Positions 1 through 64,000 of a stretch of DNA of 64,000 bases are shown here, one piece after another. The DNA is from an uncultured Bacteroidales bacterium. GTDB taxonomy: Bacteria; Bacteroidota; Bacteroidia; Bacteroidales; ML635J-15. The translations under genes and the position numbers were made by a program. The stretch is from positions 242-64,241 of the forward strand of contig CAZEHA010000016.1 in NCBI GenBank assembly GCA_964511665.1, in the 5' to 3' direction. Below the pieces are notes generated by a model. That model saw only the letters and a program-made list of their open reading frames with translations. It ran no database searches and was not told the DNA's origin. Position 1 is the first letter of the stretch, and each line of letters opens with the position of its first letter.

Positions 1-690
1 CTACCCGAAGTGAAAATAACTGCCGGCACATTATCCGCATACCTAAGCAAATTGATTTCCGAATCGCGCGATATTTTCAACACCCTTGCCGGAAGTTTTA
101 AAGTATTTAATTTTGAATTTAAGGGTTTCACTCCAGGTGCAAAATCAATCAGCTTTGCTACCGGGCTCAATGTGTCGGAATTATATTCCATACAAACCGA
201 TATTGATATTGCCCTTGCCGAAATTAATATCACCGTCGTACTCGTCTTTGCCGATCTGGCCGACCTCATGCAGGCAGATTCCACTATGACAATTACAGAT
301 GCTACCTTAGCAGTTACCGATGCCGAACCCGCCGAATTTGGTGTAAGCTTCGAATTTCCCGAATTCGCCGGAGTAGAATCCGATGTTGAATATGATGTAA
401 AAGTTGATTTCGGTGGAGCACTTGCCAATGCCATTCAGGTACAAATTGGCGAATTCGATCCGGTAGAAGTTGCACTGGGTGAAACTTCGGTTATGTTGAG
501 CACCCTCATGGGAACCACCCCTGAAGCAGTTGCCGGCCTAAGCGAAGAAACCAAAATGTACGACATTTCAATTACCGGTTTGGCCATCGCAGTGCACGAG
601 CTCACCATAACAGCCGAAATTACCCAGGGCGAAACTACCGAAGTTGTAGGAACAGTTGAAACCGAAATCACTGTAACTGCTGCCGAATAA
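1..690 (+). CDS. Acidic, beta-rich phage protein, probably 5'-truncated by the window edge
   Basis: Frame is open from base 1 (CTA CCC GAA GTG...); stop overlaps the next start (TAATG). Confidence 0.6.
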   Translation, partial: LPEVKITAGTLSAYLSKLISESRDIFNTLAGSFKVFNFEFKGFTPGAKSISFATGLNVSELYSIQTDIDIALAEINITVVLVFADLADLMQADSTMTITDATLAVTDAEPAEFGVSFEFPEFAGVESDVEYDVKVDFGGALANAIQVQIGEFDPVEVALGETSVMLSTLMGTTPEAVAGLSEETKMYDISITGLAIAVHELTITAEITQGETTEVVGTVETEITVTAAE

Positions 691-1187
691 TGCTCCAGGG
701 ACCAGGCATATTTATTGAAATCAAACTCGACCCGTATCTGCAGGAGTTTTTGCGTGGATACTTCGACCAAAACGGAAACGTATTCTACTGGCCAAAAAAC
801 CACGATATCACACGTAGATTTATCAGCCTGCTTAGGCCAAAGTCAGAAAATATTAAATACACGAAACCTGATAACGGAGATTGGTCTTTCAGGGTCGATA
901 TACCCTATAATACTGCAGGGCGAAATCCATTCATAGTTAACTACCTATCTCGCGATAATAACAAGCTGCTTGCAAAGCGAATCAAAGAATTTGCCGACAT
1001 GGTTTTTCACGAAGATGTAATTGCACATCGTATTGCCGGATGGGAGTATAAAGACTGTGTTTTGATATTTATGGATGACTATAATATCAGTAGCAAATAT
1101 TACGATAGATTGTTGAAAGACTTTCAAAGGCTAAGAAATAATCTTCGTCAGAAAAAATATCGAAAAAAAATACACTCATTTAATTAG
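690..1187 (+). CDS. Phage protein with basic C-terminus; candidate late-transcription activator
   Basis: 165 aa ORF, C-terminal RLRNNLRQKKYRKK, just upstream of the structural module; function inferred from position only. Confidence 0.55.
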   Translation: MLQGPGIFIEIKLDPYLQEFLRGYFDQNGNVFYWPKNHDITRRFISLLRPKSENIKYTKPDNGDWSFRVDIPYNTAGRNPFIVNYLSRDNNKLLAKRIKEFADMVFHEDVIAHRIAGWEYKDCVLIFMDDYNISSKYYDRLLKDFQRLRNNLRQKKYRKKIHSFN

Positions 1188-1229
1188 TCTTATTTGTCTG
1201 TTTGTAACAACACGTAACAAAATGAAGAA

Positions 1230-1607
1230 ATGGAAAAAATAATTTGTTCAAAAATACAATACGCATTCAGCTTTGAAGTTGAACAGGTTTTAGATAATCA
1301 AATCGAACTAAAACCGGGTTATAGTTTCAAACAAATCAATATAAATAACGCAGTGTATTCGCGAAGCTCAGATGATGCTGATGCAGGTCGGCTATTAATT
1401 GAAAAATTAGAAGTAAAGGGAAGTATAAACTTTACCGATTTCAAATTCTTGTCATACTATCCTGTTGTATTGCAACTACAAACCCACGATGGCGAATTTA
1501 TAGCAATGGGTAACACTGATACACCTGCAAGGTTTGACTCGGGGTTTAATAGAAATAACCACTGCGAATTAACCTTCAAAAGAGCGTCGTGCATGCTAAA
1601 ATCATAA
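1230..1607 (+). CDS. Phage hypothetical protein
   Basis: 125 aa ORF with A-rich initiation region, co-oriented with neighbours. Confidence 0.65.
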   Translation: MEKIICSKIQYAFSFEVEQVLDNQIELKPGYSFKQININNAVYSRSSDDADAGRLLIEKLEVKGSINFTDFKFLSYYPVVLQLQTHDGEFIAMGNTDTPARFDSGFNRNNHCELTFKRASCMLKS

Positions 1608-1633
1608 TGTGTTGGATAACTGACAGTTATAAC

Positions 1634-1669
1634 TGTCTTTTTATATAAGATAAATCGGGAATATTATTG
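1634..1669 (+). promoter_or_regulatory. Putative phage late promoter (TGTCTTTT-N20-TATTATTG)
   Basis: One of 7 intergenic copies with the same 28-nt offset; precedes the protease-capsid-tail operon. Confidence 0.65.
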
Positions 1670-1685
1670 TGCAAACAATTGACCG

Positions 1686-2546
1686 ATGTCGCAAATTCTT
1701 AACGAAATTCTTAAAGGGAGCAACTTATACTGCAAGCGCAGCGACTTTGTTTCGTTTCTCTATACAATTTTCGAGAAAACCGGCCAGCAACCCAGCCAAA
1801 AAACGGCCTATCCCCTATTATATATAAATGGTGCCGGTGAAATTAATACTGATCCCAAGGCCGAATCCGGCAAAAAAATTGCCATTGTGCCTATTTCTGG
1901 TCTCATGACCAAATATGGCGACTGGTGGACTTATGGAATAGCCGAAATTGGGGAATACATTCTCGATCTGTATAATTCTGCCGATATAGAAGGCATAATT
2001 GTTAAATACGATACCGGTGGCGGAACCATGGGCGCAATTATCGAACTGGAATCCATATTCGGAATGCGCAATAAACCGGTTTTCTCACTTATCGACAGTA
2101 ATTGCTATTCGGCCGGAATTTATACTGCAATGTTTACCGATGGCATTTTTGCAACAAACTCGAAATGCGGTGTTGGTAGTGTTGGCGTTATGACACGCAT
2201 TATAGACGATAGCAAGCTTCTCGAAAATTGGGGTATTGTGGTCCGCGAAGTATATCCCCCCGAAAGCAAATTCAAAAACAAAGCAATCAACGAAGCTATT
2301 GCCGGCAATGATGCATTGTTGATTGAGGAAATATTGTCGCCGATGGCAATTATGTTTCAGAATGCCGTAAAAAACGCCCGGCCAAACCTCGATATGTCGG
2401 TTGAAGGCATAATTGAGGGTAAAGATTTCTTTGCCGACAAGGCCGTAGATGCAAAAATGATTGATGGCATTAAAACCATGCCCGAAATGATTCAGCACGT
2501 ATTGAACTACACTACAGGCAAAACCATTCAAAATGTTCTCACCTAA
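1686..2546 (+). CDS. S49 (SppA/ClpP-fold) prohead protease
   Basis: IAIVPISGLM, DTGGG, CYSAGIY (catalytic Ser region), VGSVGV motifs; directly upstream of capsid. Confidence 0.85.
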   Translation: MSQILNEILKGSNLYCKRSDFVSFLYTIFEKTGQQPSQKTAYPLLYINGAGEINTDPKAESGKKIAIVPISGLMTKYGDWWTYGIAEIGEYILDLYNSADIEGIIVKYDTGGGTMGAIIELESIFGMRNKPVFSLIDSNCYSAGIYTAMFTDGIFATNSKCGVGSVGVMTRIIDDSKLLENWGIVVREVYPPESKFKNKAINEAIAGNDALLIEEILSPMAIMFQNAVKNARPNLDMSVEGIIEGKDFFADKAVDAKMIDGIKTMPEMIQHVLNYTTGKTIQNVLT

Positions 2547-2559
2547 ACTGTAATAAATT

Positions 2560-4587
2560 ATGAAAAAACGATTCATTGCGTTACTTGCACGTCTCGGATT
2601 CACCGATAAAGCAAAAAACAACCAGCTCACCGCTGAAGAAACCAGCCAATTGAACGCCGAGTGCGTGAAAGAACTTGGAATGGAACTGAAAAAGGTAATG
2701 GAAAAAATTACCAGTGAACAAAACAACCCCGACAGCGAAATGTTGTCGCAAATTTCGTCATTGTTGGCCGAAAACACCGACACTGAAGAAGATGACGAAG
2801 ATGATGACGAAACCAATGCCGAAGGCGAAGAGACTGAAGACGAAGACGACGACGACGAAGAACCCGAAGCTAAGAAAAAAGGCCAGAAGAATCTTCTAAA
2901 AAAAGTGAACAGCATTGTCGGTGCCAACAAAAAAATGCAACAGCAGATAAAAACCCTTGCCGAAAGGCAGGAGCCTGCTACCCCCAAAAGGGTTCTGGAA
3001 GGAAAGAAAATTGTTGCTTTTGGCGGAGCCCACACCGCTTCGCATCTGTTTGGCGTTACCGGTGCAGCTTTCGAACTGGCAAAGCCGTGGAATGCACGTG
3101 CCGCTAAGCACACTGCCCCCACCGAACGTTATTCAGAAGACGAACGCGAAATGTTGTTCCGTGATTTCAATGCCTACGGCAAAGAATTGAGCTCGCGTTA
3201 TGCACATCTGCATACCAATGGATTGTTGGGTGTTTTGGCTGCCGGCAACATGGATTACTCCGAACTCGAAAGTGACCTCGGAGCATATTACCGCGTACGT
3301 CGTCAGGATGCTATCATCGACCGCATTCGTCAGCTGCCCTCGATTGCTTCCATTTTCCCGGTTGTTTACAACATTCAGGACGAACAGGCAATGGTTGATG
3401 TTTTCGCCAGCGGAAGCTTCACCCAGGCATATCAGGCCGGCCGCGTTTTCTCGGGTGGTTTCGCATTCGAACCCCAAAAAGCAAAGGTAAAAGATGTGAT
3501 GTTCAAGTATCTGTTCAGCGACCTGAAAGACCTGGAAACTCAATACATCGGTTATCTGAATCAGGAAGGTTCCGACCCGATTAAATGGGCTTTTATTGAA
3601 TGGATCATGATGAAATGCGCCATCATTCAGCACAACGAAAAAGAGTTGCGCAGGGTGAAAGGCTACCGGGTGGAATCAACCACAGGTAAAGCTGCACATT
3701 TCATGTATGCCAGTACTGGATTCCTTCACACTGTTGAAGATCAGTACGAAAAGGAAAACCGCGTGTACGTATTCCCCACGAAACGTGCCTACACAAAAGC
3801 AACAATTCTCGACTATGTTCGCGCATTTGTTGAAGATGTGTTCATGATGAAGGATAATGTTACCGAAATATCCGAAATGCCCCTGTTCATGAACGCCAAA
3901 CACGTTCCATGGTTCAAGGAAGCATACCGTGAAAAATACGGTGAGCAAAGCGATTTTCAGGGCGAAAAAATGGAAGTGAAAGACTATCCAATGCCCAAAA
4001 TCGTTGCTATCCCCAACATGGGCGCCACACGCTTCGACATGTTCATCATGCCCGAAAATGCAGTAGAAATTCACGAAAACAAACCAGGCGAATTTTACGC
4101 ATACTACTTCCAGCGCGACCTCGAAAACCTGATGGTTTGCACCTACGGTAAAGAGGGAACATTCACATTCGGAGGCCGCAAACATGCAACCCGTGCTGCT
4201 CTTGAAGCTTCGAATGGTGCCGACACCAACATTTTCCGGAACAATCCGACTACCTTGCTTGCCGATGGCGCCACCACCTGCAATGCACTGGTAAACGAAA
4301 TGTTCGAAACTGTGAACAATACCGGCGCCACTGCCATCACCGACATTGTTGGTGCAAAACAGGGCAATGTGTACAAAATTCTCTGCGGAGGTACCACCAA
4401 TGCAACTACCATTGCAAAGACAAACAAATTCTCCGAGCTGACTGCAGCTTATATTCCCACCGCCGTTGGCGACTATCTGAAAGTAATCTACGATCCCGTT
4501 GACGAAAAGTTCCTCGAACTCGAACGTAAAGTGGGTGGTACTATCGCCGTGAACGCCAGTGTTAAAGCACCGGAATACGTGGCATAA
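2560..4587 (+). CDS. Major capsid protein with N-terminal acidic/coiled scaffold-like region and C-terminal extra domain
   Basis: 675 aa, follows the protease, poly-D/E tract in the N-terminal ~130 aa, followed by a strong hairpin. Confidence 0.75.
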   Translation: MKKRFIALLARLGFTDKAKNNQLTAEETSQLNAECVKELGMELKKVMEKITSEQNNPDSEMLSQISSLLAENTDTEEDDEDDDETNAEGEETEDEDDDDEEPEAKKKGQKNLLKKVNSIVGANKKMQQQIKTLAERQEPATPKRVLEGKKIVAFGGAHTASHLFGVTGAAFELAKPWNARAAKHTAPTERYSEDEREMLFRDFNAYGKELSSRYAHLHTNGLLGVLAAGNMDYSELESDLGAYYRVRRQDAIIDRIRQLPSIASIFPVVYNIQDEQAMVDVFASGSFTQAYQAGRVFSGGFAFEPQKAKVKDVMFKYLFSDLKDLETQYIGYLNQEGSDPIKWAFIEWIMMKCAIIQHNEKELRRVKGYRVESTTGKAAHFMYASTGFLHTVEDQYEKENRVYVFPTKRAYTKATILDYVRAFVEDVFMMKDNVTEISEMPLFMNAKHVPWFKEAYREKYGEQSDFQGEKMEVKDYPMPKIVAIPNMGATRFDMFIMPENAVEIHENKPGEFYAYYFQRDLENLMVCTYGKEGTFTFGGRKHATRAALEASNGADTNIFRNNPTTLLADGATTCNALVNEMFETVNNTGATAITDIVGAKQGNVYKILCGGTTNATTIAKTNKFSELTAAYIPTAVGDYLKVIYDPVDEKFLELERKVGGTIAVNASVKAPEYVA

Positions 4588-4593
4588 GTTAAC

Positions 4594-4617
4594 GGCTCCC
4601 GGCTTCTGTCGGGAGCC
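4594..4617 (+). other. Strong stem-loop after the capsid gene (mRNA stabiliser or partial terminator)
   Basis: GGCTCCCGGC-TTCT-GTCGGGAGCC with no clean U tract. Confidence 0.6.
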
Positions 4618-4650
4618 ATTATTGTTTCACCATTAAAAAAATAAAATAGC

Positions 4651-5658
4651 ATGAAAAAGCAAAACGCAAAACAGATAGCCTGGGCACAAAACAAAGTGCA
4701 AAATGCAACCCGAAGGTTGTTAACCAGGTTTGTAGTGATACTTACCCTTATTTTCGTTCTCCCGGCAGGTGTAATGTTTGCCATTGGCGACGAAAAGAGT
4801 GGCGAAATCGGAGCTGCAATAACAATAACCGGGGTTGGTCTGATGGCCTCTATCGGCAATATTGATGATGCGACTGCATCCGATAAATCGGGAAAATTGG
4901 TAAAAGCTAAGATGTGGATTATTTCGGAAGAAAGTTACGACGATTCTCAGCCTTTCCCTGCTCGTAATAATAGGCAGCGTGGCACAATACCGCTAAAAGC
5001 CGGAGAGTATTGGAAGTACATTAAAGCAGTTGAAGACAGTCTTGAACCGCTAAGTAATGGAGAATCAGCCGATGGAAATGATAAGATAGGCAACACACTA
5101 ACGTTTGTTGTGGGAGGCCTTGATGACAAAATTCAACAGCTTCTTGAGGGTGGTTTAGGCAAAGGTTTCTATATAGTTTGGGAAATCTGCGCAACCAACA
5201 CTAAATACCTTGGAGGCAATGGATGTAAAGCAATGCGATTAACAAAATTTGAGGGTGGGGCTGGTAAAGACCGCACAGGCTACACGCTAACATTTGAGAA
5301 CCAGTGTGGGGAACTATATTCCATCTACACCGGTACAATTAGCACCGAAGCCCCCGACACCGTTGCAGCCGACGAAACCGAAATAACGCTAACTTCAAAC
5401 TGCGCATACCAGCTTACTGATGGTTCGGTATCGGCAGTAGTGATTACCGGGTTCGATGGAGTTACCAGCGCCGATGTTGGCAGGATCCTGTCAATTTATG
5501 GTTCAGGTGGTACTTATCCCAGCACCATTACCGCGGCCAACGACTTCATTCTTACCGATGGAGAAACATGGACTGCAAGTTCGGGAAAACGCCTCGATGT
5601 TAAGGTTTTCAAAGATGGAGCCAGCTCCTACAAATTCATTGAGTTGAGTAGGGTATAG
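4651..5658 (+). CDS. Probable major tail tube protein with N-terminal hydrophobic leader
   Basis: Lies between the capsid and a -1 frameshift gene pair; beta-rich core (NTLTFVV..GYTLTFE); hydrophobic segment FVVILTLIFVLPAGVMFAIG. Confidence 0.6.
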   Translation: MKKQNAKQIAWAQNKVQNATRRLLTRFVVILTLIFVLPAGVMFAIGDEKSGEIGAAITITGVGLMASIGNIDDATASDKSGKLVKAKMWIISEESYDDSQPFPARNNRQRGTIPLKAGEYWKYIKAVEDSLEPLSNGESADGNDKIGNTLTFVVGGLDDKIQQLLEGGLGKGFYIVWEICATNTKYLGGNGCKAMRLTKFEGGAGKDRTGYTLTFENQCGELYSIYTGTISTEAPDTVAADETEITLTSNCAYQLTDGSVSAVVITGFDGVTSADVGRILSIYGSGGTYPSTITAANDFILTDGETWTASSGKRLDVKVFKDGASSYKFIELSRV

Positions 5659-5683
5659 TGGTTGTGTTTTAATTGGGTTACGG

Positions 5684-5710
5684 AAAAGCTCTCCTCGGGG
5701 AGCTTTTTTT
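5684..5710 (+). terminator. Rho-independent terminator
   Basis: AAAAGCTCTCC-TCG-GGGAGC followed by T7. Confidence 0.8.
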
Positions 5711-5711
5711 A

Positions 5712-5747
5712 TGTCCTTTGCTCAAAGTTGCTTCAAATCTAACTTTG
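5712..5747 (+). promoter_or_regulatory. Putative phage late promoter (TGTCCTTT-N20-TAACTTTG)
   Basis: Exact TGTCCTTT plus a perfect TAnnTTTG, immediately after a terminator. Confidence 0.75.
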
Positions 5748-5783
5748 AGCATTATCATTAAATTAAACTAATACATTGCTATC

Positions 5784-6377
5784 ATGAACAAACTCACTCC
5801 CGACCAAATCAACGACATGGTTGTTGCCAACGAAACAGCCGACGAAACAATATTTCAAGCCGATCTGAAACTTTACCGGCGTATGTTTCCGCACTCCAAA
5901 ATCATTAACGATCTCGAACGTGCTAACGAATTTACCCGGAAGGCACTCGATGGACGCATGCTCAAGGAGTTATTGAAAGAAATTTGCATCACCACAATTC
6001 ACGAGAACCGGTTGAAATTAACCATGAAAGCTCCGAAAATTGCCAAAAACGACAAAACCAACAAAACCAACACGCAACCAGATCCTGCCAACAATGAGGT
6101 AAGCGATAAGCTTAAAGCTGCTCAACAGGAACTACTTGCAATTGAAGATATTGCTACCATGAAGTACAATAAGTGCAAATCGTTATTGCTCCGGCTTGGT
6201 TTAAAGGTTGCTAAAAACGATACAGCAACCATTATGGCAGCGCTTAACGCACACAAGCAGCAGTTGCTTGACGCCATGCCTAAAGCAGACACTATTGCAG
6301 AAGAAGTAAGCAATGATGCTGCACATAATGCAGATGCTAATTTAGAAGGAGAAAAAAAAAGCGCGGACCAAGAATAG
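5784..6377 (+). CDS. Probable tail assembly chaperone (gpG-like, short product)
   Basis: Follows the tail tube gene; ends just after an A9 slippery run whose -1 frame is open into the next ORF. Confidence 0.55.
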   Translation: MNKLTPDQINDMVVANETADETIFQADLKLYRRMFPHSKIINDLERANEFTRKALDGRMLKELLKEICITTIHENRLKLTMKAPKIAKNDKTNKTNTQPDPANNEVSDKLKAAQQELLAIEDIATMKYNKCKSLLLRLGLKVAKNDTATIMAALNAHKQQLLDAMPKADTIAEEVSNDAAHNADANLEGEKKSADQE

Positions 6378-6838
6378 AGTTCCCAGCCATACCTTGGGAG
6401 AATACACACGATCGTAATGTACAACTGTGCATGGTGCTATATAACGACCGTGTGTTTTCTTTTGAGAGAGCTGCAAGCATCGAACACATAATAGACGCCA
6501 ACCCCAGTGAAGATAACGTAAAAGAATTGGTTAAGTGGAACAGGCGCAACCGCCAGGCACAAGAGGAACTGGTTAGCTACAATACCCACTCTCGATTCCT
6601 ATTTGTCCATCCACTTACTAAAGACTACCAAACAGCTAACGAATACATACTGTTGAAGCAGAATCAACCCAATAAGTTTTTTGATGAAGTAAGCAATGCG
6701 AAGAAGTATATCGAAAGGTATAAGAGCCTGCTGAAAAATAAGAAATACAAGGACCAGGAAGAGTATGTAAAGTTCTCCGGGCATTTGGCTAACTACGAAC
6801 ACAAGCTCGAAATGATGCAGACAGTACTTAATGCCTAA
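6350..6838 (+). CDS. Frameshift extension (gpT-like); ORF track calls 6431-6838
   Basis: Open -1 frame from the slippery site to TAA at 6838; ATG 6431 lacks an A-rich initiation region. Confidence 0.65.
   Translation, partial: RKKKRGPRIEFPAIPWENTHDRNVQLCMVLYNDRVFSFERAASIEHIIDANPSEDNVKELVKWNRRNRQAQEELVSYNTHSRFLFVHPLTKDYQTANEYILLKQNQPNKFFDEVSNAKKYIERYKSLLKNKKYKDQEEYVKFSGHLANYEHKLEMMQTVLNA
6351..6360 (+). other. Programmed -1 frameshift / slippage site GAAAAAAAAA
   Basis: 0-frame GAA AAA AAA AGC; -1 frame reads KKRGPRIEFPAIPWENTHDRNVQLC-MVLY with no stop until 6838. Confidence 0.7.
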
Positions 6839-6863
6839 TAACAAAAAATAGTTTCAATCAAGT

Positions 6864-6887
6864 AAGCGCACGCTGTGCGCTTTTTTT
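6864..6887 (+). terminator. Rho-independent terminator
   Basis: AAGCGCAC-GCT-GTGCGC followed by T7. Confidence 0.75.
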
Positions 6888-7120
6888 GTGTGCGTAAGTG
6901 TCGCAACGTATTGCGCTGCAATGCCTGTCATATTTCTGTTATTTTTGTTTTACAAAGTTTTACAATCGCTAAACTCAGCGTTGCGGTGGTAATTGTCATT
7001 TCAATGTTTTAAAAAATTTGAATATATATTTATAGCACTGTTAATCAGGCTATTATATATATTTTTTCTGACAAAACACACGAAAATAAAGCATATTGAA
7101 CCATATTTAATGTTTAACAA

Positions 7121-7156
7121 AGTCTTTTTGTAGTGTTTTGCCTGAAAATAGATTTG
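7121..7156 (+). promoter_or_regulatory. Putative phage late promoter variant (AGTCTTTT-N20-TAGATTTG)
   Basis: Same 28-nt offset; perfect -7 box; upstream box has 2 mismatches to TGTCCTTT. Confidence 0.55.
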
Positions 7157-7167
7157 CAATAAAAAAA

Positions 7168-7803
7168 TTGAACACAATAAAAGTTTATAATTTAAGCAAT
7201 CTACCCGTTGCAAACCTGCAAGACTTTAACGAATTGCAAGAAGATTTTAAAATATTTAATCCCGAAAAGAATAAAAAACTGCAAGATATTATTATTGACA
7301 GGGGTTTTAAATATGCGTTCAAAGCATGGCAGGGCGAAGACGGCAAGTTGTGGATAATTGATGCGCACCAACGAAAGGCTGCACTTATTGAACTGCAAAA
7401 AAAAGGGTATCATGTTCCGCCAATTCCTTACGAACTTATTTATGCCGAAAACAAACGCGATGCTGTAAAAGAAATTGCTGCATACAATAGTGAGTTTGCC
7501 GATAAAAATCCTGATACAATTTTATTCCAACAATATGATATTAGTGTTTCAGAATTAGAAGAATTTGAACTTAAGCAGATATCACTCGAAATTGACGAAA
7601 ATGTAAACTGGCACGAACTCGAAAACATTTCGACAAACCAACATCCACGCGACAACCAATATCGTATTAAATATGAGATTGTATTTGATAACGAAGGCCA
7701 ACAGGATAAGTGGTACAACTTCCTGAAAATGCTTAAGGACAGATATGTTGAATGCGAAACCATTGCCGAACGGATTACCAAATACATCGAAGAGCATGAG
7801 TGA
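7168..7803 (+). CDS. ParB/Srx-fold protein
   Basis: IIDRGFKYAFKAW..LWIIDAHQRKAAL ParB N-domain motif; probable start is TTG 7168 after an A-run (track start 7138 lies upstream of the -7 box). Confidence 0.75.
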   Translation: MNTIKVYNLSNLPVANLQDFNELQEDFKIFNPEKNKKLQDIIIDRGFKYAFKAWQGEDGKLWIIDAHQRKAALIELQKKGYHVPPIPYELIYAENKRDAVKEIAAYNSEFADKNPDTILFQQYDISVSELEEFELKQISLEIDENVNWHELENISTNQHPRDNQYRIKYEIVFDNEGQQDKWYNFLKMLKDRYVECETIAERITKYIEEHE

Positions 7804-8914
7804 ACGCAGCATGATACAACGTGTTGAGCTCGAAATGAATGTTTACGAAGCAGCCATTGAGCGAACTCGCGAAATCATTAACTCGCACGACCATGTTTTT
7901 GTTAGTTTTTCAGGCGGTAAAGACAGCCTCGTTGCTTTGTGCATAGTTGAAGAGGTTTATCGCCAAATGGGCATTAGCGATAAAATAAATGTCATTTTCA
8001 GGGATGAAGAGATTATACCTGATGATGTTGTGAATTTTGTTCAGGAAAAATATCATTCAGGTAAGTATAACTTTGGTTATTTCTGCCTGCAATTAAGGTC
8101 AGAAAAATATATACTGGGTAACAAATATGAATATATTCAATGGGATAAAAACCGCAATCATATACGTCCTATTCCTGAATTTGCCATTACCGACTGGAAC
8201 AATGTGTATGACCAATATAATTCTGGACCAATAACCACCAACTATGTAAAAGGTCGTAAATGTATTATAACCGGTATTCGCGCCGATGAAAGCCTGATGC
8301 GTTATCAAGGCATTGTTGCCAAAAAGAATAAACCACATGTGGCTGCCAGCATTGATGCCGATATTTGGATGGGGAGAATTATCTACGATTTTTCTGAAAA
8401 AGATATATTCAAATATTTGTACGATAACAAAGTGCCATACTGTACAATCTATGATATGCAGATGTTCAATGGTGAGGCAATGAGGGTTAGTACTCCGTTG
8501 CATGCTGAATCGGCAAAGAAGTTGTATAAGTTAAAAACAACATACCCAACATTCTACGATCAGATACTGGCTATATTCCCCGACATCGAACTACAGGCAC
8601 GGTACTACAACGACTTAGACCGATACTCGATAATGAACCGCTACGAACACTCGTTTAAAGGCATTGTTGACTATATAAATGAAAATGTTGATGAATCAAT
8701 GCGAAACATTGCTCTGAAAAGGGTTGCAGATGCACGTAAAACAAGAATTAACAATATCAAATCTGGGCATGGTGTATATGGTGGATATCCAGTATTGTAT
8801 GTTTTTAAAACAATAATTAATGGATCGTACAAACGTAAGCTATTACCTAAAAAAGACAGTAGTGTAACAGCTGTTGAAAAAGAATATGAATTGTGTTCAA
8901 ATAAACCAGTATAA
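7796..8914 (+). CDS. PAPS-reductase-family PP-loop protein (IbrA/YbdN-like)
   Basis: VSFSGGKDS PP-loop, FRDEE, TGIRADES..R, IYDFSEKDIF, MRVS; ATG 7796 overlaps the upstream stop (ATGAGTGA). Confidence 0.85.
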   Translation: MSERSMIQRVELEMNVYEAAIERTREIINSHDHVFVSFSGGKDSLVALCIVEEVYRQMGISDKINVIFRDEEIIPDDVVNFVQEKYHSGKYNFGYFCLQLRSEKYILGNKYEYIQWDKNRNHIRPIPEFAITDWNNVYDQYNSGPITTNYVKGRKCIITGIRADESLMRYQGIVAKKNKPHVAASIDADIWMGRIIYDFSEKDIFKYLYDNKVPYCTIYDMQMFNGEAMRVSTPLHAESAKKLYKLKTTYPTFYDQILAIFPDIELQARYYNDLDRYSIMNRYEHSFKGIVDYINENVDESMRNIALKRVADARKTRINNIKSGHGVYGGYPVLYVFKTIINGSYKRKLLPKKDSSVTAVEKEYELCSNKPV

Positions 8915-8916
8915 AT

Positions 8917-8947
8917 TTTGAAAACCGGAAACTAATTTTTATCTTTA
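8917..8947 (+). promoter_or_regulatory. Possible housekeeping-type Bacteroidetes promoter (TTTG-N19-TATCTTTA)
   Basis: -33/-7 like boxes with canonical spacing in a 49-bp gap before the HNH-like gene. Confidence 0.4.
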
Positions 8948-8963
8948 TGAACAGTTACAGACT

Positions 8964-9425
8964 ATGGTAATGAAAGAATACAACGGATTTAGTGGAGCTG
9001 AAAGAATGATGGTGCAGGCCATTATGAACGACATGCAAAAGCGTGGTATTATTTCATGGTCTGACAAATCATGTACAATTTGTGGCAGTAAAGGGGGCGA
9101 GATTCAGGCACATCTCGAAGACTACAGTAATGTTTTTGACTTTCACCCTATCTGCATCGAATGTCACATGAAGCTCCATATGAGGTTTAGGTTTCCGGGC
9201 TATTGGATTAAGCATCTGGTTGATGTTAATAACGGATATGTTTCACATCCGTTTAAAAATTCTTCAGAGTGGTTCAAATCGAAAAAGGGTAAATTTAGTA
9301 ATCCCGAATTCGACAATCTTGATCCGAAATTAATTGGCAATGAATGGTATCATAAGTTGTCACTAAAACAAAAAAACCTAAACAAATTCAGGCATTATGG
9401 AGACCATAAAGAAACAACCGATTAG
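8964..9425 (+). CDS. HNH-like Zn-binding protein / nuclease
   Basis: CTIC...AHLEDY...PICIECHMKLH pattern. Confidence 0.6.
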   Translation: MVMKEYNGFSGAERMMVQAIMNDMQKRGIISWSDKSCTICGSKGGEIQAHLEDYSNVFDFHPICIECHMKLHMRFRFPGYWIKHLVDVNNGYVSHPFKNSSEWFKSKKGKFSNPEFDNLDPKLIGNEWYHKLSLKQKNLNKFRHYGDHKETTD

Positions 9426-9909
9426 TAATATCGAATGGCGCGATGTTCGAGAGCTAAGCGCAAATGACTACAACCCCAATGTAGTATTAACACAGGAACT
9501 AAAACTGCTCGAATTCTCAATACTGAAAACAGGATGGATTCAACCCTTACTGATATCGGGAACCGACGTTATTATTGATGGTTTTCACCGTTATTGGCTA
9601 AGCCAGAATAGTAAATATCTTATTAAGCAATTCAATTATCATGCTCCTTGTGCAATTCTAAATATAAGTGAAGCTGAAAGAATGTTGCTTACCGTTAGAA
9701 TTAATAGGGCTAAAGGAAACCATGTTGCTGCTAAAATGCACGAACTGGTTACTAAACTGGTTATGGAACTTGCCATTAGCAAAGAAACAGTTGCATTAGA
9801 GATTGGAGCCAGCACAATGGAAGTTGATTTGCTACTTCAGGAAAATGTATTCACAAAATTGGATATTAAAAACCATAAATATTCTAATGCTTGGATACCT
9901 AAAAAATAA
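9397..9909 (+). CDS. ParB-like protein (IbrB/YbdM-like)
   Basis: ANDYNPN, ELKLLEFSI..GWIQP, IIDGFHR, TVRINRAKGNH. Confidence 0.85.
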   Translation: METIKKQPISNIEWRDVRELSANDYNPNVVLTQELKLLEFSILKTGWIQPLLISGTDVIIDGFHRYWLSQNSKYLIKQFNYHAPCAILNISEAERMLLTVRINRAKGNHVAAKMHELVTKLVMELAISKETVALEIGASTMEVDLLLQENVFTKLDIKNHKYSNAWIPKK

Positions 9910-10029
9910 ATATTTCTACAAAAATAATGTCTAAATATTTGTAAATCAATTAGATAATTTGTATTTTTATGTAAACATAAGTAGAAAATGAGGCGAAGAA
10001 TTAAAAGAGAATTCAAATATAAAACAAAG

Positions 10030-10056
10030 AGAAACCCGGGTTGCAGCCGGGTTTCT
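10030..10056. terminator. Hairpin / possible bidirectional terminator in the leader of the SymE-like operon
   Basis: AGAAACCCGG-GTTGCAG-CCGGGTTTCT, A-rich on the left and T-rich on the right. Confidence 0.6.
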
Positions 10057-10099
10057 TGTTTCAGGCTAATTCGAAGTTTAACCCAAAACCTAAGTTATT

Positions 10100-10372
10100 A
10101 TGAGCAAAAGTACAAAAGAAAAACGAATTATTCTACGGCATGAAGATTTCGTTATTGAAACGGTCAGTGCATGGAGCACTCAAGGTATTAAATTTAATAA
10201 AGGCAATATCAATATTTTGAAATATGCCTTTATGTCGCAGGTAGCATGGGCATTATACCGAAAACAATCTCTACCCGAAAGTATCAAAAACCAGTATCTG
10301 AGTTATCTGCAGACAAGTCTATGGCCAATGCCTCTAAGAATTGACCCAACCCAGCTCTATTTCAAATACTAA
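10100..10372 (+). CDS. Hypothetical moron protein
   Basis: 90 aa ORF closely spaced with downstream genes. Confidence 0.55.
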   Translation: MSKSTKEKRIILRHEDFVIETVSAWSTQGIKFNKGNINILKYAFMSQVAWALYRKQSLPESIKNQYLSYLQTSLWPMPLRIDPTQLYFKY

Positions 10373-10376
10373 GAGT

Positions 10377-10571
10377 ATGAAAAACGAAAGAATAATAAAA
10401 GTGTCTTCGATAACAAGAGTTTACGGAACACAATCATATTATAGAAATGGATATAGCAAGGTTCCTTTTATTCGATTAGCCGGTAGATACATTGAAAAAA
10501 TAGGCATTAATATCGGCGACTCTGTGAAAGTTGAATTTATCGATAACCAAATAATTATTTCAAAAATATGA
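10377..10571 (+). CDS. SymE-family / AbrB-fold small protein
   Basis: PFIRLAGRYIEKIGINIGDSVKVEFIDNQIII fits the SymE pattern P-x-I-x-L-x-G-x-x-x-E-x-x-G-x-x-x-G. Confidence 0.7.
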   Translation: MKNERIIKVSSITRVYGTQSYYRNGYSKVPFIRLAGRYIEKIGINIGDSVKVEFIDNQIIISKI

Positions 10572-11110
10572 GACCGAGAAGCATTGAGCAATTAAATCAA
10601 ATAGTTGGTAACAACAGGACTGTAATGGCAAACGTGAGGAACGGCATCAAAGCATGGGAAACAAGAAAAAAATTACTATTAGAAAATGCTATAAACAATG
10701 GTGTGAAACCTGACAAGCTATTTTCTGAGTACTGGGACGCAAAATTAGCATTGGATAACGATTACTCTAAGGAAGGAATTATTGCTAAGCATGTTTATAA
10801 AGTTCGCAGAGGTTGTTTTATACGATGGGGGGATAAGAATCATATTGACCGGATTATGTCAGCAAATTGGTTTTCATCCCAAGCTCAACCAATGGATTGT
10901 ATAGCACAAGAGTTAACTGAAATGTACAATATTCCAATAGACGAGAATGATATTGTAGAGTTCATAATTCAACACCCCGACAGGGATATGTACAAACCCA
11001 TTGTAAAGTATAATACGACAATTGCAATATTTAAGTATAGAGTAGGTTTTCATCCGAAAAATTACAAAAATAATTCGCCTGAATTTATATTGCAAGGTCT
11101 TCCATTTTAA
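10568..11110 (+). CDS. Hypothetical moron protein
   Basis: 180 aa ORF, ATGA overlap with the SymE-like gene; ends in LPF. Confidence 0.6.
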   Translation: MRPRSIEQLNQIVGNNRTVMANVRNGIKAWETRKKLLLENAINNGVKPDKLFSEYWDAKLALDNDYSKEGIIAKHVYKVRRGCFIRWGDKNHIDRIMSANWFSSQAQPMDCIAQELTEMYNIPIDENDIVEFIIQHPDRDMYKPIVKYNTTIAIFKYRVGFHPKNYKNNSPEFILQGLPF

Positions 11111-11146
11111 TGTCCTTTGTCTTCAATTATGATCTAATTATTATTG
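11111..11146 (+). promoter_or_regulatory. Putative phage late promoter (TGTCCTTT-N20-TATTATTG)
   Basis: Exact TGTCCTTT, 28-nt offset. Confidence 0.7.
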
Positions 11147-11150
11147 TTTC

Positions 11151-11459
11151 ATGGAAATTAATGATGAAATAATAAAAAAGGTCAAGAATTTTGGTGTCTT
11201 GGGAATTAGCTTCGATCAAGTTGCAACATTGCTTATGGTACCAGAACAACAAAAAACATTTATCATTGAACAACTTTCTAATCCTGGCAACGAACTATAT
11301 GAGGCTTATGCTTATGGGAGAGCTGTAGGCGATTATAATAAAGAAGCGAAGATGGAAAAGCTCGCCGAATCGGGCGACATGGATTCGATTAACACCCAGC
11401 GCATTTATCGAAAACAAAAAAAAGTTGACGATTTAAAGCGAAAGTTATTCGGATTATAG
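11151..11459 (+). CDS. Small HTH-like packaging protein (terminase small subunit candidate)
   Basis: GISFDQVATLLMV HTH-like segment, AYAYGRA, located upstream of TerL. Confidence 0.5.
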   Translation: MEINDEIIKKVKNFGVLGISFDQVATLLMVPEQQKTFIIEQLSNPGNELYEAYAYGRAVGDYNKEAKMEKLAESGDMDSINTQRIYRKQKKVDDLKRKLFGL

Positions 11460-11534
11460 TAATTTAGCACTGTCTGTTCATCATATCGGAGCAAATACGT
11501 AAAATTAACGGCTCCGCCCCTTGTTTCGGTTGTA

Positions 11535-11870
11535 ATGGCCGAAACGATTATACACCGGTATGATGACAGACAAAGGGTAGCGGAGTTTGCTTTTAATATG
11601 GAAATTGAAAATAAGATTTACCCAATGGTGCAACATAACAATGACTGGTATGTTGATTCATCAATTATCAATATAGTATCGGTGCAAAAAGCCCATACGT
11701 TGATTGACTCGAAAACTTATTTTAGAATAGTTGATGTACTGGTAGCATCTATTCCCGATAACTTTGAGAAAATACTTAATGCTTATGTGAACTATATTCT
11801 TGCAGTTAGAATATCAGAGAACACCAATGCTTATTCCAGAATGAAAAAAGAATTATTTGATGTAGGATAA
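11535..11870 (+). CDS. Hypothetical protein
   Basis: 111 aa ORF ending YSRMKKELFDVG. Confidence 0.55.
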   Translation: MAETIIHRYDDRQRVAEFAFNMEIENKIYPMVQHNNDWYVDSSIINIVSVQKAHTLIDSKTYFRIVDVLVASIPDNFEKILNAYVNYILAVRISENTNAYSRMKKELFDVG

Positions 11871-11873
11871 AGC

Positions 11874-11909
11874 TGTCCTTTCGCAAAAGCTACACTACAT
11901 CTAACTTGC
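11874..11909 (+). promoter_or_regulatory. Putative phage late promoter (TGTCCTTT-N20-TAACTTGC)
   Basis: Exact TGTCCTTT, 28-nt offset; precedes the terminase operon. Confidence 0.65.
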
Positions 11910-11925
11910 TGTAAATTTTACAGCA

Positions 11926-12552
11926 GTGATAGAATCATTTCGCAAAGTACCCATTGAAGCACTTAAGGAATTTCGACAGACCGGAATTTCGAAGTACATC
12001 CCGAACGACCTGCAACGATACATCCAACAAATTGACAGGGCAATAGAATTGTACCGATTCGACGGTAATATTTCGCGTGTTGCCGGTAAGTTAATCGCAG
12101 AGTTTGCCCAGGATGATTTAAGTATGAGCACGGCCAGAAGTCGTATTTACGATGCAATCAACTTGTTTCACCTGAACAATACGGTAAAAAATGTTGCTTG
12201 GGACAACTACTACGCCGATAAGATGGAAGATCTTGCAAAGCTCTCGATTGCAGCCGACAACATTACCGAAGCCCGCAGATGCTACGAAAAGGCACACGCC
12301 TTCAGAACATCACACAACGAAAACGACTACGACCCTGATAAACTGAGACCTGTCGAAAAAATTATTTCTCCCGAAGTAACTCCGCAACGATTGGGTTTGC
12401 ATGGCGACAACTTGAATAAAATGTGGATTAAAGCACAGCTATTCATTAACGAATTGCCAATTGAAGACAAAGAAAAAGCGCGACTTCTCAGAGAAGCCTC
12501 ACAAAATATTAACCTGCCAATAGACGTAGATCATGAAGACATTCCAAATTGA
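11926..12552 (+). CDS. Helical phage protein overlapping TerL (terminase small subunit candidate)
   Basis: 208 aa; overlaps the TerL start; LSMSTARSRIYDA helix. Confidence 0.55.
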   Translation: MIESFRKVPIEALKEFRQTGISKYIPNDLQRYIQQIDRAIELYRFDGNISRVAGKLIAEFAQDDLSMSTARSRIYDAINLFHLNNTVKNVAWDNYYADKMEDLAKLSIAADNITEARRCYEKAHAFRTSHNENDYDPDKLRPVEKIISPEVTPQRLGLHGDNLNKMWIKAQLFINELPIEDKEKARLLREASQNINLPIDVDHEDIPN

Positions 12553-14245
12553 CACCAACCGGTTTGAACTGGAATATTATTCTGTTCTCCAGCATCATGC
12601 ATTACTGGCCGATACGCAAAACCTGTTTGGCGAGATTGGCAGGGGTGCCGGTAAGAGTACCCACATAATGACCCCCAGAATTGAGCGTGTAACCTACGAT
12701 ATGAAGCGCAGTATATCGCTGCTATTGTGTGCTACCTATACCTCATTGCTCGACAATATTATTCCGGCAATGACTGAATACCTTAATAAAAACTACCGCC
12801 GTGGCATTCATTACGAATATGGCAAAAAACCCCCAAGCCATTTCCTGTTGCCTTACCGTGATGTTCCCGACTGGAAACGCACACTATCATTTGCATGGGG
12901 TTCGGTAGTTCGGTTCGGTTCTATCGACCGGCCGGAATCTATTCTGGGCTCCGACTTTGTGCATGTGTTTACCGATGAACTTTTGCGGATAAAAGAAACC
13001 GCATTTGTTGAACGGGTGCTCCCGACACTTCGTGGCAACCGTACCCTGTTTGGTAATTCGCCCTATTACGGTGGAATCACCGGCACATCATCAACACCCA
13101 ACTTTGAGAACGACTACGACTGGTGGCTGGCTCAGGAACAAAACACGAATCGTGAGCTGATTGATTATATTATGAGTATTGCTTTAAGGGTGCATCACGC
13201 TAAGTACTACGAAAAAACATCGGAGTCGGCCAAAGAAATCGAAAAGTATAGGCGGTTCATCAAGCGATGGGAAGAAAGGCTGGTAGAATGCAGGCAAGGA
13301 CAAACTACCTACTTAAAAGGCAGCTCGTTTACCAACCTGGCAGTATTAGGACTTGAATACATTACTAACCAGTACAAAGGTTCGGCAGCCAATATCGAGA
13401 AATTTAATCTATCGATTCTCGGGATTCGGCCAAAAAAAGTAGGAGAAATGTTTTTCGGCAGGTTTGGTAAACAACATATTTATACCGACAGCTACGATTA
13501 TGGCAACATCGACAGTATAGACCGGCATCTGTTCGAAGAAAAAGGCAGTAGTATAATTGCCGATGGACATAGCAAGACTTCGCTTGACCTGAAATACTGC
13601 GACCCCAATAAACCGATTATTGCAGGCTTCGACCCCGGGCACTTTATGAGTATTGTATTTGCGCAGGAAAATACGAAATATGGCAAGGCTGAATTGAGGG
13701 TTTTTAAAAATATGTATGTTACCCATCCGGAACAACATTTTGAACTGGCGCAAAAAATTGCATTGTTCTTTAAAAACCACAAGCGCAAGAAAATATTTTT
13801 GTATTATGACCGTGCAGCCAATCAGCGGAAGAAAGTGTATGAGAACAACCAAAGCGGAAAAACCGATGCACGTATTCTGCAGAAGCATCTTAAAGATTTA
13901 GGATGGGAAGCCGAACTTAAGGACCTTGGGCGCGAAACAATTTATCACAAGTTGCATTATATTTTGTTGAATATTCTTTTTGGTGAAAGGCAATCCAATA
14001 CTCCGCGTATTAAAATATGCCAATACGAGTGTGAGGAACTTGTTTCGAGTATTTACATGAGCCCTCTTAAGCGATTGGGTGGAGAAATATTCCTCGATAA
14101 ATCGAGTGAAGATAAACTCGACCTCGAAGATCAGGCCTTGTGGAGTACCCAAATTGCAACCTCGTTGATGTATATGCTTTACGGGTTATATCAGAAGTAT
14201 ATGCCAGGCGATACTATTGAATACTCGCATTATTCCGGCTTGTAG
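12533..14245 (+). CDS. Terminase large subunit
   Basis: Walker A GRGAGKST, Walker B VHVFTDE, motif III-like TSS, RNase H-fold IIAGFDPG and YYDRA. Confidence 0.85.
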   Translation: MKTFQIDTNRFELEYYSVLQHHALLADTQNLFGEIGRGAGKSTHIMTPRIERVTYDMKRSISLLLCATYTSLLDNIIPAMTEYLNKNYRRGIHYEYGKKPPSHFLLPYRDVPDWKRTLSFAWGSVVRFGSIDRPESILGSDFVHVFTDELLRIKETAFVERVLPTLRGNRTLFGNSPYYGGITGTSSTPNFENDYDWWLAQEQNTNRELIDYIMSIALRVHHAKYYEKTSESAKEIEKYRRFIKRWEERLVECRQGQTTYLKGSSFTNLAVLGLEYITNQYKGSAANIEKFNLSILGIRPKKVGEMFFGRFGKQHIYTDSYDYGNIDSIDRHLFEEKGSSIIADGHSKTSLDLKYCDPNKPIIAGFDPGHFMSIVFAQENTKYGKAELRVFKNMYVTHPEQHFELAQKIALFFKNHKRKKIFLYYDRAANQRKKVYENNQSGKTDARILQKHLKDLGWEAELKDLGRETIYHKLHYILLNILFGERQSNTPRIKICQYECEELVSSIYMSPLKRLGGEIFLDKSSEDKLDLEDQALWSTQIATSLMYMLYGLYQKYMPGDTIEYSHYSGL

Positions 14246-14246
14246 T

Positions 14247-14282
14247 TGTCCTTTAGAAAATCAAAACCACAAGCGACATTCG
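14247..14282 (+). promoter_or_regulatory. Putative phage late promoter (TGTCCTTT-N20-GACATTCG)
   Basis: Exact TGTCCTTT; degenerate -7 box at the same offset; precedes the portal operon. Confidence 0.6.
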
Positions 14283-14286
14283 TACT

Positions 14287-14607
14287 ATGGAAATAATCAG
14301 CGGAATAGAAGCCATACAAACCATGCGAAACATGCGCCATAGCGGTGTGCACTTTGTGATGCATCACCTCACATGGTCAGAATCTCGACAAACAAGCAAC
14401 GGTTTGCGTGTGGTAAACAAGGCGCGACTTCGTCCGGCACTTCCGCAAGAGTTCAGCAACGACATTAACCCTGATGAACTCCTACCCTACTACGACATTG
14501 AGAACGAATCGGAAGGCATGTGCCACAAAATATTAATCCGCAAAGTGGCATATCCGCCCGACTATACATTAAAAAAAGTTAATTGGCATGACAACTACAA
14601 CGATTAG
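14287..14607 (+). CDS. Phage hypothetical protein
   Basis: 106 aa ORF between TerL and portal, overlapping the portal start. Confidence 0.65.
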   Translation: MEIISGIEAIQTMRNMRHSGVHFVMHHLTWSESRQTSNGLRVVNKARLRPALPQEFSNDINPDELLPYYDIENESEGMCHKILIRKVAYPPDYTLKKVNWHDNYND

Positions 14608-16090
14608 CCGTTATGGTAACTTTGGTGTTGCCGAAGATATAACCGGCAAAAAAATGACATTTCAGGTACTATCTACGTCGGATGCCCAGAGTATCGAAGA
14701 TGACATTGCAGAATTCTCGAACTATGGTTTCGTAGGCGATAGGTTTAACTTCGATGGTTTTACAATTGCAACCAACGGTGAGCGCAATACATTGCCCGAT
14801 GAACTGAGGGTTTTGGTTAAGAATAACCCTATTCTGCCGGAGATTCTCAAAAAGCAAGTGCGCTTCCTATATGGTTATGGACCGTATCTTTACGATGAAG
14901 ACATAAGTGATAACCTGCTTAAGCGCAAATGGCACGGGCGCACCGAACACCCCGAATTCTTTATGTGGCTCGAAAGCTGGACTAAGAATGGATTGCGCGA
15001 TAACTACGAAACCTATTTCAAGAAAGTAATCATGAACTATTACTACACCGAAGATTACTTTTCGAAACACCTTCACAACGTCGGCCGTCGCATTGGTATG
15101 TTCCCGATCCGTGGTCTCGAACATATATGGACTACCCGGGCACGACTTGCATCCGACCAGCTCATTCCCAATATCAACGAGTTGAAAGATGAAGATTTAA
15201 ACTTCGTGGTTGTGGGCGATTGGCTGAATATGTACACCCAACGGCTTGAAGCTTACGCACGCTTCCGCGAAAGCAACCCGTTTGCCGACGAAAACTGTGT
15301 GAATTATGTGTGTGATGCCAGCTTTGGCGATATGATTTACAGCAGCCCAACTTATTACTGGGGCTTAAAAGATTGGATTAAAGGCTCAAATTTGAACCCG
15401 AAGTACATCAATTCATTTTTGAAGCATTCGTTTGGCGCTAAGATTAACTGCATCATTCCCCACACCTGGTTTGTTACTATCGAAAATAAGTTTCGTGCAT
15501 TATGCGAAGAAAATCATGATAGAGATCAAGGAGGCATTGCACTGATTGAGAAGTATGAAAATGTTAAGCTGATAAATGATTCAAACGAGCCATTGCCCTA
15601 TAACGAATCGATGGTGCAACAGGCCGTTGATTATAAAATAGAAAGCCTGATGCAGGTAATGAGTGGCGAAGGTAAGAATCAGGGTAAGATATTCTTTAGT
15701 CGTGCCTTCCGTGCTCAGGAAGGTATTGAGTCGTGGGACTTTAAAGAAATACCTACCAAGTATGGCGACTACATCGACGCCATTACCAAGGTTGACGAAC
15801 GCATGGTAAAAGTTATTCTGGCCGGTAAAGGCCTTGACCCCGCCATCTCGAATGTTGGCAGCGAAGGAATATTCAACAACTCCGGGGCACAGGTATATTA
15901 TAACTACCTGGTGTATCTCAGCAGCCTCACACATGCCGAAGAATACTGCACCCAGGATATTAATTTTGCGCTTCAGGTAAATTTCCCACAAATCTATAAT
16001 CAGGGCTTGCGTGTGGGCTTATATCGCAATGTGCCACAGCGTTTAGAGGAAACCAGTCCGGCAAATCGTCCCTCAAATAACATTCAATAA
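14588..16090 (+). CDS. Portal protein (probable)
   Basis: 500 aa, downstream of TerL; LYGYGP, MSGEGKNQGK, GLDPAISN segments. Confidence 0.7.
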   Translation: MTTTTISRYGNFGVAEDITGKKMTFQVLSTSDAQSIEDDIAEFSNYGFVGDRFNFDGFTIATNGERNTLPDELRVLVKNNPILPEILKKQVRFLYGYGPYLYDEDISDNLLKRKWHGRTEHPEFFMWLESWTKNGLRDNYETYFKKVIMNYYYTEDYFSKHLHNVGRRIGMFPIRGLEHIWTTRARLASDQLIPNINELKDEDLNFVVVGDWLNMYTQRLEAYARFRESNPFADENCVNYVCDASFGDMIYSSPTYYWGLKDWIKGSNLNPKYINSFLKHSFGAKINCIIPHTWFVTIENKFRALCEENHDRDQGGIALIEKYENVKLINDSNEPLPYNESMVQQAVDYKIESLMQVMSGEGKNQGKIFFSRAFRAQEGIESWDFKEIPTKYGDYIDAITKVDERMVKVILAGKGLDPAISNVGSEGIFNNSGAQVYYNYLVYLSSLTHAEEYCTQDINFALQVNFPQIYNQGLRVGLYRNVPQRLEETSPANRPSNNIQ

Positions 16091-16091
16091 C

Positions 16092-17243
16092 ATGGCAACA
16101 GTAATTCCATTCAAAACAGGCGAAGATATTAAAGGCTCGCTGAGTCAGATTAATATTGATTTCGAGATTGATAACGTGCAAAACAGCTTTATTAAAGCCA
16201 GCGATTTGATAAAAGATATGATTTCGCCGGCTATGTGGCAACTTATGATTGACCACTACAACAGCGACAACTATCAGGCAACACCAGAACCGGTTGAAGA
16301 AGGTGAGGAAGCCGACCCCATGACTGCAGTTTATGCGCTGCTCGATACGCTGGTTAAAAAGGTTCAGGATCCACTCGCTAATTTTGGAATGGCCGAACAT
16401 TTCGTATGGCTGATGCTTCGCATTAGCAACGGTTCGGTTACGGTTGCCAAAAGTCAGGACGAAACTACAGCATTTAAGTATCTCACCGACGAAGCTAAGG
16501 AACAGCTAATTGAAACAGCATACATGTTTTGCAACCAGTTGGTTGATTTCATCAACGAAAATGCAACGACATGGACAACCTGGGCAAAAGAAACACCCTA
16601 CTTGCTCAATGCCATTGTGCGCTACGGTGATACATTTTATAAGTGCAACCAAGCCCACACCAGTGGCGAAACATTTGATGAAACAAAATGGACTGAATGC
16701 GAAGAGCACGAAGTAATATTCTGGCAGTGGTTAGAATCGGAACAATATGCCGAATTGAATAACGAAATATTCACGAGCTACAAAGACTTTAATAAGTATT
16801 TCGACATCAACCGTTCGGCATACTTCTACTACAAGCTGCGCCATATTATTAACCGTGTGAAAGATGAAGAAATTGAGCCGCGAGTGTTCGAAGCAGTTAC
16901 CACCGACCAACTTCGCACTAAACTAAAACGTGCAACGGCTTATTGCTGCATGGGTATAGTGTGTTACGAATGGGATTTCAATTCACTGCCGGCAAACATT
17001 CGCCGGGTGATATCAAACGAAATGGAAGCCTATGGGCATAAAAAAACCGATATTGATTTTGTTAAAAATAAAATATCGGAATCCTACAAACAAAAGGCGC
17101 TCAAAATGTTTGCCGAACTCGAACGCGAAGTGGCAATGCTTGCCGAAGAAAAAGAGAAAGCCGAAACCGGAGTAGCACCGGAAGCTACCGAAGTGTACGA
17201 AACCCAATTTGACGAAAACAAACCATACGCATCAATGCTATGA
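16092..17243 (+). CDS. Head-tail adaptor-like protein (DUF6712-like) with inserted CBM5/12-like module
   Basis: Follows portal; internal WAKETPYLLNAIVRYGDTFYKCNQAHTS...W motif. Confidence 0.55.
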   Translation: MATVIPFKTGEDIKGSLSQINIDFEIDNVQNSFIKASDLIKDMISPAMWQLMIDHYNSDNYQATPEPVEEGEEADPMTAVYALLDTLVKKVQDPLANFGMAEHFVWLMLRISNGSVTVAKSQDETTAFKYLTDEAKEQLIETAYMFCNQLVDFINENATTWTTWAKETPYLLNAIVRYGDTFYKCNQAHTSGETFDETKWTECEEHEVIFWQWLESEQYAELNNEIFTSYKDFNKYFDINRSAYFYYKLRHIINRVKDEEIEPRVFEAVTTDQLRTKLKRATAYCCMGIVCYEWDFNSLPANIRRVISNEMEAYGHKKTDIDFVKNKISESYKQKALKMFAELEREVAMLAEEKEKAETGVAPEATEVYETQFDENKPYASML

Positions 17244-18208
17244 TTACAGTAAACAACATTAATATTCCCAGCGAATGGGATGAGCTAAACACTACTCAAT
17301 ACATTGCTGTGATAAAAGTTTTGCAGGAAAGCTTTTCAGGCGAAATCGACATTGAGAGTGTTAGATATAAAATATTAAAAGCAATAACAGGTTATGTCCC
17401 TTCTAAAAAAAAGCTAAAATTAGAAATCATCGAAGAAATTAACAGCAATTTGAAAATAATATATGACAAGATCCGATTTCCGTTTTGTTATGAATATGCT
17501 GAAGTAGAAAATTATATTGCTTTGGGCATGGAGGCTCGATTATTTCTTCATAAATACCTACCAACGGAGTGCTATTGTCCGAAACTAAGTAGAGAAATAC
17601 AATCAGCATTACCACTAACGCCATCAATTAAGTTCGATATTCGCTGGCGAAAAAACCCACTGCCGGAATTTGTTTGGTGTGGCAAAAAGTATTACGGACC
17701 CAAAATTAATATTGATACATTCGGAATACTCGATACCGACATTACCGCCGGCACATGGGTAGATGCACAGAGTTATTACAATTTGTTTTTAGAAACAAAA
17801 GACGAGAATTTCCTACTAAATCTTGCAGCTCTGTTTTACTTCGATAAAAACAAACAACCGGTACAATCAGCGCCGAAGTGGGTAATACTTACATGTTACC
17901 TGCTAATGTATAACCTGCTCGATTATTTGGTAAAGCGTTCGGCCTACTCGGTATTGTTCAACCGCCGGCATACCAGCGATGGCGATAAAGATAAAATAAG
18001 CCTTGGGGCACAGGCAACAATTTACGACCTTGTTAAGGCTGGTTATGGCACCAATGAAGAAATACGCTCCGAAAGCCTGGTGGAATTTCTGAATATGCAG
18101 ATTGATAAGCTAAAAACATTAATTGCCGAATGCCGTGGCCTGAAAATGAAAGACAGCGATATCCATCTTAAATTCAACATCCCTTACGAAGCCATTAAAA
18201 ACCTATAA
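17240..18208 (+). CDS. Phage structural/assembly protein
   Basis: 322 aa, ATGA-coupled; N-terminal IPSEWDEL. Confidence 0.6.
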   Translation: MITVNNINIPSEWDELNTTQYIAVIKVLQESFSGEIDIESVRYKILKAITGYVPSKKKLKLEIIEEINSNLKIIYDKIRFPFCYEYAEVENYIALGMEARLFLHKYLPTECYCPKLSREIQSALPLTPSIKFDIRWRKNPLPEFVWCGKKYYGPKINIDTFGILDTDITAGTWVDAQSYYNLFLETKDENFLLNLAALFYFDKNKQPVQSAPKWVILTCYLLMYNLLDYLVKRSAYSVLFNRRHTSDGDKDKISLGAQATIYDLVKAGYGTNEEIRSESLVEFLNMQIDKLKTLIAECRGLKMKDSDIHLKFNIPYEAIKNL

Positions 18209-18209
18209 T

Positions 18210-18767
18210 ATGAATAGCAATTTTGTTGTAGAGATATTAAAATACTTTGCCAAATATCCGGCAAAAAACGGAGTTTTAAAATGCTTTACCCGGTCAAACG
18301 AAAAGCTTTCGGGATATAATACCCTGCGGACCTATATGAATGCACTGCCATCGCCCGGACTTTTCCCTGAGATTGAAACATTTATATTTACAACCGACAG
18401 TACCAAGCTCGAAAACTATGTGCGCAATGCTAAGGGCTATATAATGCTTATTGAATTCGGGCAGCTGGTAGGATCAGCCCCTGACTCCATGAAAAGCGTT
18501 GATATTGACTGGTATTTTGCAGTTACCATTGCCCGTGCTGCTGATCCGGCAAACACCGATGCCATTGAAGAAGCCATTATAAGCAGCACCAGCCTCGATT
18601 TGTGTGTGAATATACTGAAACAAATGCGCCTTGATGATGTTGAAATATGCCACAAACGGCAAAATCTCGAAAGCGACGTAATACTAAGCCCGGTAGAACC
18701 GGCCATGCTACTCAATAACGTAGGTTGGACATTCACATTCAAAAAAAACCTTGACAATATATTCTGA
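18210..18767 (+). CDS. Tail completion/terminator-like protein
   Basis: Position before the tape measure gene; C-terminal VGWTFTF strand. Confidence 0.5.
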   Translation: MNSNFVVEILKYFAKYPAKNGVLKCFTRSNEKLSGYNTLRTYMNALPSPGLFPEIETFIFTTDSTKLENYVRNAKGYIMLIEFGQLVGSAPDSMKSVDIDWYFAVTIARAADPANTDAIEEAIISSTSLDLCVNILKQMRLDDVEICHKRQNLESDVILSPVEPAMLLNNVGWTFTFKKNLDNIF

Positions 18768-19168
18768 TGCCCAGCCAGATTCGCATAAAAACCCAGTTTG
18801 TTTCTTCGGTACTGCGCGAAACTGCCGAAAAAATAAGACAGCAACAACAAAAAACGGCTGTTGATTGGGGATTATTCGAAACCGGCGAACTATATAAGAT
18901 GCTCGTGGGGCACTTTTCGGTAGGTAATATTGAAGGTGGTGGCAAACTCGACATGCATTACCTTACCTATGCCCGATTCCTCGACATGAAGAATCCGCGA
19001 AGGCAAGTAAGAAAGCAGGGTTATCATATTTACAACCGTATAGTATTTGGAAGGTTGTACAATAGCGCTCTCCCAAGGCTAAAGTATGGTTTTACCGATG
19101 ACATTAAGGCGCAAATTGCGGCTGAACTAAAACAGATTTACGGCAATTCGATTGAATGCAATTTATAA
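18767..19168 (+). CDS. Neck/morphogenesis protein (HK97 gp10-like candidate)
   Basis: Basic 133 aa; TGEL and YARFLDM motifs; TGATG coupling. Confidence 0.5.
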   Translation: MPSQIRIKTQFVSSVLRETAEKIRQQQQKTAVDWGLFETGELYKMLVGHFSVGNIEGGGKLDMHYLTYARFLDMKNPRRQVRKQGYHIYNRIVFGRLYNSALPRLKYGFTDDIKAQIAAELKQIYGNSIECNL

Positions 19169-19177
19169 TGATGTGTT

Positions 19178-21865
19178 ATGGCAAAAAAACTATCTGATGA
19201 AGTCCTGAAATGGACCATAGAAATAAACGGCGACCAAGCCCGTAAATCGTTGCACGAACTGGAGCAAACAACCCGTGAACTTGAAGGCACCAACAAAAGC
19301 CTGAAAACCGAACTGGCTAAGCTCGAAGCTCAGGGTAAAAAAAACACGGCTGAATATGATGCCATAAGCAAATCAATTACGAATAACAATAAGGTTATTC
19401 AGGGTAACAAGCAACAGATGGCAGCCTTACGAGAAGAAATTGGCATTACCGGATTAACTATGCGCGAACTGCGCAGTCGTGCAAAAGAGTTACAGAACCA
19501 ACTCGATAACATGACTCCCGAAAGTGATAGTTATAATATTTTGCAGGGAGAATTGGTTAAAGTAAGATCGCGCATGGACGAACTCCGCATTTCAACAAAA
19601 GCTATGGGTTCCGACCAGAACAGCCTAAAAAAAACTACCGAAGGAGTACAGCTATCGCTTGGCGAAATGAAGAAGGAACTACGTGAACTGCGCAATATGA
19701 GTTTTGCCGGTATGAACCCCGAAGAAATTAAGCAAATTCGTGAACGCATGGCACGACTTACCGAAGAAATACGAGATTTCCAAGAACAAAATATGGCTGC
19801 TTCTGAATCTGGAATACCGGCTTTTGTTGCCGGATTACAGGGCATAGTGGCTAGTGTGCAGCTTGTTACCGGTACGTTATCTCTCTTCGGAATAGAAAAC
19901 GAGAAACTTGAAAAAAGCATGGTGCAGCTTATTGGTGTAGCACAGGCACTAGCTACCGTAGAGGATATATATGCCAGAGGCAAATTTAAAGTCATGGCAG
20001 CTACGGCTCAAGACACCATCGAAAAGGTTAAAAATACAGTGGCAACCAAAGGGCAAACCCTCGCTACAGAGGGGGCTACAATTGCTACCAGGCTATTAGG
20101 CAAAGCAATGACAAGTATGCCCTTGCTAACAGTTATTGCAGGTTTAACAGCCATTGCAGCTGGAATAGCTGTTTTGATAGTTAGAATGCGTAGCCAGATT
20201 AATACAACTAAATTGATTACCGATGCTACAAAAGCTGCGAATGAAGCAACAGCCGATGAGATTGCAAAAGTACAAGTTTTGGCAAAAGTTGCTAACGATA
20301 AAAATCAATCTCTTGAAAAAAGAAAATCTGCTATTGAGGAAATAAATAAAATATCGCCAGAGTATCTCGGAAATATCACGCTTGAAAATATTGGAACTCA
20401 AGAAAGTATAGATAAGATTAATGACTATATAATTGGAATACAACGCAAGGCAAAGGCAATGGCATACAACAAAATGCTAAGCGAGAAATATATAGAGCTT
20501 GCAGAGGCGGAAATGAACACATGGGAGTCGTTGGGAGCAGCACAAAAGGCATTTTACAAAATGACAGCATCAGGTGTAAGTGCACAATCGCAACACCAGA
20601 TAGCACAGGCACTTAGAGTCAACTCAATTTATGAAGAAATTGAAGCCATTAAGGAACTTGCCGCGGCTGAATATGATGCCAATAATGCAGGTGGCGGTGG
20701 TGGTGGTGGCGGTGGCAATAAAAATAACAATATAAATGAATTCAGTATTCCCGATGCCGATGACGATGCCGCCGAAGCAAGAGCCTTAGAACGGTTCAAT
20801 TATAGAATTGAGCTCGATAAACGAGAAGCTGATGAAAAATTGCGAATAAAAACACAGTTTGATAGTGCATTGAAGCAAAAAGAAAATGAAGCAATCGAAG
20901 AGCAAGAAGAAGTTATTCAAAATAAATTAGCAGCAGAGGAAGCTCGTAACCAAGTGCGCAGCGAACTTCGTTTGAACTCGGAACAGCAGATATATGAAGA
21001 ATCAAAAAAACAACTTGATTTTTACTTACACGAAAAATATATCTCAGAAGAGGAACATGCTAAGCTGCTGAAACAACTTGATGCCGACATGCTTAATAGT
21101 CGCATGCAAAAGTGGAATCAGGCTTTCGAGTTTATTGGAGAAATGGCCGGGCAATTTACCAATCTTGTTACCGGAATGATGGATGTTGAGCTTGAAAAAG
21201 CAGGAGACAATGAACGAAAGCAAAAACAGATTCGCAAAAAATATGCTGATTTGCAGTTTATTGCTACAATTGCAAGCATGTTTGCAAACCAAGGCCTTGG
21301 TGTAACAAAAATTTGGAGCGAATGGGGAGCTAATCCAGTATTGGCCGGCTTGCTTACCGGCGGCTTGCTTGCGGCCACCATTCCGCAAATTATGATGGCG
21401 CAAGCGCAACGCGCAAAAGTTAAGCAGCTTGCGACCGGCAATATTGGCGAGGTTATTGGCAAATCTGATGGTAGAACCTACAAACCTGATTTATTAAAAT
21501 CGGTTAAAACCGGTTTTTACAATAAACCATACATGGCTTTGTTTAACGAGAATCCTAACCGGCCGGAACTTGTTGTTGATGGTGCCACAACTGCAAAACT
21601 TAAATTAAACTATCCTGAAGTAGTTGAAACAATTAGGTATGTAAGCCAGCATGCAACCGGTAAGTACGATGCAATTACTGCACCTGGTAGCAGCACTACA
21701 ACATCACAAAATACAATACAGCGCAATAACGATCTTACTGCAGTACTAATAAATTCAGTTGAAAAACTGAACAATACAATTGATGATGGCATTGGAGTGT
21801 CATACGATAAACTCAATAAATCTGACAACGATATTACAAATGTTTTTTCGAAAACAACATTGTAG
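19178..21865 (+). CDS. Tape measure protein
   Basis: 895 aa, long coiled coils, Ala-rich hydrophobic segments, C-terminal NE..RPELVVD motif. Confidence 0.85.
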   Translation: MAKKLSDEVLKWTIEINGDQARKSLHELEQTTRELEGTNKSLKTELAKLEAQGKKNTAEYDAISKSITNNNKVIQGNKQQMAALREEIGITGLTMRELRSRAKELQNQLDNMTPESDSYNILQGELVKVRSRMDELRISTKAMGSDQNSLKKTTEGVQLSLGEMKKELRELRNMSFAGMNPEEIKQIRERMARLTEEIRDFQEQNMAASESGIPAFVAGLQGIVASVQLVTGTLSLFGIENEKLEKSMVQLIGVAQALATVEDIYARGKFKVMAATAQDTIEKVKNTVATKGQTLATEGATIATRLLGKAMTSMPLLTVIAGLTAIAAGIAVLIVRMRSQINTTKLITDATKAANEATADEIAKVQVLAKVANDKNQSLEKRKSAIEEINKISPEYLGNITLENIGTQESIDKINDYIIGIQRKAKAMAYNKMLSEKYIELAEAEMNTWESLGAAQKAFYKMTASGVSAQSQHQIAQALRVNSIYEEIEAIKELAAAEYDANNAGGGGGGGGGNKNNNINEFSIPDADDDAAEARALERFNYRIELDKREADEKLRIKTQFDSALKQKENEAIEEQEEVIQNKLAAEEARNQVRSELRLNSEQQIYEESKKQLDFYLHEKYISEEEHAKLLKQLDADMLNSRMQKWNQAFEFIGEMAGQFTNLVTGMMDVELEKAGDNERKQKQIRKKYADLQFIATIASMFANQGLGVTKIWSEWGANPVLAGLLTGGLLAATIPQIMMAQAQRAKVKQLATGNIGEVIGKSDGRTYKPDLLKSVKTGFYNKPYMALFNENPNRPELVVDGATTAKLKLNYPEVVETIRYVSQHATGKYDAITAPGSSTTTSQNTIQRNNDLTAVLINSVEKLNNTIDDGIGVSYDKLNKSDNDITNVFSKTTL

Positions 21866-21867
21866 TT

Positions 21868-21903
21868 TGTCCTTTCGCAAATAGAGCGTTTGCCATATTT
21901 TCA
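21868..21903 (+). promoter_or_regulatory. Putative phage late promoter (TGTCCTTT-N20-TATTTTCA)
   Basis: Exact TGTCCTTT, 28-nt offset; precedes the lysis and tail-tip genes. Confidence 0.65.
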
Positions 21904-21915
21904 CAATAAAAAACT

Positions 21916-22200
21916 ATGGAGACAACACTTTTAGCAATTAGTGGTTCGCTTATTCTTATTCTGCTTGGGATAATTGGTTTTTTTCTAAAGAGTTTTAACA
22001 ATAACGTGCTGCGATTGAACGAAAGCAGTATGAGCCTTGAAAAAGCAAGTGTTGAGCTAAGCACAACGGTAAAATATATGCAAGGCAACTGTAACTTGCG
22101 ACACAATGCTATTGATAAGCGGCTCGATGCGCATAGCAATGAACTAAAAATACATAGTAAGCAAATTGCATCTCTTCAAACATCAATCAAAAAAACATAA
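21916..22200 (+). CDS. Holin-like membrane protein
   Basis: Single N-terminal TM plus coiled coil, directly before the amidase. Confidence 0.55.
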   Translation: METTLLAISGSLILILLGIIGFFLKSFNNNVLRLNESSMSLEKASVELSTTVKYMQGNCNLRHNAIDKRLDAHSNELKIHSKQIASLQTSIKKT

Positions 22201-22202
22201 TC

Positions 22203-23000
22203 ATGAAAAAACACCTTGTTGCGATAATTTGCATTACAATAGTTGTTATAGCACTAATATTACCATACGTTGATGGCCTCACAACTTCATTTGTGCACGT
22301 TGATAAAACTCAAGTATCGCGGGACCGATACCTGGTAGTTGCCGGGCATGGTGCTAAATACCTGAATGTGTATCAAACACCCGGTAAACAATCGCCCGAG
22401 TGGGCAGATGGCCTTAAGATTTATGAAGGTTATAGCTGCAAGCTATTAGCCTACGACCTCGTTTACAAACTGCTCAAGGCCGACTTTGATGCTGTTTTGC
22501 TAAATCCTGATTCGTTCGACATGACACTTGTTGAACGAGCAAACCGTATTAATCAGTTGTTCAAGCTCGATTCGCGGGTAGTTGTTATATCGTTGCATCA
22601 TAATGCGCAAGCCGTTGATTGCAAAAAAGCCGACTACAAAGATAATTACGGCCAATGCGGTTATACTTCAACAGCTACAGGAGGTGCGACAGGCATCGAA
22701 ATATATACATCACCGGGGCAAACAAGAAGCGATACCTACGCAACTTATGTATTTAATGCAATGAAAGAGTCGATGCCTCAATTTACCTACAGAACCGACT
22801 TATCGGATGGCGACCCCGATAAGGAAGCAAATTTTACTATTCTTTCGGCTACTCACAGCCCTGCCATATTAATAGAATGGTTATTTATGACAACATATTA
22901 CCCCGACTGCGTTGCTATTGCAGACGACAGCATAAGAGATATATATACTACTTCTATTGTTAACGGCCTAAAAAAACACCAAAATGAACCAAAAAACTAA
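22203..23000 (+). CDS. Endolysin, N-acetylmuramoyl-L-alanine amidase (Amidase_3) with N-terminal signal/anchor
   Basis: VAGHG, E, ER..RIN, SLHHNA, GIEIY, PAILIE Zn/catalytic motifs. Confidence 0.88.
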   Translation: MKKHLVAIICITIVVIALILPYVDGLTTSFVHVDKTQVSRDRYLVVAGHGAKYLNVYQTPGKQSPEWADGLKIYEGYSCKLLAYDLVYKLLKADFDAVLLNPDSFDMTLVERANRINQLFKLDSRVVVISLHHNAQAVDCKKADYKDNYGQCGYTSTATGGATGIEIYTSPGQTRSDTYATYVFNAMKESMPQFTYRTDLSDGDPDKEANFTILSATHSPAILIEWLFMTTYYPDCVAIADDSIRDIYTTSIVNGLKKHQNEPKN

Positions 23001-23562
23001 AATAGCACTGGCAATACTCACACTGCTTGTGCTTAGCATTTCGGGCAACTATTGGTTGATTCGGCAAAACAAAAAAATGTTTGACCGATACAACGAGATG
23101 TATGATAATTTTCATGATGTTCTTATAGAGAATAACAAGGTTATTTACCTCGAAACCGAAAAGCAGCTTGCAAAACTGTATCCGGCTATCGACAGCCTTG
23201 CTAAAAAGTTGGGTGTTAAGAACATTACCAATGTTCACAACACATATTATAAGTATTACCTTGGTGACACTATTATCACACAGCTTATTGCCGACACCAC
23301 GCCCGGGATATTCACTTTCGAAATCGACACGGCCTGCATAAACATGGCAGGAATTGTTGATGTGACTTCGCAGAAGCTGAAGCTGAGCTACTTTTCCCTG
23401 TCCGATAAAATAACAACATTTTATTACCGGCAGCGCATCAGGCTATTCGATTGGAAGTGGACACCCCGTTGGGGACGATGGGATTACTCGGCTGTTACAC
23501 ATAGTAACTGTACAGACAGCATACGTACCGAAAGTATCACAATTAAAAAAAACGTAAAATAA
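22984..23562 (+). CDS. Spanin-like membrane protein
   Basis: N-terminal TM, overlaps the endolysin end. Confidence 0.45.
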   Translation: MNQKTKIALAILTLLVLSISGNYWLIRQNKKMFDRYNEMYDNFHDVLIENNKVIYLETEKQLAKLYPAIDSLAKKLGVKNITNVHNTYYKYYLGDTIITQLIADTTPGIFTFEIDTACINMAGIVDVTSQKLKLSYFSLSDKITTFYYRQRIRLFDWKWTPRWGRWDYSAVTHSNCTDSIRTESITIKKNVK

Positions 23563-25920
23563 ATGGCTCTCACTTTAACCAAAGAACCGCCAGCGATTGC
23601 CCTTAACGGCAACGACCTTGTTTACGAAATTCAAACAAACAATTATATTACTCAATCTGGTGATAAATCGTACTTGCGTTTGCTTTTTTCTGGTGATATT
23701 CCGATTGCAGATTCGCAAATAAGAATATACAGTATAGATTTTGACCTTACCTTTACTTTTGTTGAAACCCCCGACAATAGCGGCTTACAACTTAGCAATA
23801 ATTTTTTATCGGTAGAAGCCATGGCCGAAGTCATGGCCAACGCATTAGGCTTAAATTACTATATCAATAAATTTTGCGAAGTTGAATATGTTTATGGTGA
23901 AGATGAAATATCGCGAATACACATAACGTATAGAGATATTGGAAAAAATGATTTGAGTTGGCAAAATATATCAGCTGCAGGCATTGTTCAGTCTGGTCAA
24001 TATAATGGCCTGGATATAGCAACTCGCGACTCGTATAAAATTCATATTGTTGACTCTGCCGGCAACGAAATGATGAAAATACCCGACACTAACAATAAGG
24101 TAGTGTTCAATTTTAAACAACTAATTGAATTGGCAGGAGGATTTAAGTGGCCTGAAACCGAACACGAAGCATTGCTTCATGAAAATTTCGTACAATCATT
24201 TATTGTAAAATATTTCGATAAATGGGAAGGTACCGATCCACAGTTATTGTATTCGGTTGCTAAAACGGTAGTAATGGGCGCAATATCACGTAAGTCGCTT
24301 GCTTATTTAGCAGAAAACGCAACAAACTGGTATGATTTTATTACTGCTAATAAAAAATTCCTCACATGGGCTCCGGCCTATAAAATAATCGACAGTAGCG
24401 CAACCGTGAAATTGTACTTTTTTGTTACCGAAAAAATAACCGGCATGCAGGCACGTATTCGCATAAACAACGACGATGAACAAATATCATCATTGTCGGT
24501 GTTGAGTGTGAGTGATGGGGCGGTGTATGAAGTCATTGTAAGCCCCCGATTATTGTTCAACGAAAACGATATTATCGATGTTTGGAAATACGATGTTTGG
24601 TTAATAAAACAGAACGGAGACACAATATCAGAGGTAAAGGAATTTTACCTCGATTGGTTCTATCACGAATTTCGTCGCGAATTTCTCTTTAGCAACTCAT
24701 ATGAAGGTGCATACGATTCATTTGTTTTTTACGGAAAAAGCGAAGAAACAACCGAACTTTCGAACTATTTGTACGAACATCGCGTATTTGATACCGATTT
24801 GTCGGGCATTAAGCAATCAAGAACACTACTACACGACACATTCAAAGCTACTACGGGGTATTTGAATAAAGAAACCCTGTACTACTTAGACGAACTGTTG
24901 CACAGCAGCGATCGTTATGAAATTATCGGCGGCCGACTTTACCCAATATACATTACCGGCAGTAAAATATTTCGCCGTCGCGATGGCGAAGACTTGTATA
25001 AACTGCAAATTGAATATGCAAGAAGCTTTAAAGAAGAATACTACGACAATATTTTACCCTCAAGTGGTATTCCGTATGTTGCAGGGGCTACTGCTCTTCC
25101 ATCGGGAGGCGGTGGCGGTGGTGGGCATATTATTGTTGATTCTGCAGGCAGCATTAAACCACAGCGCAAATACCTGAAATTTACTGCATCGGGCATTGCA
25201 ACAGTAACAGTTACCGACGATATGCCGGGCGATACCACAATAGTAAATATTGATGCCACACAAGCCGAAGTTGAAACATCGGCATGGAAAAACATTAACC
25301 TGCAACATATCGATACAACCCCATTGAGCGCACTGTCGATACAAACCACTATCGACCTGCGCAGCGTGGTTGGTGCCGGCGATGTGGTTAAGGTTAAAGT
25401 GGGCGGCGCGTATAAATATGGGTATGTATTCAGTGTTTCCAATCAGGTAATAACATTTCGTGGCGAAGAAATAAGCGGCACAATTCAGGAATTGCGAATT
25501 GGCTACACACCTGCAGTGGGTGGTTGGTATATGGTGCCCGAAGTAGTGGCTTATGGCTCGTGGGCTGATGCCGATGAAAGCACGATGATTGCTAACGATA
25601 TACGCAGTCAGTTGAATCTTGGTGTCGATAATTTGAAAGTTCTCTGCATTAAAGCATTTTGCCGCGAAATAGATACCGGTGTGCCCAATGCTCAAGCAAA
25701 ATTAGTTGTAAAAGCCGACGGCAACAACCTTAATACTGCTCTCGAAATTGCTTCGGCAAACACATGGTACTACTCTACCGAAATAAACACAAGCAATAAT
25801 GAACTGAACAGAGTTTCGGTAATTGAATATGCAGTAACTGCGGCCACAGGTGCATTGGCGTTGAAAAACACGAAAGATTTATCTGTGCAGTGTTTTGTAG
25901 TAAAAACAAATATTCCTTAA
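23563..25920 (+). CDS. Tail tip/baseplate protein with C-terminal receptor-binding-like region
   Basis: 785 aa; FLFSNSYEGAYDS and TGYL motifs; Gly linker before a beta-rich C-terminus. Confidence 0.6.
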   Translation: MALTLTKEPPAIALNGNDLVYEIQTNNYITQSGDKSYLRLLFSGDIPIADSQIRIYSIDFDLTFTFVETPDNSGLQLSNNFLSVEAMAEVMANALGLNYYINKFCEVEYVYGEDEISRIHITYRDIGKNDLSWQNISAAGIVQSGQYNGLDIATRDSYKIHIVDSAGNEMMKIPDTNNKVVFNFKQLIELAGGFKWPETEHEALLHENFVQSFIVKYFDKWEGTDPQLLYSVAKTVVMGAISRKSLAYLAENATNWYDFITANKKFLTWAPAYKIIDSSATVKLYFFVTEKITGMQARIRINNDDEQISSLSVLSVSDGAVYEVIVSPRLLFNENDIIDVWKYDVWLIKQNGDTISEVKEFYLDWFYHEFRREFLFSNSYEGAYDSFVFYGKSEETTELSNYLYEHRVFDTDLSGIKQSRTLLHDTFKATTGYLNKETLYYLDELLHSSDRYEIIGGRLYPIYITGSKIFRRRDGEDLYKLQIEYARSFKEEYYDNILPSSGIPYVAGATALPSGGGGGGGHIIVDSAGSIKPQRKYLKFTASGIATVTVTDDMPGDTTIVNIDATQAEVETSAWKNINLQHIDTTPLSALSIQTTIDLRSVVGAGDVVKVKVGGAYKYGYVFSVSNQVITFRGEEISGTIQELRIGYTPAVGGWYMVPEVVAYGSWADADESTMIANDIRSQLNLGVDNLKVLCIKAFCREIDTGVPNAQAKLVVKADGNNLNTALEIASANTWYYSTEINTSNNELNRVSVIEYAVTAATGALALKNTKDLSVQCFVVKTNIP

Positions 25921-25921
25921 T

Positions 25922-26563
25922 ATGATTGGCCAAAACTATCATTTTGTTAACAACCAGCAATGCCGTAAATATTTTAATTTTAATAATACAGGCAGCGACA
26001 AAGCAAAAAATCCATTTTCGGGCTATTGGAGCAATTCGCCACTTGCTCAATTAACTGATATAGACAAAAAGTTTGGCGCAAAATCATATCGAAGCTCGGG
26101 CAGGCACAGTAATTTAATAGTAGATATAGACCCAAGGGGACTGCTTATCAATTTTTGGTTTAAAACACCCGAAATATCAAGCATTCGTGGTTTGTTTGCA
26201 TTGATGATTACAGGTACTACAACTCGCATTCAGGCTACGGTTGATGCTACAGGAAGAATATCAACAGGAATTTTAAAAAATAACTCATCAATATTAAGTG
26301 CAGTTGTGTATCAAAACTGCATCTACAACGAATGGGTTCAATATACTATAGCTATTTACGACAAACTGTATTATGGGCAGAATGGGATTATGGTATCGCG
26401 CGATTTTGTAAGTCAAATCGATTTTACCGTGAATGAATTAATTGTGGGGAGCTATCAAGATAGTACAACATTCATCTGGCCGGGCTATATCGATGAATTT
26501 ATGATGTTTAGCAAAACTGTACCAATATCTCAATTATCAACCATTCAAAACCGAGAAATATGA
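25922..26563 (+). CDS. LamG/concanavalin-like jelly-roll protein
   Basis: INFWFK...NEWVQYT...LIVG...GYIDEFMMF. Confidence 0.7.
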   Translation: MIGQNYHFVNNQQCRKYFNFNNTGSDKAKNPFSGYWSNSPLAQLTDIDKKFGAKSYRSSGRHSNLIVDIDPRGLLINFWFKTPEISSIRGLFALMITGTTTRIQATVDATGRISTGILKNNSSILSAVVYQNCIYNEWVQYTIAIYDKLYYGQNGIMVSRDFVSQIDFTVNELIVGSYQDSTTFIWPGYIDEFMMFSKTVPISQLSTIQNREI

Positions 26564-26958
26564 GCCCTAAATTCACAATTGTTTACCTCGACTTAGTAAA
26601 CTACGTAATTCGCCGCAGTGGTGGCTGCCGCGACACTGTTGACCTGATGCCCGGACATCCCGAACTCGTGGGAGCAGAAATTGATGATGTGATAAGCGAA
26701 AACCCCGATATATTAATTATTGACGGACAACCACGCCTGGTCCCCGATTTTGAGCACCGTCAAATTGAGCGATACAATAACGAGCAACGAGAGTTGCGCC
26801 GAATGGCTTATGCCGATGAAAACACCGGTACCGATATTGCTTTTATGAAAGCTCTCGAATTGTGTATAACGATTGATGATATTTTAAAGTGTGTTACCGA
26901 TTTGCGCGAAGCCAAAAACACAATACGCAACAAATACCCATATAAAAATGAAAGTTAA
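26560..26958 (+). CDS. Tail fibre assembly-like protein
   Basis: LRRMAY...D.AF and IRNKYPY motifs; position in the tail cluster. Confidence 0.45.
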   Translation: MSPKFTIVYLDLVNYVIRRSGGCRDTVDLMPGHPELVGAEIDDVISENPDILIIDGQPRLVPDFEHRQIERYNNEQRELRRMAYADENTGTDIAFMKALELCITIDDILKCVTDLREAKNTIRNKYPYKNES

Positions 26959-29140
26959 GATTATTGAAACCGGCCGCTATTTGTTTTTTGAGCCTGGTAC
27001 CAAAATACGAATACGCGAGTATTCTCCAATATTTACCGAAAAAGGAGCCTTTACTTTTCCTTTCAATATACCGGTTAACGAAAACCGCCACGCGCTGAAA
27101 CTAATCGACCGCGTTGATTTGGCAAACGAACCGGTTTATGAGTTTCCTATTCGCATCGAAAGCGATGTACTGCCATTTGAAATGGGTATTCTATCGGTGC
27201 AAGCATCGAACACAAAATTTCAGTGCGCTCTGTATATTGAGCATGGAATGTTCAACAACATTGTGCAAAACAAGAAGCTCGATGAATTAACCGACATACC
27301 GGTAACAATGGGTGGCGATTTTGACGAATTTATTGAAGCTGCAAACGAAATGACCTCTAAAAACTTCCCGGAAGTCGATTTTCAGTTTCCAATTATGCAC
27401 CATCCCGAACCTTACGAAAACACGGTTATTAATAAATTCTTTAAATTTGCTAACTACTACAAATGGCACGAAGCAGAACCAAGCTATTCTAAAAATAATT
27501 ATTTAGACCCTGAATTACCCGATTACCCGGGTCAAGTTGGTTGGCCGGTAGGTAAAGGCATTATTAACCCGTATAATCTTACAAGCTACATTCCGTGTGT
27601 GTTTGTGATGAGTGTGCTGAAAAACATAATAGAACATTGCGGCTACAAATGCGAAGGCACTCCGCTAACCAACACCGAAACAAATCAGCTAATTTTTGTG
27701 AGCAACAAAAGCATCGACAAAACACCGGAAATTATTCAGGATTATGTTGTGAAAGTTGGCAGAAGTAGTGATGTTGTTATTGATACCTACCATGCAATAG
27801 TATTCGATTTTAAAACAGGAGGAAGCTATCAGGACGTATATGATAAATACTTGAATACAGGCGGTACATTGAATGGTAGATTTAATGGGTACTATGGCGA
27901 TGACATTGATAGAATATTTCAATTTCATTATAAACTTATTCTCTATAATCATTTTGAAGATACCGTAACTTTCAAATTATCATGCAACCACTTGCTCAAT
28001 AACTTTTCATTCAGCGATTCGTATAGCATTGAGCCCGAAGAAACAAAAACTATTGAAGGAGAATTATTGGCTTACCATAGAGGCAATATGCCTGAAGTTG
28101 AAGGACTATCTCATTTTGGGCTAAGTTTTTTGTTTGACGATCCTGATTTTGAAATTACTTTAAAACAGGGCAGCACCCTCGATATAATTCCAATAAGCGA
28201 TACACTAACGGTATTGCCGCGCAACGAATTCAACCTTAACGAGTGCCTGCCGCCCATTACTGCAAAACAATTGCTTCACGACCTGAAGCACATATTCGGC
28301 ATTGTTCACTGCCCCGAAGGCGACACCATGCATTTATATTTCTTCAAAGATATTTTTAACAGCCTGCCGGTTGCCGACCTTACGGCCTACGAACTTGTGA
28401 ATGTGCAAAAGGGAAGTACCGATAAAATAAAATCGCTATCGTACCCCGGTGGTTTCGACAGCAGCGATTTTGAGTATATTTCGGTAAATACTCTGCCCTA
28501 CAGCACAGTGCCCGGGCAAATTGCATTTACGGCAGCTTCGGGCACCTGGTGGCGTAACAGCCATGACCAGTATTACAGTTTTTTTTGGGAATTTTGGAAT
28601 AAAGATTTAAACCTGCGCCGCACCGGCTGCACCGAAGGCAACGATATTGTGCTTGTAGCCGATTTACCACGTATATTAATGGTGAATCACGATTACACAT
28701 CGCCCGATCATTGGATGCCCGCTATTCAAATTGCAGATAAATTGGTATCGCCTCTCAACAAAGAGGTAAAAGCCATGAACTATACACTTGCATTTTGGCG
28801 CGGCATGCAAAACGACGGTAGCGGCAGCCCCTACCCTTATGCAACACCCTATGTGTACCGCGTCGGTGGACTTATTATAGCAAGCCGGCAACTACGATAC
28901 AATGGCCAATATGGCACCTACGATACCTACATGAAACCACTGGTTGAAACGCTTAACGCAAACAACAACCTGAAAACACTGTGGTTTAACATGCCATTGC
29001 GGCTTATAAAAAAGCTGAATTTTGCCAAAACCTACATTAGCAACGGAATGAAATTCATGATTTACATGCACGATTATGAATTTTTGGTAAACGAAGACGA
29101 AATAAAAGGCTCGCAGGAAATGCAGGTTATTTCGCTTTAA
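26948..29140 (+). CDS. Minor tail protein
   Basis: About 730 aa from ATG 26948; FTFPFNIP..N, YIPCVFV, LNECLP motifs. Confidence 0.65.
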   Translation: MKVKIIETGRYLFFEPGTKIRIREYSPIFTEKGAFTFPFNIPVNENRHALKLIDRVDLANEPVYEFPIRIESDVLPFEMGILSVQASNTKFQCALYIEHGMFNNIVQNKKLDELTDIPVTMGGDFDEFIEAANEMTSKNFPEVDFQFPIMHHPEPYENTVINKFFKFANYYKWHEAEPSYSKNNYLDPELPDYPGQVGWPVGKGIINPYNLTSYIPCVFVMSVLKNIIEHCGYKCEGTPLTNTETNQLIFVSNKSIDKTPEIIQDYVVKVGRSSDVVIDTYHAIVFDFKTGGSYQDVYDKYLNTGGTLNGRFNGYYGDDIDRIFQFHYKLILYNHFEDTVTFKLSCNHLLNNFSFSDSYSIEPEETKTIEGELLAYHRGNMPEVEGLSHFGLSFLFDDPDFEITLKQGSTLDIIPISDTLTVLPRNEFNLNECLPPITAKQLLHDLKHIFGIVHCPEGDTMHLYFFKDIFNSLPVADLTAYELVNVQKGSTDKIKSLSYPGGFDSSDFEYISVNTLPYSTVPGQIAFTAASGTWWRNSHDQYYSFFWEFWNKDLNLRRTGCTEGNDIVLVADLPRILMVNHDYTSPDHWMPAIQIADKLVSPLNKEVKAMNYTLAFWRGMQNDGSGSPYPYATPYVYRVGGLIIASRQLRYNGQYGTYDTYMKPLVETLNANNNLKTLWFNMPLRLIKKLNFAKTYISNGMKFMIYMHDYEFLVNEDEIKGSQEMQVISL

Positions 29141-29481
29141 ATGCTATCGCGATACACCAATTCAACCCTGTGGCCGCTGGCAGTCTCGTCAAACAACACT
29201 TTGTTATTGCGTTTAACGGTTAAGTTTATTTGAGCGTTGTTTTGCGTTTTCACAATTATTTCTCTATATGCAACACCATATTGCTGCCATGAATAGTAAA
29301 AATACACACCACAATCATACTCGGCAAAATCTAAAAAAACATCCTGAAAATTAATACTCACACTATTGTTGTCGGAAGTACTTGTAAACAACACTTCATA
29401 TTGATTTGTATTTGTTTCGGGGTTTTCGCAGCCAAACGCAAAAAGCAATGCGAATACAATTATACTAATTTTCAGTTTCAT
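29137..29481 (-). CDS. Small lipoprotein (moron)
   Basis: Lipobox LLFAFG-C followed by ENPE. Confidence 0.7.
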   Translation of the reverse strand: MKLKISIIVFALLFAFGCENPETNTNQYEVLFTSTSDNNSVSINFQDVFLDFAEYDCGVYFYYSWQQYGVAYREIIVKTQNNAQINLTVKRNNKVLFDETASGHRVELVYRDSI

Positions 29482-29833
29482 AAAATCGAGGTCTTATTCT
29501 TACTTCAGCATTGCTTTTCCTGTTTTCAACAAATGCAATACAAACATTATTACAATAATATTCTACACACACATATGCTGAATCGCTACCATCGAGAACC
29601 TTAGCATAAAAATAATCGTCATCGGTGCTCACACAACTTTTTAATACTACAAAATTATTTGCAACTGTATCCATAAATGATTCGGAGCATGCATGAAGTC
29701 CATAATAAACAAAATATTGTTCGCCTGAACCGTACACCGTGTATTTTATGTTATTTACCGTTGGTTCGGGCTCTCGCTGGCAACCCGTTATTGCGAGTAA
29801 TAATGCTAATAGTACGTAATAGGCCTTACTCAT
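29465..29833 (-). CDS. Small Cys-rich lipoprotein (moron)
   Basis: Lipobox LLAITG-C followed by QREPE. Confidence 0.7.
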   Translation of the reverse strand: MSKAYYVLLALLLAITGCQREPEPTVNNIKYTVYGSGEQYFVYYGLHACSESFMDTVANNFVVLKSCVSTDDDYFYAKVLDGSDSAYVCVEYYCNNVCIAFVENRKSNAEVRIRPRFYETEN

Positions 29834-30651
29834 TTTTTTTTGTCGAGTTTTTTTATTTCCTTACTTTTTTGCTTAAGTTGTTTTTTTACTTCTTTAATAT
29901 CGTTGTGCGCAGGTAGGTTTTCGGGCAATATACCCGAAATTTCGTGCATCGATTTTCGCACTTTACGGCCAACTGTTTCGGCGGCATTTTCAAGAGCCGG
30001 CTGGCCTTTAATGTTTTCTGATTTAATTTTTAGTTCGGTTTGGGTTATTCTAAAAAGGTTGGCGGCCAGTTCATCTTTTCCCATAAAGTCGAGCATCGAT
30101 TTGTTGGTAGGTATATTTCGAGCAGCCTTGAGTTGGCTGATATTCTTATTGTACATTCCGCGATAACCGGCATTCTGAAAAAAAGCGTAATTACCAACAC
30201 CTGCCTGATGAGCCACACCCGAAAGGCTTGCCTCTCGCTCCGAAACTTCGTCGCGCACCACAAGGCGTTCAACCATTGATGCTTCTTCTATGTAGTTGCT
30301 AACCGCTCCGGCCAAAGTAGCAAAATAAGCTTGCGCCATAGCCACAGCAGGTTTCTTTCCATCAGCATTCATCACCGTGAGGTAGCATGCAAACCGCGAT
30401 AGTTTAAAATCGTGGCGTTTTTTGTTGCTATCAACTATAAGTTCCTGAACAAAATTATCGATTATTGGAATGTTCAGCGTGTTGCAAGTAGTCATGGCCT
30501 TATTGATGGCTCGCTGAAAAGTGCTCATGGTTTCGTAGCCGAGCATGTTCATCAAGTCGCTGGCATACCACCAGGTAAATCCGTTCTCGTGGCTGTATTC
30601 TTCGAAATTATCGCCCGAAAAACTGCGGTAAAAAAGTTCTAAGTCGGTCAT
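29830..30651 (-). CDS. dinD: DNA-damage-inducible protein D / BRO-N family protein
   Basis: WYASDLMNMLGY, LSRFACYL..MNAD..KPAVA.AQAYFA, FQNAGYRGMY, LDFMG..ELAANLFRITQT, PENLP. Confidence 0.82.
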   Translation of the reverse strand: MTDLELFYRSFSGDNFEEYSHENGFTWWYASDLMNMLGYETMSTFQRAINKAMTTCNTLNIPIIDNFVQELIVDSNKKRHDFKLSRFACYLTVMNADGKKPAVAMAQAYFATLAGAVSNYIEEASMVERLVVRDEVSEREASLSGVAHQAGVGNYAFFQNAGYRGMYNKNISQLKAARNIPTNKSMLDFMGKDELAANLFRITQTELKIKSENIKGQPALENAAETVGRKVRKSMHEISGILPENLPAHNDIKEVKKQLKQKSKEIKKLDKKK

Positions 30652-30765
30652 AGCGTGTAGTAGTTATAGTGCAAATTTATAAAAATTAAAAACTATTACA
30701 GTAATGAATTTGTAATTTTTTTGCACCCCTATTGTTTTTTTCGAAAACTTAACCTATTTTTGTAG

Positions 30766-30920
30766 TGCACATACAGTTAAATAATGAGAACATCAGCTAA
30801 CAAAAATTTTAGGGGCCAAAAGGCGGTGAGAGTTTTGGAAACTCATCTTTCCTTTTTGGACTGTGTGTGCAGCGCTGCCCGGCGGCCCCTTCATAAAACA
30901 AATGTATTATGCACACACAG
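30766..30920 (+). ncRNA. Structured leader / C4- or CI-like antisense RNA candidate
   Basis: After -7 box TATTTTTG (30755-30762); stem AGGGGCC/GGCCCCT; internal ACTGTGTGTGCA is complementary to both 30766-30777 and the start-codon region 30910-30920. Confidence 0.5.
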
Positions 30921-31442
30921 AACGAAAACACATCGCCCTGCCCGAGATGGGATGGCGACAGGCTTGCCGAAACCATTAGCAAGCTCATTGCCCGGATAAA
31001 CATTCCCCGGGTAGAAGAAATCATCAGCAAAGCAGCCGAGCAAAACGCCGATTTTAAAGAATTGGCAGGAGTTGCAGAACTACTGAAGCTCATGCACAAC
31101 TACGCACACCACTACCAAGATGCAGCCGAGCTATTTGTGTATGCGCTGCACGTAGAAGATGGCGAACTGGGCAGCTACTTGCGCCTTGCCAGCGACATAA
31201 TCTCGATGCACATCGACGAAGACGGCTGCCCTGTGGAAATTAAGCGCGATTTGCTGTTTACTCTAAATCGGTTTTCGCAACAGGTCACCGAAATAGAGCA
31301 AATCTATGGCATTCACAACGAGCGATGCCTAAGTAATTTCTACATAAGCGAAACACCCTACATGGACCACAAGCTTAAAGACATACAACGAAAGTGCAAT
31401 GCATTTATCGATGGCATAAATCCAAACCTAAAAGCATCGTAA
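30909..31442 (+). CDS. Phage hypothetical protein
   Basis: 177 aa helical ORF behind the structured leader. Confidence 0.6.
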   Translation: MHTQNENTSPCPRWDGDRLAETISKLIARINIPRVEEIISKAAEQNADFKELAGVAELLKLMHNYAHHYQDAAELFVYALHVEDGELGSYLRLASDIISMHIDEDGCPVEIKRDLLFTLNRFSQQVTEIEQIYGIHNERCLSNFYISETPYMDHKLKDIQRKCNAFIDGINPNLKAS

Positions 31443-31444
31443 TT

Positions 31445-31627
31445 ATGGAAGAACTGGTAAAAAATGCAACAAATAGCTTTTGCAAATGGTTTGGGAAAAC
31501 TCCCGAGAGCCTATCGAAAGAAGAAAAAGAGCAAATAAAGTGGGCATTACAGTTACATGCCGAGTTACTTAGCACACGCGATGAATCGTACAAAAAACTA
31601 AAAAAAGAATTGTTCGATGTAAGTTAG
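31445..31627 (+). CDS. Small hypothetical protein
   Basis: 60 aa from ATG 31445, 2 nt after the upstream stop; ends YKKLKKELFDVS. Confidence 0.55.
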   Translation: MEELVKNATNSFCKWFGKTPESLSKEEKEQIKWALQLHAELLSTRDESYKKLKKELFDVS

Positions 31628-31643
31628 TGCAATATTATATTCC

Positions 31644-31670
31644 AAAAAAGGCCTTAAATGGCCTTTTTTT
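31644..31670. terminator. Bidirectional terminator
   Basis: AAAAAAGGCC-TTAAAT-GGCCTTTTTTT between convergent genes. Confidence 0.8.
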
Positions 31671-31672
31671 GT

Positions 31673-32890
31673 TTACAGTTTCGGGAAATTCAACTTAATT
31701 TCTTCACTCACAAAGCCGCGTTTTTTACGTGCATAAGCTTCGGTAGTGCTTAGGTAAGCATGTCCGCATTGGTGCTGAATGTGACGCATTGATACACCTG
31801 CAGCATCGGCTTCAACCACGCCGGTGTGTTTCCAGCTGTACAGGGTGTAAGTTTTTGGCAGTTTCAGCTTATCGCGAATAATTGCAAAGCGATATCGCAA
31901 CGTATTATTTCCAATTGGTACGGGTCCCGGAATTCTACCGGTACCAAACACATAAAAACTCTCGGGATATGTATTCAGTTTAAACACTTCGATTAACTCT
32001 TGCAAAAACACATCAGGTATTATTGGTTTTCGCTGCATATTGGTTTTTGCACGTTGGCGGCTAATATCAATGCGCCCTGCATAAAAATCGATATCGCCAA
32101 TTTTTGTAAACCTCAATTCCCGGGGGCGTATCATGCAATAATATTCGAACTTCACAAACAGAAGCAACTGCTGATCAGCCTGCATAGCTTCGAGAAGCAA
32201 TTCTCTATCGTGCTTACGAATAGGCTCCGGGGCTGCTTCGTTTATATACTGCGATTTCGGTATATCATAAACAGGAGTTTGATACACTTGCTTATTGTGC
32301 TTGATAATGTATTCGAATAAAGAATGAATAATATGCCTGTATTTTCGAACAGTATTTTCGCTAAGCTTACGTTTGTTGATTAGAAACAGAAAAAACTCAA
32401 CAATAGTATCGTTTGTGATTGCAGCAACATCATATTGTGCAAACCCATTGGCTTCAATCCACATTGTAAAAACACGAAGTTTGCTGCGATAGGTTGGAAG
32501 TGTTCCTGTTTCATCAAGTCCTGTCATACTTTCAATAAACTGGCTCGCATAGTATCTCACAGTTTTATTGCTGCAAATTTTATTACTATAAATATCGGCA
32601 ACGTGCTTATATTGAAGCTGGTCGGCATATACAGTTCCTGAATCATCGTAATACGGATTCCATCCTTGCTCCAGCATCTTATTCAATTCCGATATTTTGA
32701 TTTCGGCAGCCTGGTATCGCTCTTGAGCTGTTGGCAAATTCAATCCTTTGTAGTCTTTTTTTCGCACAAGTTTACCCGGTCGTTGCGGATCCGGCACACT
32801 GTAATAAATAAACCACTGTTTTGTGAGGTCGCCATTGGCATCATCGAGCTTGGGGCGAATAAATAGTTTTTGTCTTTTCATGTCGAACAT
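31673..32890 (-). CDS. Tyrosine integrase
   Basis: IRPREL (R), AKT (K), YSWKHT, QCGH, TTEAY (Y); adjacent to the tRNA 3' end. Confidence 0.92.
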   Translation of the reverse strand: MFDMKRQKLFIRPKLDDANGDLTKQWFIYYSVPDPQRPGKLVRKKDYKGLNLPTAQERYQAAEIKISELNKMLEQGWNPYYDDSGTVYADQLQYKHVADIYSNKICSNKTVRYYASQFIESMTGLDETGTLPTYRSKLRVFTMWIEANGFAQYDVAAITNDTIVEFFLFLINKRKLSENTVRKYRHIIHSLFEYIIKHNKQVYQTPVYDIPKSQYINEAAPEPIRKHDRELLLEAMQADQQLLLFVKFEYYCMIRPRELRFTKIGDIDFYAGRIDISRQRAKTNMQRKPIIPDVFLQELIEVFKLNTYPESFYVFGTGRIPGPVPIGNNTLRYRFAIIRDKLKLPKTYTLYSWKHTGVVEADAAGVSMRHIQHQCGHAYLSTTEAYARKKRGFVSEEIKLNFPKL

Positions 32891-32932
32891 TTTAAAGCGG
32901 CTCCTGATGCTCTCAATGTTCTACTCAAAAAC

Positions 32933-32970
32933 TTGTCTGTAAATTGTCTGCAACAAATGGTTTTTGTCTG
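32933..32970. repeat. Three TTGTCTG direct repeats (candidate integrase arm-type sites)
   Basis: Copies at 32933, 32944 and 32964, between integrase start and tRNA. Confidence 0.6.
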
Positions 32971-32981
32971 TTTTAAAGACT

Positions 32982-32994
32982 TAAACCATTGATT
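32982..32994 (-). promoter_or_regulatory. IHF-type binding site in the att arm
   Basis: Minus strand AATCAATGGTTTA matches WATCAANNNNTTR. Confidence 0.5.
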
Positions 32995-33016
32995 TACAAA
33001 ACATTTCCTTTTAAAG

Positions 33017-33091
33017 TCGGGGTAGTAAGATTCGAACTTACGGCCCCCTGGTCCCAAACCAGGTGCGCTAACCGGACTGCGCTATACCCCG
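33017..33091 (-). tRNA. tRNA-Pro (TGG)
   Basis: Minus strand CGGGGTATAGCGCAGTCCGGTTAGCGCACCTGGTTTGGGACCAGGGGGCCGTAAGTTCGAATCTTACTACCCCGA; anticodon loop TTTGGGA; CCA not encoded. Confidence 0.96.
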
Positions 33092-33184
33092 CTGTTTTAT
33101 TTAAACAGGCTGCAAAAATAATAAGTTTTACCGAAATTCAAACTCTATAATTAAATTTATAATTTTACAGCGAATAAAACTACA

Positions 33185-34636
33185 ATGATACATTTTCGCA
33201 CAGTATTGCTTGTGTTGGGTATGTTACTCGGTGTTGAGGCTATTTTCATGCTTCTTTCGGGTGTGGTTGCGGTTGCATACAGCGGCAACGATATCGTAGC
33301 TCTGTTTGGTGCAGCAGCTATTTGCCTGTGCATGGGCGGTCTGCTGTATTTTACAAACCGAAAAGCCTCCCGCTCGGTTGGAAAAAAAGAAGCCTATCTG
33401 ATTGTTGCTCTCGGATGGATTGTGATGTCGTTAATGGGCACATTGCCGTTTGTGTTGCATGGTGGAATACCCCGCTTTACCGATGCTTTGTTCGAAACCG
33501 TTTCGGGATTTACCACCACAGGTGCCAGCATTCTCGATAATATCGAAGCTCTGCCTTACGGTTTACTTTTTTGGAGAAGCTTAACCCAATGGCTTGGTGG
33601 TATGGGTATTATTGTGCTTTCGATTGCCATTTTCCCATTAATAAAGGTTGGCGGCATGCAATTGTTTATTGCCGAGGTGCCTGGTGTTACCTACGATAAG
33701 CTGCATCCACGAATAACCGGCACGGCAAAACGCCTGTGGTTTTTATACCTAGGGTTTACAGTTGTTGAAGCCATTCTGTTGCATGTTGCCGGTATGTCGG
33801 TTTTCGATGCTGTTAACCATGCGTTTACTACCATGTCGACAGGTGGTTACAGCACCAGACAGGCCAGCATTGCTTATTGGGATTCGCCGGCAATTCATTA
33901 CATCATTATTGTATTTATGTTTTTGGCCGGAACAAACTTCACACTCCTTTACTTTGGCATCAAACTAAAGATTAAAAAAATATGGAACAACGACGAGTTT
34001 AAATTCTACATGTTTATCATGCTAATGGCGTCGTTGATACTTGCAATAGGCTTATATCATTTCATGCATATGGATGCCGAGTCCAGCATCAGATACGCAT
34101 TGTTTCAGGTGGTTTCAATTCTTACGACAACCGGCTATGCTACTGTGGATTACATAACATGGGTTCCTTCCTATTTGTGGGTAATACTGTTTATGCTGAT
34201 GTTTATAGGTGGTTCGGCCGGCTCAACCAGTGGAGGCATTAAATCGGTACGTATTTTACTCTTACTCAAAAACTCCTATCTGGAATTGAAAAGAATAATG
34301 CATCCCAACGCCGTTATTCCTGTGCATTTTAACCGCCAGGGGCTGGCTTCAGGAGTAATGTCGAACATCATGGCGTTTGTTATTTTTTACCTGATTATTT
34401 TTATAATCAGCACACTCATTATGTCGTTGTTTGGCCTTGATATTGTTTCGGCAATGGGGGCAGTAGCAGCTTGCCTGGGCAATGTAGGACCTGCTGTTGG
34501 TAAACTTGGCCCGGCCTATACTTATGCCTTTTTACACGACGGAGCCAAAGTATTTCTATCGTTTCTTATGGTATTAGGCAGGCTCGAGTTGTTTACCGTA
34601 TTGCTGATAATATCTCCGGTTTTCTGGAGAAAGTAA
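33185..34636 (+). CDS. trkH: TrkH potassium uptake membrane protein
   Basis: FETVSGFTTTG, STGG, TTTGY, GGSAGSTSGG, NVGP, GRLE. Confidence 0.93.
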   Translation: MIHFRTVLLVLGMLLGVEAIFMLLSGVVAVAYSGNDIVALFGAAAICLCMGGLLYFTNRKASRSVGKKEAYLIVALGWIVMSLMGTLPFVLHGGIPRFTDALFETVSGFTTTGASILDNIEALPYGLLFWRSLTQWLGGMGIIVLSIAIFPLIKVGGMQLFIAEVPGVTYDKLHPRITGTAKRLWFLYLGFTVVEAILLHVAGMSVFDAVNHAFTTMSTGGYSTRQASIAYWDSPAIHYIIIVFMFLAGTNFTLLYFGIKLKIKKIWNNDEFKFYMFIMLMASLILAIGLYHFMHMDAESSIRYALFQVVSILTTTGYATVDYITWVPSYLWVILFMLMFIGGSAGSTSGGIKSVRILLLLKNSYLELKRIMHPNAVIPVHFNRQGLASGVMSNIMAFVIFYLIIFIISTLIMSLFGLDIVSAMGAVAACLGNVGPAVGKLGPAYTYAFLHDGAKVFLSFLMVLGRLELFTVLLIISPVFWRK

Positions 34637-34645
34637 ACTTTCAAT

Positions 34646-35212
34646 CTAATTTATAATGCTCTGTAACTCATCGATGAAGTTCTCGTCGTCGGCAATTATG
34701 CGAAATCCATTTTCGGTGAGGAAACTATTCACCTCATCGAGGTTTCTTATAATTCGGTTCCTGTAGGTCTCTATTAATAAAATCCTATTGTCGGAAACCA
34801 AAAACCAACCCCAGCGATAGCTACCACGGTTGTTGCAACTGCATGTGCGATGATAGTATCGGGTTTTAACCAGTTTAACTTTGTAGCCTGCCGACAATTG
34901 GGCAAAATAAGTGGCTTCGTTGAAATAGTCGCCCGATGGAAGCGAAATCGACAAAAACTCTTTCTCGGGGTACGAGCCATAGCTGATTGATGAAACCTCA
35001 TCGGGTGTAATTCTCTCGGGCCTTTCGGCATTTTCGCCACGAAATCTGATAAAGCTTGAATAGCTTGAGTTTCGGTAAAATATCTTCCCTTCTTCACTAT
35101 GTCCGTCGTTATAAAACACAGTTGCACCTATCCATTCCTTTTGCTGTGCCTGTGACTGGGTCAGTGGCAGCAACAACATCAATAGTAATAAAATTCTAAT
35201 TACAGATTGCAT
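34646..35212 (-). CDS. Exported hypothetical protein
   Basis: Signal peptide (LLLPLTQSQA-Q); overlaps the ribH end. Confidence 0.65.
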   Translation of the reverse strand: MQSVIRILLLLMLLLPLTQSQAQQKEWIGATVFYNDGHSEEGKIFYRNSSYSSFIRFRGENAERPERITPDEVSSISYGSYPEKEFLSISLPSGDYFNEATYFAQLSAGYKVKLVKTRYYHRTCSCNNRGSYRWGWFLVSDNRILLIETYRNRIIRNLDEVNSFLTENGFRIIADDENFIDELQSIIN

Positions 35213-35694
35213 TTGTTTTTCAGACCCATCATTTTTAGGGCAGCATAAGCAGCCTCAACACCTTTGTTACCATATATTCCGCCGGCGCGATCGAGAGCTT
35301 GCTGCTGTGTGTTGGTGGTTAACACTCCAAATATTACCGGTATGTTATGCTTCAGGTTCAAGTCCATTATACCTCTTGCCACGCTTTCGCAGATAAAATC
35401 GAAATGCCGGGTTTCTCCCTGAATAACACAACCCAAACAGATTACTGCATCGCAGGCATATCCTTCGATGAGCCACTGTGCTGCCAAAGGCAACTCGTAA
35501 CTACCGGGCACATAAACAATTTTAACAGCATCGTCAGACACTTGCTGCTGAATAAGGGTTTCAACGGCTCCTTCAAGCAATTTATAAGTAACATCTTTGT
35601 TCCATTCCGAAACCACTATTCCCACACGAGCCCACTGCCCCGAAGGAACATTTTCGCTATTTATAAAAGATAGGTTATTGAATACACTCGACAT
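35200..35694 (-). CDS. ribH: 6,7-dimethyl-8-ribityllumazine synthase
   Basis: VPGSYELP, LGCVIQGETRHFD, VIFGVLT, QALDRAG, NKG. Confidence 0.96.
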   Translation of the reverse strand: MSSVFNNLSFINSENVPSGQWARVGIVVSEWNKDVTYKLLEGAVETLIQQQVSDDAVKIVYVPGSYELPLAAQWLIEGYACDAVICLGCVIQGETRHFDFICESVARGIMDLNLKHNIPVIFGVLTTNTQQQALDRAGGIYGNKGVEAAYAALKMMGLKNKCNL

Positions 35695-35746
35695 GGCTTA
35701 CAGTTTTGCGTAAATATACAAAAAAAAAGAGGCATTGCCTCAATTT

Positions 35747-36445
35747 TTATTCTCCTGCAAGTATTTTTGCTCTGGTAATGTATTTCTCAATATTACGTTG
35801 CTCGTTGGTGCCGTAGTATTCCTTTTCAATGCGATTATACACATTGAGAGCTTCATTGAATTTGCCTAGATTTTCGTAAGCCAAACCGGCACGCATCAAA
35901 TAAATGGGCGAAAGAAATTCGTTAGAAGCTGCTTTTGCTGCCTTTTCGTAGTATTTTACAGCGTCCTCCATCTTGCCCAGCTCTGCATAGGCATCACCAA
36001 TTAAGCCTATAGACAAAGGTTTCAGCATCTTATCTTTAGCTTTAAAATCTTCGAGGTATTCAATGGCTGTTTCAAATTCACCGAGGCGCATATAGCAAAC
36101 ACCCGCATAATAGCGAGCCAGATTACCCATATCGGTGCGACCATAATCGTCGATAATATCGAGAAACCCCATGTTAACGTTATCTCCTTCGAGAGCCAGG
36201 GCAAATGAATCGATTTCGAAATAATACTCTGCAACAAATGCCATGCCTGCAGCTTCACGCTCACGGGGTTCCATTATAAGATTTTTATATCCGATAATAC
36301 CTCCTATCAGCACAACGATACCCAATAAAACATACATAATAGTTTTTTGGTTGTTCTCAATGAACTGCTCGGTTTTGCCGAGTGCGTTTTGAACGGCACC
36401 CATGCTATCTTCCGACTGCTTAAAACTTTTTTTCTTTTTAGCCAT
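35747..36445 (-). CDS. Membrane-anchored TPR protein
   Basis: One TM plus TPR helices; ribH-TPR-recF arrangement typical of Bacteroidetes. Confidence 0.85.
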   Translation of the reverse strand: MAKKKKSFKQSEDSMGAVQNALGKTEQFIENNQKTIMYVLLGIVVLIGGIIGYKNLIMEPREREAAGMAFVAEYYFEIDSFALALEGDNVNMGFLDIIDDYGRTDMGNLARYYAGVCYMRLGEFETAIEYLEDFKAKDKMLKPLSIGLIGDAYAELGKMEDAVKYYEKAAKAASNEFLSPIYLMRAGLAYENLGKFNEALNVYNRIEKEYYGTNEQRNIEKYITRAKILAGE

Positions 36446-36602
36446 TGTTATTATTCTTAATTCTTCGAGACCGCAAAAGTAAATTATTTCGTGTAATATT
36501 TAAAACATTATAGTAAAATTTATTGTGCGTAAATCCATCTGCTCAAATAAAGCAATTTCGACTACACCGAAATTTTGCTATTTTTACGCAAAATTGGATT
36601 TT

Positions 36603-37685
36603 ATGTTCCTGAAGCGGTTATCGTTGATAAATTTCAGAAATTTCGAATCGCTCGAATACGAAGCATCTCCGCGCATTAACTGGTTTACCGGAAATAATGG
36701 CGTAGGAAAAACCAATATTCTTGATGCCATTCACTATTTGTCGTTTTCGAAAAGTTTTATTAGCACTTCCGACAAACTGAACATTACACACGGCTGCGAT
36801 ATGTTTCTGGTGCAAGGCGAATATGTGCGCAACAGAACCAGCGAACTTGTTTATTGTGCTCTTAAATCAGGACAAAAAAAAGTATTTAAGCGCAATGGTA
36901 AAGAATATTCAAAAATGGCCGATCATATTGGCGTAATACCGCTGGTGTATTCTCTTCCGTCTGATTCAAATCTCATTTTTGCCGGAAGCGATGTGCGCAG
37001 GCGTTTTATCGACATGAGCATTTCACAATTCGACTCCAACTACCTGAACAACATTATTACCTATAACCGCGCGCTCGAACAACGCAATAAACTATTGAAA
37101 GACCTGGCAACCAACACCAGCTTCGACAAAGACAGTTTTGATGTCTGGGATGAAATACTCGCTGCCAAGTCAACAGCCATTTTTTCGATTCGTCGCGATT
37201 TTATTGCCGCTTTCGAACAAAACTTTCAGCAATACTTTAACCAAATATCCACATCAAGTGAACGGGTTTCACTACAATATCGAAGTCAGCTTTGGGAACA
37301 CAACCCTATCGACCTGCTTCGTAAATCGATGAAACGCGACATGGCTTTGCAATATACAACTACAGGAATTCACAAAGACGATCTTGTTTTTGGCTTGAAC
37401 GATTATATGTTGAAAAACACGGGTTCGCAAGGGCAACAAAAATCATATTTGGCCGCCTTGAAATTTGCCCAGTATGATTTTATCAAAAATAAGACCGGTT
37501 TGGAACCAATTTTGCTACTGGATGATATCTTCGATAAACTTGATAATAACAGGGTGGAACAAATAATACATATAGTTTCGGGGCAGCAATTCGGTCAAAT
37601 TTTCATAACACATACCGATGAAGCGAGAATAACCGGTATAATGAAAAATATTCACATTGATAATAATATCTTAAAACTTGATTAA
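36603..37685 (+). CDS. recF: DNA replication/repair protein RecF
   Basis: NFRN, GNNGVGKTN, RRRFID, GSQGQQK, LLLDDIFDKLD; start at ATG 36603. Confidence 0.95.
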   Translation: MFLKRLSLINFRNFESLEYEASPRINWFTGNNGVGKTNILDAIHYLSFSKSFISTSDKLNITHGCDMFLVQGEYVRNRTSELVYCALKSGQKKVFKRNGKEYSKMADHIGVIPLVYSLPSDSNLIFAGSDVRRRFIDMSISQFDSNYLNNIITYNRALEQRNKLLKDLATNTSFDKDSFDVWDEILAAKSTAIFSIRRDFIAAFEQNFQQYFNQISTSSERVSLQYRSQLWEHNPIDLLRKSMKRDMALQYTTTGIHKDDLVFGLNDYMLKNTGSQGQQKSYLAALKFAQYDFIKNKTGLEPILLLDDIFDKLDNNRVEQIIHIVSGQQFGQIFITHTDEARITGIMKNIHIDNNILKLD

Positions 37686-37686
37686 T

Positions 37687-38130
37687 ATGAAAAATTTATT
37701 TTTGTTGATTTTTTTTATATTTACAACCATTATTTCGTTTTCGCAAAACAAAAACAAAAGTAATTTGTGTTTGCAAAACGAAAAGTACATGGTGGGAACG
37801 TGGAAAATGGACACAATTGTAATAAAAGAAGATTTCGATATGGGCGATTATGCAGCTTTGTATCAGGAAAAGTTTAAAATACTAAAAGACAGCACCTACT
37901 TTGTGTTTTCTAGCGACTTCAGCTACACAAAAATGAGTATGGGCAAATTAACGAAAGGAACATGGAACATCAGCCGCGATGGCACCATGATAAATGTTAA
38001 GATCGACGGACGCGACACCGAAGAACAAAGCCGCATACTCGAGTTGAATGCCACGAAACTCATTATGTCGCCCATGAGCGAAAGTTCAAACTCGAAAGTG
38101 GTTATGTATAAAGAGAATCAACAACCATGA
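37687..38130 (+). CDS. Exported lipocalin-like protein
   Basis: Signal peptide; VGTWK and GTW motifs. Confidence 0.6.
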   Translation: MKNLFLLIFFIFTTIISFSQNKNKSNLCLQNEKYMVGTWKMDTIVIKEDFDMGDYAALYQEKFKILKDSTYFVFSSDFSYTKMSMGKLTKGTWNISRDGTMINVKIDGRDTEEQSRILELNATKLIMSPMSESSNSKVVMYKENQQP

Positions 38131-38567
38131 ACAATAAGCGTAACCGTCGATTAATAATTGCCGTTGACTTTGATGGAACCATTGTAGAGCATAAATATCC
38201 GGCTATAGGTCAGGAGGTTCCGCATGCATTTGTGGTGCTTCGCGAACTTCAGGAAGCCGGGCACAAGCTTATTTTATGGACATTTCGCGATGGCGAATAT
38301 CTGAATGATGCAGTAGAGTATTGCCTGAATAACGGTATTATGTTTTATGCAGTGAACCAAAGCTCTCCCAACGAAGAATTCAACAAATACATGAGCAGGA
38401 AAATTCATGCCGATATTTTTATCGACGACAGAAATGTAGGAGGATTTCCAGGCTGGCTGCAAATAAGAGAATGGCTGATACCCGAAAACGCCGACATACC
38501 ATTGAATGATTCTAACAGAAGCAACGGAAAAAAGAAAGGAGGCTTCTTTAAAGACTTTTTTGGATAA
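38127..38567 (+). CDS. HAD-family phosphatase (BT0820-like)
   Basis: IAVDFDGTIV, LWTFR, KIHADIFIDDRN. Confidence 0.85.
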   Translation: MNNKRNRRLIIAVDFDGTIVEHKYPAIGQEVPHAFVVLRELQEAGHKLILWTFRDGEYLNDAVEYCLNNGIMFYAVNQSSPNEEFNKYMSRKIHADIFIDDRNVGGFPGWLQIREWLIPENADIPLNDSNRSNGKKKGGFFKDFFG

Positions 38568-38689
38568 ACAATTGCTTGATAACGGCTGTTATGTATACAA
38601 TATTTCTTTATGTATAATAATTACAATAGCGATTAAATCCATTCACAATTTGTCATATTTTTACACACGAACAATTAATTAAAAACACA

Positions 38690-41600
38690 ATGAAAAAAGC
38701 ATTTTTCGCAATTCTTATTACTGCTTTTGTTATTAACGCTTTTGCGCAACAAAGCGCCAAGCTGTCGGTTAATGGTCAAGGGCTCAATCTGGTTACCAAC
38801 ACCGATCAAATGTTTGTCTTTAGTAACTTTATCAGCACCATTGAGTTTAAAGAAGCAAAAACAACAAATGGCTCATACACCCGAATGGTTATTGACGGAT
38901 ATACGCCAACTGCCGATATAGGCAAACCTGAATTACCCTCGATAAACCGTTTGATTGAAATCCCGACAGGAGCCAGAATTCGTACTCAGGTAGTGTCGTA
39001 CGAAGAACAAGTAATTCATTTAGACGAGCTTGGTTTAATAATGCCACTTATTCCTACCCAGCCTTCACTTTTCAAAAACGAGAACCCTGCCGATGTAGAA
39101 TTTTTTAAAGACATTAATTTTTACAATGGGAGTAGTTCGTACGAGCCCGAGTTGATTCAAATTGAAATGCAAAGCAAAATGCGCGGGATGAACATTGCAA
39201 AACTGATAATTCAACCCTTCAGCTACGATGCAGCCTCAAATACACTTACGGTAAAGAACAATCTGGTTGTTGAAATTCATTTTGATGATGCCGAATTTAA
39301 CGAATACTCCAATCAAAAAGAAAAATACTATTCACCGGCTTTCGAAACGGCCTACAATAGAGTATGGAATTATCGGGCACCGGCAACAAAAGATGCCTTG
39401 TCGCAATATCCCATTACTTATGTTATTGTTTCCGACCCCATGTTTCAGGACGCATTGCAGGATTTCATTGAATGGAAAACGAAAAAAGGTTTTTATGTTA
39501 TAGAAGCCTATACCAATAATCCTGAGGTAGGAAATACAGTTGCAGGCATTAAAGCATTTCTGAAAAACCTGTACGACAATGGCACGCCCAACAATCCGGC
39601 ACCTACTTATGTGCTGTTTGTAGGTGATGTTGCCCAAATTCCGGTGACCACAGTAAGTCAGCATGTTACCGATATGTACACTGTGGAATTTGATGGCGGA
39701 GGCGACTATATCCCCGAAATGTATTTTGGCCGTTTTTCGGCTACAAGCGTAGCTCAATTATTGCCTCAGATTGAAAAAACACTGATGTATGAACAATACA
39801 GCTTTCCGAATCCGGATTTCTTATCGGAAGTTGTGCTTGTGGCCGGCGAAGACAGCAACTACGGACCAACACATGCCAACGGACAAATAAACTATGCCCA
39901 CCAATACTACTTTAACGAGGACCACGGAGCTTCAACCCCGTACGTATATTTATATCCGGCTTCGGGTAGTTCGGCCAGTGCTATTATTGCCAATCTGAGT
40001 CAGGGCGTTGGTTTTGTGAACTACACTGCCCATTGTGGCTCGAATGGCTGGGGCGGACCTTCGTTTACAACTACACAAATACCCGGACTGCAAAATCAGG
40101 ATGAATATTTCTTTAGCATTGGTAATTGCTGCCTATCGAACAAATTCAACGAAGCTGAGTGTTTTGGCGAAGCACTGCTACGAGCCGACAAAAAAGGCGC
40201 CGTTGTGCACATTGGTGGTTCAAACAATACCCTCTGGAACGAAGATTTCTATTGGAGTGTGGGTGTAACATCAACCGTTACAGCCAATCCAACCTATGCC
40301 AACACATCGACAGCAGCCTACGACCATTTGTTTCACGAGAACATGGAAGATCCGTATGTAACCGCATATCAGATGACCTATATTGGAAATATGGCAGTAA
40401 TGCAAGGTAGTGCCAATCAGGCAAAATATTACTGGGAAATTTATCATGTAATGGGCGATCCGTCTCTCATGCCCTATGTGGGTATTCCTCCGGCAATGAA
40501 TGTTGAATATACTCCTTCGCTGCCCATTGGCGTAGACCAATTAATGGTTACCACCGAACCCGGAGCTTATGTAGCTATTAGCAACGAAGGCGTTTTGCTT
40601 GATGCCCAACTTGCCGACAGCAACGGAGAAGCATTATTGCAGTTTGAATCTTTTGCTACAGTAGCCAATGCCGACATAGTTGTTACAAAACAATTTCGTC
40701 AGCCTTATATTGGAACACTTCAGGTTATTCCTAACGACAACGATTACGATGTAATGCTAAAAACAATTGTTTTGCCGGCAAACATTATGAATGTAGCAGA
40801 TGCTACGTTTCAACCGGAGGTGCAAATAATGAATCTGGGCCAGTTAGCTCTTACTTCTGCCAGCGTTTCCTACCAAATTGACGAAAATACACCTGTATTG
40901 ATTACATGGGAAGGAAATATCGGATTTCTTGAAACAGCTACAGTGGTATTTCCCGAAATAAGTCTTAACGTAGGACAATATGTTTTTGCCGCCACTACCG
41001 ATAATCCCAATGGAGAACAAGATCAATTCCCATCGAACAACCAAGCCAGCCGAAACGTATTGGTATATTCGGGCAATGTAAGTCTTGTTGAGGTATTGGC
41101 TCCCATCGACCTGTATTGCAATCAGGTGATGTTTGAACCTGTTATCAGAATCAGGAACCTCGATGCAACTCCACTTACCAGCCTTGTTTGTGGTTTCACA
41201 GTAAACTCTACATCGTACGAGTTCACATGGGAGGGTAATGTTGCACAAAACGAATATGCCGAAATAACATTCCCCAACTGGTGGTTCATATCCGGCACCT
41301 ACACAATGAATTTCTATATCAATTCGCCCAATGGCGGCACCGACATGAATGATAGCGACAACACAGCTTCAAAGAGCTTCCGCATCAATTCACCCGGGCA
41401 ACTGGTGCGCTTTACACTGCTCACCGACAACTACGGCAGCGAAGTTACCTGGGCGCTCACCGAAGATGCCAGTTCAGATGTGGTGTATTCGGGAGGCCCT
41501 TACTCTGATGCGGTGCAAACCTACGAATTCGACTGGTGTCTTGCCAATGGTTGCTATACTTTTACGATTTACGACTCGTATGGCGACGGGATGAGCGGAA

Positions 41601-41983
41601 CCTGGTGGTGGGGTATTCCTCCCGGAAATATCAACATTACCAATCTCGAAACCGATGAAGTATATATAGATGCACTCGGCGATACCTATCAGCAAAGTAA
41701 ATCGGTAAGTTTCTGTATCGACATTAATGTAGGCCTTGATAATTCAGAAAATCAAAATCTCAGAATTTACCCCAACCCTGCAAGAGAAATACTAAATATA
41801 GCAGGAAGCGAAAACATCAACAGCATAACCGTGTACAATAGCCTTGGTCAGGTTGTAAACATTCATAACCCACAATCACACTCTTGCGCTATCAGTACAG
41901 AAAACATGCCCTCGGGAGTATATATTATCAGTGTTGAAACTGAATTCAGCTATAGTAAGCATCGAGTTGTTGTTACAAAATAA
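38690..41983 (+). CDS. C25 (gingipain-like) cysteine peptidase, T9SS substrate
   Basis: Signal peptide, propeptide GKPELP, YVLFVGD, catalytic NYTAHC and NCC, GDPSL, two Ig/CARDB-like repeats, C-terminal IYPNPA...GVYII. Confidence 0.9.
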   Translation: MKKAFFAILITAFVINAFAQQSAKLSVNGQGLNLVTNTDQMFVFSNFISTIEFKEAKTTNGSYTRMVIDGYTPTADIGKPELPSINRLIEIPTGARIRTQVVSYEEQVIHLDELGLIMPLIPTQPSLFKNENPADVEFFKDINFYNGSSSYEPELIQIEMQSKMRGMNIAKLIIQPFSYDAASNTLTVKNNLVVEIHFDDAEFNEYSNQKEKYYSPAFETAYNRVWNYRAPATKDALSQYPITYVIVSDPMFQDALQDFIEWKTKKGFYVIEAYTNNPEVGNTVAGIKAFLKNLYDNGTPNNPAPTYVLFVGDVAQIPVTTVSQHVTDMYTVEFDGGGDYIPEMYFGRFSATSVAQLLPQIEKTLMYEQYSFPNPDFLSEVVLVAGEDSNYGPTHANGQINYAHQYYFNEDHGASTPYVYLYPASGSSASAIIANLSQGVGFVNYTAHCGSNGWGGPSFTTTQIPGLQNQDEYFFSIGNCCLSNKFNEAECFGEALLRADKKGAVVHIGGSNNTLWNEDFYWSVGVTSTVTANPTYANTSTAAYDHLFHENMEDPYVTAYQMTYIGNMAVMQGSANQAKYYWEIYHVMGDPSLMPYVGIPPAMNVEYTPSLPIGVDQLMVTTEPGAYVAISNEGVLLDAQLADSNGEALLQFESFATVANADIVVTKQFRQPYIGTLQVIPNDNDYDVMLKTIVLPANIMNVADATFQPEVQIMNLGQLALTSASVSYQIDENTPVLITWEGNIGFLETATVVFPEISLNVGQYVFAATTDNPNGEQDQFPSNNQASRNVLVYSGNVSLVEVLAPIDLYCNQVMFEPVIRIRNLDATPLTSLVCGFTVNSTSYEFTWEGNVAQNEYAEITFPNWWFISGTYTMNFYINSPNGGTDMNDSDNTASKSFRINSPGQLVRFTLLTDNYGSEVTWALTEDASSDVVYSGGPYSDAVQTYEFDWCLANGCYTFTIYDSYGDGMSGTWWWGIPPGNINITNLETDEVYIDALGDTYQQSKSVSFCIDINVGLDNSENQNLRIYPNPAREILNIAGSENINSITVYNSLGQVVNIHNPQSHSCAISTENMPSGVYIISVETEFSYSKHRVVVTK

Positions 41984-41991
41984 ACTGAATG

Positions 41992-42021
41992 AAAAAGCTG
42001 CTTGTTGAAGCAGCTTTTTTT
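41992..42021 (+). terminator. Rho-independent terminator
   Basis: AAAAAGCTGCTT-GTTG-AAGCAGC followed by a T-run. Confidence 0.8.
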
Positions 42022-42029
42022 TGCAAATT

Positions 42030-42335
42030 ATGAAAAAAAAGAAAACGGTACAACCCAAGTACGACTGGGAAATGTTCAAGCTATTTGGAGGTTTGGGGAG
42101 TTTTTTCGTTGCCTTAGGCATATTTTTGTTCTATGTAGCCTACACAGCCCCCGAACCGAAGCAATCGTCGAACGACATGAGTTTGGGACGTGAACTTATG
42201 CGTATGATTCCCAGCGAAACTACCGAAGCAATCGTTATGGGTTTTGCCGTACTCATGTTTTTGTTTGGGGTTTTTCTATTACTAAATTGCTTGTACCGAA
42301 GTGTTAAATACTGGCTATTGAAAGCAAAAACCTAA
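42030..42335 (+). CDS. Small two-TM membrane protein
   Basis: Two hydrophobic segments. Confidence 0.55.
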   Translation: MKKKKTVQPKYDWEMFKLFGGLGSFFVALGIFLFYVAYTAPEPKQSSNDMSLGRELMRMIPSETTEAIVMGFAVLMFLFGVFLLLNCLYRSVKYWLLKAKT

Positions 42336-42341
42336 CACTTT

Positions 42342-44450
42342 TCAACTGATTTTTCTCCATTCGGTTGACATTGGATTTAACCTTTTCAATTGTTGAATCA
42401 ATATAAGGTTTTCGTCTTTTTGCAAACCGGCATCATCTGATAGAATTGCCTCGGCTATTTGCCTTACATACAGCAGTATTTGACCATCTTTGGCCAGATT
42501 GGCCACCCTGAGGTTCAGTTCGAAGCCACTTTGCCTTGTTCCTTCGATGTCGCCGGGTCCTCTGAGCCGCATATCGGCTTCGGCTAAGGCAAATCCATCG
42601 TTTGTTTCAACCATGGCTTCGATACGCCTGATGGCATTTTCCGAAATCTTATTGCCGGTCATCAAAATACAATACGATTGATCGCTGCCCCTACCTACCC
42701 TTCCCCTAAGCTGATGCAATTGCGACAGGCCAAAACGCTCGGCACTCTCTACCACAATCATACATGCATTAGGCACGTCGACACCTACTTCAATAACAGT
42801 GGTAGCAATCAATATATTGGCCTCCCCCGAAGCAAACCACTGCATCGAGAACTCTTTGTCGGCCGGTTTCATGCGACCGTGCACCACAGCTACGCCGTAA
42901 TGCGGAGGAGGGAATGCTCTGGTTATACCTTCGATTCCGTCTTCAAGGGTCTTATAATCGAGTTTTTCCGATTCTTCTATTAATGGATACACCACATAAA
43001 TTTGTTTTCCTGCATCGATTAGTTTCCTCATCCATCCAAACACCTTGAGGCGGTCGGCGTCGGTGGCATGCCGTGTAATAATTGGTTTACGTCCCGGCGG
43101 CATTTCATCGATAACACACACATCCAAATCGCCATACAGGGTCATGGCAAGCGTTCTTGGGATAGGTGTTGCTGTCATTATCAGTATATGTGGAGGTTTT
43201 TCGTTCTTCTCCCACAGGGCTGCACGTTGTGCCACCCCAAAACGATGTTGCTCGTCGATAACCACGAGACCAAGATTGTGAAAAACCACGGTATCTTCTA
43301 TTAAAGCATGAGTCCCCACCAAAATCTTAAGTTCACCATTGCTTACCTGTTCATATATCAGCTTGCGTTCAGCTTTTTTGGTGCTGCCTGTAAGCAAGGC
43401 AAAGTTCACATCGAGGCCATCGAGATACTTTTTAAAAGAAGCGTAATGCTGTTGTGCCAAAATCTCGGTAGGTACCATGATACAAGTCTGAAATCCGTTA
43501 TCAACGGCTATCAGCATGCTAAGCAATGCCACCAAGGTTTTACCACTACCCACATCGCCCTGCAACAACACATTCATTTGCCGGCCACTTTCCAAAAACT
43601 TTCTTATCTCTTGCAGCACCTGTGTTTGTGCGCGGGTAAGCCGGAACGGGATATTCTTAAAGAAACATTCCTTAACCAGCTTATCGTTCATCTTCGAAAA
43701 TACATAACCTTGTGAACGCTCGTTGCGCATCTGCTTCATCCTTAGAATCTTCAGCTGAATATAAAACAACTCCTCAAACTTAAAGCGATATTGTGCTTTA
43801 TTAAGGGTTTCAACCGAAGTAGGAAAATGCATCTCACCAATAGCTTCAGCAAGTGGCATCAATTGATATTTCTGCACAATATACGAAGGGAGAGTTTCGT
43901 AAACCGACCTGTATGATTGTTTCCACAGAGTTTCGATAATACGTTGCAAAGCACGGCTGTTAACGCCGCTATTCTTCATTTTCTCGCTGGTGTTGTACAT
44001 GGGCGTTAGGTCTTTGGTGAGACGTTGCTGCCAATGCCCCAGCACTTCAATCTCGGGATGCACAATGTTTAGTCGCGAACCATACCTAACAGGCTTGCCG
44101 AACAACACATATTCAACAGGTGCCGAATAAGCCTCTGCTATCCATTTCAAACCTTTAAACCACAGTATTTCGATACTGCCCGTTTCGTCAGAAAAGATGG
44201 CACTTAAGCGTTGTCGACCCCGGGTCCCCGACAATATGAATTTACCGAATCGCCCTTTTATCTGAATATACGGAAGGTCTTCGGTAATTTGCGAGATGGT
44301 GTAAAACTTCGATCGGTCGATGTAGCGGTAGGGAAAATAATATAGCATATCGGTAAAGCGCTCTACACCGATTTCGCTACGCAGCAATTCTGCCTTCTTG
44401 GGACCAACACCCGGCAAAAACTGTATGTTCGATTCCAATACCTTATCCAT
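42342..44450 (-). CDS. recG: ATP-dependent DNA helicase RecG
   Basis: QGDVGSGKT, DEQHRFG, MTATPIPR, QLHQLRGRVGRG, RGPG. Confidence 0.96.
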   Translation of the reverse strand: MDKVLESNIQFLPGVGPKKAELLRSEIGVERFTDMLYYFPYRYIDRSKFYTISQITEDLPYIQIKGRFGKFILSGTRGRQRLSAIFSDETGSIEILWFKGLKWIAEAYSAPVEYVLFGKPVRYGSRLNIVHPEIEVLGHWQQRLTKDLTPMYNTSEKMKNSGVNSRALQRIIETLWKQSYRSVYETLPSYIVQKYQLMPLAEAIGEMHFPTSVETLNKAQYRFKFEELFYIQLKILRMKQMRNERSQGYVFSKMNDKLVKECFFKNIPFRLTRAQTQVLQEIRKFLESGRQMNVLLQGDVGSGKTLVALLSMLIAVDNGFQTCIMVPTEILAQQHYASFKKYLDGLDVNFALLTGSTKKAERKLIYEQVSNGELKILVGTHALIEDTVVFHNLGLVVIDEQHRFGVAQRAALWEKNEKPPHILIMTATPIPRTLAMTLYGDLDVCVIDEMPPGRKPIITRHATDADRLKVFGWMRKLIDAGKQIYVVYPLIEESEKLDYKTLEDGIEGITRAFPPPHYGVAVVHGRMKPADKEFSMQWFASGEANILIATTVIEVGVDVPNACMIVVESAERFGLSQLHQLRGRVGRGSDQSYCILMTGNKISENAIRRIEAMVETNDGFALAEADMRLRGPGDIEGTRQSGFELNLRVANLAKDGQILLYVRQIAEAILSDDAGLQKDENLILIQQLKRLNPMSTEWRKIS

Positions 44451-44534
44451 GAACAAAAATCAAATTCAATGTTACGAATTTTTTCGCAATCTTCCGAAAT
44501 TTTACTTACTTTCGGAATAATTGTTCTATGAACT

Positions 44535-45302
44535 GTGTTTATCGATTTCTCATATCTGTGGCGTTCTCGCGGTTTCGCAAGTATTGGCGACAATTCGTTG
44601 CGTAATATGCTAGCCGAAGTGTTTGCCGACACCCAAAACGAGTCAGGGTTTTTGGCAATAGAATCGGAGCGGAACCGCCTGTTGAACAGTAAGCAAACAA
44701 TTATTGTTACCGATATGGGAGCCGGATCACGGGTATTCAAAAGCACCATGCGCAATGTGGCCCGCATTGCCAGTGTAAGTTTGTCGTCAACCATCGAATG
44801 CCAGCGATTGTTCCGTCTTTGTAGTTGGGCACAATGCAGTCAGATACTCGAACTGGGAACTTCGCTGGGTATTTCAACGGCCTATCTCGCAACGGCAATG
44901 CCTTCTTCGTCGGTTCACAGTATTGAAGCCTGCCCTGCTACCCTGCAACTAGCCCATGAAGTATTCGAAAACCTGAAACTTCAGAACATAAAAACATATA
45001 ATACGGTATTCGATTGTGCAATAGAAGAAAGCAAACGGGTAGGCACCAAATTCGATTTGGTTTACATCGACGGCGACCATAACGGGGGTAATACACTGAG
45101 CTATGTGAAGCAGTTACACAACGGTTTGCTCAACGAAAAACACATTCTGGTATTCGACGATATAACATGGTCGGCAGATATGTTTCGGTTTTGGACTGAC
45201 CTGGTTACGAACGGCACAGCATGTTACCTGAGAACACGCAAGCGCGGGTATGTGTTCGCGGGTTTTGGATTCAAACAACAATATATTGTGTTGCGAAAAT
45301 AA
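44535..45302 (+). CDS. Class I SAM-dependent O-methyltransferase
   Basis: LELGTSLGIST, DLVYIDGDH, VFDDI; start uncertain. Confidence 0.8.
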   Translation: MFIDFSYLWRSRGFASIGDNSLRNMLAEVFADTQNESGFLAIESERNRLLNSKQTIIVTDMGAGSRVFKSTMRNVARIASVSLSSTIECQRLFRLCSWAQCSQILELGTSLGISTAYLATAMPSSSVHSIEACPATLQLAHEVFENLKLQNIKTYNTVFDCAIEESKRVGTKFDLVYIDGDHNGGNTLSYVKQLHNGLLNEKHILVFDDITWSADMFRFWTDLVTNGTACYLRTRKRGYVFAGFGFKQQYIVLRK

Positions 45303-45444
45303 AAATTGACTGTGCATGCAGGTGTGCAAACATAAAAATTAGATTTTTCACCACCCGGTTTATTATGTTTATTGTTAAAGATTTCTAAATCGACAGTCAA
45401 CTTTCAGTATTTTACATTACTTTCGTTGCATAACAACATAGCCC

Positions 45445-46152
45445 ATGCCACAGGATATTGTGATAGAACTTGAAAATGCCGTTAAAGACTATTATGTTGG
45501 CATACATACTGTTCATGCTTTACGGCAAGTAAATCTGGAAATCAGGCGCAACGAATTCACTGCTATCATGGGGCCCTCGGGTTCGGGAAAATCTACCCTG
45601 ATGAACATAATCGGGTGTCTCGACAGTCTAACTTCGGGCTCTTACGTGTTGAACGGAACCAATGTTAGCGAGATGACCGACAACCAGTTGGCAGCAATAC
45701 GAAACAAAGAGATAGGATTTGTTTTTCAGACTTTTAACTTATTACCCCGCTATTCTGCATTGGACAATGTAATGCTTCCATTAATTTACGCAGGTGTACC
45801 ATCAAAAACCCGCAAGGCAATAGCCGAAGATGTACTGTTGAGTGTAGGACTCTCTGATCGTATGCATCACAAGCCCAACGAGTTATCGGGAGGTCAGCGC
45901 CAGCGTGTTGCCGTTGCCCGGGCACTGGTGAATAAGCCTTCTATAATTCTTGCCGACGAACCTACCGGAAATCTCGACACCAAAACATCGGAAGAAATTA
46001 TGGAATTACTGCGACTGATTCACAAGAATGGCAATACCATTGTGCTGGTAACTCACGAAGAAGACATTGCACTTCATGCACGAAGAATTGTAAGACTGCG
46101 CGATGGATTCATAGAATCGGATGCTATCAACGTAAATATTTATTCTCAATAG
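45445..46152 (+). CDS. ABC transporter ATP-binding protein (MacB/LolD-like)
   Basis: [32 protein letters not shown]. Confidence 0.92.
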
Positions 46153-46423
46153 TTTTTCTGAGAAACCGACACGTATCACTTAGCTATCGATTTTCAAATT
46201 ATCATCATCAAATGAGTGTTGTTTTTTTTCTTTTGCAAAAAACACGTATATTGCATGTATTCTTTTGTTGTTGTTTATAGTTACTAACCTAAAACATAAC
46301 CAACATTTTTTGCAACCGTACTTAATGTAAAATATATTAATGCTTTTGAATTATTTGAACAGTTGTTCTCTTGAAAAACGCAAATATGATTGTATAGAAA
46401 AAAGACAGCTAAAATTTATCAAT

Positions 46424-48040
46424 ATGAGATATTACATACTGTTTTTCGCTATTTGGTGTGTTATAGGCCGTAACTATTCAAGTAGTCAGGTTATATTTCC
46501 TGCATTTCAGGGAAGCCACTATGTTCATCAATCTCAATGTGGTGACAGTGTAACATTTATTTACAATGGCACAGAAGTAAGCTATGGCATTGTAGAAAGC
46601 AATGGCAGATGCTGGTTAGACCGAAACCTTGGTGCTTTGCAGGTTGCAACAAGCAGCACAGATGCTGCTGCATACGGTGATTTATTCCAATGGGGCAGAG
46701 GCATTGATGGACATCAAACTCGAACTTCAGAAATTACGAATACTTTATCAAGCATAGATGATCCCGGACATGGTGATTTTATAGTAGCAACTGACTTTCC
46801 TTACGATTGGCGTGACCCACAGAACAACAGTTTATGGCAGGGTGTGAATGGAGTAAACAACCCCTGCCCACAGGGCTTTCGAATACCTACCGAAGTAGAG
46901 TTTAATGCAGAACGGGCAACTTGGAGCCCACAAAACGCAGATGGGGCCTTTGGCTCACCTCTGAAACTGCCAAAAGCGGGAAATCGCTTCGGTGGAAATG
47001 GCTTTCTCGAAAATGTTGATTCAAACGGTTTTTATTGGACTGGTGCAGTAGATGGTGGAACATACTCCCTCTTTCTATACATTGGAATAATAGATGTTTT
47101 AATTAGCAATAACGACCGTGCTGCTGGCTTTTCGGTTCGTTGCATTAAAGATTGCCCATACCCGGAGCAACCCACCCAAGGCTCTCATATTCCTGACCAT
47201 AATCAAATACAGTGGGGATGGAACACTTCTACTGGAGCAGATGGCTATAAATACAATACTGTAAACGACTTCGCAACAGCTACAGATAATGGCACAAGCA
47301 CATCATACACACAAGAAAGTTTAAACTGTGAAACATCCTATTCTTTATGGGTTTGGGCGTATAATGAGTGTGGAGCAAGTGATGTTTTGGTATTAAATGC
47401 AAGCACCGCTGCTTGCCCTTTTTCTTGCGGTAGTTCTTTTACCGACCCAAGAGACGGGAATGTGTACTCAACTGTACAAATAGTATCGAGGTGTTGGATG
47501 GCCGAAAATTTAAAAGCCACTACCTACAACGATAATGCCCCAATAACCAATATGGCAGATGTTGCCGATTGTGAAACATACACGCAAGGATCGTGTTCGT
47601 GGTACGAAAACGACCCGGTTACTTATGCCGATTATGGAGTATATTACACATGGTATGCAGTAGAAACAGGCAAGCTATGCCCAAACGGATGGCATGCTCC
47701 ATCGCAAACAGAATTTAACAATCTTGTTAATGACCTTGGTGGAACAACGCTTGCAGGAGGAGCACTGAAAGAAACTGGAACCGTTCACTGGAACGAACCC
47801 AACATAGGCGCTACAAATACATCGGGTTTTACAGCTCGGGGCGGTGGGCAATATTCGTGTCCGACAGGCTTTGGCGCTTTGGGAGTACATGCTGTTTTCT
47901 GGTCATCGACCGATGCTGCAACATCGCCTCCCGAGCAGCCTAGTGCTTATTTTCTTGGAATCCCTTCAGAAGACACTTATGTTGTGCTTTTTCCAATCAA
48001 TAAAACTGATGGATATAATGTTAGATGCATCAAAGATTAA
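46424..48040 (+). CDS. Exported protein with two FISUMP (Fibrobacter major paralogous) domains flanking an FN3-like domain
   Basis: WLDRNLGA..FQWGR..CPQGFRIPT..SVRCIKD and DPRDG..WMAENL..CPNGWHAP..NVRCIKD; probable start ATG 46424. Confidence 0.85.
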   Translation: MRYYILFFAIWCVIGRNYSSSQVIFPAFQGSHYVHQSQCGDSVTFIYNGTEVSYGIVESNGRCWLDRNLGALQVATSSTDAAAYGDLFQWGRGIDGHQTRTSEITNTLSSIDDPGHGDFIVATDFPYDWRDPQNNSLWQGVNGVNNPCPQGFRIPTEVEFNAERATWSPQNADGAFGSPLKLPKAGNRFGGNGFLENVDSNGFYWTGAVDGGTYSLFLYIGIIDVLISNNDRAAGFSVRCIKDCPYPEQPTQGSHIPDHNQIQWGWNTSTGADGYKYNTVNDFATATDNGTSTSYTQESLNCETSYSLWVWAYNECGASDVLVLNASTAACPFSCGSSFTDPRDGNVYSTVQIVSRCWMAENLKATTYNDNAPITNMADVADCETYTQGSCSWYENDPVTYADYGVYYTWYAVETGKLCPNGWHAPSQTEFNNLVNDLGGTTLAGGALKETGTVHWNEPNIGATNTSGFTARGGGQYSCPTGFGALGVHAVFWSSTDAATSPPEQPSAYFLGIPSEDTYVVLFPINKTDGYNVRCIKD

Positions 48041-48213
48041 AACTATATTATTGCATATTCACCAGAATCCTGAAATTGTATCGAAAAAAAATAACAGCAT
48101 TGCGATGATTGCAACAAAACTATGATACATTTGTTCTTTGAAAATAATGTGAAATCACAATTATTTATTGCTACATATTATTAATTCAAACAAATACATA
48201 TCTTAACCATCGT

Positions 48214-48771
48214 ATGAAAATATACACCAAAACAGGCGACGACGGCACCACGGGATTAATAGGAGGACATCGTGTTAAAAAGACCGACATCAGGCTCGAA
48301 GCCTATGGCACTGTTGACGAGTTGAACAGTTGGATTGGGCTGATTCGCTCGTGTCCGAATAACTATAGTGTAAACCAAGACCTGATATATATTCAGCGCA
48401 GTCTGTTCACCATTTGTGCCCATTTGGCCACCGACAGAGAAAACGCCATTGGCGAAATTGCTTACATTTCTCCTATAACCGAAGAGCAAAGTGCTTTTAT
48501 AGAAAGTTGCATCGACAAGTTGAATGGTGAATTACCCGAGCTCAGTAATTTTATCATCCCGGGCGGTTCACAGTTCGCCGCCTACTGTCACGTGTCGCGC
48601 ACGGTGTGCCGTCGCGCCGAAAGGCGAATCTTAAGTCTGGCTGAAAACACCCATATCGACAAAAATATTCTCATTTTTGTCAATCGTCTTTCCGATTATT
48701 TGTTTACCCTGGCACGATATTGCAGTTTTAAACAAGATGTTGATGAAATTATTTGGAAGAATGATTTGTAA
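48214..48771 (+). CDS. PduO-type cob(I)alamin adenosyltransferase
   Basis: KIYTKTGDDGTT, GTVDELNS, RTVCRRAER, NRLSDYLF. Confidence 0.93.
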   Translation: MKIYTKTGDDGTTGLIGGHRVKKTDIRLEAYGTVDELNSWIGLIRSCPNNYSVNQDLIYIQRSLFTICAHLATDRENAIGEIAYISPITEEQSAFIESCIDKLNGELPELSNFIIPGGSQFAAYCHVSRTVCRRAERRILSLAENTHIDKNILIFVNRLSDYLFTLARYCSFKQDVDEIIWKNDL

Positions 48772-48841
48772 TTGATTTTTTTTTATTTATTTGTGGCCTG
48801 AAAAAGAGCTGCAATATTGTTTAATTAATACCTTTAGTGGA

Positions 48842-49063
48842 ATGTATTGGACACTTGAATTAGCATCGAAGCTGGAAGACGCACCTTGGCCGGCAACAAA
48901 AGACGAGCTCATCGACTATGCCATTCGTTCGGGAGCCCCTCTCGAAGTTATCGAAAATCTTCAGGAGATAGAAGACGAAGGTGAGTCGTATGATAGTATC
49001 GAAGACATTTGGCCCGACTACCCCAGCAAAGACGATTTCTTCTTTAACGAAGACGAATATTAA
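48842..49063 (+). CDS. DUF2795-family protein
   Basis: MYWTLELASKLEDAPWPATKDELIDYAIR. Confidence 0.88.
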   Translation: MYWTLELASKLEDAPWPATKDELIDYAIRSGAPLEVIENLQEIEDEGESYDSIEDIWPDYPSKDDFFFNEDEY

Positions 49064-49082
49064 AAGAGTTTTGATTATTAAC

Positions 49083-49108
49083 GAAGCACACTTCGGTGTG
49101 CTTTTTTT
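49083..49108. terminator. Terminator between convergent genes
   Basis: AAGCACAC-TTCG-GTGTGC followed by a T-run. Confidence 0.8.
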
Positions 49109-49835
49109 ATTGCTGCTCGAATTTAAAGGTTACCTGACCTTTCTGCAATTGGGCACCCGGTTTGGGTTCGTATTTCCACTGCCTGAGGGCAGCTTTTGCC
49201 AACTCGGTGCATGCAGCACAGTTAGATGACACCACTGAAATATTTAATACGTTACCCTTCTCGTCGACAAAGAAAGCGAGAACAACAGCACCAAACATAT
49301 CGGGTCGTTGTTGCGGCTCTACTTTAGAAACTACCCCACGATTTCCGATACCACCGCTAACGCCGCCCGGTCCGCCACCGGTGCCGGGTGTTGAACCATC
49401 GCCACCTGTTCCGGGAGCACCGCTTCCGGTGCCTTGTCCGTCGCCGGTGGAGCCACCGGTATTTCCAAAATTCATCAGGTTGTTGATGCGGTTGGTTTGT
49501 TCCTGCCTGCGAATATCTTCTTGGCTAGGCTGGTTGGTGGTGGCGTTGTTGCTTGAGGGTAGGGCCGGTGCAGTCTCTGTATTCTGAGTCAGATTGCCCG
49601 ATACAGGAGTGTTGTGTTGTGAGGAGGCATTGTGTTGTGCGTCTGAAGTGGCGGGCGCGGAAGGCCCAGGAGCAGTAGTACCGCTTCCGGCACCCCCAAA
49701 GTCAAGCAATATTCCCTCTTCCTGCGGAAGAGGCAATGGTGTAGTGAAGCCAAGCAACAACAGCAATAAAATCACAAAAATGTGATACATTACTGTTACT
49801 ACTATGCCTTCTTTATGTTTTTTAAAAAAATCCAT
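49107..49835 (-). CDS. tonB: TonB-family energy transducer
   Basis: N-terminal TM with His, Gly/Pro linker, C-terminal VDEKGNV..WKYEP; downstream of exbBD. Confidence 0.8.
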   Translation of the reverse strand: MDFFKKHKEGIVVTVMYHIFVILLLLLLGFTTPLPLPQEEGILLDFGGAGSGTTAPGPSAPATSDAQHNASSQHNTPVSGNLTQNTETAPALPSSNNATTNQPSQEDIRRQEQTNRINNLMNFGNTGGSTGDGQGTGSGAPGTGGDGSTPGTGGGPGGVSGGIGNRGVVSKVEPQQRPDMFGAVVLAFFVDEKGNVLNISVVSSNCAACTELAKAALRQWKYEPKPGAQLQKGQVTFKFEQQ

Positions 49836-49841
49836 TATTCA

Positions 49842-50246
49842 TTATTTCGGCGAAGTGGCCAATATCAGTTTATAGTTGTTGTCTTTGGCAATATTCATTA
49901 CCTTAACTACTTGCTCCATGGGAACGGTTTTATCTACATACAAAGCAACAAACGGCTCTTCAACATCGGCGAGTGAGGTTTTCAGCCGACGTTCCACTTC
50001 CTGAAAAGCGCACAATTGTCCGTTAACGGCAAAAGTAAAATCGCCATTGTTTAAATCGTCGATTGAAACTGTTGCACTTTGCTTGGCCGAAGTTTGATTG
50101 TTGCTTTGCGGCAACAACAGTTTCAGTGCATTAGGAGCAATCAGTGTTGATGTTACCATAAAGAATATAAGCAACAAGAACACAATATCGGTCATCGACG
50201 ACATGCTGAAGGCTGCACTAACTTTATTTCTGGTTTGCAATGCCAT
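49842..50246 (-). CDS. exbD: Biopolymer transport protein ExbD
   Basis: MTDIVFLLLIFFMV. Confidence 0.92.
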   Translation of the reverse strand: MALQTRNKVSAAFSMSSMTDIVFLLLIFFMVTSTLIAPNALKLLLPQSNNQTSAKQSATVSIDDLNNGDFTFAVNGQLCAFQEVERRLKTSLADVEEPFVALYVDKTVPMEQVVKVMNIAKDNNYKLILATSPK

Positions 50247-50255
50247 AGTGTTGCT

Positions 50256-50945
50256 CTAATTAACCGGTTCGTTTAAAATATCCATAAATTCGGTGGTTCT
50301 GGTTTCGAGATGCGCCACCAGACTATCGATGCGGGCCACCAAAATATTATAGGCAAAATAGGCTACAATACCCACTACAAGACCACCCACAGTGGTAACC
50401 ATTGCCACATAAATACCATTCGAAAGCAAAGTAACATCAATATTGTTACCGGCGTTGGCCATATCGTAAAATGCTTTAATCATACCCATTACGGTTCCGA
50501 GAAACCCAATCATAGGGGCACCACCGGCAATAGAGGCCAGCACCGGTAATCCTTTTTCGAGCTTGGCAATTTCTTGCTTACCCACATTCTCAACGGCAGC
50601 ATTAATATCGTTGAGGGGTCTGCCTATGCGGCGAATACCTTTTTCAATCATTCTCGATAACGGACCCTGATTCATCTTACATGCATCTAAAGCTTGTTCT
50701 ACTTTTCCGCTATGGATGAAACTTTTAATATTTTCCATAAACGAAGTTTGTTCTTTCGATGCTTTTTTTATAGCCATGAACCTATCGATAAAAATATAAA
50801 TGGCAATTACCGACAACACTGCAAGCACAATCATAATCCAGCCACCTTTGCTGGCCATTTCGAGAAACGACATTGTCGACTCGGATGCGACTTCTGCTCC
50901 CTGAGCGGTATTTACCATTGTATCGGCTACCTGAAGTAATATCAT
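50256..50945 (-). CDS. exbB: MotA/TolQ/ExbB proton channel protein
   Basis: APMIGFLGTVMGMI, AMVTTVGGL. Confidence 0.9.
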   Translation of the reverse strand: MILLQVADTMVNTAQGAEVASESTMSFLEMASKGGWIMIVLAVLSVIAIYIFIDRFMAIKKASKEQTSFMENIKSFIHSGKVEQALDACKMNQGPLSRMIEKGIRRIGRPLNDINAAVENVGKQEIAKLEKGLPVLASIAGGAPMIGFLGTVMGMIKAFYDMANAGNNIDVTLLSNGIYVAMVTTVGGLVVGIVAYFAYNILVARIDSLVAHLETRTTEFMDILNEPVN

Positions 50946-51167
50946 AATTCTGAAATTTAATCCGAAACGAAATTATAAACTTATGCTATCATAACACAAA
51001 ATCAAGATTTGTTTTTATCAACACCGTAATGTTGAGAATACACCCATACTCAATCTTAGTAACGATACTATGAACCGAAATATTTTCTCTTTGATGCACA
51101 TTGTTCATAATAAGGTATTGAAGCAAACCGATTTTTCATTAATTTCGCGTTTTAAAAATGCAGTAAT

Positions 51168-51824
51168 ATGAAATTCTTTATCGACACAGCCAATCTAGAA
51201 CAAATACGGGAGGCACAGGCACTGGGCATTCTCGACGGAGTTACAACAAATCCTTCGCTCATGGCAAAAGAAGGGATAAAAGGGCACGAAAACATTTTGA
51301 AACATTACGTTGACATTTGCAATATTGTTGACGGGGATGTAAGTGCCGAAGTAATAAGCACCGATTTTGCCGGCATGGTTCGCGAAGGGAAAGAGTTGGC
51401 TGCGCTTCATCCGCAAATAGTAGTTAAGGTGCCCGTAATTAAAGACGGGATTAAGGCCATTAAATACTTCACCGATCATGGTATCAGGACTAACTGCACT
51501 CTGGTTTTCAATCAGGGTCAGGCTCTGCTGGCAGCCAAAGCCGGAGCCACTTATGTTTCGCCATTTGTTGGCAGGCTCGACGACAATTCAACCGATGGCA
51601 TGGAACTGATACGGCAAATTGTTGATATGTACAATTACTATGAATTCGAAACACAGGTACTGGCTGCTTCCATACGTCATACTATGCACATTATCAGATG
51701 CATTGAGTATGGAGCCGACGTAGCTACGTGCCCGCTAAGCGCCATATTGGGTTTACTCAATCATCCCCTTACCGATATTGGCTTGCAAAAGTTTTTAGAC
51801 GATTATAAAAAAATGAACGATTAG
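51168..51824 (+). CDS. tal: Transaldolase (small FSA/TalC-type)
   Basis: DTAN, TTNPS, VVKVP (Schiff-base Lys); SAEV and SPF point to the transaldolase subtype. Confidence 0.9.
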
Positions 51825-51827
51825 GAA

Positions 51828-52448
51828 ATGGCGTTATATTTAGGAATACATCCTGTAAATCCGTCGGAACGTTTGTTGAGAAAGGCAGCGGATGTACTTG
51901 AGAATGGAGGTGTAATTATATATCCCACCGATACGGTTTATGGTATAGGTTGCGATATAACCAAACCCAAAGCAGTAGAAAGGGTCGTAAAAATTAAAGG
52001 CGAGAAACACGACAAAACCCAGTTTTCGTTTATCTGTTACGATATCAGGCATATTACCGATTTTACGCGACCGCTCGATAACCAAATATTTAAGCTATTA
52101 AAGCGAAATCTACCCGGTCCATTCACTTTTATACTTGAGGCCAACAGCAATGTGCAACGCATTTTGAAAACCAACAAAAAAACAGTAGGGGTACGCATCC
52201 CCGACAACAACATTATAAGAGAGATAGTGAGAATGACAGGGAGCCCGATAATGACAACCTCGCTTAAAGCCGACGATGAAATTATAGAGTACACCACCGA
52301 TCCGGAACTGATTTACGAAGACTATCAAAATTTGGTCGATTTGGTAATCGACGGTGGCTATGGCAACAATGTGCCCTCTACCGTTGTTGACTGCACCGGC
52401 GATGAACCGGTAATTATAAGGCAGGGTATGGGGGAACTGATTCTGTAA
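51828..52448 (+). CDS. Sua5/YciO/YrdC family protein
   Basis: [24 protein letters not shown]. Confidence 0.9.
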
Positions 52449-52548
52449 GTTATAAGTCGGATATCAACAATCTTGTTAAAAAAAAACAGCAGAATAGCAT
52501 TAGGCATCACGTCGAAAACTGTATTTTTGAAAATTAAAACAATAGCAC

Positions 52549-53349
52549 ATGGGTAAAATTATTGCCATAGCCAACCAAAAAGGAGGAGTAGGAAAAACAA
52601 CCACTGCCATTAATTTGGCGGCAGGGCTGGCCGTTCTCGAGAAAAAAATACTTTTGGTTGACGCCGACCCTCAGGCAAATGCAACATCGGGTTTGGGATT
52701 CGATGTAAAAAACATAAAAATCGGACTATACGAAAGCCTGATTAAAGAGGAAGATCCCGGCAATGTAATTCTGACAACAGAATCACCTCAGCTTGATTTG
52801 CTTCCCAGCACAATCGATCTGGTTGGTGCCGAAATAGAAATGATAGAAATACCCAACCGCGAAAGGGTAATGCAGTTTATGCTCGACAAAGTAAAAGACA
52901 AGTACGACTATATTATTATCGATTGTTCTCCTTCGCTGGGATTGATAGTTGTAAATGCGCTCACTGCATCCGATTCGGTAATAATTCCGGTGCAATGCGA
53001 GTATTTTGCTCTCGAAGGATTGGGAAAACTACTGAATACCATTCGCATAGTGCAAGATCATCTCAACGAAAGGCTCGATATTGAGGGTTTTCTGATTACC
53101 ATGTTCGACACACGACTCCGTCTATCGCATCAAATATACGAAGAGGTACAAAAACATTTTCAGGAAATGGTATTTGAAACCGTTATTTATCGAAATGTGA
53201 AGCTGGGTGAAGCTCCCAGTTTTGGGCAAACAATAATTGATTACGACGTCAGTTCGAAAGGGGCTGAGAACTACCTTGAGCTTGCGCGTGAAATACTTCA
53301 GAAACACAACAAAAATGCTGAGATAAACCAGCGTGTAACAACCGAATAA
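52549..53349 (+). CDS. parA: Chromosome partitioning ATPase ParA/Soj
   Basis: NQKGGVGKTT, DPQAN, DCSPS, EAPSFG. Confidence 0.95.
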   Translation: MGKIIAIANQKGGVGKTTTAINLAAGLAVLEKKILLVDADPQANATSGLGFDVKNIKIGLYESLIKEEDPGNVILTTESPQLDLLPSTIDLVGAEIEMIEIPNRERVMQFMLDKVKDKYDYIIIDCSPSLGLIVVNALTASDSVIIPVQCEYFALEGLGKLLNTIRIVQDHLNERLDIEGFLITMFDTRLRLSHQIYEEVQKHFQEMVFETVIYRNVKLGEAPSFGQTIIDYDVSSKGAENYLELAREILQKHNKNAEINQRVTTE

Positions 53350-53350
53350 T

Positions 53351-54235
53351 ATGATGGCCAAAAAGAATGCATTAGGAAGAGGGCTGGGTGCTCTGCTCGA
53401 CGAAAACTCCATCGAAAATGCAAAACGCCCCTACACATCTTTCGATATCGACATTAAGCTAATTAGTGCCAACCCGTTTCAACCCCGCGAAATATTCAAC
53501 GAAGAATCGTTAGTAGAGCTATCTGTGTCAATTGCCAAGTTGGGTGTTATACAACCCATCACGGTGAGGGAAAGCGACAACGGCAAATATCAGCTGATTT
53601 CGGGTGAACGCAGGCTAAGGGCTGCAAAAATGGCCGGTCTTACGAAGATACCGGCATACATCCGAAAAATAAACGACGAGAATATGCTCGAAATGGCATT
53701 GGTCGAAAACATTCAGCGCGAAGACCTCGATGCCATCGAAATAGCTATCTCTTACCAGCGCCTCATGGAGGAATGCTCGCTAACTCAGGAAGAACTCAGC
53801 GACCGCGTTGGCAAAAAACGTTCGACCATTGCCAACTATGTGCGCCTATTGAAGCTACCACCGGCTATTCAGTTGGCCATTCGTCAGCAACAAATAAGCA
53901 TGGGGCACGCCCGTGCATTGATAAACTTAAAAGACGAAGACACCCGGCTGATGATTTATGAGCAAATCTTAAAATACGATTTCTCGGTTCGGAAAGTGGA
54001 GGAAATTGTAAGACAGATTAACGAAGAAGGTGATACACAAACCGAGGCACCTAAAACAAAGCGTTTCATAACAGCTGCCGAATACAATACACTTAAAAAA
54101 CATCTGTCGCAGCATTTTGCTGCCGATGTAGAGTTTAAACGCTATGCCACCGGAAAAGGAAAAATAATAATTCCTTTTACCAGCGACAACGATCTCGAAA
54201 GAATAATTTCGATAATCGACAAACTGAACACTTGA
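53351..54235 (+). CDS. parB: Chromosome partitioning protein ParB/Spo0J
   Basis: LGRGLGAL, QPR, GERRLRA, ENIQREDL, HTH, GHARAL. Confidence 0.95.
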   Translation: MMAKKNALGRGLGALLDENSIENAKRPYTSFDIDIKLISANPFQPREIFNEESLVELSVSIAKLGVIQPITVRESDNGKYQLISGERRLRAAKMAGLTKIPAYIRKINDENMLEMALVENIQREDLDAIEIAISYQRLMEECSLTQEELSDRVGKKRSTIANYVRLLKLPPAIQLAIRQQQISMGHARALINLKDEDTRLMIYEQILKYDFSVRKVEEIVRQINEEGDTQTEAPKTKRFITAAEYNTLKKHLSQHFAADVEFKRYATGKGKIIIPFTSDNDLERIISIIDKLNT

Positions 54236-54792
54236 TATTAAGAATACTAATATGGCTTATCGCGTTTTGTGCAATAACTGCAACTGTATTTGCGCAAACC
54301 AACCCCGATACTGATTCAGATAACAGTATTGCAACATCGGAACCTTTGCATTCACCGCGTAAAGCAAGCATATATTCAGCCGTACTACCGGGGCTTGGGC
54401 AAATCTATAACCGCAAGATATGGAAAGTACCTATAGTGTATGCCGGGCTGGGTGGTTTTGGTTATATGACATACAGTAACCAGTCTCAATTTAACCGCTA
54501 TAAAAATGCCTATATCAATCGGCAGAACGGTTTACCCGATGAGTTTTCATCCAGTATGTCGGCCCAGGGCTTGCTCAACGAAATGGATAGGTTCAGGCGG
54601 TACCGCGACCTCAGCATACTCGGAGTTATTGTATTTTATACCTTGCAGATAATTGATGCCAATGTTGATGCCAATCTTTTCGATTTTGATGTTTCCGACG
54701 ACTTGAGTATGAGCTTACAACCCACTGTGATGGTGCTGCAAAACTCTCAGTTTCTGACCACAGGAATTACTCTTACCATTAATTTGCGATGA
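54232..54792 (+). CDS. DUF5683-family protein
   Basis: SAVLPGLGQIYNRKIWKVP, IIDANVDA. Confidence 0.85.
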   Translation: MILRILIWLIAFCAITATVFAQTNPDTDSDNSIATSEPLHSPRKASIYSAVLPGLGQIYNRKIWKVPIVYAGLGGFGYMTYSNQSQFNRYKNAYINRQNGLPDEFSSSMSAQGLLNEMDRFRRYRDLSILGVIVFYTLQIIDANVDANLFDFDVSDDLSMSLQPTVMVLQNSQFLTTGITLTINLR

Positions 54793-54793
54793 T

Positions 54794-56350
54794 ATGAGAC
54801 TATTGCTGTTATTAACACTTACATTTTTATTACATATTGTGCCCGTTTCGGCTCAAAAAACTGACAGCCTCAGTATTTCTTCTGAATACGGAGGTTTTGT
54901 AGATCAACTCGACAGCCTGCTCATCGACTGGTATCGTACCTACTCAACCGATAGTGCTTATCAGGCTTGCTTAACCAATCGCAGCGAAATTATTACCGAT
55001 GTGCCCGATAGCATTTACCGTTATCGACTGGCCCAGCTTTCGTCGCCGGTTCCATTAGATTACAACCCGGCCGTACAATTGTATCTGACAAAATACATCT
55101 CTAAAGGCAAGTGGTTTATCCCCGATTTGCTGGGCAAAGCTCAGTATTACTTCCCAATGTTCGAAGAAATACTCGATACCTATCAACTTCCATTGGAATT
55201 AAAATATTTGACTATAATTGAGTCGGCACTGAACCCCAATGCCGTGTCGCGTGCCGGTGCTACAGGCATTTGGCAGTTTATGCTGGGCACTGCCCGTAAG
55301 TACAATCTCGAAATAAACTCGTATGTTGACGAAAGACGCGACCCATATATGGAAAGCATAGCGGCTGCACGCTACCTGAAAGATCTCTACGATATCTACG
55401 GCGACTGGCATTTGGCTATTGCATCGTATAATTGCGGTCCGGGAACCATGAATAACGCAATCAGACGTTCGGGCGGAAAAACAAATTATTGGGAAGTATC
55501 GAAATATTTACCACACGAAACCCGAAACTATGTACCTGCCTTTATTGCCATGAACTACATATTTAATTACTATCACGAGCATAATTTTGTACCTTGTCTA
55601 TCTGAGATTCCCATGCACGTTGACACTGTGATGATACGCGACGAATTACATTTTGATAAGATTGCATCGGTGCTGAACATTGGTAAAGAAGAATTGCGTT
55701 TGCTAAACCCCCAATATCGCAAAGACTTTATTCCTGCTAAAACCCGTAACTATCCATTGCGTTTAAGAACTGAATTAATAGGTGTGTTTGTGGCTCTCGA
55801 AGACTCAATTTACAGGAAAGATTCGCTGATGTATGAGACCAATCCCGTAGTGTTTAAAGCCGACGACTATTATGTTGACACCTATACTCCTGCTCCTCAA
55901 CCGGCCAATACCGAAAAACTGATTTACACCGTAAAATCGGGCGATGTACTGGGCTATATATCCAGCTGGTATTCGGTTAGCATCAGCGATATAAAAAGCT
56001 GGAATGGCATATACAGCAACAATTTGCAAATTGGTCAGAAAATCACCATCTACAAACCGATTGGAGTTGCTTCGCGATACAGAAATATCGACAGCATGAG
56101 TTTTGTCGACAAGCAAAAAATGAGCAATGCAGGAGCCACATCTTCATCGGCATCAACAAGCCCGGTAACAAGCCCCGAAAAAATTGACCCCAACTACGAA
56201 TACTACACCGTGCAGCAAGGCGACAATCCATGGTCGATTGCCAATAAATTCAACGGAGTAAGCGTCGACGACATACTTAAACTGAACAATATTTCGAACC
56301 CATCGTCGTTGAAAGTGGGACAAAAAATTAAAATTAGAAAAAAAGCATAA
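54794..56350 (+). CDS. MltD-like lytic transglycosylase with LysM domains
   Basis: IES, GATGIWQFM, YNCG, ETRNYVP; two LysM motifs. Confidence 0.9.
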   Translation: MRLLLLLTLTFLLHIVPVSAQKTDSLSISSEYGGFVDQLDSLLIDWYRTYSTDSAYQACLTNRSEIITDVPDSIYRYRLAQLSSPVPLDYNPAVQLYLTKYISKGKWFIPDLLGKAQYYFPMFEEILDTYQLPLELKYLTIIESALNPNAVSRAGATGIWQFMLGTARKYNLEINSYVDERRDPYMESIAAARYLKDLYDIYGDWHLAIASYNCGPGTMNNAIRRSGGKTNYWEVSKYLPHETRNYVPAFIAMNYIFNYYHEHNFVPCLSEIPMHVDTVMIRDELHFDKIASVLNIGKEELRLLNPQYRKDFIPAKTRNYPLRLRTELIGVFVALEDSIYRKDSLMYETNPVVFKADDYYVDTYTPAPQPANTEKLIYTVKSGDVLGYISSWYSVSISDIKSWNGIYSNNLQIGQKITIYKPIGVASRYRNIDSMSFVDKQKMSNAGATSSSASTSPVTSPEKIDPNYEYYTVQQGDNPWSIANKFNGVSVDDILKLNNISNPSSLKVGQKIKIRKKA

Positions 56351-56362
56351 AGCACTACTGCT

Positions 56363-57349
56363 ATGACAACCATTGCCATTATGGCCGGAGGAAACTCCTC
56401 GGAGCGCAAGATTAGCCTGAAAACTGCTCAACAGATTCTCGAAAGCATCGATAAAAGCCGTTTTACACCGGTTATTGTCGATGTAAAAGGAACCCGATGG
56501 ATGGCTATAGTTGATGGTGAAAAATACCCTATCGACAAAAACACATTCTCGTTCCAAAGAAAAAACCGGCGCATCAGATTTCGTTTTGCATGGATTGCCA
56601 TACATGGCACGCCCGGCGAAAACGGCATGTTGCAGGGTTATCTCGACTGCCTGAACATTCCCTACTCATCGTGTAGCACGCTGGTTTCGGCACTCACATT
56701 CGACAAACACATGTGTAAAATGTACCTGCAACACTTCGATATTCACATGGCAAAATCGATACTGGTTAGAGAGGGCGACAATATACATGTAGAGCAAATT
56801 ACTGAACAGTTGGGCTTGCCGCTGTTTGTAAAACCCAACACCTCGGGTAGCAGTTTTGGGGTGAGTAAGGTGAAAAAGAGTGAAGACCTAGTGACTGCCC
56901 TCGAAAAAGCTTTTAAAGAAGACAACGAAGTAATTGTTGAGGCATTTATTTCGGGTACCGAAGTTTCGTGCGGAGTTTTTAAAAGCAAAACGGCATCATA
57001 TGTGCTGCCGGTTACCGAAATAGTATCTCCCAACGAATTTTTCGATTATCATGCAAAATATTTTTCGAAAAAGACTCAGGAAATTACACCTGCCCGCATT
57101 TCGGAGGAACTCACCCAACAAGTACAGCACTACACATCAGAAGTGTACGACGCATTACATTGCCATGGAATAGTAAGGGTCGATTTTATTATTAGCAATA
57201 ACATTCCCTACTTCCTCGAAATCAATTCAGTGCCCGGCATGAGTCGCGAAAGCATCATTCCCAAACAGTTAAGAACGGCCGGCATCGATATCACAAGTTT
57301 TTTAAGCGAGGTAATCGACGACAGGATGCGTTCTAAGCAATGTAAATAA
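56363..57349 (+). CDS. ddl: D-alanine--D-alanine ligase
   Basis: GGNSSE, HGTPGENG, GSSFG, FDYHAKY, EINSVPG. Confidence 0.94.
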   Translation: MTTIAIMAGGNSSERKISLKTAQQILESIDKSRFTPVIVDVKGTRWMAIVDGEKYPIDKNTFSFQRKNRRIRFRFAWIAIHGTPGENGMLQGYLDCLNIPYSSCSTLVSALTFDKHMCKMYLQHFDIHMAKSILVREGDNIHVEQITEQLGLPLFVKPNTSGSSFGVSKVKKSEDLVTALEKAFKEDNEVIVEAFISGTEVSCGVFKSKTASYVLPVTEIVSPNEFFDYHAKYFSKKTQEITPARISEELTQQVQHYTSEVYDALHCHGIVRVDFIISNNIPYFLEINSVPGMSRESIIPKQLRTAGIDITSFLSEVIDDRMRSKQCK

Positions 57350-57435
57350 TCAGAAATACCTTATCAAACAAATTGACTGTTTGCCTGTTACAATAATATA
57401 ATGTATTTTTGCGTTCAGAAAAGCAACACAATACG

Positions 57436-58065
57436 ATGAAAGCATTCATTATTACATTTTGCTTCTACGTGCTGAGCTTACCGGCTTTGCTAACGGCTCA
57501 GGAAGATTACTACCTTGCTCCATCGGGGCAAACAGAACTCAATATAACAGAGCCAGCTTTTGTTCAGCCGCCATTTTCAGGAAACAAATTATCAACAAGC
57601 CTTAACATGGGCAGCAGTTTTTCGAGTTTTTACGGGAACTCTTTATTTACCAATTACATAGCTCCCGAAGTGGCATATACCTTCAATCCCGAATTTCGGC
57701 TTGTTGCCGGCACCATGGTAACTTACAGTTTAACCGGGCAATCGCGGCAAGGCGAAGTTATGAGTGAGTCGCAGCGCAAAGCCAGTTACTACCTGTATGC
57801 CCGCGGCGAATATCAGGTAAACGACAGGTTGATGATTCGGGCAGGCGGCATTGCCGAGGTAGGAAATCAGGGCTATAATCAGTTTCGATCGGGCAATGTA
57901 GGTGTAAGCCTTCGCCTGGGCAACGACAGCTTTTTACATGCCGATTTTCAATTAAACTCCGGTTATCCGGGTGCCGATTTATACTATTCTACGGGTGGTG
58001 TTTTTGGAGATGCACATCGTTTTGCAAACCCCTATTACAACCCTTTTGGCTATAGCAACTGGTAA
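57436..58065 (+). CDS. Exported hypothetical protein (beta-barrel-like)
   Basis: Signal peptide from ATG 57436; alternating beta strands. Confidence 0.6.
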   Translation: MKAFIITFCFYVLSLPALLTAQEDYYLAPSGQTELNITEPAFVQPPFSGNKLSTSLNMGSSFSSFYGNSLFTNYIAPEVAYTFNPEFRLVAGTMVTYSLTGQSRQGEVMSESQRKASYYLYARGEYQVNDRLMIRAGGIAEVGNQGYNQFRSGNVGVSLRLGNDSFLHADFQLNSGYPGADLYYSTGGVFGDAHRFANPYYNPFGYSNW

Positions 58066-58068
58066 GCA

Positions 58069-59904
58069 ATGAACCACAGCTTGCCGAATTACGGATTTTT
58101 ACCCACCACAAAAAAAGAAATCGACAGACTGGGTTGGGACTACATCGACGTGATACTGTTTACAGGTGATGCTTATGTCGATCATCCGGCTTTCGGAATA
58201 GCTATTGTTGCCCGTGTACTCGAAAACAATGGATTCAGAGTGGCCATTGTTCCTCAACCCAACTGGCAGGATGACCTTCGCGACTTCAAAAAACTAGGAC
58301 AACCACGCCTGTTTTTCGGTGTAACATCGGGTAACCTCGATAGCATGGTGAATCATTACACAGCCAACAAGCGACTGCGATCAGACGATGCATATACTCC
58401 CGGCAACAAAGCCGGAGCTCGCCCCGATTATGCAGTAACAGTTTATAGCAGAATACTAAAAAGTTTGTACCCCGATGTTCCTGTTGTATTGGGCGGAATC
58501 GAAGCATCGATGCGACGTTTTACACACTACGACTACTGGAGTAATAGCCTTATGCCTTCGGTGCTGGTTTCGTCGCAAGCCGATTATTTGATTTATGGAA
58601 TGGCCGAAAAGTCGATTGTTGAATTGGCAAAGAGCATACAGCACCAATTGCCCCTTACCAATATTCCTCAATTGGTGTATCGCAGTTGCAATATCGACAC
58701 AGTGAAAGATGTCGTAATCTTGTCATCGCACGATGCCTGTCTCAACGACAAACTAAAATATGCCCGCAACTTTGTGCAAATTGAAACTGAGTCGAACCGC
58801 TATAGTGCGAAAACTATCGCGCAGCCTTTTAACAACGAATATGTAGTAGCCAATCCTGCCGCGGAACCCATAAGCACCGAAGAACTTGATGCTGTTTACG
58901 CACTGCCCTACTGTCGGCTTCCGCATCCACGTTATCGAAATAAACCACCCATTCCGGCCTACGAAATGATTAAGCATAGCCTCACAATTCATCGCGGATG
59001 TTTTGGAGGTTGTAGCTTTTGCACCATCTCGGCACATCAGGGTAAGTTTATCAGCAGTCGTTCGCCGCAATCGATTATAAGAGAAGTTGAAACCATAACA
59101 AACAGCGATGCATTCACCGGCCATATTACCGATTTGGGAGGACCCTCGGCCAATATGTACGAGATGAAAGGCTTGAATAATGAAATTTGCAGAAAATGTT
59201 TAAAACCCTCATGCATTTTTCCGAAAATATGCAGTAACCTCAACACATCGCACGAGGCTTTAAACAGGCTCTACGCAAGTGTTACTTCGCTAAAAGGCAT
59301 TAAAAAACTGAGCATTGGAAGTGGAATACGATACGATTTAATTATGCATAAAACCGGAAACAAGAGTATCGACCGTATCAATGCAAGCTACTTGAGCAAT
59401 GTTATCAGAAACCATGTTTCGGGCCGTTTTAAGGTGGCTCCCGAACATACTTCCGACAGGGTATTACGACTGATGCGCAAACCTTCGTACCGGTATTTTG
59501 AAGCACTAAAAGAATTGTTCGATACCATAAATCTTTCAGTTACAAAGAAACAACAATTGATTCCCTATTTTATTTCGTCGCACCCCGGCTGCAGCATTTC
59601 TGATATGGCAGAACTGGCAGCCATTACTGCCGAACAGGGTTTTATGCTTGAGCAGGTTCAGGACTTCACTCCCACTCCAACCACACTATCAACAGTGATG
59701 TACTACACAGGTATTGATCCGTATTCGGGAGAAAAACTGTATGTTGCACGCAGCGTAGAAGAAAAAAAGGCACAGCAGAAATACTTTTTATGGTACAAAC
59801 CCGAAAACAAAGAGGCCATTGGCAAAGAATTGCGTTCTCTGCATAAAGAATTGCTATATCGCCGTATTTACCAGCACAGAACTAAATGGAAAGACCAACG
59901 ATAA
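58069..59904 (+). CDS. ygiQ: YgiQ-family radical SAM protein
   Basis: GDAYVDHP, RGCFGGCSFC, DLGGPSAN, QVQDFTPTP. Confidence 0.92.
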   Translation: MNHSLPNYGFLPTTKKEIDRLGWDYIDVILFTGDAYVDHPAFGIAIVARVLENNGFRVAIVPQPNWQDDLRDFKKLGQPRLFFGVTSGNLDSMVNHYTANKRLRSDDAYTPGNKAGARPDYAVTVYSRILKSLYPDVPVVLGGIEASMRRFTHYDYWSNSLMPSVLVSSQADYLIYGMAEKSIVELAKSIQHQLPLTNIPQLVYRSCNIDTVKDVVILSSHDACLNDKLKYARNFVQIETESNRYSAKTIAQPFNNEYVVANPAAEPISTEELDAVYALPYCRLPHPRYRNKPPIPAYEMIKHSLTIHRGCFGGCSFCTISAHQGKFISSRSPQSIIREVETITNSDAFTGHITDLGGPSANMYEMKGLNNEICRKCLKPSCIFPKICSNLNTSHEALNRLYASVTSLKGIKKLSIGSGIRYDLIMHKTGNKSIDRINASYLSNVIRNHVSGRFKVAPEHTSDRVLRLMRKPSYRYFEALKELFDTINLSVTKKQQLIPYFISSHPGCSISDMAELAAITAEQGFMLEQVQDFTPTPTTLSTVMYYTGIDPYSGEKLYVARSVEEKKAQQKYFLWYKPENKEAIGKELRSLHKELLYRRIYQHRTKWKDQR

Positions 59905-59952
59905 AAACCATGCAACAATGCACTTAATGTTGGCATTTTCCGTTATATTTGC

Positions 59953-60612
59953 ATGGTACAAACACGATGTATGAAAATAGTAAAACTCATAATGGTGCTG
60001 GCAGCTTTGCAAACCGTCACTCATTTTTTATCGGCTCAAACCATGATACATCCAAAGTTTGGCATCATTGGAATTCATCCGTTTGAAACGCCTAACCGCC
60101 ACCTATTCGAAAATCGCATCGATGCAGAAGCATGGTTTGTAACAGAACCCTTTTTTATGGTTTCGATAGAAACCCTGATATATTCCGATACTTTTTCGTG
60201 GCGATTCATGCCCGGCTTTTATAGCGATGCAGCCTCAAAACCGGCGATATGCCTTAATTTGGCACTGAAATATAAACTCTTGCAAAGCTGGCGCAATTCG
60301 GTGTACATTGTGGTGGGAGGCAGTATTTTGGGTAGAGATCAATGGAAAACCATACCCGGCTATGTTGCCGAGTCGGGGTTTACCGAAAACGGAAGCTGGG
60401 AATATCGCATATGCCCCCTTGTTGAACTTGAGTATGGTTTTTTTATAAACGACAACAGCGACTTAACCTTATCGGGAATGTTTGGGCACCAATACAAAAG
60501 CTTTACGTTTACCGTGGGCTATCGCTATTGGTTAAGCACAATAATAAAACACCCTCCTAAATGTGGCTCGTGTCCCTTCGAAAAAGCCGACAAAAAATAC
60601 AGAAAATATTAA
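59953..60612 (+). CDS. Exported hypothetical protein (outer-membrane beta-strand rich)
   Basis: Signal peptide; amphipathic strands; C-terminal CxxC. Confidence 0.55.
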   Translation: MVQTRCMKIVKLIMVLAALQTVTHFLSAQTMIHPKFGIIGIHPFETPNRHLFENRIDAEAWFVTEPFFMVSIETLIYSDTFSWRFMPGFYSDAASKPAICLNLALKYKLLQSWRNSVYIVVGGSILGRDQWKTIPGYVAESGFTENGSWEYRICPLVELEYGFFINDNSDLTLSGMFGHQYKSFTFTVGYRYWLSTIIKHPPKCGSCPFEKADKKYRKY

Positions 60613-60640
60613 GCTTACACGTAAACCTTAATTGTATATC

Positions 60641-62533
60641 ATGGAACTACTGCGAATTTTCGACATCCTTGAACTTTACAAGTCAAAATATCATTCGGCC
60701 GATGATGCCTTTTCGTACAAGCACAAAGACAACTGGATTAATTTTTCGGCAAGCGAGTATTACAACTATTCGCACTTGTTTGCCTGTGGACTTATGGCAA
60801 AAGGCTTGCAAAAGGGCGACAAAGTGGCTACCATATCGCAGAATATGCCCCACTGGAATATAGCCGACATGGGTATATCGCTGGCAGGAATGGTTCATGT
60901 GCCTATTTATCCAACTATAAGTCCGAAGGAAACCGAATATATCATCAGGCATTCTGATGCACGCATTGTGATAATTTCTGATAAGCAATTGTTTCGGAAA
61001 CTTATTGGCATCATCGAAAGCATCGAAACTATTGAGGCCATATACACTTTTAACGAAGTGGAGGATGCCGAAAACTGGGTGCAACTGATTCAATTGGCCA
61101 AAGAAGACGATGAAAATTTGCTGCAGCAACTCGAAATACGAAAATCTGAAATTTCGCCCGACGATTTACATACCATTATTTACACATCGGGCACTACCGG
61201 AAACCCCAAGGGAGTAATGCTTTCGCACGAAAACATTTTGTCGAACGCCAAAGGTGCAGTACCTATTATCCCTGTAGATTTCGGGCAGAAGGCACTCAGC
61301 TTTCTTCCTTTGTGCCACGTTTACGAACGTATGGTGAACTATGCCTTCCAAATAAAAGGAATCAGAATTTACTATGCCGAAAACATGGGTACTATTGTAA
61401 ATAACCTGAAAGAGATTCAACCTCATATTTTCAACTCGGTTCCTCGTTTACTTGAGAAATTCTACGATAGAATAATAGCTATTGGCAAAGACCTTAGTGG
61501 AATAAAAAGAGCCTTGTTTTTTTGGGCTGTAAGACTGGGAGTAAAATACAGCATTAACGGCAACAATTCGGCTATTTATAACTTTAAACTGAAGATAGCG
61601 CGAAAGCTCATTTTTAGCAAATGGCAGGCTGCTTTTGGCGGAAATATTATTACGGTGGTGTCGGGAGGTTCATCACTACAAGAACGCCTCAACAAGCTTT
61701 TTCATGCCGCCGGATTGCCCATTTGCGAGGGTTATGGACTTAGCGAAACATCGCCGGTGTTATCGGTGAACTGGCCCGACTTTAAACACAAACGACTTGG
61801 CACCGTTGGACCGGTTCTCGAGGGCGTAGAAATAAAAATTGCAGAAGACGGTGAAATTCTTGCCAAAGGGCCCAATGTGATGAAAGGATATTACAAAAAC
61901 CCCGAAGAAACCGCCAAGGTTTTTGACGAAGAAGGATGGTTCCACACCGGCGACATAGGCACCTGGATCGAAGGGCGTTTTCTGAAAATTACCGATCGTA
62001 AAAAAGAGATTTTCAAAACTTCGAGTGGTAAATATGTGGCACCGCAAGTTATCGAAAACATGTTTAAGGCTTCGAGTTTGATTGAGCAGATTATGATTGT
62101 GGGCGAAAACGAAAAATTTGTCAGTGCGCTTATATCGCCCAATTTCAACTATTTACACTTCTGGGCTACCAAGCACAAGATTCATTACCGCGACAACCCC
62201 GAGCTGATACGCCAAGCACAGGTAATACAGAAAATACAGCACGAAATCGATTTGGTGAATAAAACACTGGGTGAACACGAGAAAATCAAGCGTTTCCGTC
62301 TTGTTCACGAAGAATGGACCCCCGCAAGCGGGGAGTTATCGCCAACACTTAAGCTAAAAAGAAATGTGATTTATGCCAAATACGAAAACATACTAGAAGA
62401 GATATACGGACACGGAGCCGACAAAACCGAGAAAATGGGGAAAGAAGCCGGCGGAGAGCGCATCGAAAAGTTACTTACAAATGGCCTCAGTAAGCTGATG
62501 TCGATTACCGCACCAAGAGAAAAGGAAAAGTAA
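60641..62533 (+). CDS. Long-chain-fatty-acid--CoA ligase
   Basis: IYTSGTTGNPKG, EGYGLSE, HTGDIG, DRKKE. Confidence 0.92.
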   Translation: MELLRIFDILELYKSKYHSADDAFSYKHKDNWINFSASEYYNYSHLFACGLMAKGLQKGDKVATISQNMPHWNIADMGISLAGMVHVPIYPTISPKETEYIIRHSDARIVIISDKQLFRKLIGIIESIETIEAIYTFNEVEDAENWVQLIQLAKEDDENLLQQLEIRKSEISPDDLHTIIYTSGTTGNPKGVMLSHENILSNAKGAVPIIPVDFGQKALSFLPLCHVYERMVNYAFQIKGIRIYYAENMGTIVNNLKEIQPHIFNSVPRLLEKFYDRIIAIGKDLSGIKRALFFWAVRLGVKYSINGNNSAIYNFKLKIARKLIFSKWQAAFGGNIITVVSGGSSLQERLNKLFHAAGLPICEGYGLSETSPVLSVNWPDFKHKRLGTVGPVLEGVEIKIAEDGEILAKGPNVMKGYYKNPEETAKVFDEEGWFHTGDIGTWIEGRFLKITDRKKEIFKTSSGKYVAPQVIENMFKASSLIEQIMIVGENEKFVSALISPNFNYLHFWATKHKIHYRDNPELIRQAQVIQKIQHEIDLVNKTLGEHEKIKRFRLVHEEWTPASGELSPTLKLKRNVIYAKYENILEEIYGHGADKTEKMGKEAGGERIEKLLTNGLSKLMSITAPREKEK

Positions 62534-62690
62534 AAAACAAACAAAAAACTTGCTAACAGCTGCCCTTGGTAATGCAGCAAGAAGATTGGGTGCAAAAAGC
62601 TTTATGACCATCACCTAATGGGGCATGTTTTTACACGCGCTTTTTTTTCCTATTTTTACATCATAATTAACGCACAACAACCACTTAATT

Positions 62691-64000
62691 ATGAAAAAAC
62701 TGCTATCACTATCAGCTTGTATCATTCTACTATCGAATGTCTCCGCCCAAACCTGGCAAGAATCAGACAGCTTAAGAAATGTATATCTCGAAAAACAGAG
62801 TTTCGACACAGCATTGATTTACGCCCAGCAAGCCGCTGAATTGGTAAAAGAAGAGTTTGGCGAAATGGATACTTTATATGCGGATATGCTTAATGGACTT
62901 GTAAGTGTTTTGGGTTATTCAGGAAAATACTTTGATGCAATAGTATTTGCTGATAGGGAATTAAACATTAGGCAAAGGAAGCAAGGTGATGATCATGAAA
63001 AATATCGAGAGATTTGTACTTGGTTGGGATATTTATACACTAGCACTGGACAATACGATAAAGCAGTACAAATTTTTGAAGAGACCTTAGTTAATTACGA
63101 AAAGAATGTTGGAAAAATAAATATAAATTATTTGAGTGTTGTAAACAATCTCACAGTACTTTATACTACAATAGGTCAATATGACAAAGCATTGCAATTA
63201 TGTCTTTTCAACCGTGAAATTGCATATACAGTTTTAGGGAGTGACAATCAGTACTATTTAAAGTATTTAAACACTCTAGCGCAATTGTATGCAAGGTTAA
63301 ATCAATATCATAATGCGTTTCATATTTACCTTGAATTACGTGAAAAAGCAGAAAGTTTATATGGTAAAAAACATTTAGATTTTGTAATCTATACTCACAA
63401 TCTTGGAAATGCATATCAGCATATAGGTCAGTATGAAATGGCATTGCCACTATTTTTAGAAGCTTTTGAAATAGTCGAAATATTACTAGGGAAAGAACAT
63501 ATCAATAGTAGCCAGATACTATTTAGCATTGCAGTGTTGTATAGTACAATGGGACAATTTGACAAAGCTTTACCAATATATTTTGAGTTGAAAGACAACT
63601 ATACTAAATACCTAGGAGTTGAACACAGGGAATATGGAAATCTTCTGGGTCATATAGCAATAACATATAAACGATTGGGGCAATACGACAAAGCCTTACC
63701 ACTTTATTTGGAAGCTATAGAAATTATCGAAAAAGCACTTGGGAAAAAACATTCGGAATATGGAAGTAGTTTAAATAACCTTGCAAGCTTGTATAAAAGT
63801 ATGAACCAATACGACAAAGCCCTGCCACTGTACCTTGAGGCATTGGAAAATACTGAAAAGGCTTTGGGTAAAGATCATTCATATTATGGAGTTAGTTTAA
63901 ATAATCTTGCAAGTTTGTATAAAAGTATGGGGCAATACGACAAAGCCCTGGCTTTGAGCCTCGAGGCATTGGAAAATACTGAAAAGGCTTTGGGCAAAGC
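62691..64000 (+). CDS. Exported TPR protein (42-aa kinesin-light-chain-type repeats), 3'-truncated by the window; absent from the ORF track
   Basis: ATG 62691 MKKLLSLSACIILLSNVSAQ; repeated GQYDKALPL...LGK.H units; no stop seen before the window end. Confidence 0.85.
   Translation, partial: MKKLLSLSACIILLSNVSAQTWQESDSLRNVYLEKQSFDTALIYAQQAAELVKEEFGEMDTLYADMLNGLVSVLGYSGKYFDAIVFADRELNIRQRKQGDDHEKYREICTWLGYLYTSTGQYDKAVQIFEETLVNYEKNVGKININYLSVVNNLTVLYTTIGQYDKALQLCLFNREIAYTVLGSDNQYYLKYLNTLAQLYARLNQYHNAFHIYLELREKAESLYGKKHLDFVIYTHNLGNAYQHIGQYEMALPLFLEAFEIVEILLGKEHINSSQILFSIAVLYSTMGQFDKALPIYFELKDNYTKYLGVEHREYGNLLGHIAITYKRLGQYDKALPLYLEAIEIIEKALGKKHSEYGSSLNNLASLYKSMNQYDKALPLYLEALENTEKALGKDHSYYGVSLNNLASLYKSMGQYDKALALSLEALENTEKALGK
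63681..64000 (+). repeat. 126-bp tandem coding repeats
   Basis: CAATACGACAAAGCC at 63681, 63807 and 63933. Confidence 0.85.

Follow-up and report, generated by a model that had tools for sequence, protein, structure and literature searches.

Prophage features and the seven box sites

The window (the whole stretch of DNA analyzed, 64,000 nucleotides) contains a prophage whose right end is marked by a tyrosine integrase gene and an adjoining tRNA gene (Table 1), with the first host genes beginning at 33185. An earlier note on this DNA had described seven intergenic boxes, each followed at a fixed distance by an octamer resembling a -7 element, and we confirmed all seven at the positions claimed, with the octamer starting 28 nt after the start of the box, a spacer of 20 nt at each site, and every site lying between plus-strand open reading frames. 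The window holds five exact copies of the box, TGTCCTTT, all on the plus strand, and the two other sites carry the variants TGTCTTTT and AGTCTTTT.

Table 1. Coordinates of prophage features in the window; promoters and start codons are predictions
Feature	Position	Strand	Description
ORF 690-1187	690..1187	+	165 aa, uncharacterized phage family; no other conserved non-structural gene lies between it and the first box
Box promoter (variant)	1634..1669	+	TGTCTTTT, 20-nt spacer, -7 box TATTATTG; precedes head-maturation protease gene 1686-2546
Terminator-like hairpin (intrinsic type)	5682..5709	+	12 pairs and T run; closes the protease-capsid block, adjoins the next box
Box promoter	5712..5747	+	TGTCCTTT, 20-nt spacer, -7 box TAACTTTG; ATG at 5784
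Box promoter (variant)	7121..7156	+	AGTCTTTT, 20-nt spacer, -7 box TAGATTTG; precedes accessory block; probable TTG start 7168
Box promoter	11111..11146	+	TGTCCTTT directly after stop codon (11110), 20-nt spacer, -7 box TATTATTG; ATG 11151
Box promoter	11874..11909	+	TGTCCTTT, 20-nt spacer, -7 box TAACTTGC; precedes small (GTG 11926) and large (12533-14245) terminase genes
Box promoter	14247..14282	+	TGTCCTTT 1 nt past terminase stop, 20-nt spacer, -7 box GACATTCG; ATG 14287 (4 nt)
Box promoter	21868..21903	+	TGTCCTTT 2 nt past tape-measure stop, 20-nt spacer, -7 box TATTTTCA
Prophage right end	31673..33091	-	tyrosine integrase 31673-32890 and adjoining tRNA gene 33017-33091

The sites are dispersed, as had been proposed, and precede the protease/capsid block, an accessory block (ParB-like, PAPS-reductase-like and HNH-like genes, downstream of site 7121), the terminase genes, a portal-tail block (a 106-aa gene, the portal gene and tail genes, downstream of site 14247) and a lysis block (a 94-aa gene, an amidase endolysin at 22203-23000 and large distal genes, downstream of site 21868). 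A small hairpin (1622-1637), followed by Ts, has the box of site 1634 as its 3′ arm, and the order of terminator and then box seen at 5682..5712 is also present in a related phage (G021, at L009 15955). At site 11111, the ATG lies only 4 nt past the octamer, and a leaderless mRNA is therefore predicted. The earlier note had also argued for many dispersed late promoters instead of one long late transcript; the dispersal stands. Four of the five exact sites adjoin the upstream stop codon without a terminator, so that read-through combined with internal promoters is as likely as separate operons.

Placement, spacing and conservation of the boxes

The number of boxes is not in itself significant: the window contains 5 copies of TGTCCTTT where 2.53 are expected, 11 of 100 shuffles reach 5, and the relaxed motif WGTCYTTT is found 15 times against 11.1 expected. 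What exceeds chance is placement and spacing. Intergenic DNA makes up 1,187 of the 29,140 nt of the gene array (4.1%; summed gaps) and holds all five exact copies on one strand. In the whole genome TGTCCTTT occurs 70 times, with only 7 copies outside any open reading frame of at least 100 aa; four of these are phage sites, and the remaining exact phage site overlaps only a 101-aa antisense open reading frame. The earlier note had named equal frequency of the motif in host DNA as evidence against its proposal. The frequencies are not equal: host DNA (3,440,471 bp) contains 182 copies of GTCCTTT, of which one, within a gene on contig C81, is followed by N20-nAnnTT, whereas this arrangement is found at 4 of the 6 copies in prophage DNA (41,750 bp). 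The arrangement is conserved in related phages (see below) and, apart from this single intragenic match, absent from the host. Five further host genomes gave 81 matches to a loose pattern, 24 of them inside the single prophage that each genome carries.

We also scored the genome with a matrix trained on 34 sites from other phages only, with the sites of the window left out. The five exact sites rank 1, 2, 4, 5 and 12 of 78 genome-wide matches, and site 5712 has the highest score in the genome (25.2 bits); site 7121 scores 14.5, at about rank 17, and site 1634 falls under the threshold. Because of their placement, the rarity of the arrangement in host DNA, and these ranks under a matrix built from relatives alone, we regard the five exact sites as solid. 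By the same sequence comparison site 7121 is plausible only, and site 1634 is statistically weak, yet it is placed 5′ of the protease gene, where relatives (G021, G061-G065 and others) have a bona fide box at the orthologous position.

The spacing is rigid in related phages. Across 391 kb of DNA from 20 related phage loci, 30 of the 52 gene-strand copies of GTCCTTT have a -7 box exactly 20 nt away, with one instance at 14 nt and none at 15-19 or 21-26 nt, and none of the 25 opposite-strand copies has a -7 box at 20 nt. All 41 regular-expression matches in the window and 10 relatives lie on the gene strand, and in 14 IMG/VR loci 21 matches are on the gene strand and 1 on the other. Box and 20-nt spacing are kept, while the spacer sequence varies, at orthologous positions in phages whose terminases share 30-65% identity, in particular 3′ of the large terminase gene and 5′ of the protease gene. 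For example, site 11874 has an orthologous site in G021 (at L010 79), and site 14247 has a counterpart after the large terminase gene in L001, L002, G021, G042/G061, G062, G064 and G065, where the spacer is unconserved. No box promoters were found in the early regions searched (C83 and positions 1-11800 of G021). Downstream, an ATG of an open reading frame of at least 45 codons follows within 4-84 nt at 49 of 50 sites, and at 4-6 nt in 10 of them.

These observations bear on the possibility that the box is a repressor operator or an RNA-level signal (for processing or antitermination in a long late transcript) with no positive role as a promoter element. Sites that are strand-specific and intergenic, and that often adjoin an upstream stop or supply the 3′ side of a terminator hairpin, would suit such a signal. 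Neither function, however, would require a DNA -7 consensus to lie at exactly 20 nt across a free spacer, the box is non-palindromic, initiation fits the A-rich start region and the ATG found 4-21 nt further on, and an Rfam scan of positions 1-34000 of the window gave no family match except a tRNA. We consider this explanation very improbable, and the pattern as a whole is strongly suggestive of a class of promoters.

Proposed promoter architecture and the host RNA polymerase

The consensus for the Bacteroidota primary sigma factor (sigmaABfr) is given in PMC7366714 as TAnnTTTG at -7 and TTTG at -33. The 34 sites in relatives used for our octamer profile were picked on nA..TT only, and at positions left free by this selection they have T at position 7 (27 of 34) and G at position 8 (31 of 34), which yields TAnnTTTG; position 1 is T in 22 of 34, and an A-rich stretch lies 5-7 nt after the octamer. 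By its sequence, the downstream octamer is a genuine Bacteroidota -7 element. Two of the seven -7 boxes in the window match TAnnTTTG exactly (TAACTTTG and TAGATTTG), and the others have 1-3 mismatches; boxes of the TAnnATTG type, as at site 11111, are common among relatives. The earlier suggestion that an activator rescues degenerate -7 boxes was not borne out, in that many sites in relatives have a perfect TAnnTTTG. As a separate observation, the perfect -7 boxes at several sites might function with host sigmaA alone.

The upstream element differs from that of the host. At position +8, directly after the TTT, a G is present in just 4 of 34 sites in relatives and in 2 of the 7 window sites, and some box variants (CTAT, CTGT, CCGA, ACAG) are entirely without TTT. 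Compared with Bacteroidota primary-sigma promoters, the phage sites share the -7 consensus and an equal distance between elements (TTT plus 20 nt corresponds to TTTG plus 19 nt), but have nGTCCTnT in place of TTTG, and their spacing is invariant. They also mostly have an ATG within 4-21 nt, whereas in B. thetaiotaomicron only about 3.7% of 5′ UTRs are reported to be shorter than 10 nt (PMC7366714).

The sites might nevertheless be strong or constitutive host sigmaA promoters, with the GTCC box an extended -33 or UP-like element read by host RNA polymerase alone and with silencing in the lysogen achieved by other means. The host type of the -7 element, the overlap between the TTT of the box and the location of the host TTTG, and the perfect TAnnTTTG at some sites all speak for this. 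We judge it very unlikely, however, since the TTTG itself is not kept; since use of the arrangement by host genes, expected of a sigmaABfr promoter, amounts to the one intragenic case among 182; since matches in five other hosts are concentrated in the prophage; and since constitutive structural and lysis promoters would presumably harm a lysogen. Two phage elements of a single host genus (g37) moreover carry different boxes, with six TGTCCTAT-N20 sites in one (G407) and five nGTCACAn-N20-nAnnTTTA sites in the other (G327). The host makes no use of the box and phages of one host genus differ in theirs, so that its most likely reader is a factor encoded by the phage; that such a factor is needed we regard as likely.

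We therefore favor, as probable on balance, a reading of the seven sites as a phage-specific promoter class that would drive genes for morphogenesis, packaging and lysis in a tailed, temperate Bacteroidales phage; that they are a promoter class of some kind we hold with high confidence, on the comparative evidence above. Each promoter would combine a -7 element of the host sigmaA type (TAnnnTTG, often degenerate) with an asymmetric upstream phage box with the core GTCC (nGTCCTnT), which would lie exactly 20 nt 5′ of the -7 element, at about -41 to -34, in place of the host -33 TTTG. Transcription would start 4-7 nt past the octamer, so that the mRNAs would have a very short leader or none. The phage factor, made from an early or middle transcript, would sit on or replace the region-4 contact of the holoenzyme; it could be an activator of the class-II type, a protein that appropriates sigma, or one that is itself sigma-like.

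Such an arrangement resembles the middle promoters of phage T4, where a MotA box and the host -10 element are read through sigma appropriation by MotA and AsiA. As in T4, the host downstream element of the sites described here appears to be kept and the upstream element to be replaced by an asymmetric phage box at a fixed distance, and the putative promoters are many and dispersed, with a box not used by the host. The MotA box is centered near -30, whereas the box described here would lie further upstream (about -41 to -34, with a spacer of 20 nt); the host here is a bacterium with the Bacteroidota sigmaA and its -7/-33 architecture; and these promoters would serve structural and lysis genes of the late class, where those of T4 serve middle genes. 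Pfam and PHROG searches found no MotA or AsiA homologues among 33 open reading frames of the window and 15 of C83. The late promoters of SPO1 (gp28, gp33-34) and T4 (gp55) depend on alternative sigma factors that replace or dispense with host -10 specificity; there too a phage-specific consensus marks a temporal class, but the -7 element of the GTCC class stays host-like. No Sigma70_r2 or Sigma70_r4 domain was found in any open reading frame of the window, of C83 or of positions 1-20 kb of G021.

Candidate phage factors and their implications

The earlier note had put forward ORF 690-1187 as the candidate regulator, and its position agrees with this: in every related phage examined, a member of its family lies directly 5′ of the first box, 0.1-3 kb 5′ of the protease promoter, including 10 of 10 phages sampled by terminase with enough flank. 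In an independent sample of loci, drawn by the family profile alone and counted where at least 1 kb of downstream flank was available, 19 of 25 loci have a box promoter downstream on the gene strand and none has one on the other strand, and the upstream flanks of the family genes (38.4 kb) contain 0 box promoters. This association may simply reflect the conserved synteny of one phage lineage. The family is large, with at least 666 cluster representatives (50% identity clusters) at E<=1e-3. ORF 690-1187 has no Pfam family at E<=0.01 and no PHROG match; across 130 family members Pfam returned 7 unrelated families, with 1 member each. The AF2 model (pLDDT 94.2) had no PDB match in a structural search, where the best Z of 4.9 is at noise level, and as modeled the protein has no recognizable DNA-binding or sigma-like fold. 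Nor does the box variant covary with the C-terminal helix of the family, in that loci with AGTCCCGA and AGTCCTTT have near-identical helices.

A small phage protein gene directly 5′ of the packaging/structural module is also characteristic of RinA, ArpU and LtrC, activators of late transcription in temperate phages of Gram-positive bacteria, and the position of ORF 690-1187 fits the logic of a RinA-type late switch. ORF 690-1187 shows no sequence or Pfam relationship to these families, and RinA-type proteins are not known to bind a box located at -33. RinA acts, according to PMC3152322, at one promoter 5′ of terS, whereas here 5-7 promoters are spread across the late region.

The other candidate is a sigma-like or GerE/LuxR-type protein made early, which might read the box directly, with the ORF 690 family in another role. 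One example, which has counterparts in other phages (C83:1859-2389; 176 aa), has four invariant cysteines and a LuxR helix-turn-helix (HTH), matches PF00196 (E 5.9e-14; 51.9 bits against a cut-off of 23.5), matches the DNA-binding domains of VraR, NarL and GerE by profile over residues 113-175, and has PHROG matches to "transcriptional regulator" (1.3e-32) and, weakly and to the GerE HTH, to "sigma factor" (3.7e-6). In G000 as in G021 its gene comes second in the early rightward operon. Of 7 phages examined in full, 6 have GerE/LuxR-type HTH proteins in the early region, and distant phages encode GerE-HTH proteins of about 135 aa in theirs. GerE and sigma region 4 have a common fold, and the change of the -7 box to TTTA in the GTCACA class would fit a factor that touches both elements. 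Against this, only the C-terminal HTH matches solved domains of the LuxR/NarL type, with sigma factors making up 0 of 54 matches, and the two GerE architectures are non-orthologous outside the HTH. No such protein was found within 10 kb 5′ of the family gene in G327, G108 and G407, or by BLAST in G063, and a search of five host genomes with phrog_10300 returned only HTHs of host response regulators away from prophages. LuxR-type proteins, furthermore, usually bind repeats as dimers, unlike a single asymmetric 8-mer. Direct reading of the box by an early protein of this kind is, in our view, unlikely.

If a phage factor is needed, the ORF 690 family is tentatively our preferred candidate and the early GerE-type protein a less likely second, with the rest of the probability falling to a factor of neither kind. 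A more specific and doubtful proposal is that the ORF 690 family represents a new class of promoter-specificity factor for Bacteroidota RNA polymerase, which would dock on the holoenzyme and recognize an asymmetric GTCC box, placed at -33 and rigidly spaced from the -7 element; factors of sister clades would recognize GTCACA and an altered -7 element. Such a system would be a Bacteroidota counterpart of T4 sigma appropriation.

Our full-text literature search identified no paper on the box motif or on a late activator of temperate phages of Bacteroidales, and no description of the timing of late gene expression in these phages. Such phages are abundant in the gut and in other anaerobic communities, and a conserved, readily recognized promoter signature would allow late operons and gene starts (leaderless ones among them) to be located across thousands of genomes of uncultured phages, and would also point to a candidate regulator. 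It would offer tightly phage-dependent promoters, possibly as orthogonal factor/promoter pairs (the GTCC and GTCACA classes), for Bacteroides genetic tools, and the box promoters would be a test case in which to study the redirection of Bacteroidota sigmaA, an unusual factor with a -7/-33 architecture. Should the ORF 690 family prove to be the factor, these phages would provide naturally orthogonal pairs of factor and promoter, and a switch to late transcription would be defined for the first time in temperate phages of Bacteroidales.

Setting of the candidate promoters in the prophage

The right-hand two thirds of a prophage occupy bases 1 to ~33,100 of the window, and the tRNA gene at 33017-33091 is its probable attachment site. 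Past the prophage lie host genes, among them those for TrkH, lumazine synthase and a C25 peptidase bearing a type IX secretion tail, which identify the host as a member of the Bacteroidota. The contig, C16, begins only 241 nt ahead of the window, and the prophage early region appears to be located on a separate 8.35-kb contig, C83, whose genes include a small divergent one and those for a CI-like HTH repressor (minus strand), a GerE/LuxR-type protein of 176 aa, a DnaC-like loader and a VapE-like primase/helicase; we infer that C83 belongs to the same prophage from this gene content and from an identical layout in a related genome, G021, rather than from the assembly. A terminase search of phage records returned no close annotated relative, the best matches being Porphyromonas, Flavobacterium and Cellulophaga phage TerL proteins only 32-38% identical to that of the window. 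The accessory block is an insert between the head and terminase genes with a GC content of 0.35, below that of its flanks, and G021 carries a different insert (KilA-N) at this position.

Features of the prophage and of related loci (window coordinates unless a contig or locus is named)
Feature	Coordinates	Strand	Genes putatively served or remarks
P1 (variant box)	1634		protease and capsid genes; terminators 4594-4617 and 5682-5709 at end
P2	5712		two small genes; terminator 6864-6882 at end
P3 (variant box)	7121		accessory ParB/PAPS-reductase block
P4 and P5	11111 and 11874		small genes and terminase
P6	14247		106-aa gene, portal, head-tail genes, tape measure
P7	21868		94-aa gene, endolysin, distal tail genes
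Head-maturation protease	1686-2546
Two large capsid-module proteins			
Accessory block	7138-11110		ParB-like, PAPS-reductase-like (phrog_2302, E 5e-92), HNH-like, second ParB-like, SymE/AbrB-like 76-aa ORF
Small and large terminase	12533-14245 (large)
Portal-sized protein, tape measure, amidase endolysin, large distal proteins			
BRO-N gene			
Tyrosine integrase	31673-32890
tRNA gene	33017-33091	minus	adjoins integrase
Early-operon GerE/LuxR-type proteins, 176-186 aa	G000:C83 (locus L013) 1859-2389; G021 L009 4978-5538
GerE-HTH proteins, ~135 aa	L039 13576-13974; L037 16777-17184; L035 18032-18643; L041 5903-6322	minus (L041)
nGTCACAn-N20-nAnnTTTA sites (G327, G108 elements)	L067 10489, 12237, 16266; L068 9234, 17959; L069 10553, 18870; L070 1555, 9787, 17990
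Noncoding element, ~90 nt	L015 ~11700-11966; L019 ~11760-11911; L021 ~11720-11855; also L017, L018, L020, L022		just downstream of large terminase gene
Host RpoD-like sigma genes	G000:C41:26641-27345; G000:C76:7191-7898		frames 286 and 313 aa

On re-checking, the coordinates reported for the seven sites in the earlier note all proved correct. The exact box, TGTCCTTT, occurs five times in the window, where 2.53 copies are expected (five or more were seen in 11 of 100 shuffles), and the relaxed pattern WGTCYTTT occurs at expectation. Since neither motif is enriched by number, the raw count was dropped as evidence and tests of placement and spacing were used instead. The five exact copies share the gene strand and an intergenic position, with intergenic DNA making up 4.1% of the gene array (summed gaps); four start 0-3 nt past the upstream stop codon, and the fifth directly after a terminator hairpin. 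Exactly 20 nt beyond each comes an octamer similar to the Bacteroidota -7 element. The whole genome contains 70 copies of TGTCCTTT, seven of them outside ORFs of at least 100 aa, and four of these seven are phage sites.

The earlier note proposed many dispersed late promoters, each heading an operon, instead of one long transcript. The dispersed candidate promoters P1 to P7 are in keeping with this proposal, but it has to be tempered, as no terminator is present ahead of P4 to P7, which therefore would add to read-through as boosters within the transcript. The box itself supplies the 3′ arm of a terminator-like hairpin, with Ts following, at 1634 and at several sites in related phages, and each of these sites is, as read from the sequence, a compact terminator-promoter overlap.

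The arrangement in related phages and in host DNA

Relatives were gathered by terminase homology, and comprised a fragment and a contig from IMG/VR (84% and 56% identity, respectively), contig C132 of G021 (65%) and ten Bacteroidales MAG contigs (30-34%). In these phages, the box, the 20-nt spacing and the octamer are kept at two places, directly past the large terminase gene and ahead of the protease gene, with the spacer and flanks diverged. A search of the window and relatives with nGTCCTTT-N20-nA..TT gave 41 matches, all 41 on the gene strand, although these phages are kin and counts across them overstate independence. Matches numbered 1-6 per locus (3-6 in prophages examined at full length) and zero in two loci, in one of which, L017, the protease promoter has the variant TGTCCTGT at unchanged spacing. 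At the 34 sites of relatives, positions left free by the search pattern converge on TAnnTTTG (T in 27, G in 31), an A-rich stretch lies 5-7 nt downstream of the octamer, and the base after the box is G in just four, i.e., the TTTG of the host -33 element is not kept.

The spacing is strict. Across 391 kb of 20 phage loci, gene-strand GTCCTTT is followed by a -7 box at exactly 20 nt in 30 of 52 cases, at 14 nt in one, and at 15-19 or 21-26 nt in none; on the opposite strand, none of 25 copies has a -7 box at 20 nt. The ATG of an ORF of at least 45 codons lies within 4-84 nt downstream of 49 of 50 sites. This distance is 4-6 nt at ten sites, for which leaderless mRNAs are therefore predicted, and mostly 12-21 nt at the others; in B. 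thetaiotaomicron, just ~3.7% of 5′ UTRs are shorter than 10 nt, according to PMC7366714. No GTCC-box promoter is found on either strand of C83 or of G021 1-11,800, the two early regions, and tRNA was the only Rfam family found in the region.

Distant relatives also contain a conserved noncoding element of ~90 nt, GAAGATG.GCCCG.CGCCGCTGGTTTT...CTTGYAATGCA...GGAAATATGAC, between the terminase stop and the box. The window phage, with a gap of 41 nt there, lacks this element, which may act as a cos/pac packaging site or as a small RNA.

Equal frequency of motif and spacing in host DNA would speak against the phage regulon suggested in the earlier note, and the comparison came out in its favor, with one match to GTCCTTT-N20-nAnnTT in 3.44 Mb of host DNA vs four in 41.75 kb of prophage DNA. 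The sole host match, C81:4213, is located inside a minus-strand gene and was judged to be due to chance. A position matrix trained on the 34 sites of relatives alone, and scanned over both strands of the whole genome, placed the five exact sites at ranks 1, 2, 4, 5 and 12 among 78 matches, with 7121 at about rank 17 and 1634 under the threshold. In five other host genomes, a loose pattern gave 81 matches in total, 24 of which fall in prophage DNA, each genome having a single prophage.

Candidate readers and a second box class

As the host makes no use of the box, a phage-encoded factor would be its natural reader. Two RpoD-like sigma genes are present in the host genome, both scoring below the TIGR02393 cut-off. 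The first candidate reader is ORF 690-1187, a 165-aa protein with no Pfam or PHROG match, for which a word-based sequence search found two proteins and a profile search of PDB sequences reached a best E of 0.053. A family profile built from nine relatives matched 666 cluster representatives at E<=1e-3, of which 214 reach <=1e-10; most are 150-190 aa long. Among 130 family members, no Pfam family was matched by more than one. An AlphaFold2 model from the family alignment (pLDDT 94.2, pTM 0.87) predicts that a small N-terminal alpha/beta part precedes three helices at the C-terminus, of which the last is long and basic, with F127, K143 and R147 near-invariant. Foldseek found no match to this model in the PDB (best E 1.4), the best VIA-align (wide) match (Z 4.9) involved the C-terminal helices alone at noise level, with HTH-type modules among the matches, and the ESM Atlas returned hypothetical phage or Bacteroidota proteins only.

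The end of an early or middle transcript is the classical position of a late activator. In every terminase-sampled phage whose flank was long enough, the family gene lies in such a place, 0.1-3 kb ahead of the protease promoter, and is not itself preceded by a box. In an independent sample, drawn with the family profile only, 34 of 401 Bacteroidales genomes contained a match. Of the 25 loci that extend at least 1 kb past the family gene (three of 28 were shorter and omitted, and L079 was dropped as the same phage as L015), 19 carry a GTCCTTT promoter downstream of that gene on the gene strand. The other strand carries none, nor do the upstream flanks, 38.4 kb in all. Most of the other loci carry box variants (AGTCCCGA in three, GTCCTTC in one). 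The association of gene and box is strong; conserved synteny would give the same pattern. Inspection of the C-terminal alignment revealed no residue pattern visibly tracking CTTT, CCGA, CTAT or ACAG boxes. A subfamily alignment was used for the related-locus search, the wide family alignments having no sufficiently conserved stretch.

In the first ~110 nt beyond the family gene, L080 and L078 contain two tandem copies of a ~25-nt element of the AGTCGTGATGATGTCCCATAAAA type, adjoining that gene and preceding the next small one; other repeats occur at the same place in L083-L085. With their GTC/GTCC cores, the AGTCGTGATGATGTCCCATAAAA-type repeats may be regulatory sites of another type.

The second candidate is the early GerE/LuxR-type protein. 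The C83 protein and its G021 counterpart share four invariant cysteines (C71, C94, C100 and C107) before the LuxR/GerE HTH, and may be metal- or redox-sensing phage regulators. More distant phages encode ~135-aa early proteins with an N-terminal GerE-type HTH (PF00196, E 3e-6 to 3e-4) and a hydrophobic C-terminal segment (read by eye), suggesting membrane-tethered transcription factors. In three genomes with remote elements, G327, G108 and G407, the 10 kb upstream of the family gene yielded no GerE/LuxR-type gene. Matches to phrog_10300 in five host genomes were generic LuxR HTHs of host genes only, away from prophages, and were rejected.

These remote elements, found with the profile of the ORF 690 family, have different boxes. 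The G407 element contains six TGTCCTAT-N20-nAnnTTnG sites, and those of G327 and G108 contain five nGTCACAn-N20-nAnnTTTA sites each, all on the gene strand. The N20 -7 arrangement accompanies five of nine gene-strand copies of GTCACA in both G327 and G108, and none of three and none of one, respectively, on the other strand. G407 and G327 share a host genus, g37, and this presence of two box types within one genus means that a host factor alone is insufficient as an explanation. In the GTCACA class the -7 element shifts from TTTG to TTTA, and the ten sites of this class hint that the reader influences both the box and the -7 element. In G108, the first gene to follow the host genes on the plus strand is the remote ORF 690 homologue.

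A candidate class of late promoters

Placed on the consensus geometry of the Bacteroidota -7/-33 promoter, as given in PMC7366714, the box would span about -41 to -34, the place of sigma region 4 or a class-II activator. The sites are most likely promoters of a phage-specific, hybrid late class, because an asymmetric 8-mer stands at an invariant distance from a sigma-type downstream element, across a spacer of free sequence, and an A-rich start region and then a start codon follow. Judged by sequence, neither a repressor operator nor an RNA signal has this anatomy. The closest functional model is the T4 middle promoter, which is read by MotA/AsiA, but membership by sequence fails here. RinA-type late activators, as described in PMC3152322, resemble ORF 690 in gene position, and here too membership by sequence fails. 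In the literature searched, we found neither the motif nor an account of how temperate phages of Bacteroidales control late transcription; few subscription journals were covered, so this is not proof of absence. The putative reader of this probable hybrid late promoter may represent a new protein class.

Follow-up and report, generated by a model that had tools for sequence, protein, structure and literature searches.

Described relatives and layout of the cassette

The only experimental result for the protein family considered here concerns IbrA and IbrB, which trans-activate prophage eib genes (Sandt 2002, as cited in passages of PMC6008420 and PMC4541368). Related enzymes are found in systems that act on DNA: according to excerpts of PMC10853773 and PMC12839542, in Dnd (ParB-like DndB plus DndC), Ssp (the nickase SspB plus SspD) and BrxP of type 4 BREX, a PP-loop enzyme akin to PAPS reductase is joined by a ParB-like DNA-binding protein and/or a nicking protein. 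In the searchable literature, genes of the kind described below are treated as IbrAB co-activators or regulators, or as cysH genes of sulfur metabolism, and their biochemistry is tested nowhere.

The window (the whole stretch of 64,000 nucleotides that was analyzed) contains a prophage cassette of four genes. Two of their products are DNA-clamp-like, one is an activating enzyme that uses ATP, and one is a small zinc protein resembling a nuclease. The cassette would probably mark DNA chemically. As an earlier note on this DNA had claimed, four open reading frames lie side by side on the + strand. Gene A (7168-7803, 211 aa) encodes a ParB/Srx fold with a conserved C-terminal domain; gene B (7796-8914, 372 aa), a PP-loop enzyme of the IbrA/YbdN type that belongs to the PAPS-reductase-like clade and ends in a helical domain; gene C (8964-9425, 153 aa), an HNH-like zinc protein; and gene D (9397-9909, 170 aa), a protein of the IbrB/YbdM type in which a ParB/Srx domain is followed by a helix-turn-helix (HTH). 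The starts of A (TTG at 7168) and B (ATG at 7796) were set from homologs. All the motifs quoted in the note are present in the translations: IIDAHQR in A, SGGKDS and GIRADES in B, CxxC/HLEDY/CxxCH in C, and NDYNPN and DGFHR in D. Its description of the genes as mostly overlapping is right for A and B (8 nt) and for C and D (29 nt), but a gap of 49 nt separates B from C. No near-identical DNA was found in GenBank phages. Sludge and wastewater metagenome DNA runs are the only runs that contain the stretch, and no RNA run is listed.

Upstream of the cassette, a terminator-like hairpin on the + strand (6864..6882; an 8-bp stem with 5 GC pairs, then the T-run TTTTTGTG) closes the preceding gene (6431-6838) and separates the cassette from it as a distinct transcription unit. 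A promoter-like pair, TTTG-N18-TAGATTTG, lies at 7127..7156 on the + strand, 12 nt before the TTG start of A. The + strand of positions 1-32000 holds two such pairs, the second at 5717. The pair before A fits the Bacteroidota -33/-7 consensus; it is a pattern match only, and has no bearing on timing. Its -33 TTTG is contained in GTCTTTTTG (7122-7130), which had been taken for a variant of a late-promoter motif, TGTCCTTT. The cassette carries GTCTTTTTG only. Five copies of TGTCCTTT occur in the window, all on the + strand and in intergenic gaps ahead of phage genes, a raw count that is not unusual since 11 of 100 shuffles reach it. The exact 11-mer TTTTTGTAGTG is found at the cassette leader and at 30757 only, and a k-mer search for a promoter word common to the cassette leader and other phage leaders yielded nothing convincing beyond these motifs. 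Hence, the promoter-motif argument for late expression is weak. Directly after D, before a small ORF at 10100, a GC-rich hairpin of 10 bp (10030..10056) may mark the end of the unit; it was scored terminator-like on the - strand, and its T-run is weak on the + strand.

The four proteins

The sequence of B matches PF01507 (PAPS_reduct, E 7e-10) and PHROG 2302 (E 5e-92). The PP-loop motif SGGKDS is exact in 78/78 full-length relatives from the fetched loci, and 55 columns are invariant across 35 diverse homologs; B is therefore considered an enzyme rather than a scaffold. The nearest folds of the predicted model (pLDDT 85.7) are FAD synthase/FMN adenylyltransferase, CysH and CysD (E 1e-6 to 1e-5), with TilS, NcsA and TtuA ranking behind FMN adenylyltransferase, CysH and CysD. 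Direct comparison of the sequence with the PDB retrieved only the PP-loop stretch of NcsA (E 0.057). BLASTP aligns 275 aa of B with YbdN at 29% identity (E 6e-26). The alignment ends near residue 259, leaving the C-terminal 110 residues of B unaligned with the DUF3440 region; at E<=0.01 Pfam detects PF01507 only and no DUF3440, and MAFFT does place a few shared residues in the tail. A predicted complex of B with A scored 0.00, a value obtained without controls that counts neither for nor against binding.

The Pfam name invites the view that B is a CysH-type PAPS reductase, an auxiliary metabolic gene that boosts host sulfate assimilation. Such phage genes are labelled metabolic in a bioRxiv preprint by Kieft et al., which counts PBC5, and likewise in passages of PMC10434257, PMC11318856 and PMC12323421. 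We give this view almost no chance, as it is already contradicted by the lack of any counterpart of the C-terminal ECGLH catalytic cysteine of E. coli CysH. When B and its relatives are aligned with the E. coli enzyme, nothing stands opposite RECGLHEG, and the near-conserved cysteine of B aligns with a CysH histidine. Furthermore, SGGKDS is intact in B whereas the corresponding loop of CysH is degenerate, the gene is tied to ParB-like and HNH-like neighbours in one cassette, and a match at E<=1e-40 occurs in only 2 of 401 sampled genomes of the host's phylum, the host included.

The cysteines also bear on Dnd/Ssp-type phosphorothioation, or another thiolation of DNA, with sulfur supplied by host IscS; the earlier note had named thiolation among its options. 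B shares the PF01507 superfamily with DndC, SspD and BrxP, although in PADLOC it scores weakly against both BrxP (E 6.8e-7, confined to the PP-loop region) and DndC (E 1.8e-3). A ParB-like protein beside a PP-loop enzyme is reminiscent of DndB/DndC, and an excerpt of PMC10853773 describes DndA as replaceable by host IscS. The same excerpt states that DndC requires three Fe-S cysteines and a cysteine dyad. No cysteine is invariant in A, B or D: the best column of B, and the only one with 90% cysteine or more, has cysteine in 74/80 sequences (alanine or proline in others), A has no column with 30% cysteine or more, and D has one at 49/66. Nor did Pfam detect a desulfurase, DndD/E or SspA/B/C-like gene among window ORFs up to 44456, in agreement with the note, which had seen none. 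Because B lacks both the catalytic cysteine of CysH and the cysteines of DndC, PAPS reduction and thiolation are both argued against; the latter is a very improbable chemistry for this cassette, and that part of the earlier proposal is not supported.

Homology to YbdM runs over the full length of D (34% identity, E 5e-29). The protein matches PHROG 2159 (E 2.4e-56), contains the motifs NDYNPN, IDGFHR and RINRAKG, and its profile matches ParB, Spo0J and Noc structures (E 2.9e-6) across both the N-domain and the HTH; comparison of the sequence itself with the PDB gave nothing significant.

Protein A has no Pfam match, and its sequence found nothing significant in the PDB. It consists of a ParB/Srx-fold N-domain (~1-135), a low-confidence linker and a C-terminal strand-helix-helix domain (~165-211), henceforth the AC domain. 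An AF2 model (pLDDT 76.5) matches ParB, Noc, KorB and sulfiredoxin: Foldseek returned Noc, KorB and ParB at E 1.5e-5, and VIA gave Z values of 9.5, 8.5 and 8.3, the first for sulfiredoxin over 89 residues (rmsd 2.9). Residues D65, H67 and R69 are invariant in 27 sequences, and the conserved active-site arginine of the ParB/Srx fold is present. The N-domain is 55-67% identical to the N-domains of proteins that carry PF01555 or PF02086 DNA methylase domains. In two related loci (L033 and L046), a ParB-methyltransferase fusion sits downstream of the cassette. The AC domain is specific to this cassette, and VIA matches to it reach only Z 2.0-2.7. A ribbon-helix-helix assignment was considered for it and found no support: Pfam searches with 49 members gave only scattered chance matches, and no PDB profile match fell below E 0.05.

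For C, residues C37, H50, Y54, H68 and H72 are invariant, C40, E52, C64 and C67 are nearly so, and a YNGFS motif stands near the N-terminus. The only family match is PHROG 2340 'endonuclease' (E 6.6e-5). There is no Pfam HNH match, direct comparison of the sequence with the PDB yielded nothing significant, and the best PDB profile match, the HNH domain of McrA, is not significant (E 0.93). The nearest named Atlas cluster is HNH, at 0.89. The motif and these weak profile matches suggest that C is a putative HNH-like nuclease. Its family comprises 763 representative clusters at E<=1e-10. Two fusion proteins were seen, one of 732 aa that joins C to DUF2779 and another of 406 aa; neither is informative.

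A phage module upstream of terminase genes

The distribution of the cassette was surveyed around B homologs in IMG/VR, in the 56 loci whose flanks reach 800 bp or more upstream and 2500 bp or more downstream of B. Parts were counted with HMMs and a six-frame recount, which supersedes an earlier BLAST-based neighbourhood count that undercounted them. D was found in 56 loci, the AC domain in 51 and C in 48. The gene-neighbourhood survey that the earlier note had proposed thus shows that the four genes are a conserved, widespread phage module. The same gene order is present in cultured phages of Bacillus (B. subtilis), Arthrobacter and Mycobacterium (M. smegmatis). A word-based protein search retrieved 687 relatives of B at E<=0.001; matches occur in 142 GenBank phage records and in at least 229 IMG/VR stretches, and a protein of Bacillus phage PBC5 is 49% identical to B. 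A pattern scan of genome contigs, which was not used for counts, gave at least 3 clear orthologs, most of its matches being other PP-loop enzymes.

Most of these loci carry an accessory transferase: a GNAT acetyltransferase in 32 of the 56 and a class-I methyltransferase in 16, never both together. The GNAT identity was confirmed by Pfam in 13/13 sampled members; for the methyltransferase, Pfam matches were weak in the 6/6 sampled, and PHROG 11826 matched at E 1e-77. The window has neither enzyme, as in 4 of the 56 loci. C tracks the transferase genes and, with its 48 loci, is a core part of the module, so the suggestion that the HNH protein is an optional weapon against unmodified DNA is not supported. 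The accessory transferases resemble small-molecule and protein transferases (PrmA, FtsJ) rather than DNA methylases, and for this reason the acceptor need not be DNA.

That resemblance is one of the arguments for a counter-defence or host take-over enzyme that targets nucleotides, tRNA or protein instead of phage DNA. Others are that ParB/Srx folds include kinases and NTPases (fold matches; an excerpt of PMC5512222) and that most PP-loop enzymes, to go by the fold neighbours of B, act on tRNA or metabolites. We nevertheless regard such a role as improbable. The ParB domain of A is common to DNA methyltransferases, at the identity given above, D has a ParB-type HTH, and the HNH-like partner points to nucleic acid.

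Another alternative is that the cassette acts as a co-activator: the packaging and virion operon downstream would be turned on by B together with the ParB-like proteins, bound close to late promoters. B and D are homologs of YbdN and YbdM, the K-12 paralogs of IbrA and IbrB, for which activation of prophage eib genes is reported (passages of PMC6008420 and PMC4541368), and PMC5874904 carries the SEED label 'coactivators of prophage gene expression'. The cassette lies just before terS/terL, a frequent place of late regulators; D carries an HTH, and some ParB-family proteins, such as KorB (a fold match), are transcription factors. A regulator role leaves unexplained the strictly conserved ATP-pyrophosphatase site, the HNH-like protein in 48/56 loci and the mutually exclusive GNAT or methyltransferase in 48/56. 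Activation in E. coli could, in addition, be a secondary effect of DNA or protein modification. We consider this alternative unlikely, if the least so of those discussed here.

The note had placed the cassette upstream of the terminase genes, which is correct only loosely. An ORF at 12533-14245 (+ strand), considered here for context only, has a Walker-A-like GRGAGKST and nearest Atlas clusters named terminase (0.99), and probably encodes the large subunit; it has no Pfam or PHROG match. The ORF that precedes it and overlaps it by 20 nt (11926-12552, + strand) may encode the small subunit. Between D and the large-terminase ORF are 2.6 kb of DNA with five small ORFs, and the distance from C to the putative small-subunit ORF is 2.5 kb. 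Elsewhere, among the 50 loci that extend at least 4.5 kb downstream, 31 have a recognised TerL, which begins 1029-2525 bp after B (median 1714). This count is BLAST-based, and its greedy gene caller sometimes chose opposite-strand ORFs (e.g., Salgado gp5). The neighbouring TerL proteins belong to unrelated families: Terminase_3, Terminase_6, GpA and PHROG 2/9/979/30251.

Such proximity admits the explanation that the cassette is a packaging accessory: on behalf of the terminase, the ParB-like proteins and the HNH protein would recognise or process DNA ends or the pac/cos region, with B as the enzyme that modifies the ends. In Pipefish, the D homolog stands directly before TerL with no small subunit annotated. 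HNH proteins that adjoin terminases are said, in work by Kala et al. from 2014, to be packaging helpers in cos phages, which we counted in favor of this explanation. Several observations oppose it. The unrelatedness of the accompanying TerL families is one. GpA-type TerL, which has its own endonuclease domain, is found in loci that also carry C (L012, L013, L053). In the window, the five ORFs and the hairpin intervene between D and the terminase genes. YbdNM-type pairs occur in chromosomes without any terminase, and many phage 'end of early region' genes occupy the same position. A packaging role is accordingly a rather unlikely one.

A possible sulfur-free modification of DNA and its known relatives

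Taken together, the exact SGGKDS in 78/78 relatives, the methyltransferase-type ParB domain of A, the accessory transferases and the recurrence before unrelated terminases indicate an enzyme system on DNA rather than a plain regulator. The DNA-modification reading of the earlier note is thus retained in outline, its thiolation chemistry excepted. In the form that we favor, the four genes make up one unit for ATP-dependent, DNA-directed covalent modification with non-sulfur chemistry, a reading that we hold tentatively and rate at nearly an even chance. Folds and families, conserved catalytic motifs, the absence of conserved cysteines, and gene linkage with its statistics are the direct observations on which it is built.

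In the proposed mechanism, A and D, as NTP-binding and DNA-binding proteins of the ParB/Srx fold, would place the machine on DNA, A through the ParB module used by DNA methyltransferases and D through its ParB-type HTH. C, being HNH-like, might nick or open the DNA. B would then adenylate the DNA target, in the way that CysD and FMN adenylyltransferase, of the same clade, pass AMP to an oxygen of sulfate or phosphate; the target might be a phosphate of the backbone or at a nick or, with lower probability, the carbonyl of a base. The AMP would be displaced by a nucleophile other than sulfur, and a GNAT or class-I methyltransferase would finish the added group in most relatives, a step that the four-gene form of the window would not have. 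From those observations we infer that the substrate is DNA, in what order the steps follow, what is made, and how the phage would gain, for instance by evading restriction. By analogy, the formal parallel with Dnd/Ssp, in which a ParB-like protein or nickase accompanies a PAPS-reductase-like PP-loop enzyme, may count for modification. Several points count against it: ParB/Srx folds include small-molecule and protein kinases, the window has no GNAT or methyltransferase step, the accessory transferases look unlike DNA methylases, the matches behind the nuclease identity of C are weak, and the one experimental result for the family is trans-activation.

A more specific idea, and a doubtful one, is that the product is a hitherto undescribed mark, a substitution without sulfur that the PP-loop enzyme would drive, on a base or on a phosphate of the backbone or a nick, with an acetyl or methyl cap in most phages and uncapped in the window. 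The searchable papers report no modified base or backbone in a phage with the cassette. If the idea were true, an epigenetic and anti-restriction system would have gone unrecognised in many phages under the names 'cysH metabolic genes' and 'IbrAB regulators', and the effect of IbrAB on E. coli prophage genes would be a consequence of a DNA mark. A new mark of this kind would matter for the arms races between phages and hosts, for how viral 'metabolic' genes are counted, and for what ybdNM does in E. coli. The linkage pattern itself (two ParB-like proteins, a PP-loop enzyme, an HNH-like protein and an acetyl- or methyltransferase, before a terminase) yields a concrete, testable hypothesis, and the presence of the cassette in cultured phages of B. 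subtilis, M. smegmatis and Arthrobacter makes it accessible to ordinary tools.

Comparison with known systems places the cassette near several of them. IbrA/IbrB of E. coli ECOR-9 and YbdN/YbdM of K-12 are homologous to B and D, and ybdN and ybdM are adjacent, overlapping genes. The phage form differs in its additional genes, A, C and in most cases a GNAT or methyltransferase, which are absent from the flanks of ybdNM, in its position before terminase genes, and in a B tail that BLAST leaves unaligned with the DUF3440 of YbdN. CysH, CysD and the eukaryotic-type FMN adenylyltransferase, all of the PF01507 clade, are the best structural neighbours of the N-domain of B as modelled. Unlike CysH, B has no catalytic cysteine tail, and it departs from the clade in its extra helical C-domain and DNA-related gene context.

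The N-terminal 135 residues of A resemble the ParB-domain DNA methyltransferase fusions of PHROG 498, exemplified by B. cereus Bce_0392 (as cited in an excerpt of PMC5512222); in A, the AC domain of about 50 residues takes the place of the methylase domain.

The terminase-associated HNH proteins of cos phages are of the HK97 gp74 type. C is likewise a small, HNH-like protein near terS/terL in many related loci, yet it falls below Pfam HNH, is distinguished by the YNGFS motif near its N-terminus, goes together with the IbrAB cassette and the transferases of that cassette, and occurs with GpA-type terminases besides Terminase_3 and Terminase_6.

Finally, the cassette is like Dnd, Ssp and BrxP in joining a PP-loop enzyme to a ParB-like and/or nicking-type partner. 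It differs from Dnd and Ssp in lacking a desulfurase, DndD/E and SspA/C among the ORFs scanned, in lacking the Fe-S or dyad cysteines, in its weak PADLOC scores, and in being a phage-borne, terminase-adjoining system with acetyl- or methyltransferase partners.

Layout and prophage setting of the cassette

The region 7121-9909 contains four ORFs, all on the + strand, and each of the motifs quoted in the earlier note is present in their translations. Alignment to relatives shifted two of the gene starts. Gene A, which encodes a ParB/Srx-fold protein, starts with the TTG at 7168 (211 aa), the point at which an identical database protein and ten close homologs also begin. Gene B, for a PP-loop homolog of YbdN/IbrA, most likely starts with the ATG at 7796 (372 aa), the start shared by 33 of 35 aligned homologs. 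Starts corrected in this way give an overlap of 8 nt between A and B. The HNH-like gene C (8964-9425) follows 49 nt after the end of B, and gene D (9397-9909), a YbdM/IbrB homolog, overlaps C by 29 nt. All four proteins are full length when aligned with their relatives. Because a terminator-like hairpin (6864-6882) and an AT-rich gap of 250 bp precede A, and a GC-rich hairpin of 10 bp (10030-10056) follows D, the cassette looks like a separate transcription unit.

The left half of the window is a prophage. Upstream of the cassette (1-6838) are an S49 head protease gene (1686-2546) and an ORF of 675 aa; genes for terminase, tape measure, lysin and tail follow it (11926-29140), among them those for the tape measure protein (19178-21865) and an amidase (22203-23000). 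A Bro-N protein gene on the − strand is listed between the amidase and the integrase (31673-32890, − strand), and a tRNA-Pro gene is found at 33016-33091. As the window begins 241 bases into the contig, the left end of the prophage may be missing. The probable large terminase is encoded at 12533-14245: the ORF has no Pfam or PHROG match, harbors a Walker-A-like GRGAGKST motif, and lies closest (0.99) to Atlas clusters with the name terminase. Five small ORFs separate D from the terminase genes. One ORF in this interval (10341-10571, 76 aa) matches PHROG 20906 and, below the Pfam cut-off, a SymE_toxin/MazE-like (AbrB-type) family (E 4.5e-6). Past the prophage, a host gene (38690-41983) whose product, a C25 (gingipain-type) peptidase, bears a C-terminal Por secretion sorting domain suggests a Bacteroidota host. 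The stretch was found solely in sludge and wastewater metagenome runs.

The cassette had been described as lying under a late promoter, behind a variant of the motif that virion genes use. The motif meant was probably TGTCCTTT, which has five copies in the window, all on the + strand (5712, 11111, 11874, 14247 and 21868). These copies lie in short gaps, 40-72 nt ahead of phage ORF starts, the one at 21868 having been judged by eye against a small ORF. A count of five is not unusual, as it was reached in 11 of 100 shuffles; the motif stands out for its placement and not for its number, and could represent a −33 element or a phage-specific promoter. The cassette leader carries GTCTTTTTG and no full TGTCCTTT. 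The 11-mer TTTTTGTAGTG occurs exactly at 7125-7135 and 30757-30767 only within the 64 kb; the second copy precedes an ORF at 30909-31442, beside the integrase gene, and this ORF and gene A may share a promoter type. Since the cassette has GTCTTTTTG only and TTTTTGTAGTG recurs just at 30757, a late promoter ahead of the cassette is not established; apart from this point, the earlier observation is sound. A TTTG-N18-TAGATTTG pair at 7127-7156, 12 nt ahead of the start of A, presumably fits the Bacteroidota −33/−7 consensus; the first 32 kb have just one more pair of this kind on the + strand.

The four proteins

Protein A has no Pfam match. Residues 10-128 of its AF2 model (mean pLDDT 76.5) fit ParB-family and sulfiredoxin structures by two methods: Foldseek ranked Noc first (E 1.5e-5), then KorB, ParB, Srx and SbnI, and VIA-align gave sulfiredoxin (Z 9.5), KorB (8.5) and the ParB-N domain (8.3). 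Residues 1-135 share 55-67% identity with the N-domains of longer proteins that carry a C-terminal DNA methylase (PF01555, PF02086), and a DPPY motif was seen in the alignment of A with these proteins. In place of the methylase, A has a strand-helix-helix of ~50 residues, the AC domain, with the consensus IxYxIIFDxExQQxxWxxFLxxLKxxYP...T...R...FI. It aligns with the C-termini of Bacillus phage gp78 and Salgado gp5, and no fold match could be assigned to it by Pfam, PDB profile search or VIA-align.

Protein B matches PF01507 (E 7e-10) and PHROG 2302 (E 5e-92), and shares 29% identity with YbdN of E. coli across 275 residues (E 6e-26). The structures nearest to its model (pLDDT 85.7) are FAD synthase/FMN adenylyltransferase, CysH and CysD, with TilS, NcsA and TtuA behind them; the helical C-terminal third had no structural match in this search. 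SGGKDS is found without change in 78 of 78 full-length B relatives from the fetched loci, and FRDEE, QWD and GxRxxES do not vary among 35 diverse homologs. A single cysteine column is near-conserved (74 of 80, with Ala or Pro in the remainder).

Relatives of B number 687 at E<=0.001, and tblastn matches were found in 142 GenBank phage records, whose hosts are Mycobacterium (60), Streptococcus (21), Arthrobacter (12), Flavobacterium (10), Bacillus (8) and others. Among 401 sampled genomes of the host's phylum, a match at E<=1e-40 was detected in two, the host counted, which fits a mobile accessory gene. The source assembly (3.48 Mb, 102 contigs) has one copy.

The only family match of protein C is PHROG 2340, ‘endonuclease’ (E 6.6e-5). 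Across 46 aligned sequences, C37, H50, Y54, H68 and H72 are invariant, and C40, E52, C64 and C67 nearly so, giving the pattern CxxC-x9-HxEDY...CxxCHxxxH. This pattern was aligned with the McrA HNH motif in a non-significant profile match (E 0.93), and the nearest named Atlas clusters are HNH (0.88-0.89), which we treat as a lead only. The family is large and mostly stand-alone, with 763 representative clusters at E<=1e-10. One relative, P0208 (732 aa), is a fusion with a DUF2779 domain (E 1.2e-37), and another, P0195 (406 aa), has two C-like stretches.

Protein D matches PHROG 2159 (E 2.4e-56) and aligns over its full length with YbdM (34% identity, E 5e-29). Identity to the corresponding Arthrobacter and Bacillus phage genes is 46-55%, and profile matches to ParB, Spo0J and Noc structures cover the N-domain and the HTH (E 2.9e-6).

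A module shared among phages

The cassette is an ordinary member of a widespread module, of which it represents a four-gene form found in a minority of loci. Gene order matches that of annotated cultured phages: Arthrobacter phage Salgado (gp5 ParB-like, gp6 ‘PAPS reductase’, gp7 ParB-like, gp8 methyltransferase, gp9 TerS, gp10 TerL), Mycobacterium phage Pipefish (gp1 ParB-like, gp4, gp5 ParB-like, gp6 TerL) and Bacillus phage 055SW001 (gp78 ParB-like, gp79, gp80 methyltransferase and gp83 ParB-like, a set located at the right end of its genome). B. subtilis phage 031MP004 and F. columnare FCL-2 are further cultivable candidate carriers.

For a wider view, HMMs built from our own alignments and clusters were searched against six-frame ORFs of 80 IMG/VR loci (L006-L085), the best among at least 229 that contain a relative of B. 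Counts refer to 56 loci in which B is flanked by no less than 800 bp upstream and 2500 bp downstream, and thus cover neither the 24 short-flank loci nor the three named phages. D was detected in 56/56 loci, the AC domain in 51/56 and C in 48/56; C therefore counts among the core parts of the cassette and is no add-on. Two separate AC-domain ORFs lie upstream of or beside B in L008, L021, L025, L027, L035, L047 and L048.

Most loci add a small-group transferase. A family of ~130 aa (32/56 loci) was identified as GNAT, with Pfam support in all 13 members sampled (best E 7.6e-12). Another of ~200 aa (16/56) matches PHROG 11826 (E 1e-77), gives weak Pfam methyltransferase matches in 6 of 6 sampled members and has a motif-I-like VLDLGASTG, without DPPY, in its consensus; judged by sequence, it is a class-I methyltransferase. 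Both never occur in one locus (0/56, and 0/80 of all fetched loci). C is accompanied by the GNAT in 30/56 loci and by the methyltransferase in 14/56, and stands alone in 4/56; the GNAT alone and the methyltransferase alone are each found in 2/56, and none of the three in 4/56. The transferases are thus strict alternatives inside related cassettes (GNAT, L010:2885-3283; methyltransferase, L035:8858-9463), and whichever is present almost always comes with the HNH-like gene. In this window neither was found by hmmsearch at E<=1; hence, it is of the type with C alone, with the A-B-C-D order of L011. With x standing for the transferase, the genes usually run A-B-D-x-C-TerS-TerL or A-B-x-C-D-TerS-TerL. 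Related viral contigs also carry Amidoligase_2 (8 loci) and GGACT/AIG2 (7 loci) genes within a few kb of the cassette (e.g., L013:12780-13604 and L026:472-930, both on the − strand).

A role as a packaging accessory would suit the terminase neighborhood. Of 50 loci with 4.5 kb or more downstream, 31 have a recognised TerL that starts 1029-2525 bp past B (median 1714); this BLAST-based figure is a lower bound, as cluster representatives were scanned and some first large ORFs have no family. ORFs of 666/668 aa without family match follow the cassette in L047, L048 and L062, and are comparable to the ORF at 12533-14245. The TerL families near the cassette are, however, mutually unrelated (Terminase_3, Terminase_6, GpA, PHROG 2, 9, 979 and 30251), and C occurs together with GpA-type terminases in L012, L013 and L053, which argues that C belongs to the cassette and not to one packaging machine. 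We consider the packaging role rather improbable.

Possible activity on DNA and comparison with known systems

The best available reading, held tentatively, is that the cassette carries out a sulfur-free, ATP-dependent covalent modification of DNA. Two ParB/Srx-fold proteins are present, one with the ParB module of DNA methylases and the other with a ParB HTH; the ATP site of B is intact, and its clade is known for AMP transfer to oxygens of phosphate or sulfate; C is an HNH-like zinc protein. The four genes are tightly linked, and most relatives add one of the two alternative transferases. The unit would act on DNA, with B adenylating a DNA phosphate in the backbone or at a nick (a base carbonyl is less likely) and C giving access through nicking. 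The AMP might then be displaced by a non-sulfur nucleophile, and the added group capped by the GNAT or the methyltransferase.

Several points stand against this reading. ParB/Srx folds include kinases, and the Pfam matches of sampled accessory transferases look like those of protein or small-molecule enzymes. An enzyme directed at nucleotides, tRNA or protein would agree with both points and less well with the ParB modules of A and D, and seems quite improbable. The sole experiment on the family, on IbrAB, reports gene activation, as cited in PMC6008420 and PMC4541368, where a possible part in virulence regulation is given to IbrA/IbrB in phages of Flavobacterium and Macrococcus; elsewhere (PMC5874904, PMC4490671) the label ‘coactivators of prophage gene expression’ is repeated. 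A co-activator of late or prophage genes of the IbrAB type would account for that experiment, and the intact ATP site speaks rather for catalysis; we regard it as unlikely. Repression of ybdNM by CitR has been described in a report that does not address function (PMC9068703), and in a 2026 preprint a PAPS reductase is listed together with Arc and ParBc proteins as one defence cluster. In the literature searched, we found no biochemical study of the phage cassette or its carriers and no demonstrated modification; predictions may exist in Sandt 2002, Maindola 2014, Iyer 2013 or supplements. The cassette composition worked out here provides a direct experimental handle on the module.

Covalent DNA modification by the cassette, as the earlier note proposed, is retained in its general form, and the thiolation considered there is not. 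Such genes have been treated as sulfur- or host-metabolism genes (Kieft et al. preprint 10.1101/2021.01.05.425418; PMC10434257, PMC11318856, PMC12323421). A CysH-type metabolic role is, however, barely credible: aligned to E. coli CysH, B has no counterpart of the catalytic ECGLH tail, and its PP-loop is complete, whereas that of CysH is degenerate. Phosphorothioation with the host IscS supplying sulfur is highly improbable, as the alignments of A, B and D have no invariant cysteine, which argues against a persulfide or Fe-S route. DndC, in contrast, is described as carrying three Fe-S cysteines and a dyad (PMC10853773).
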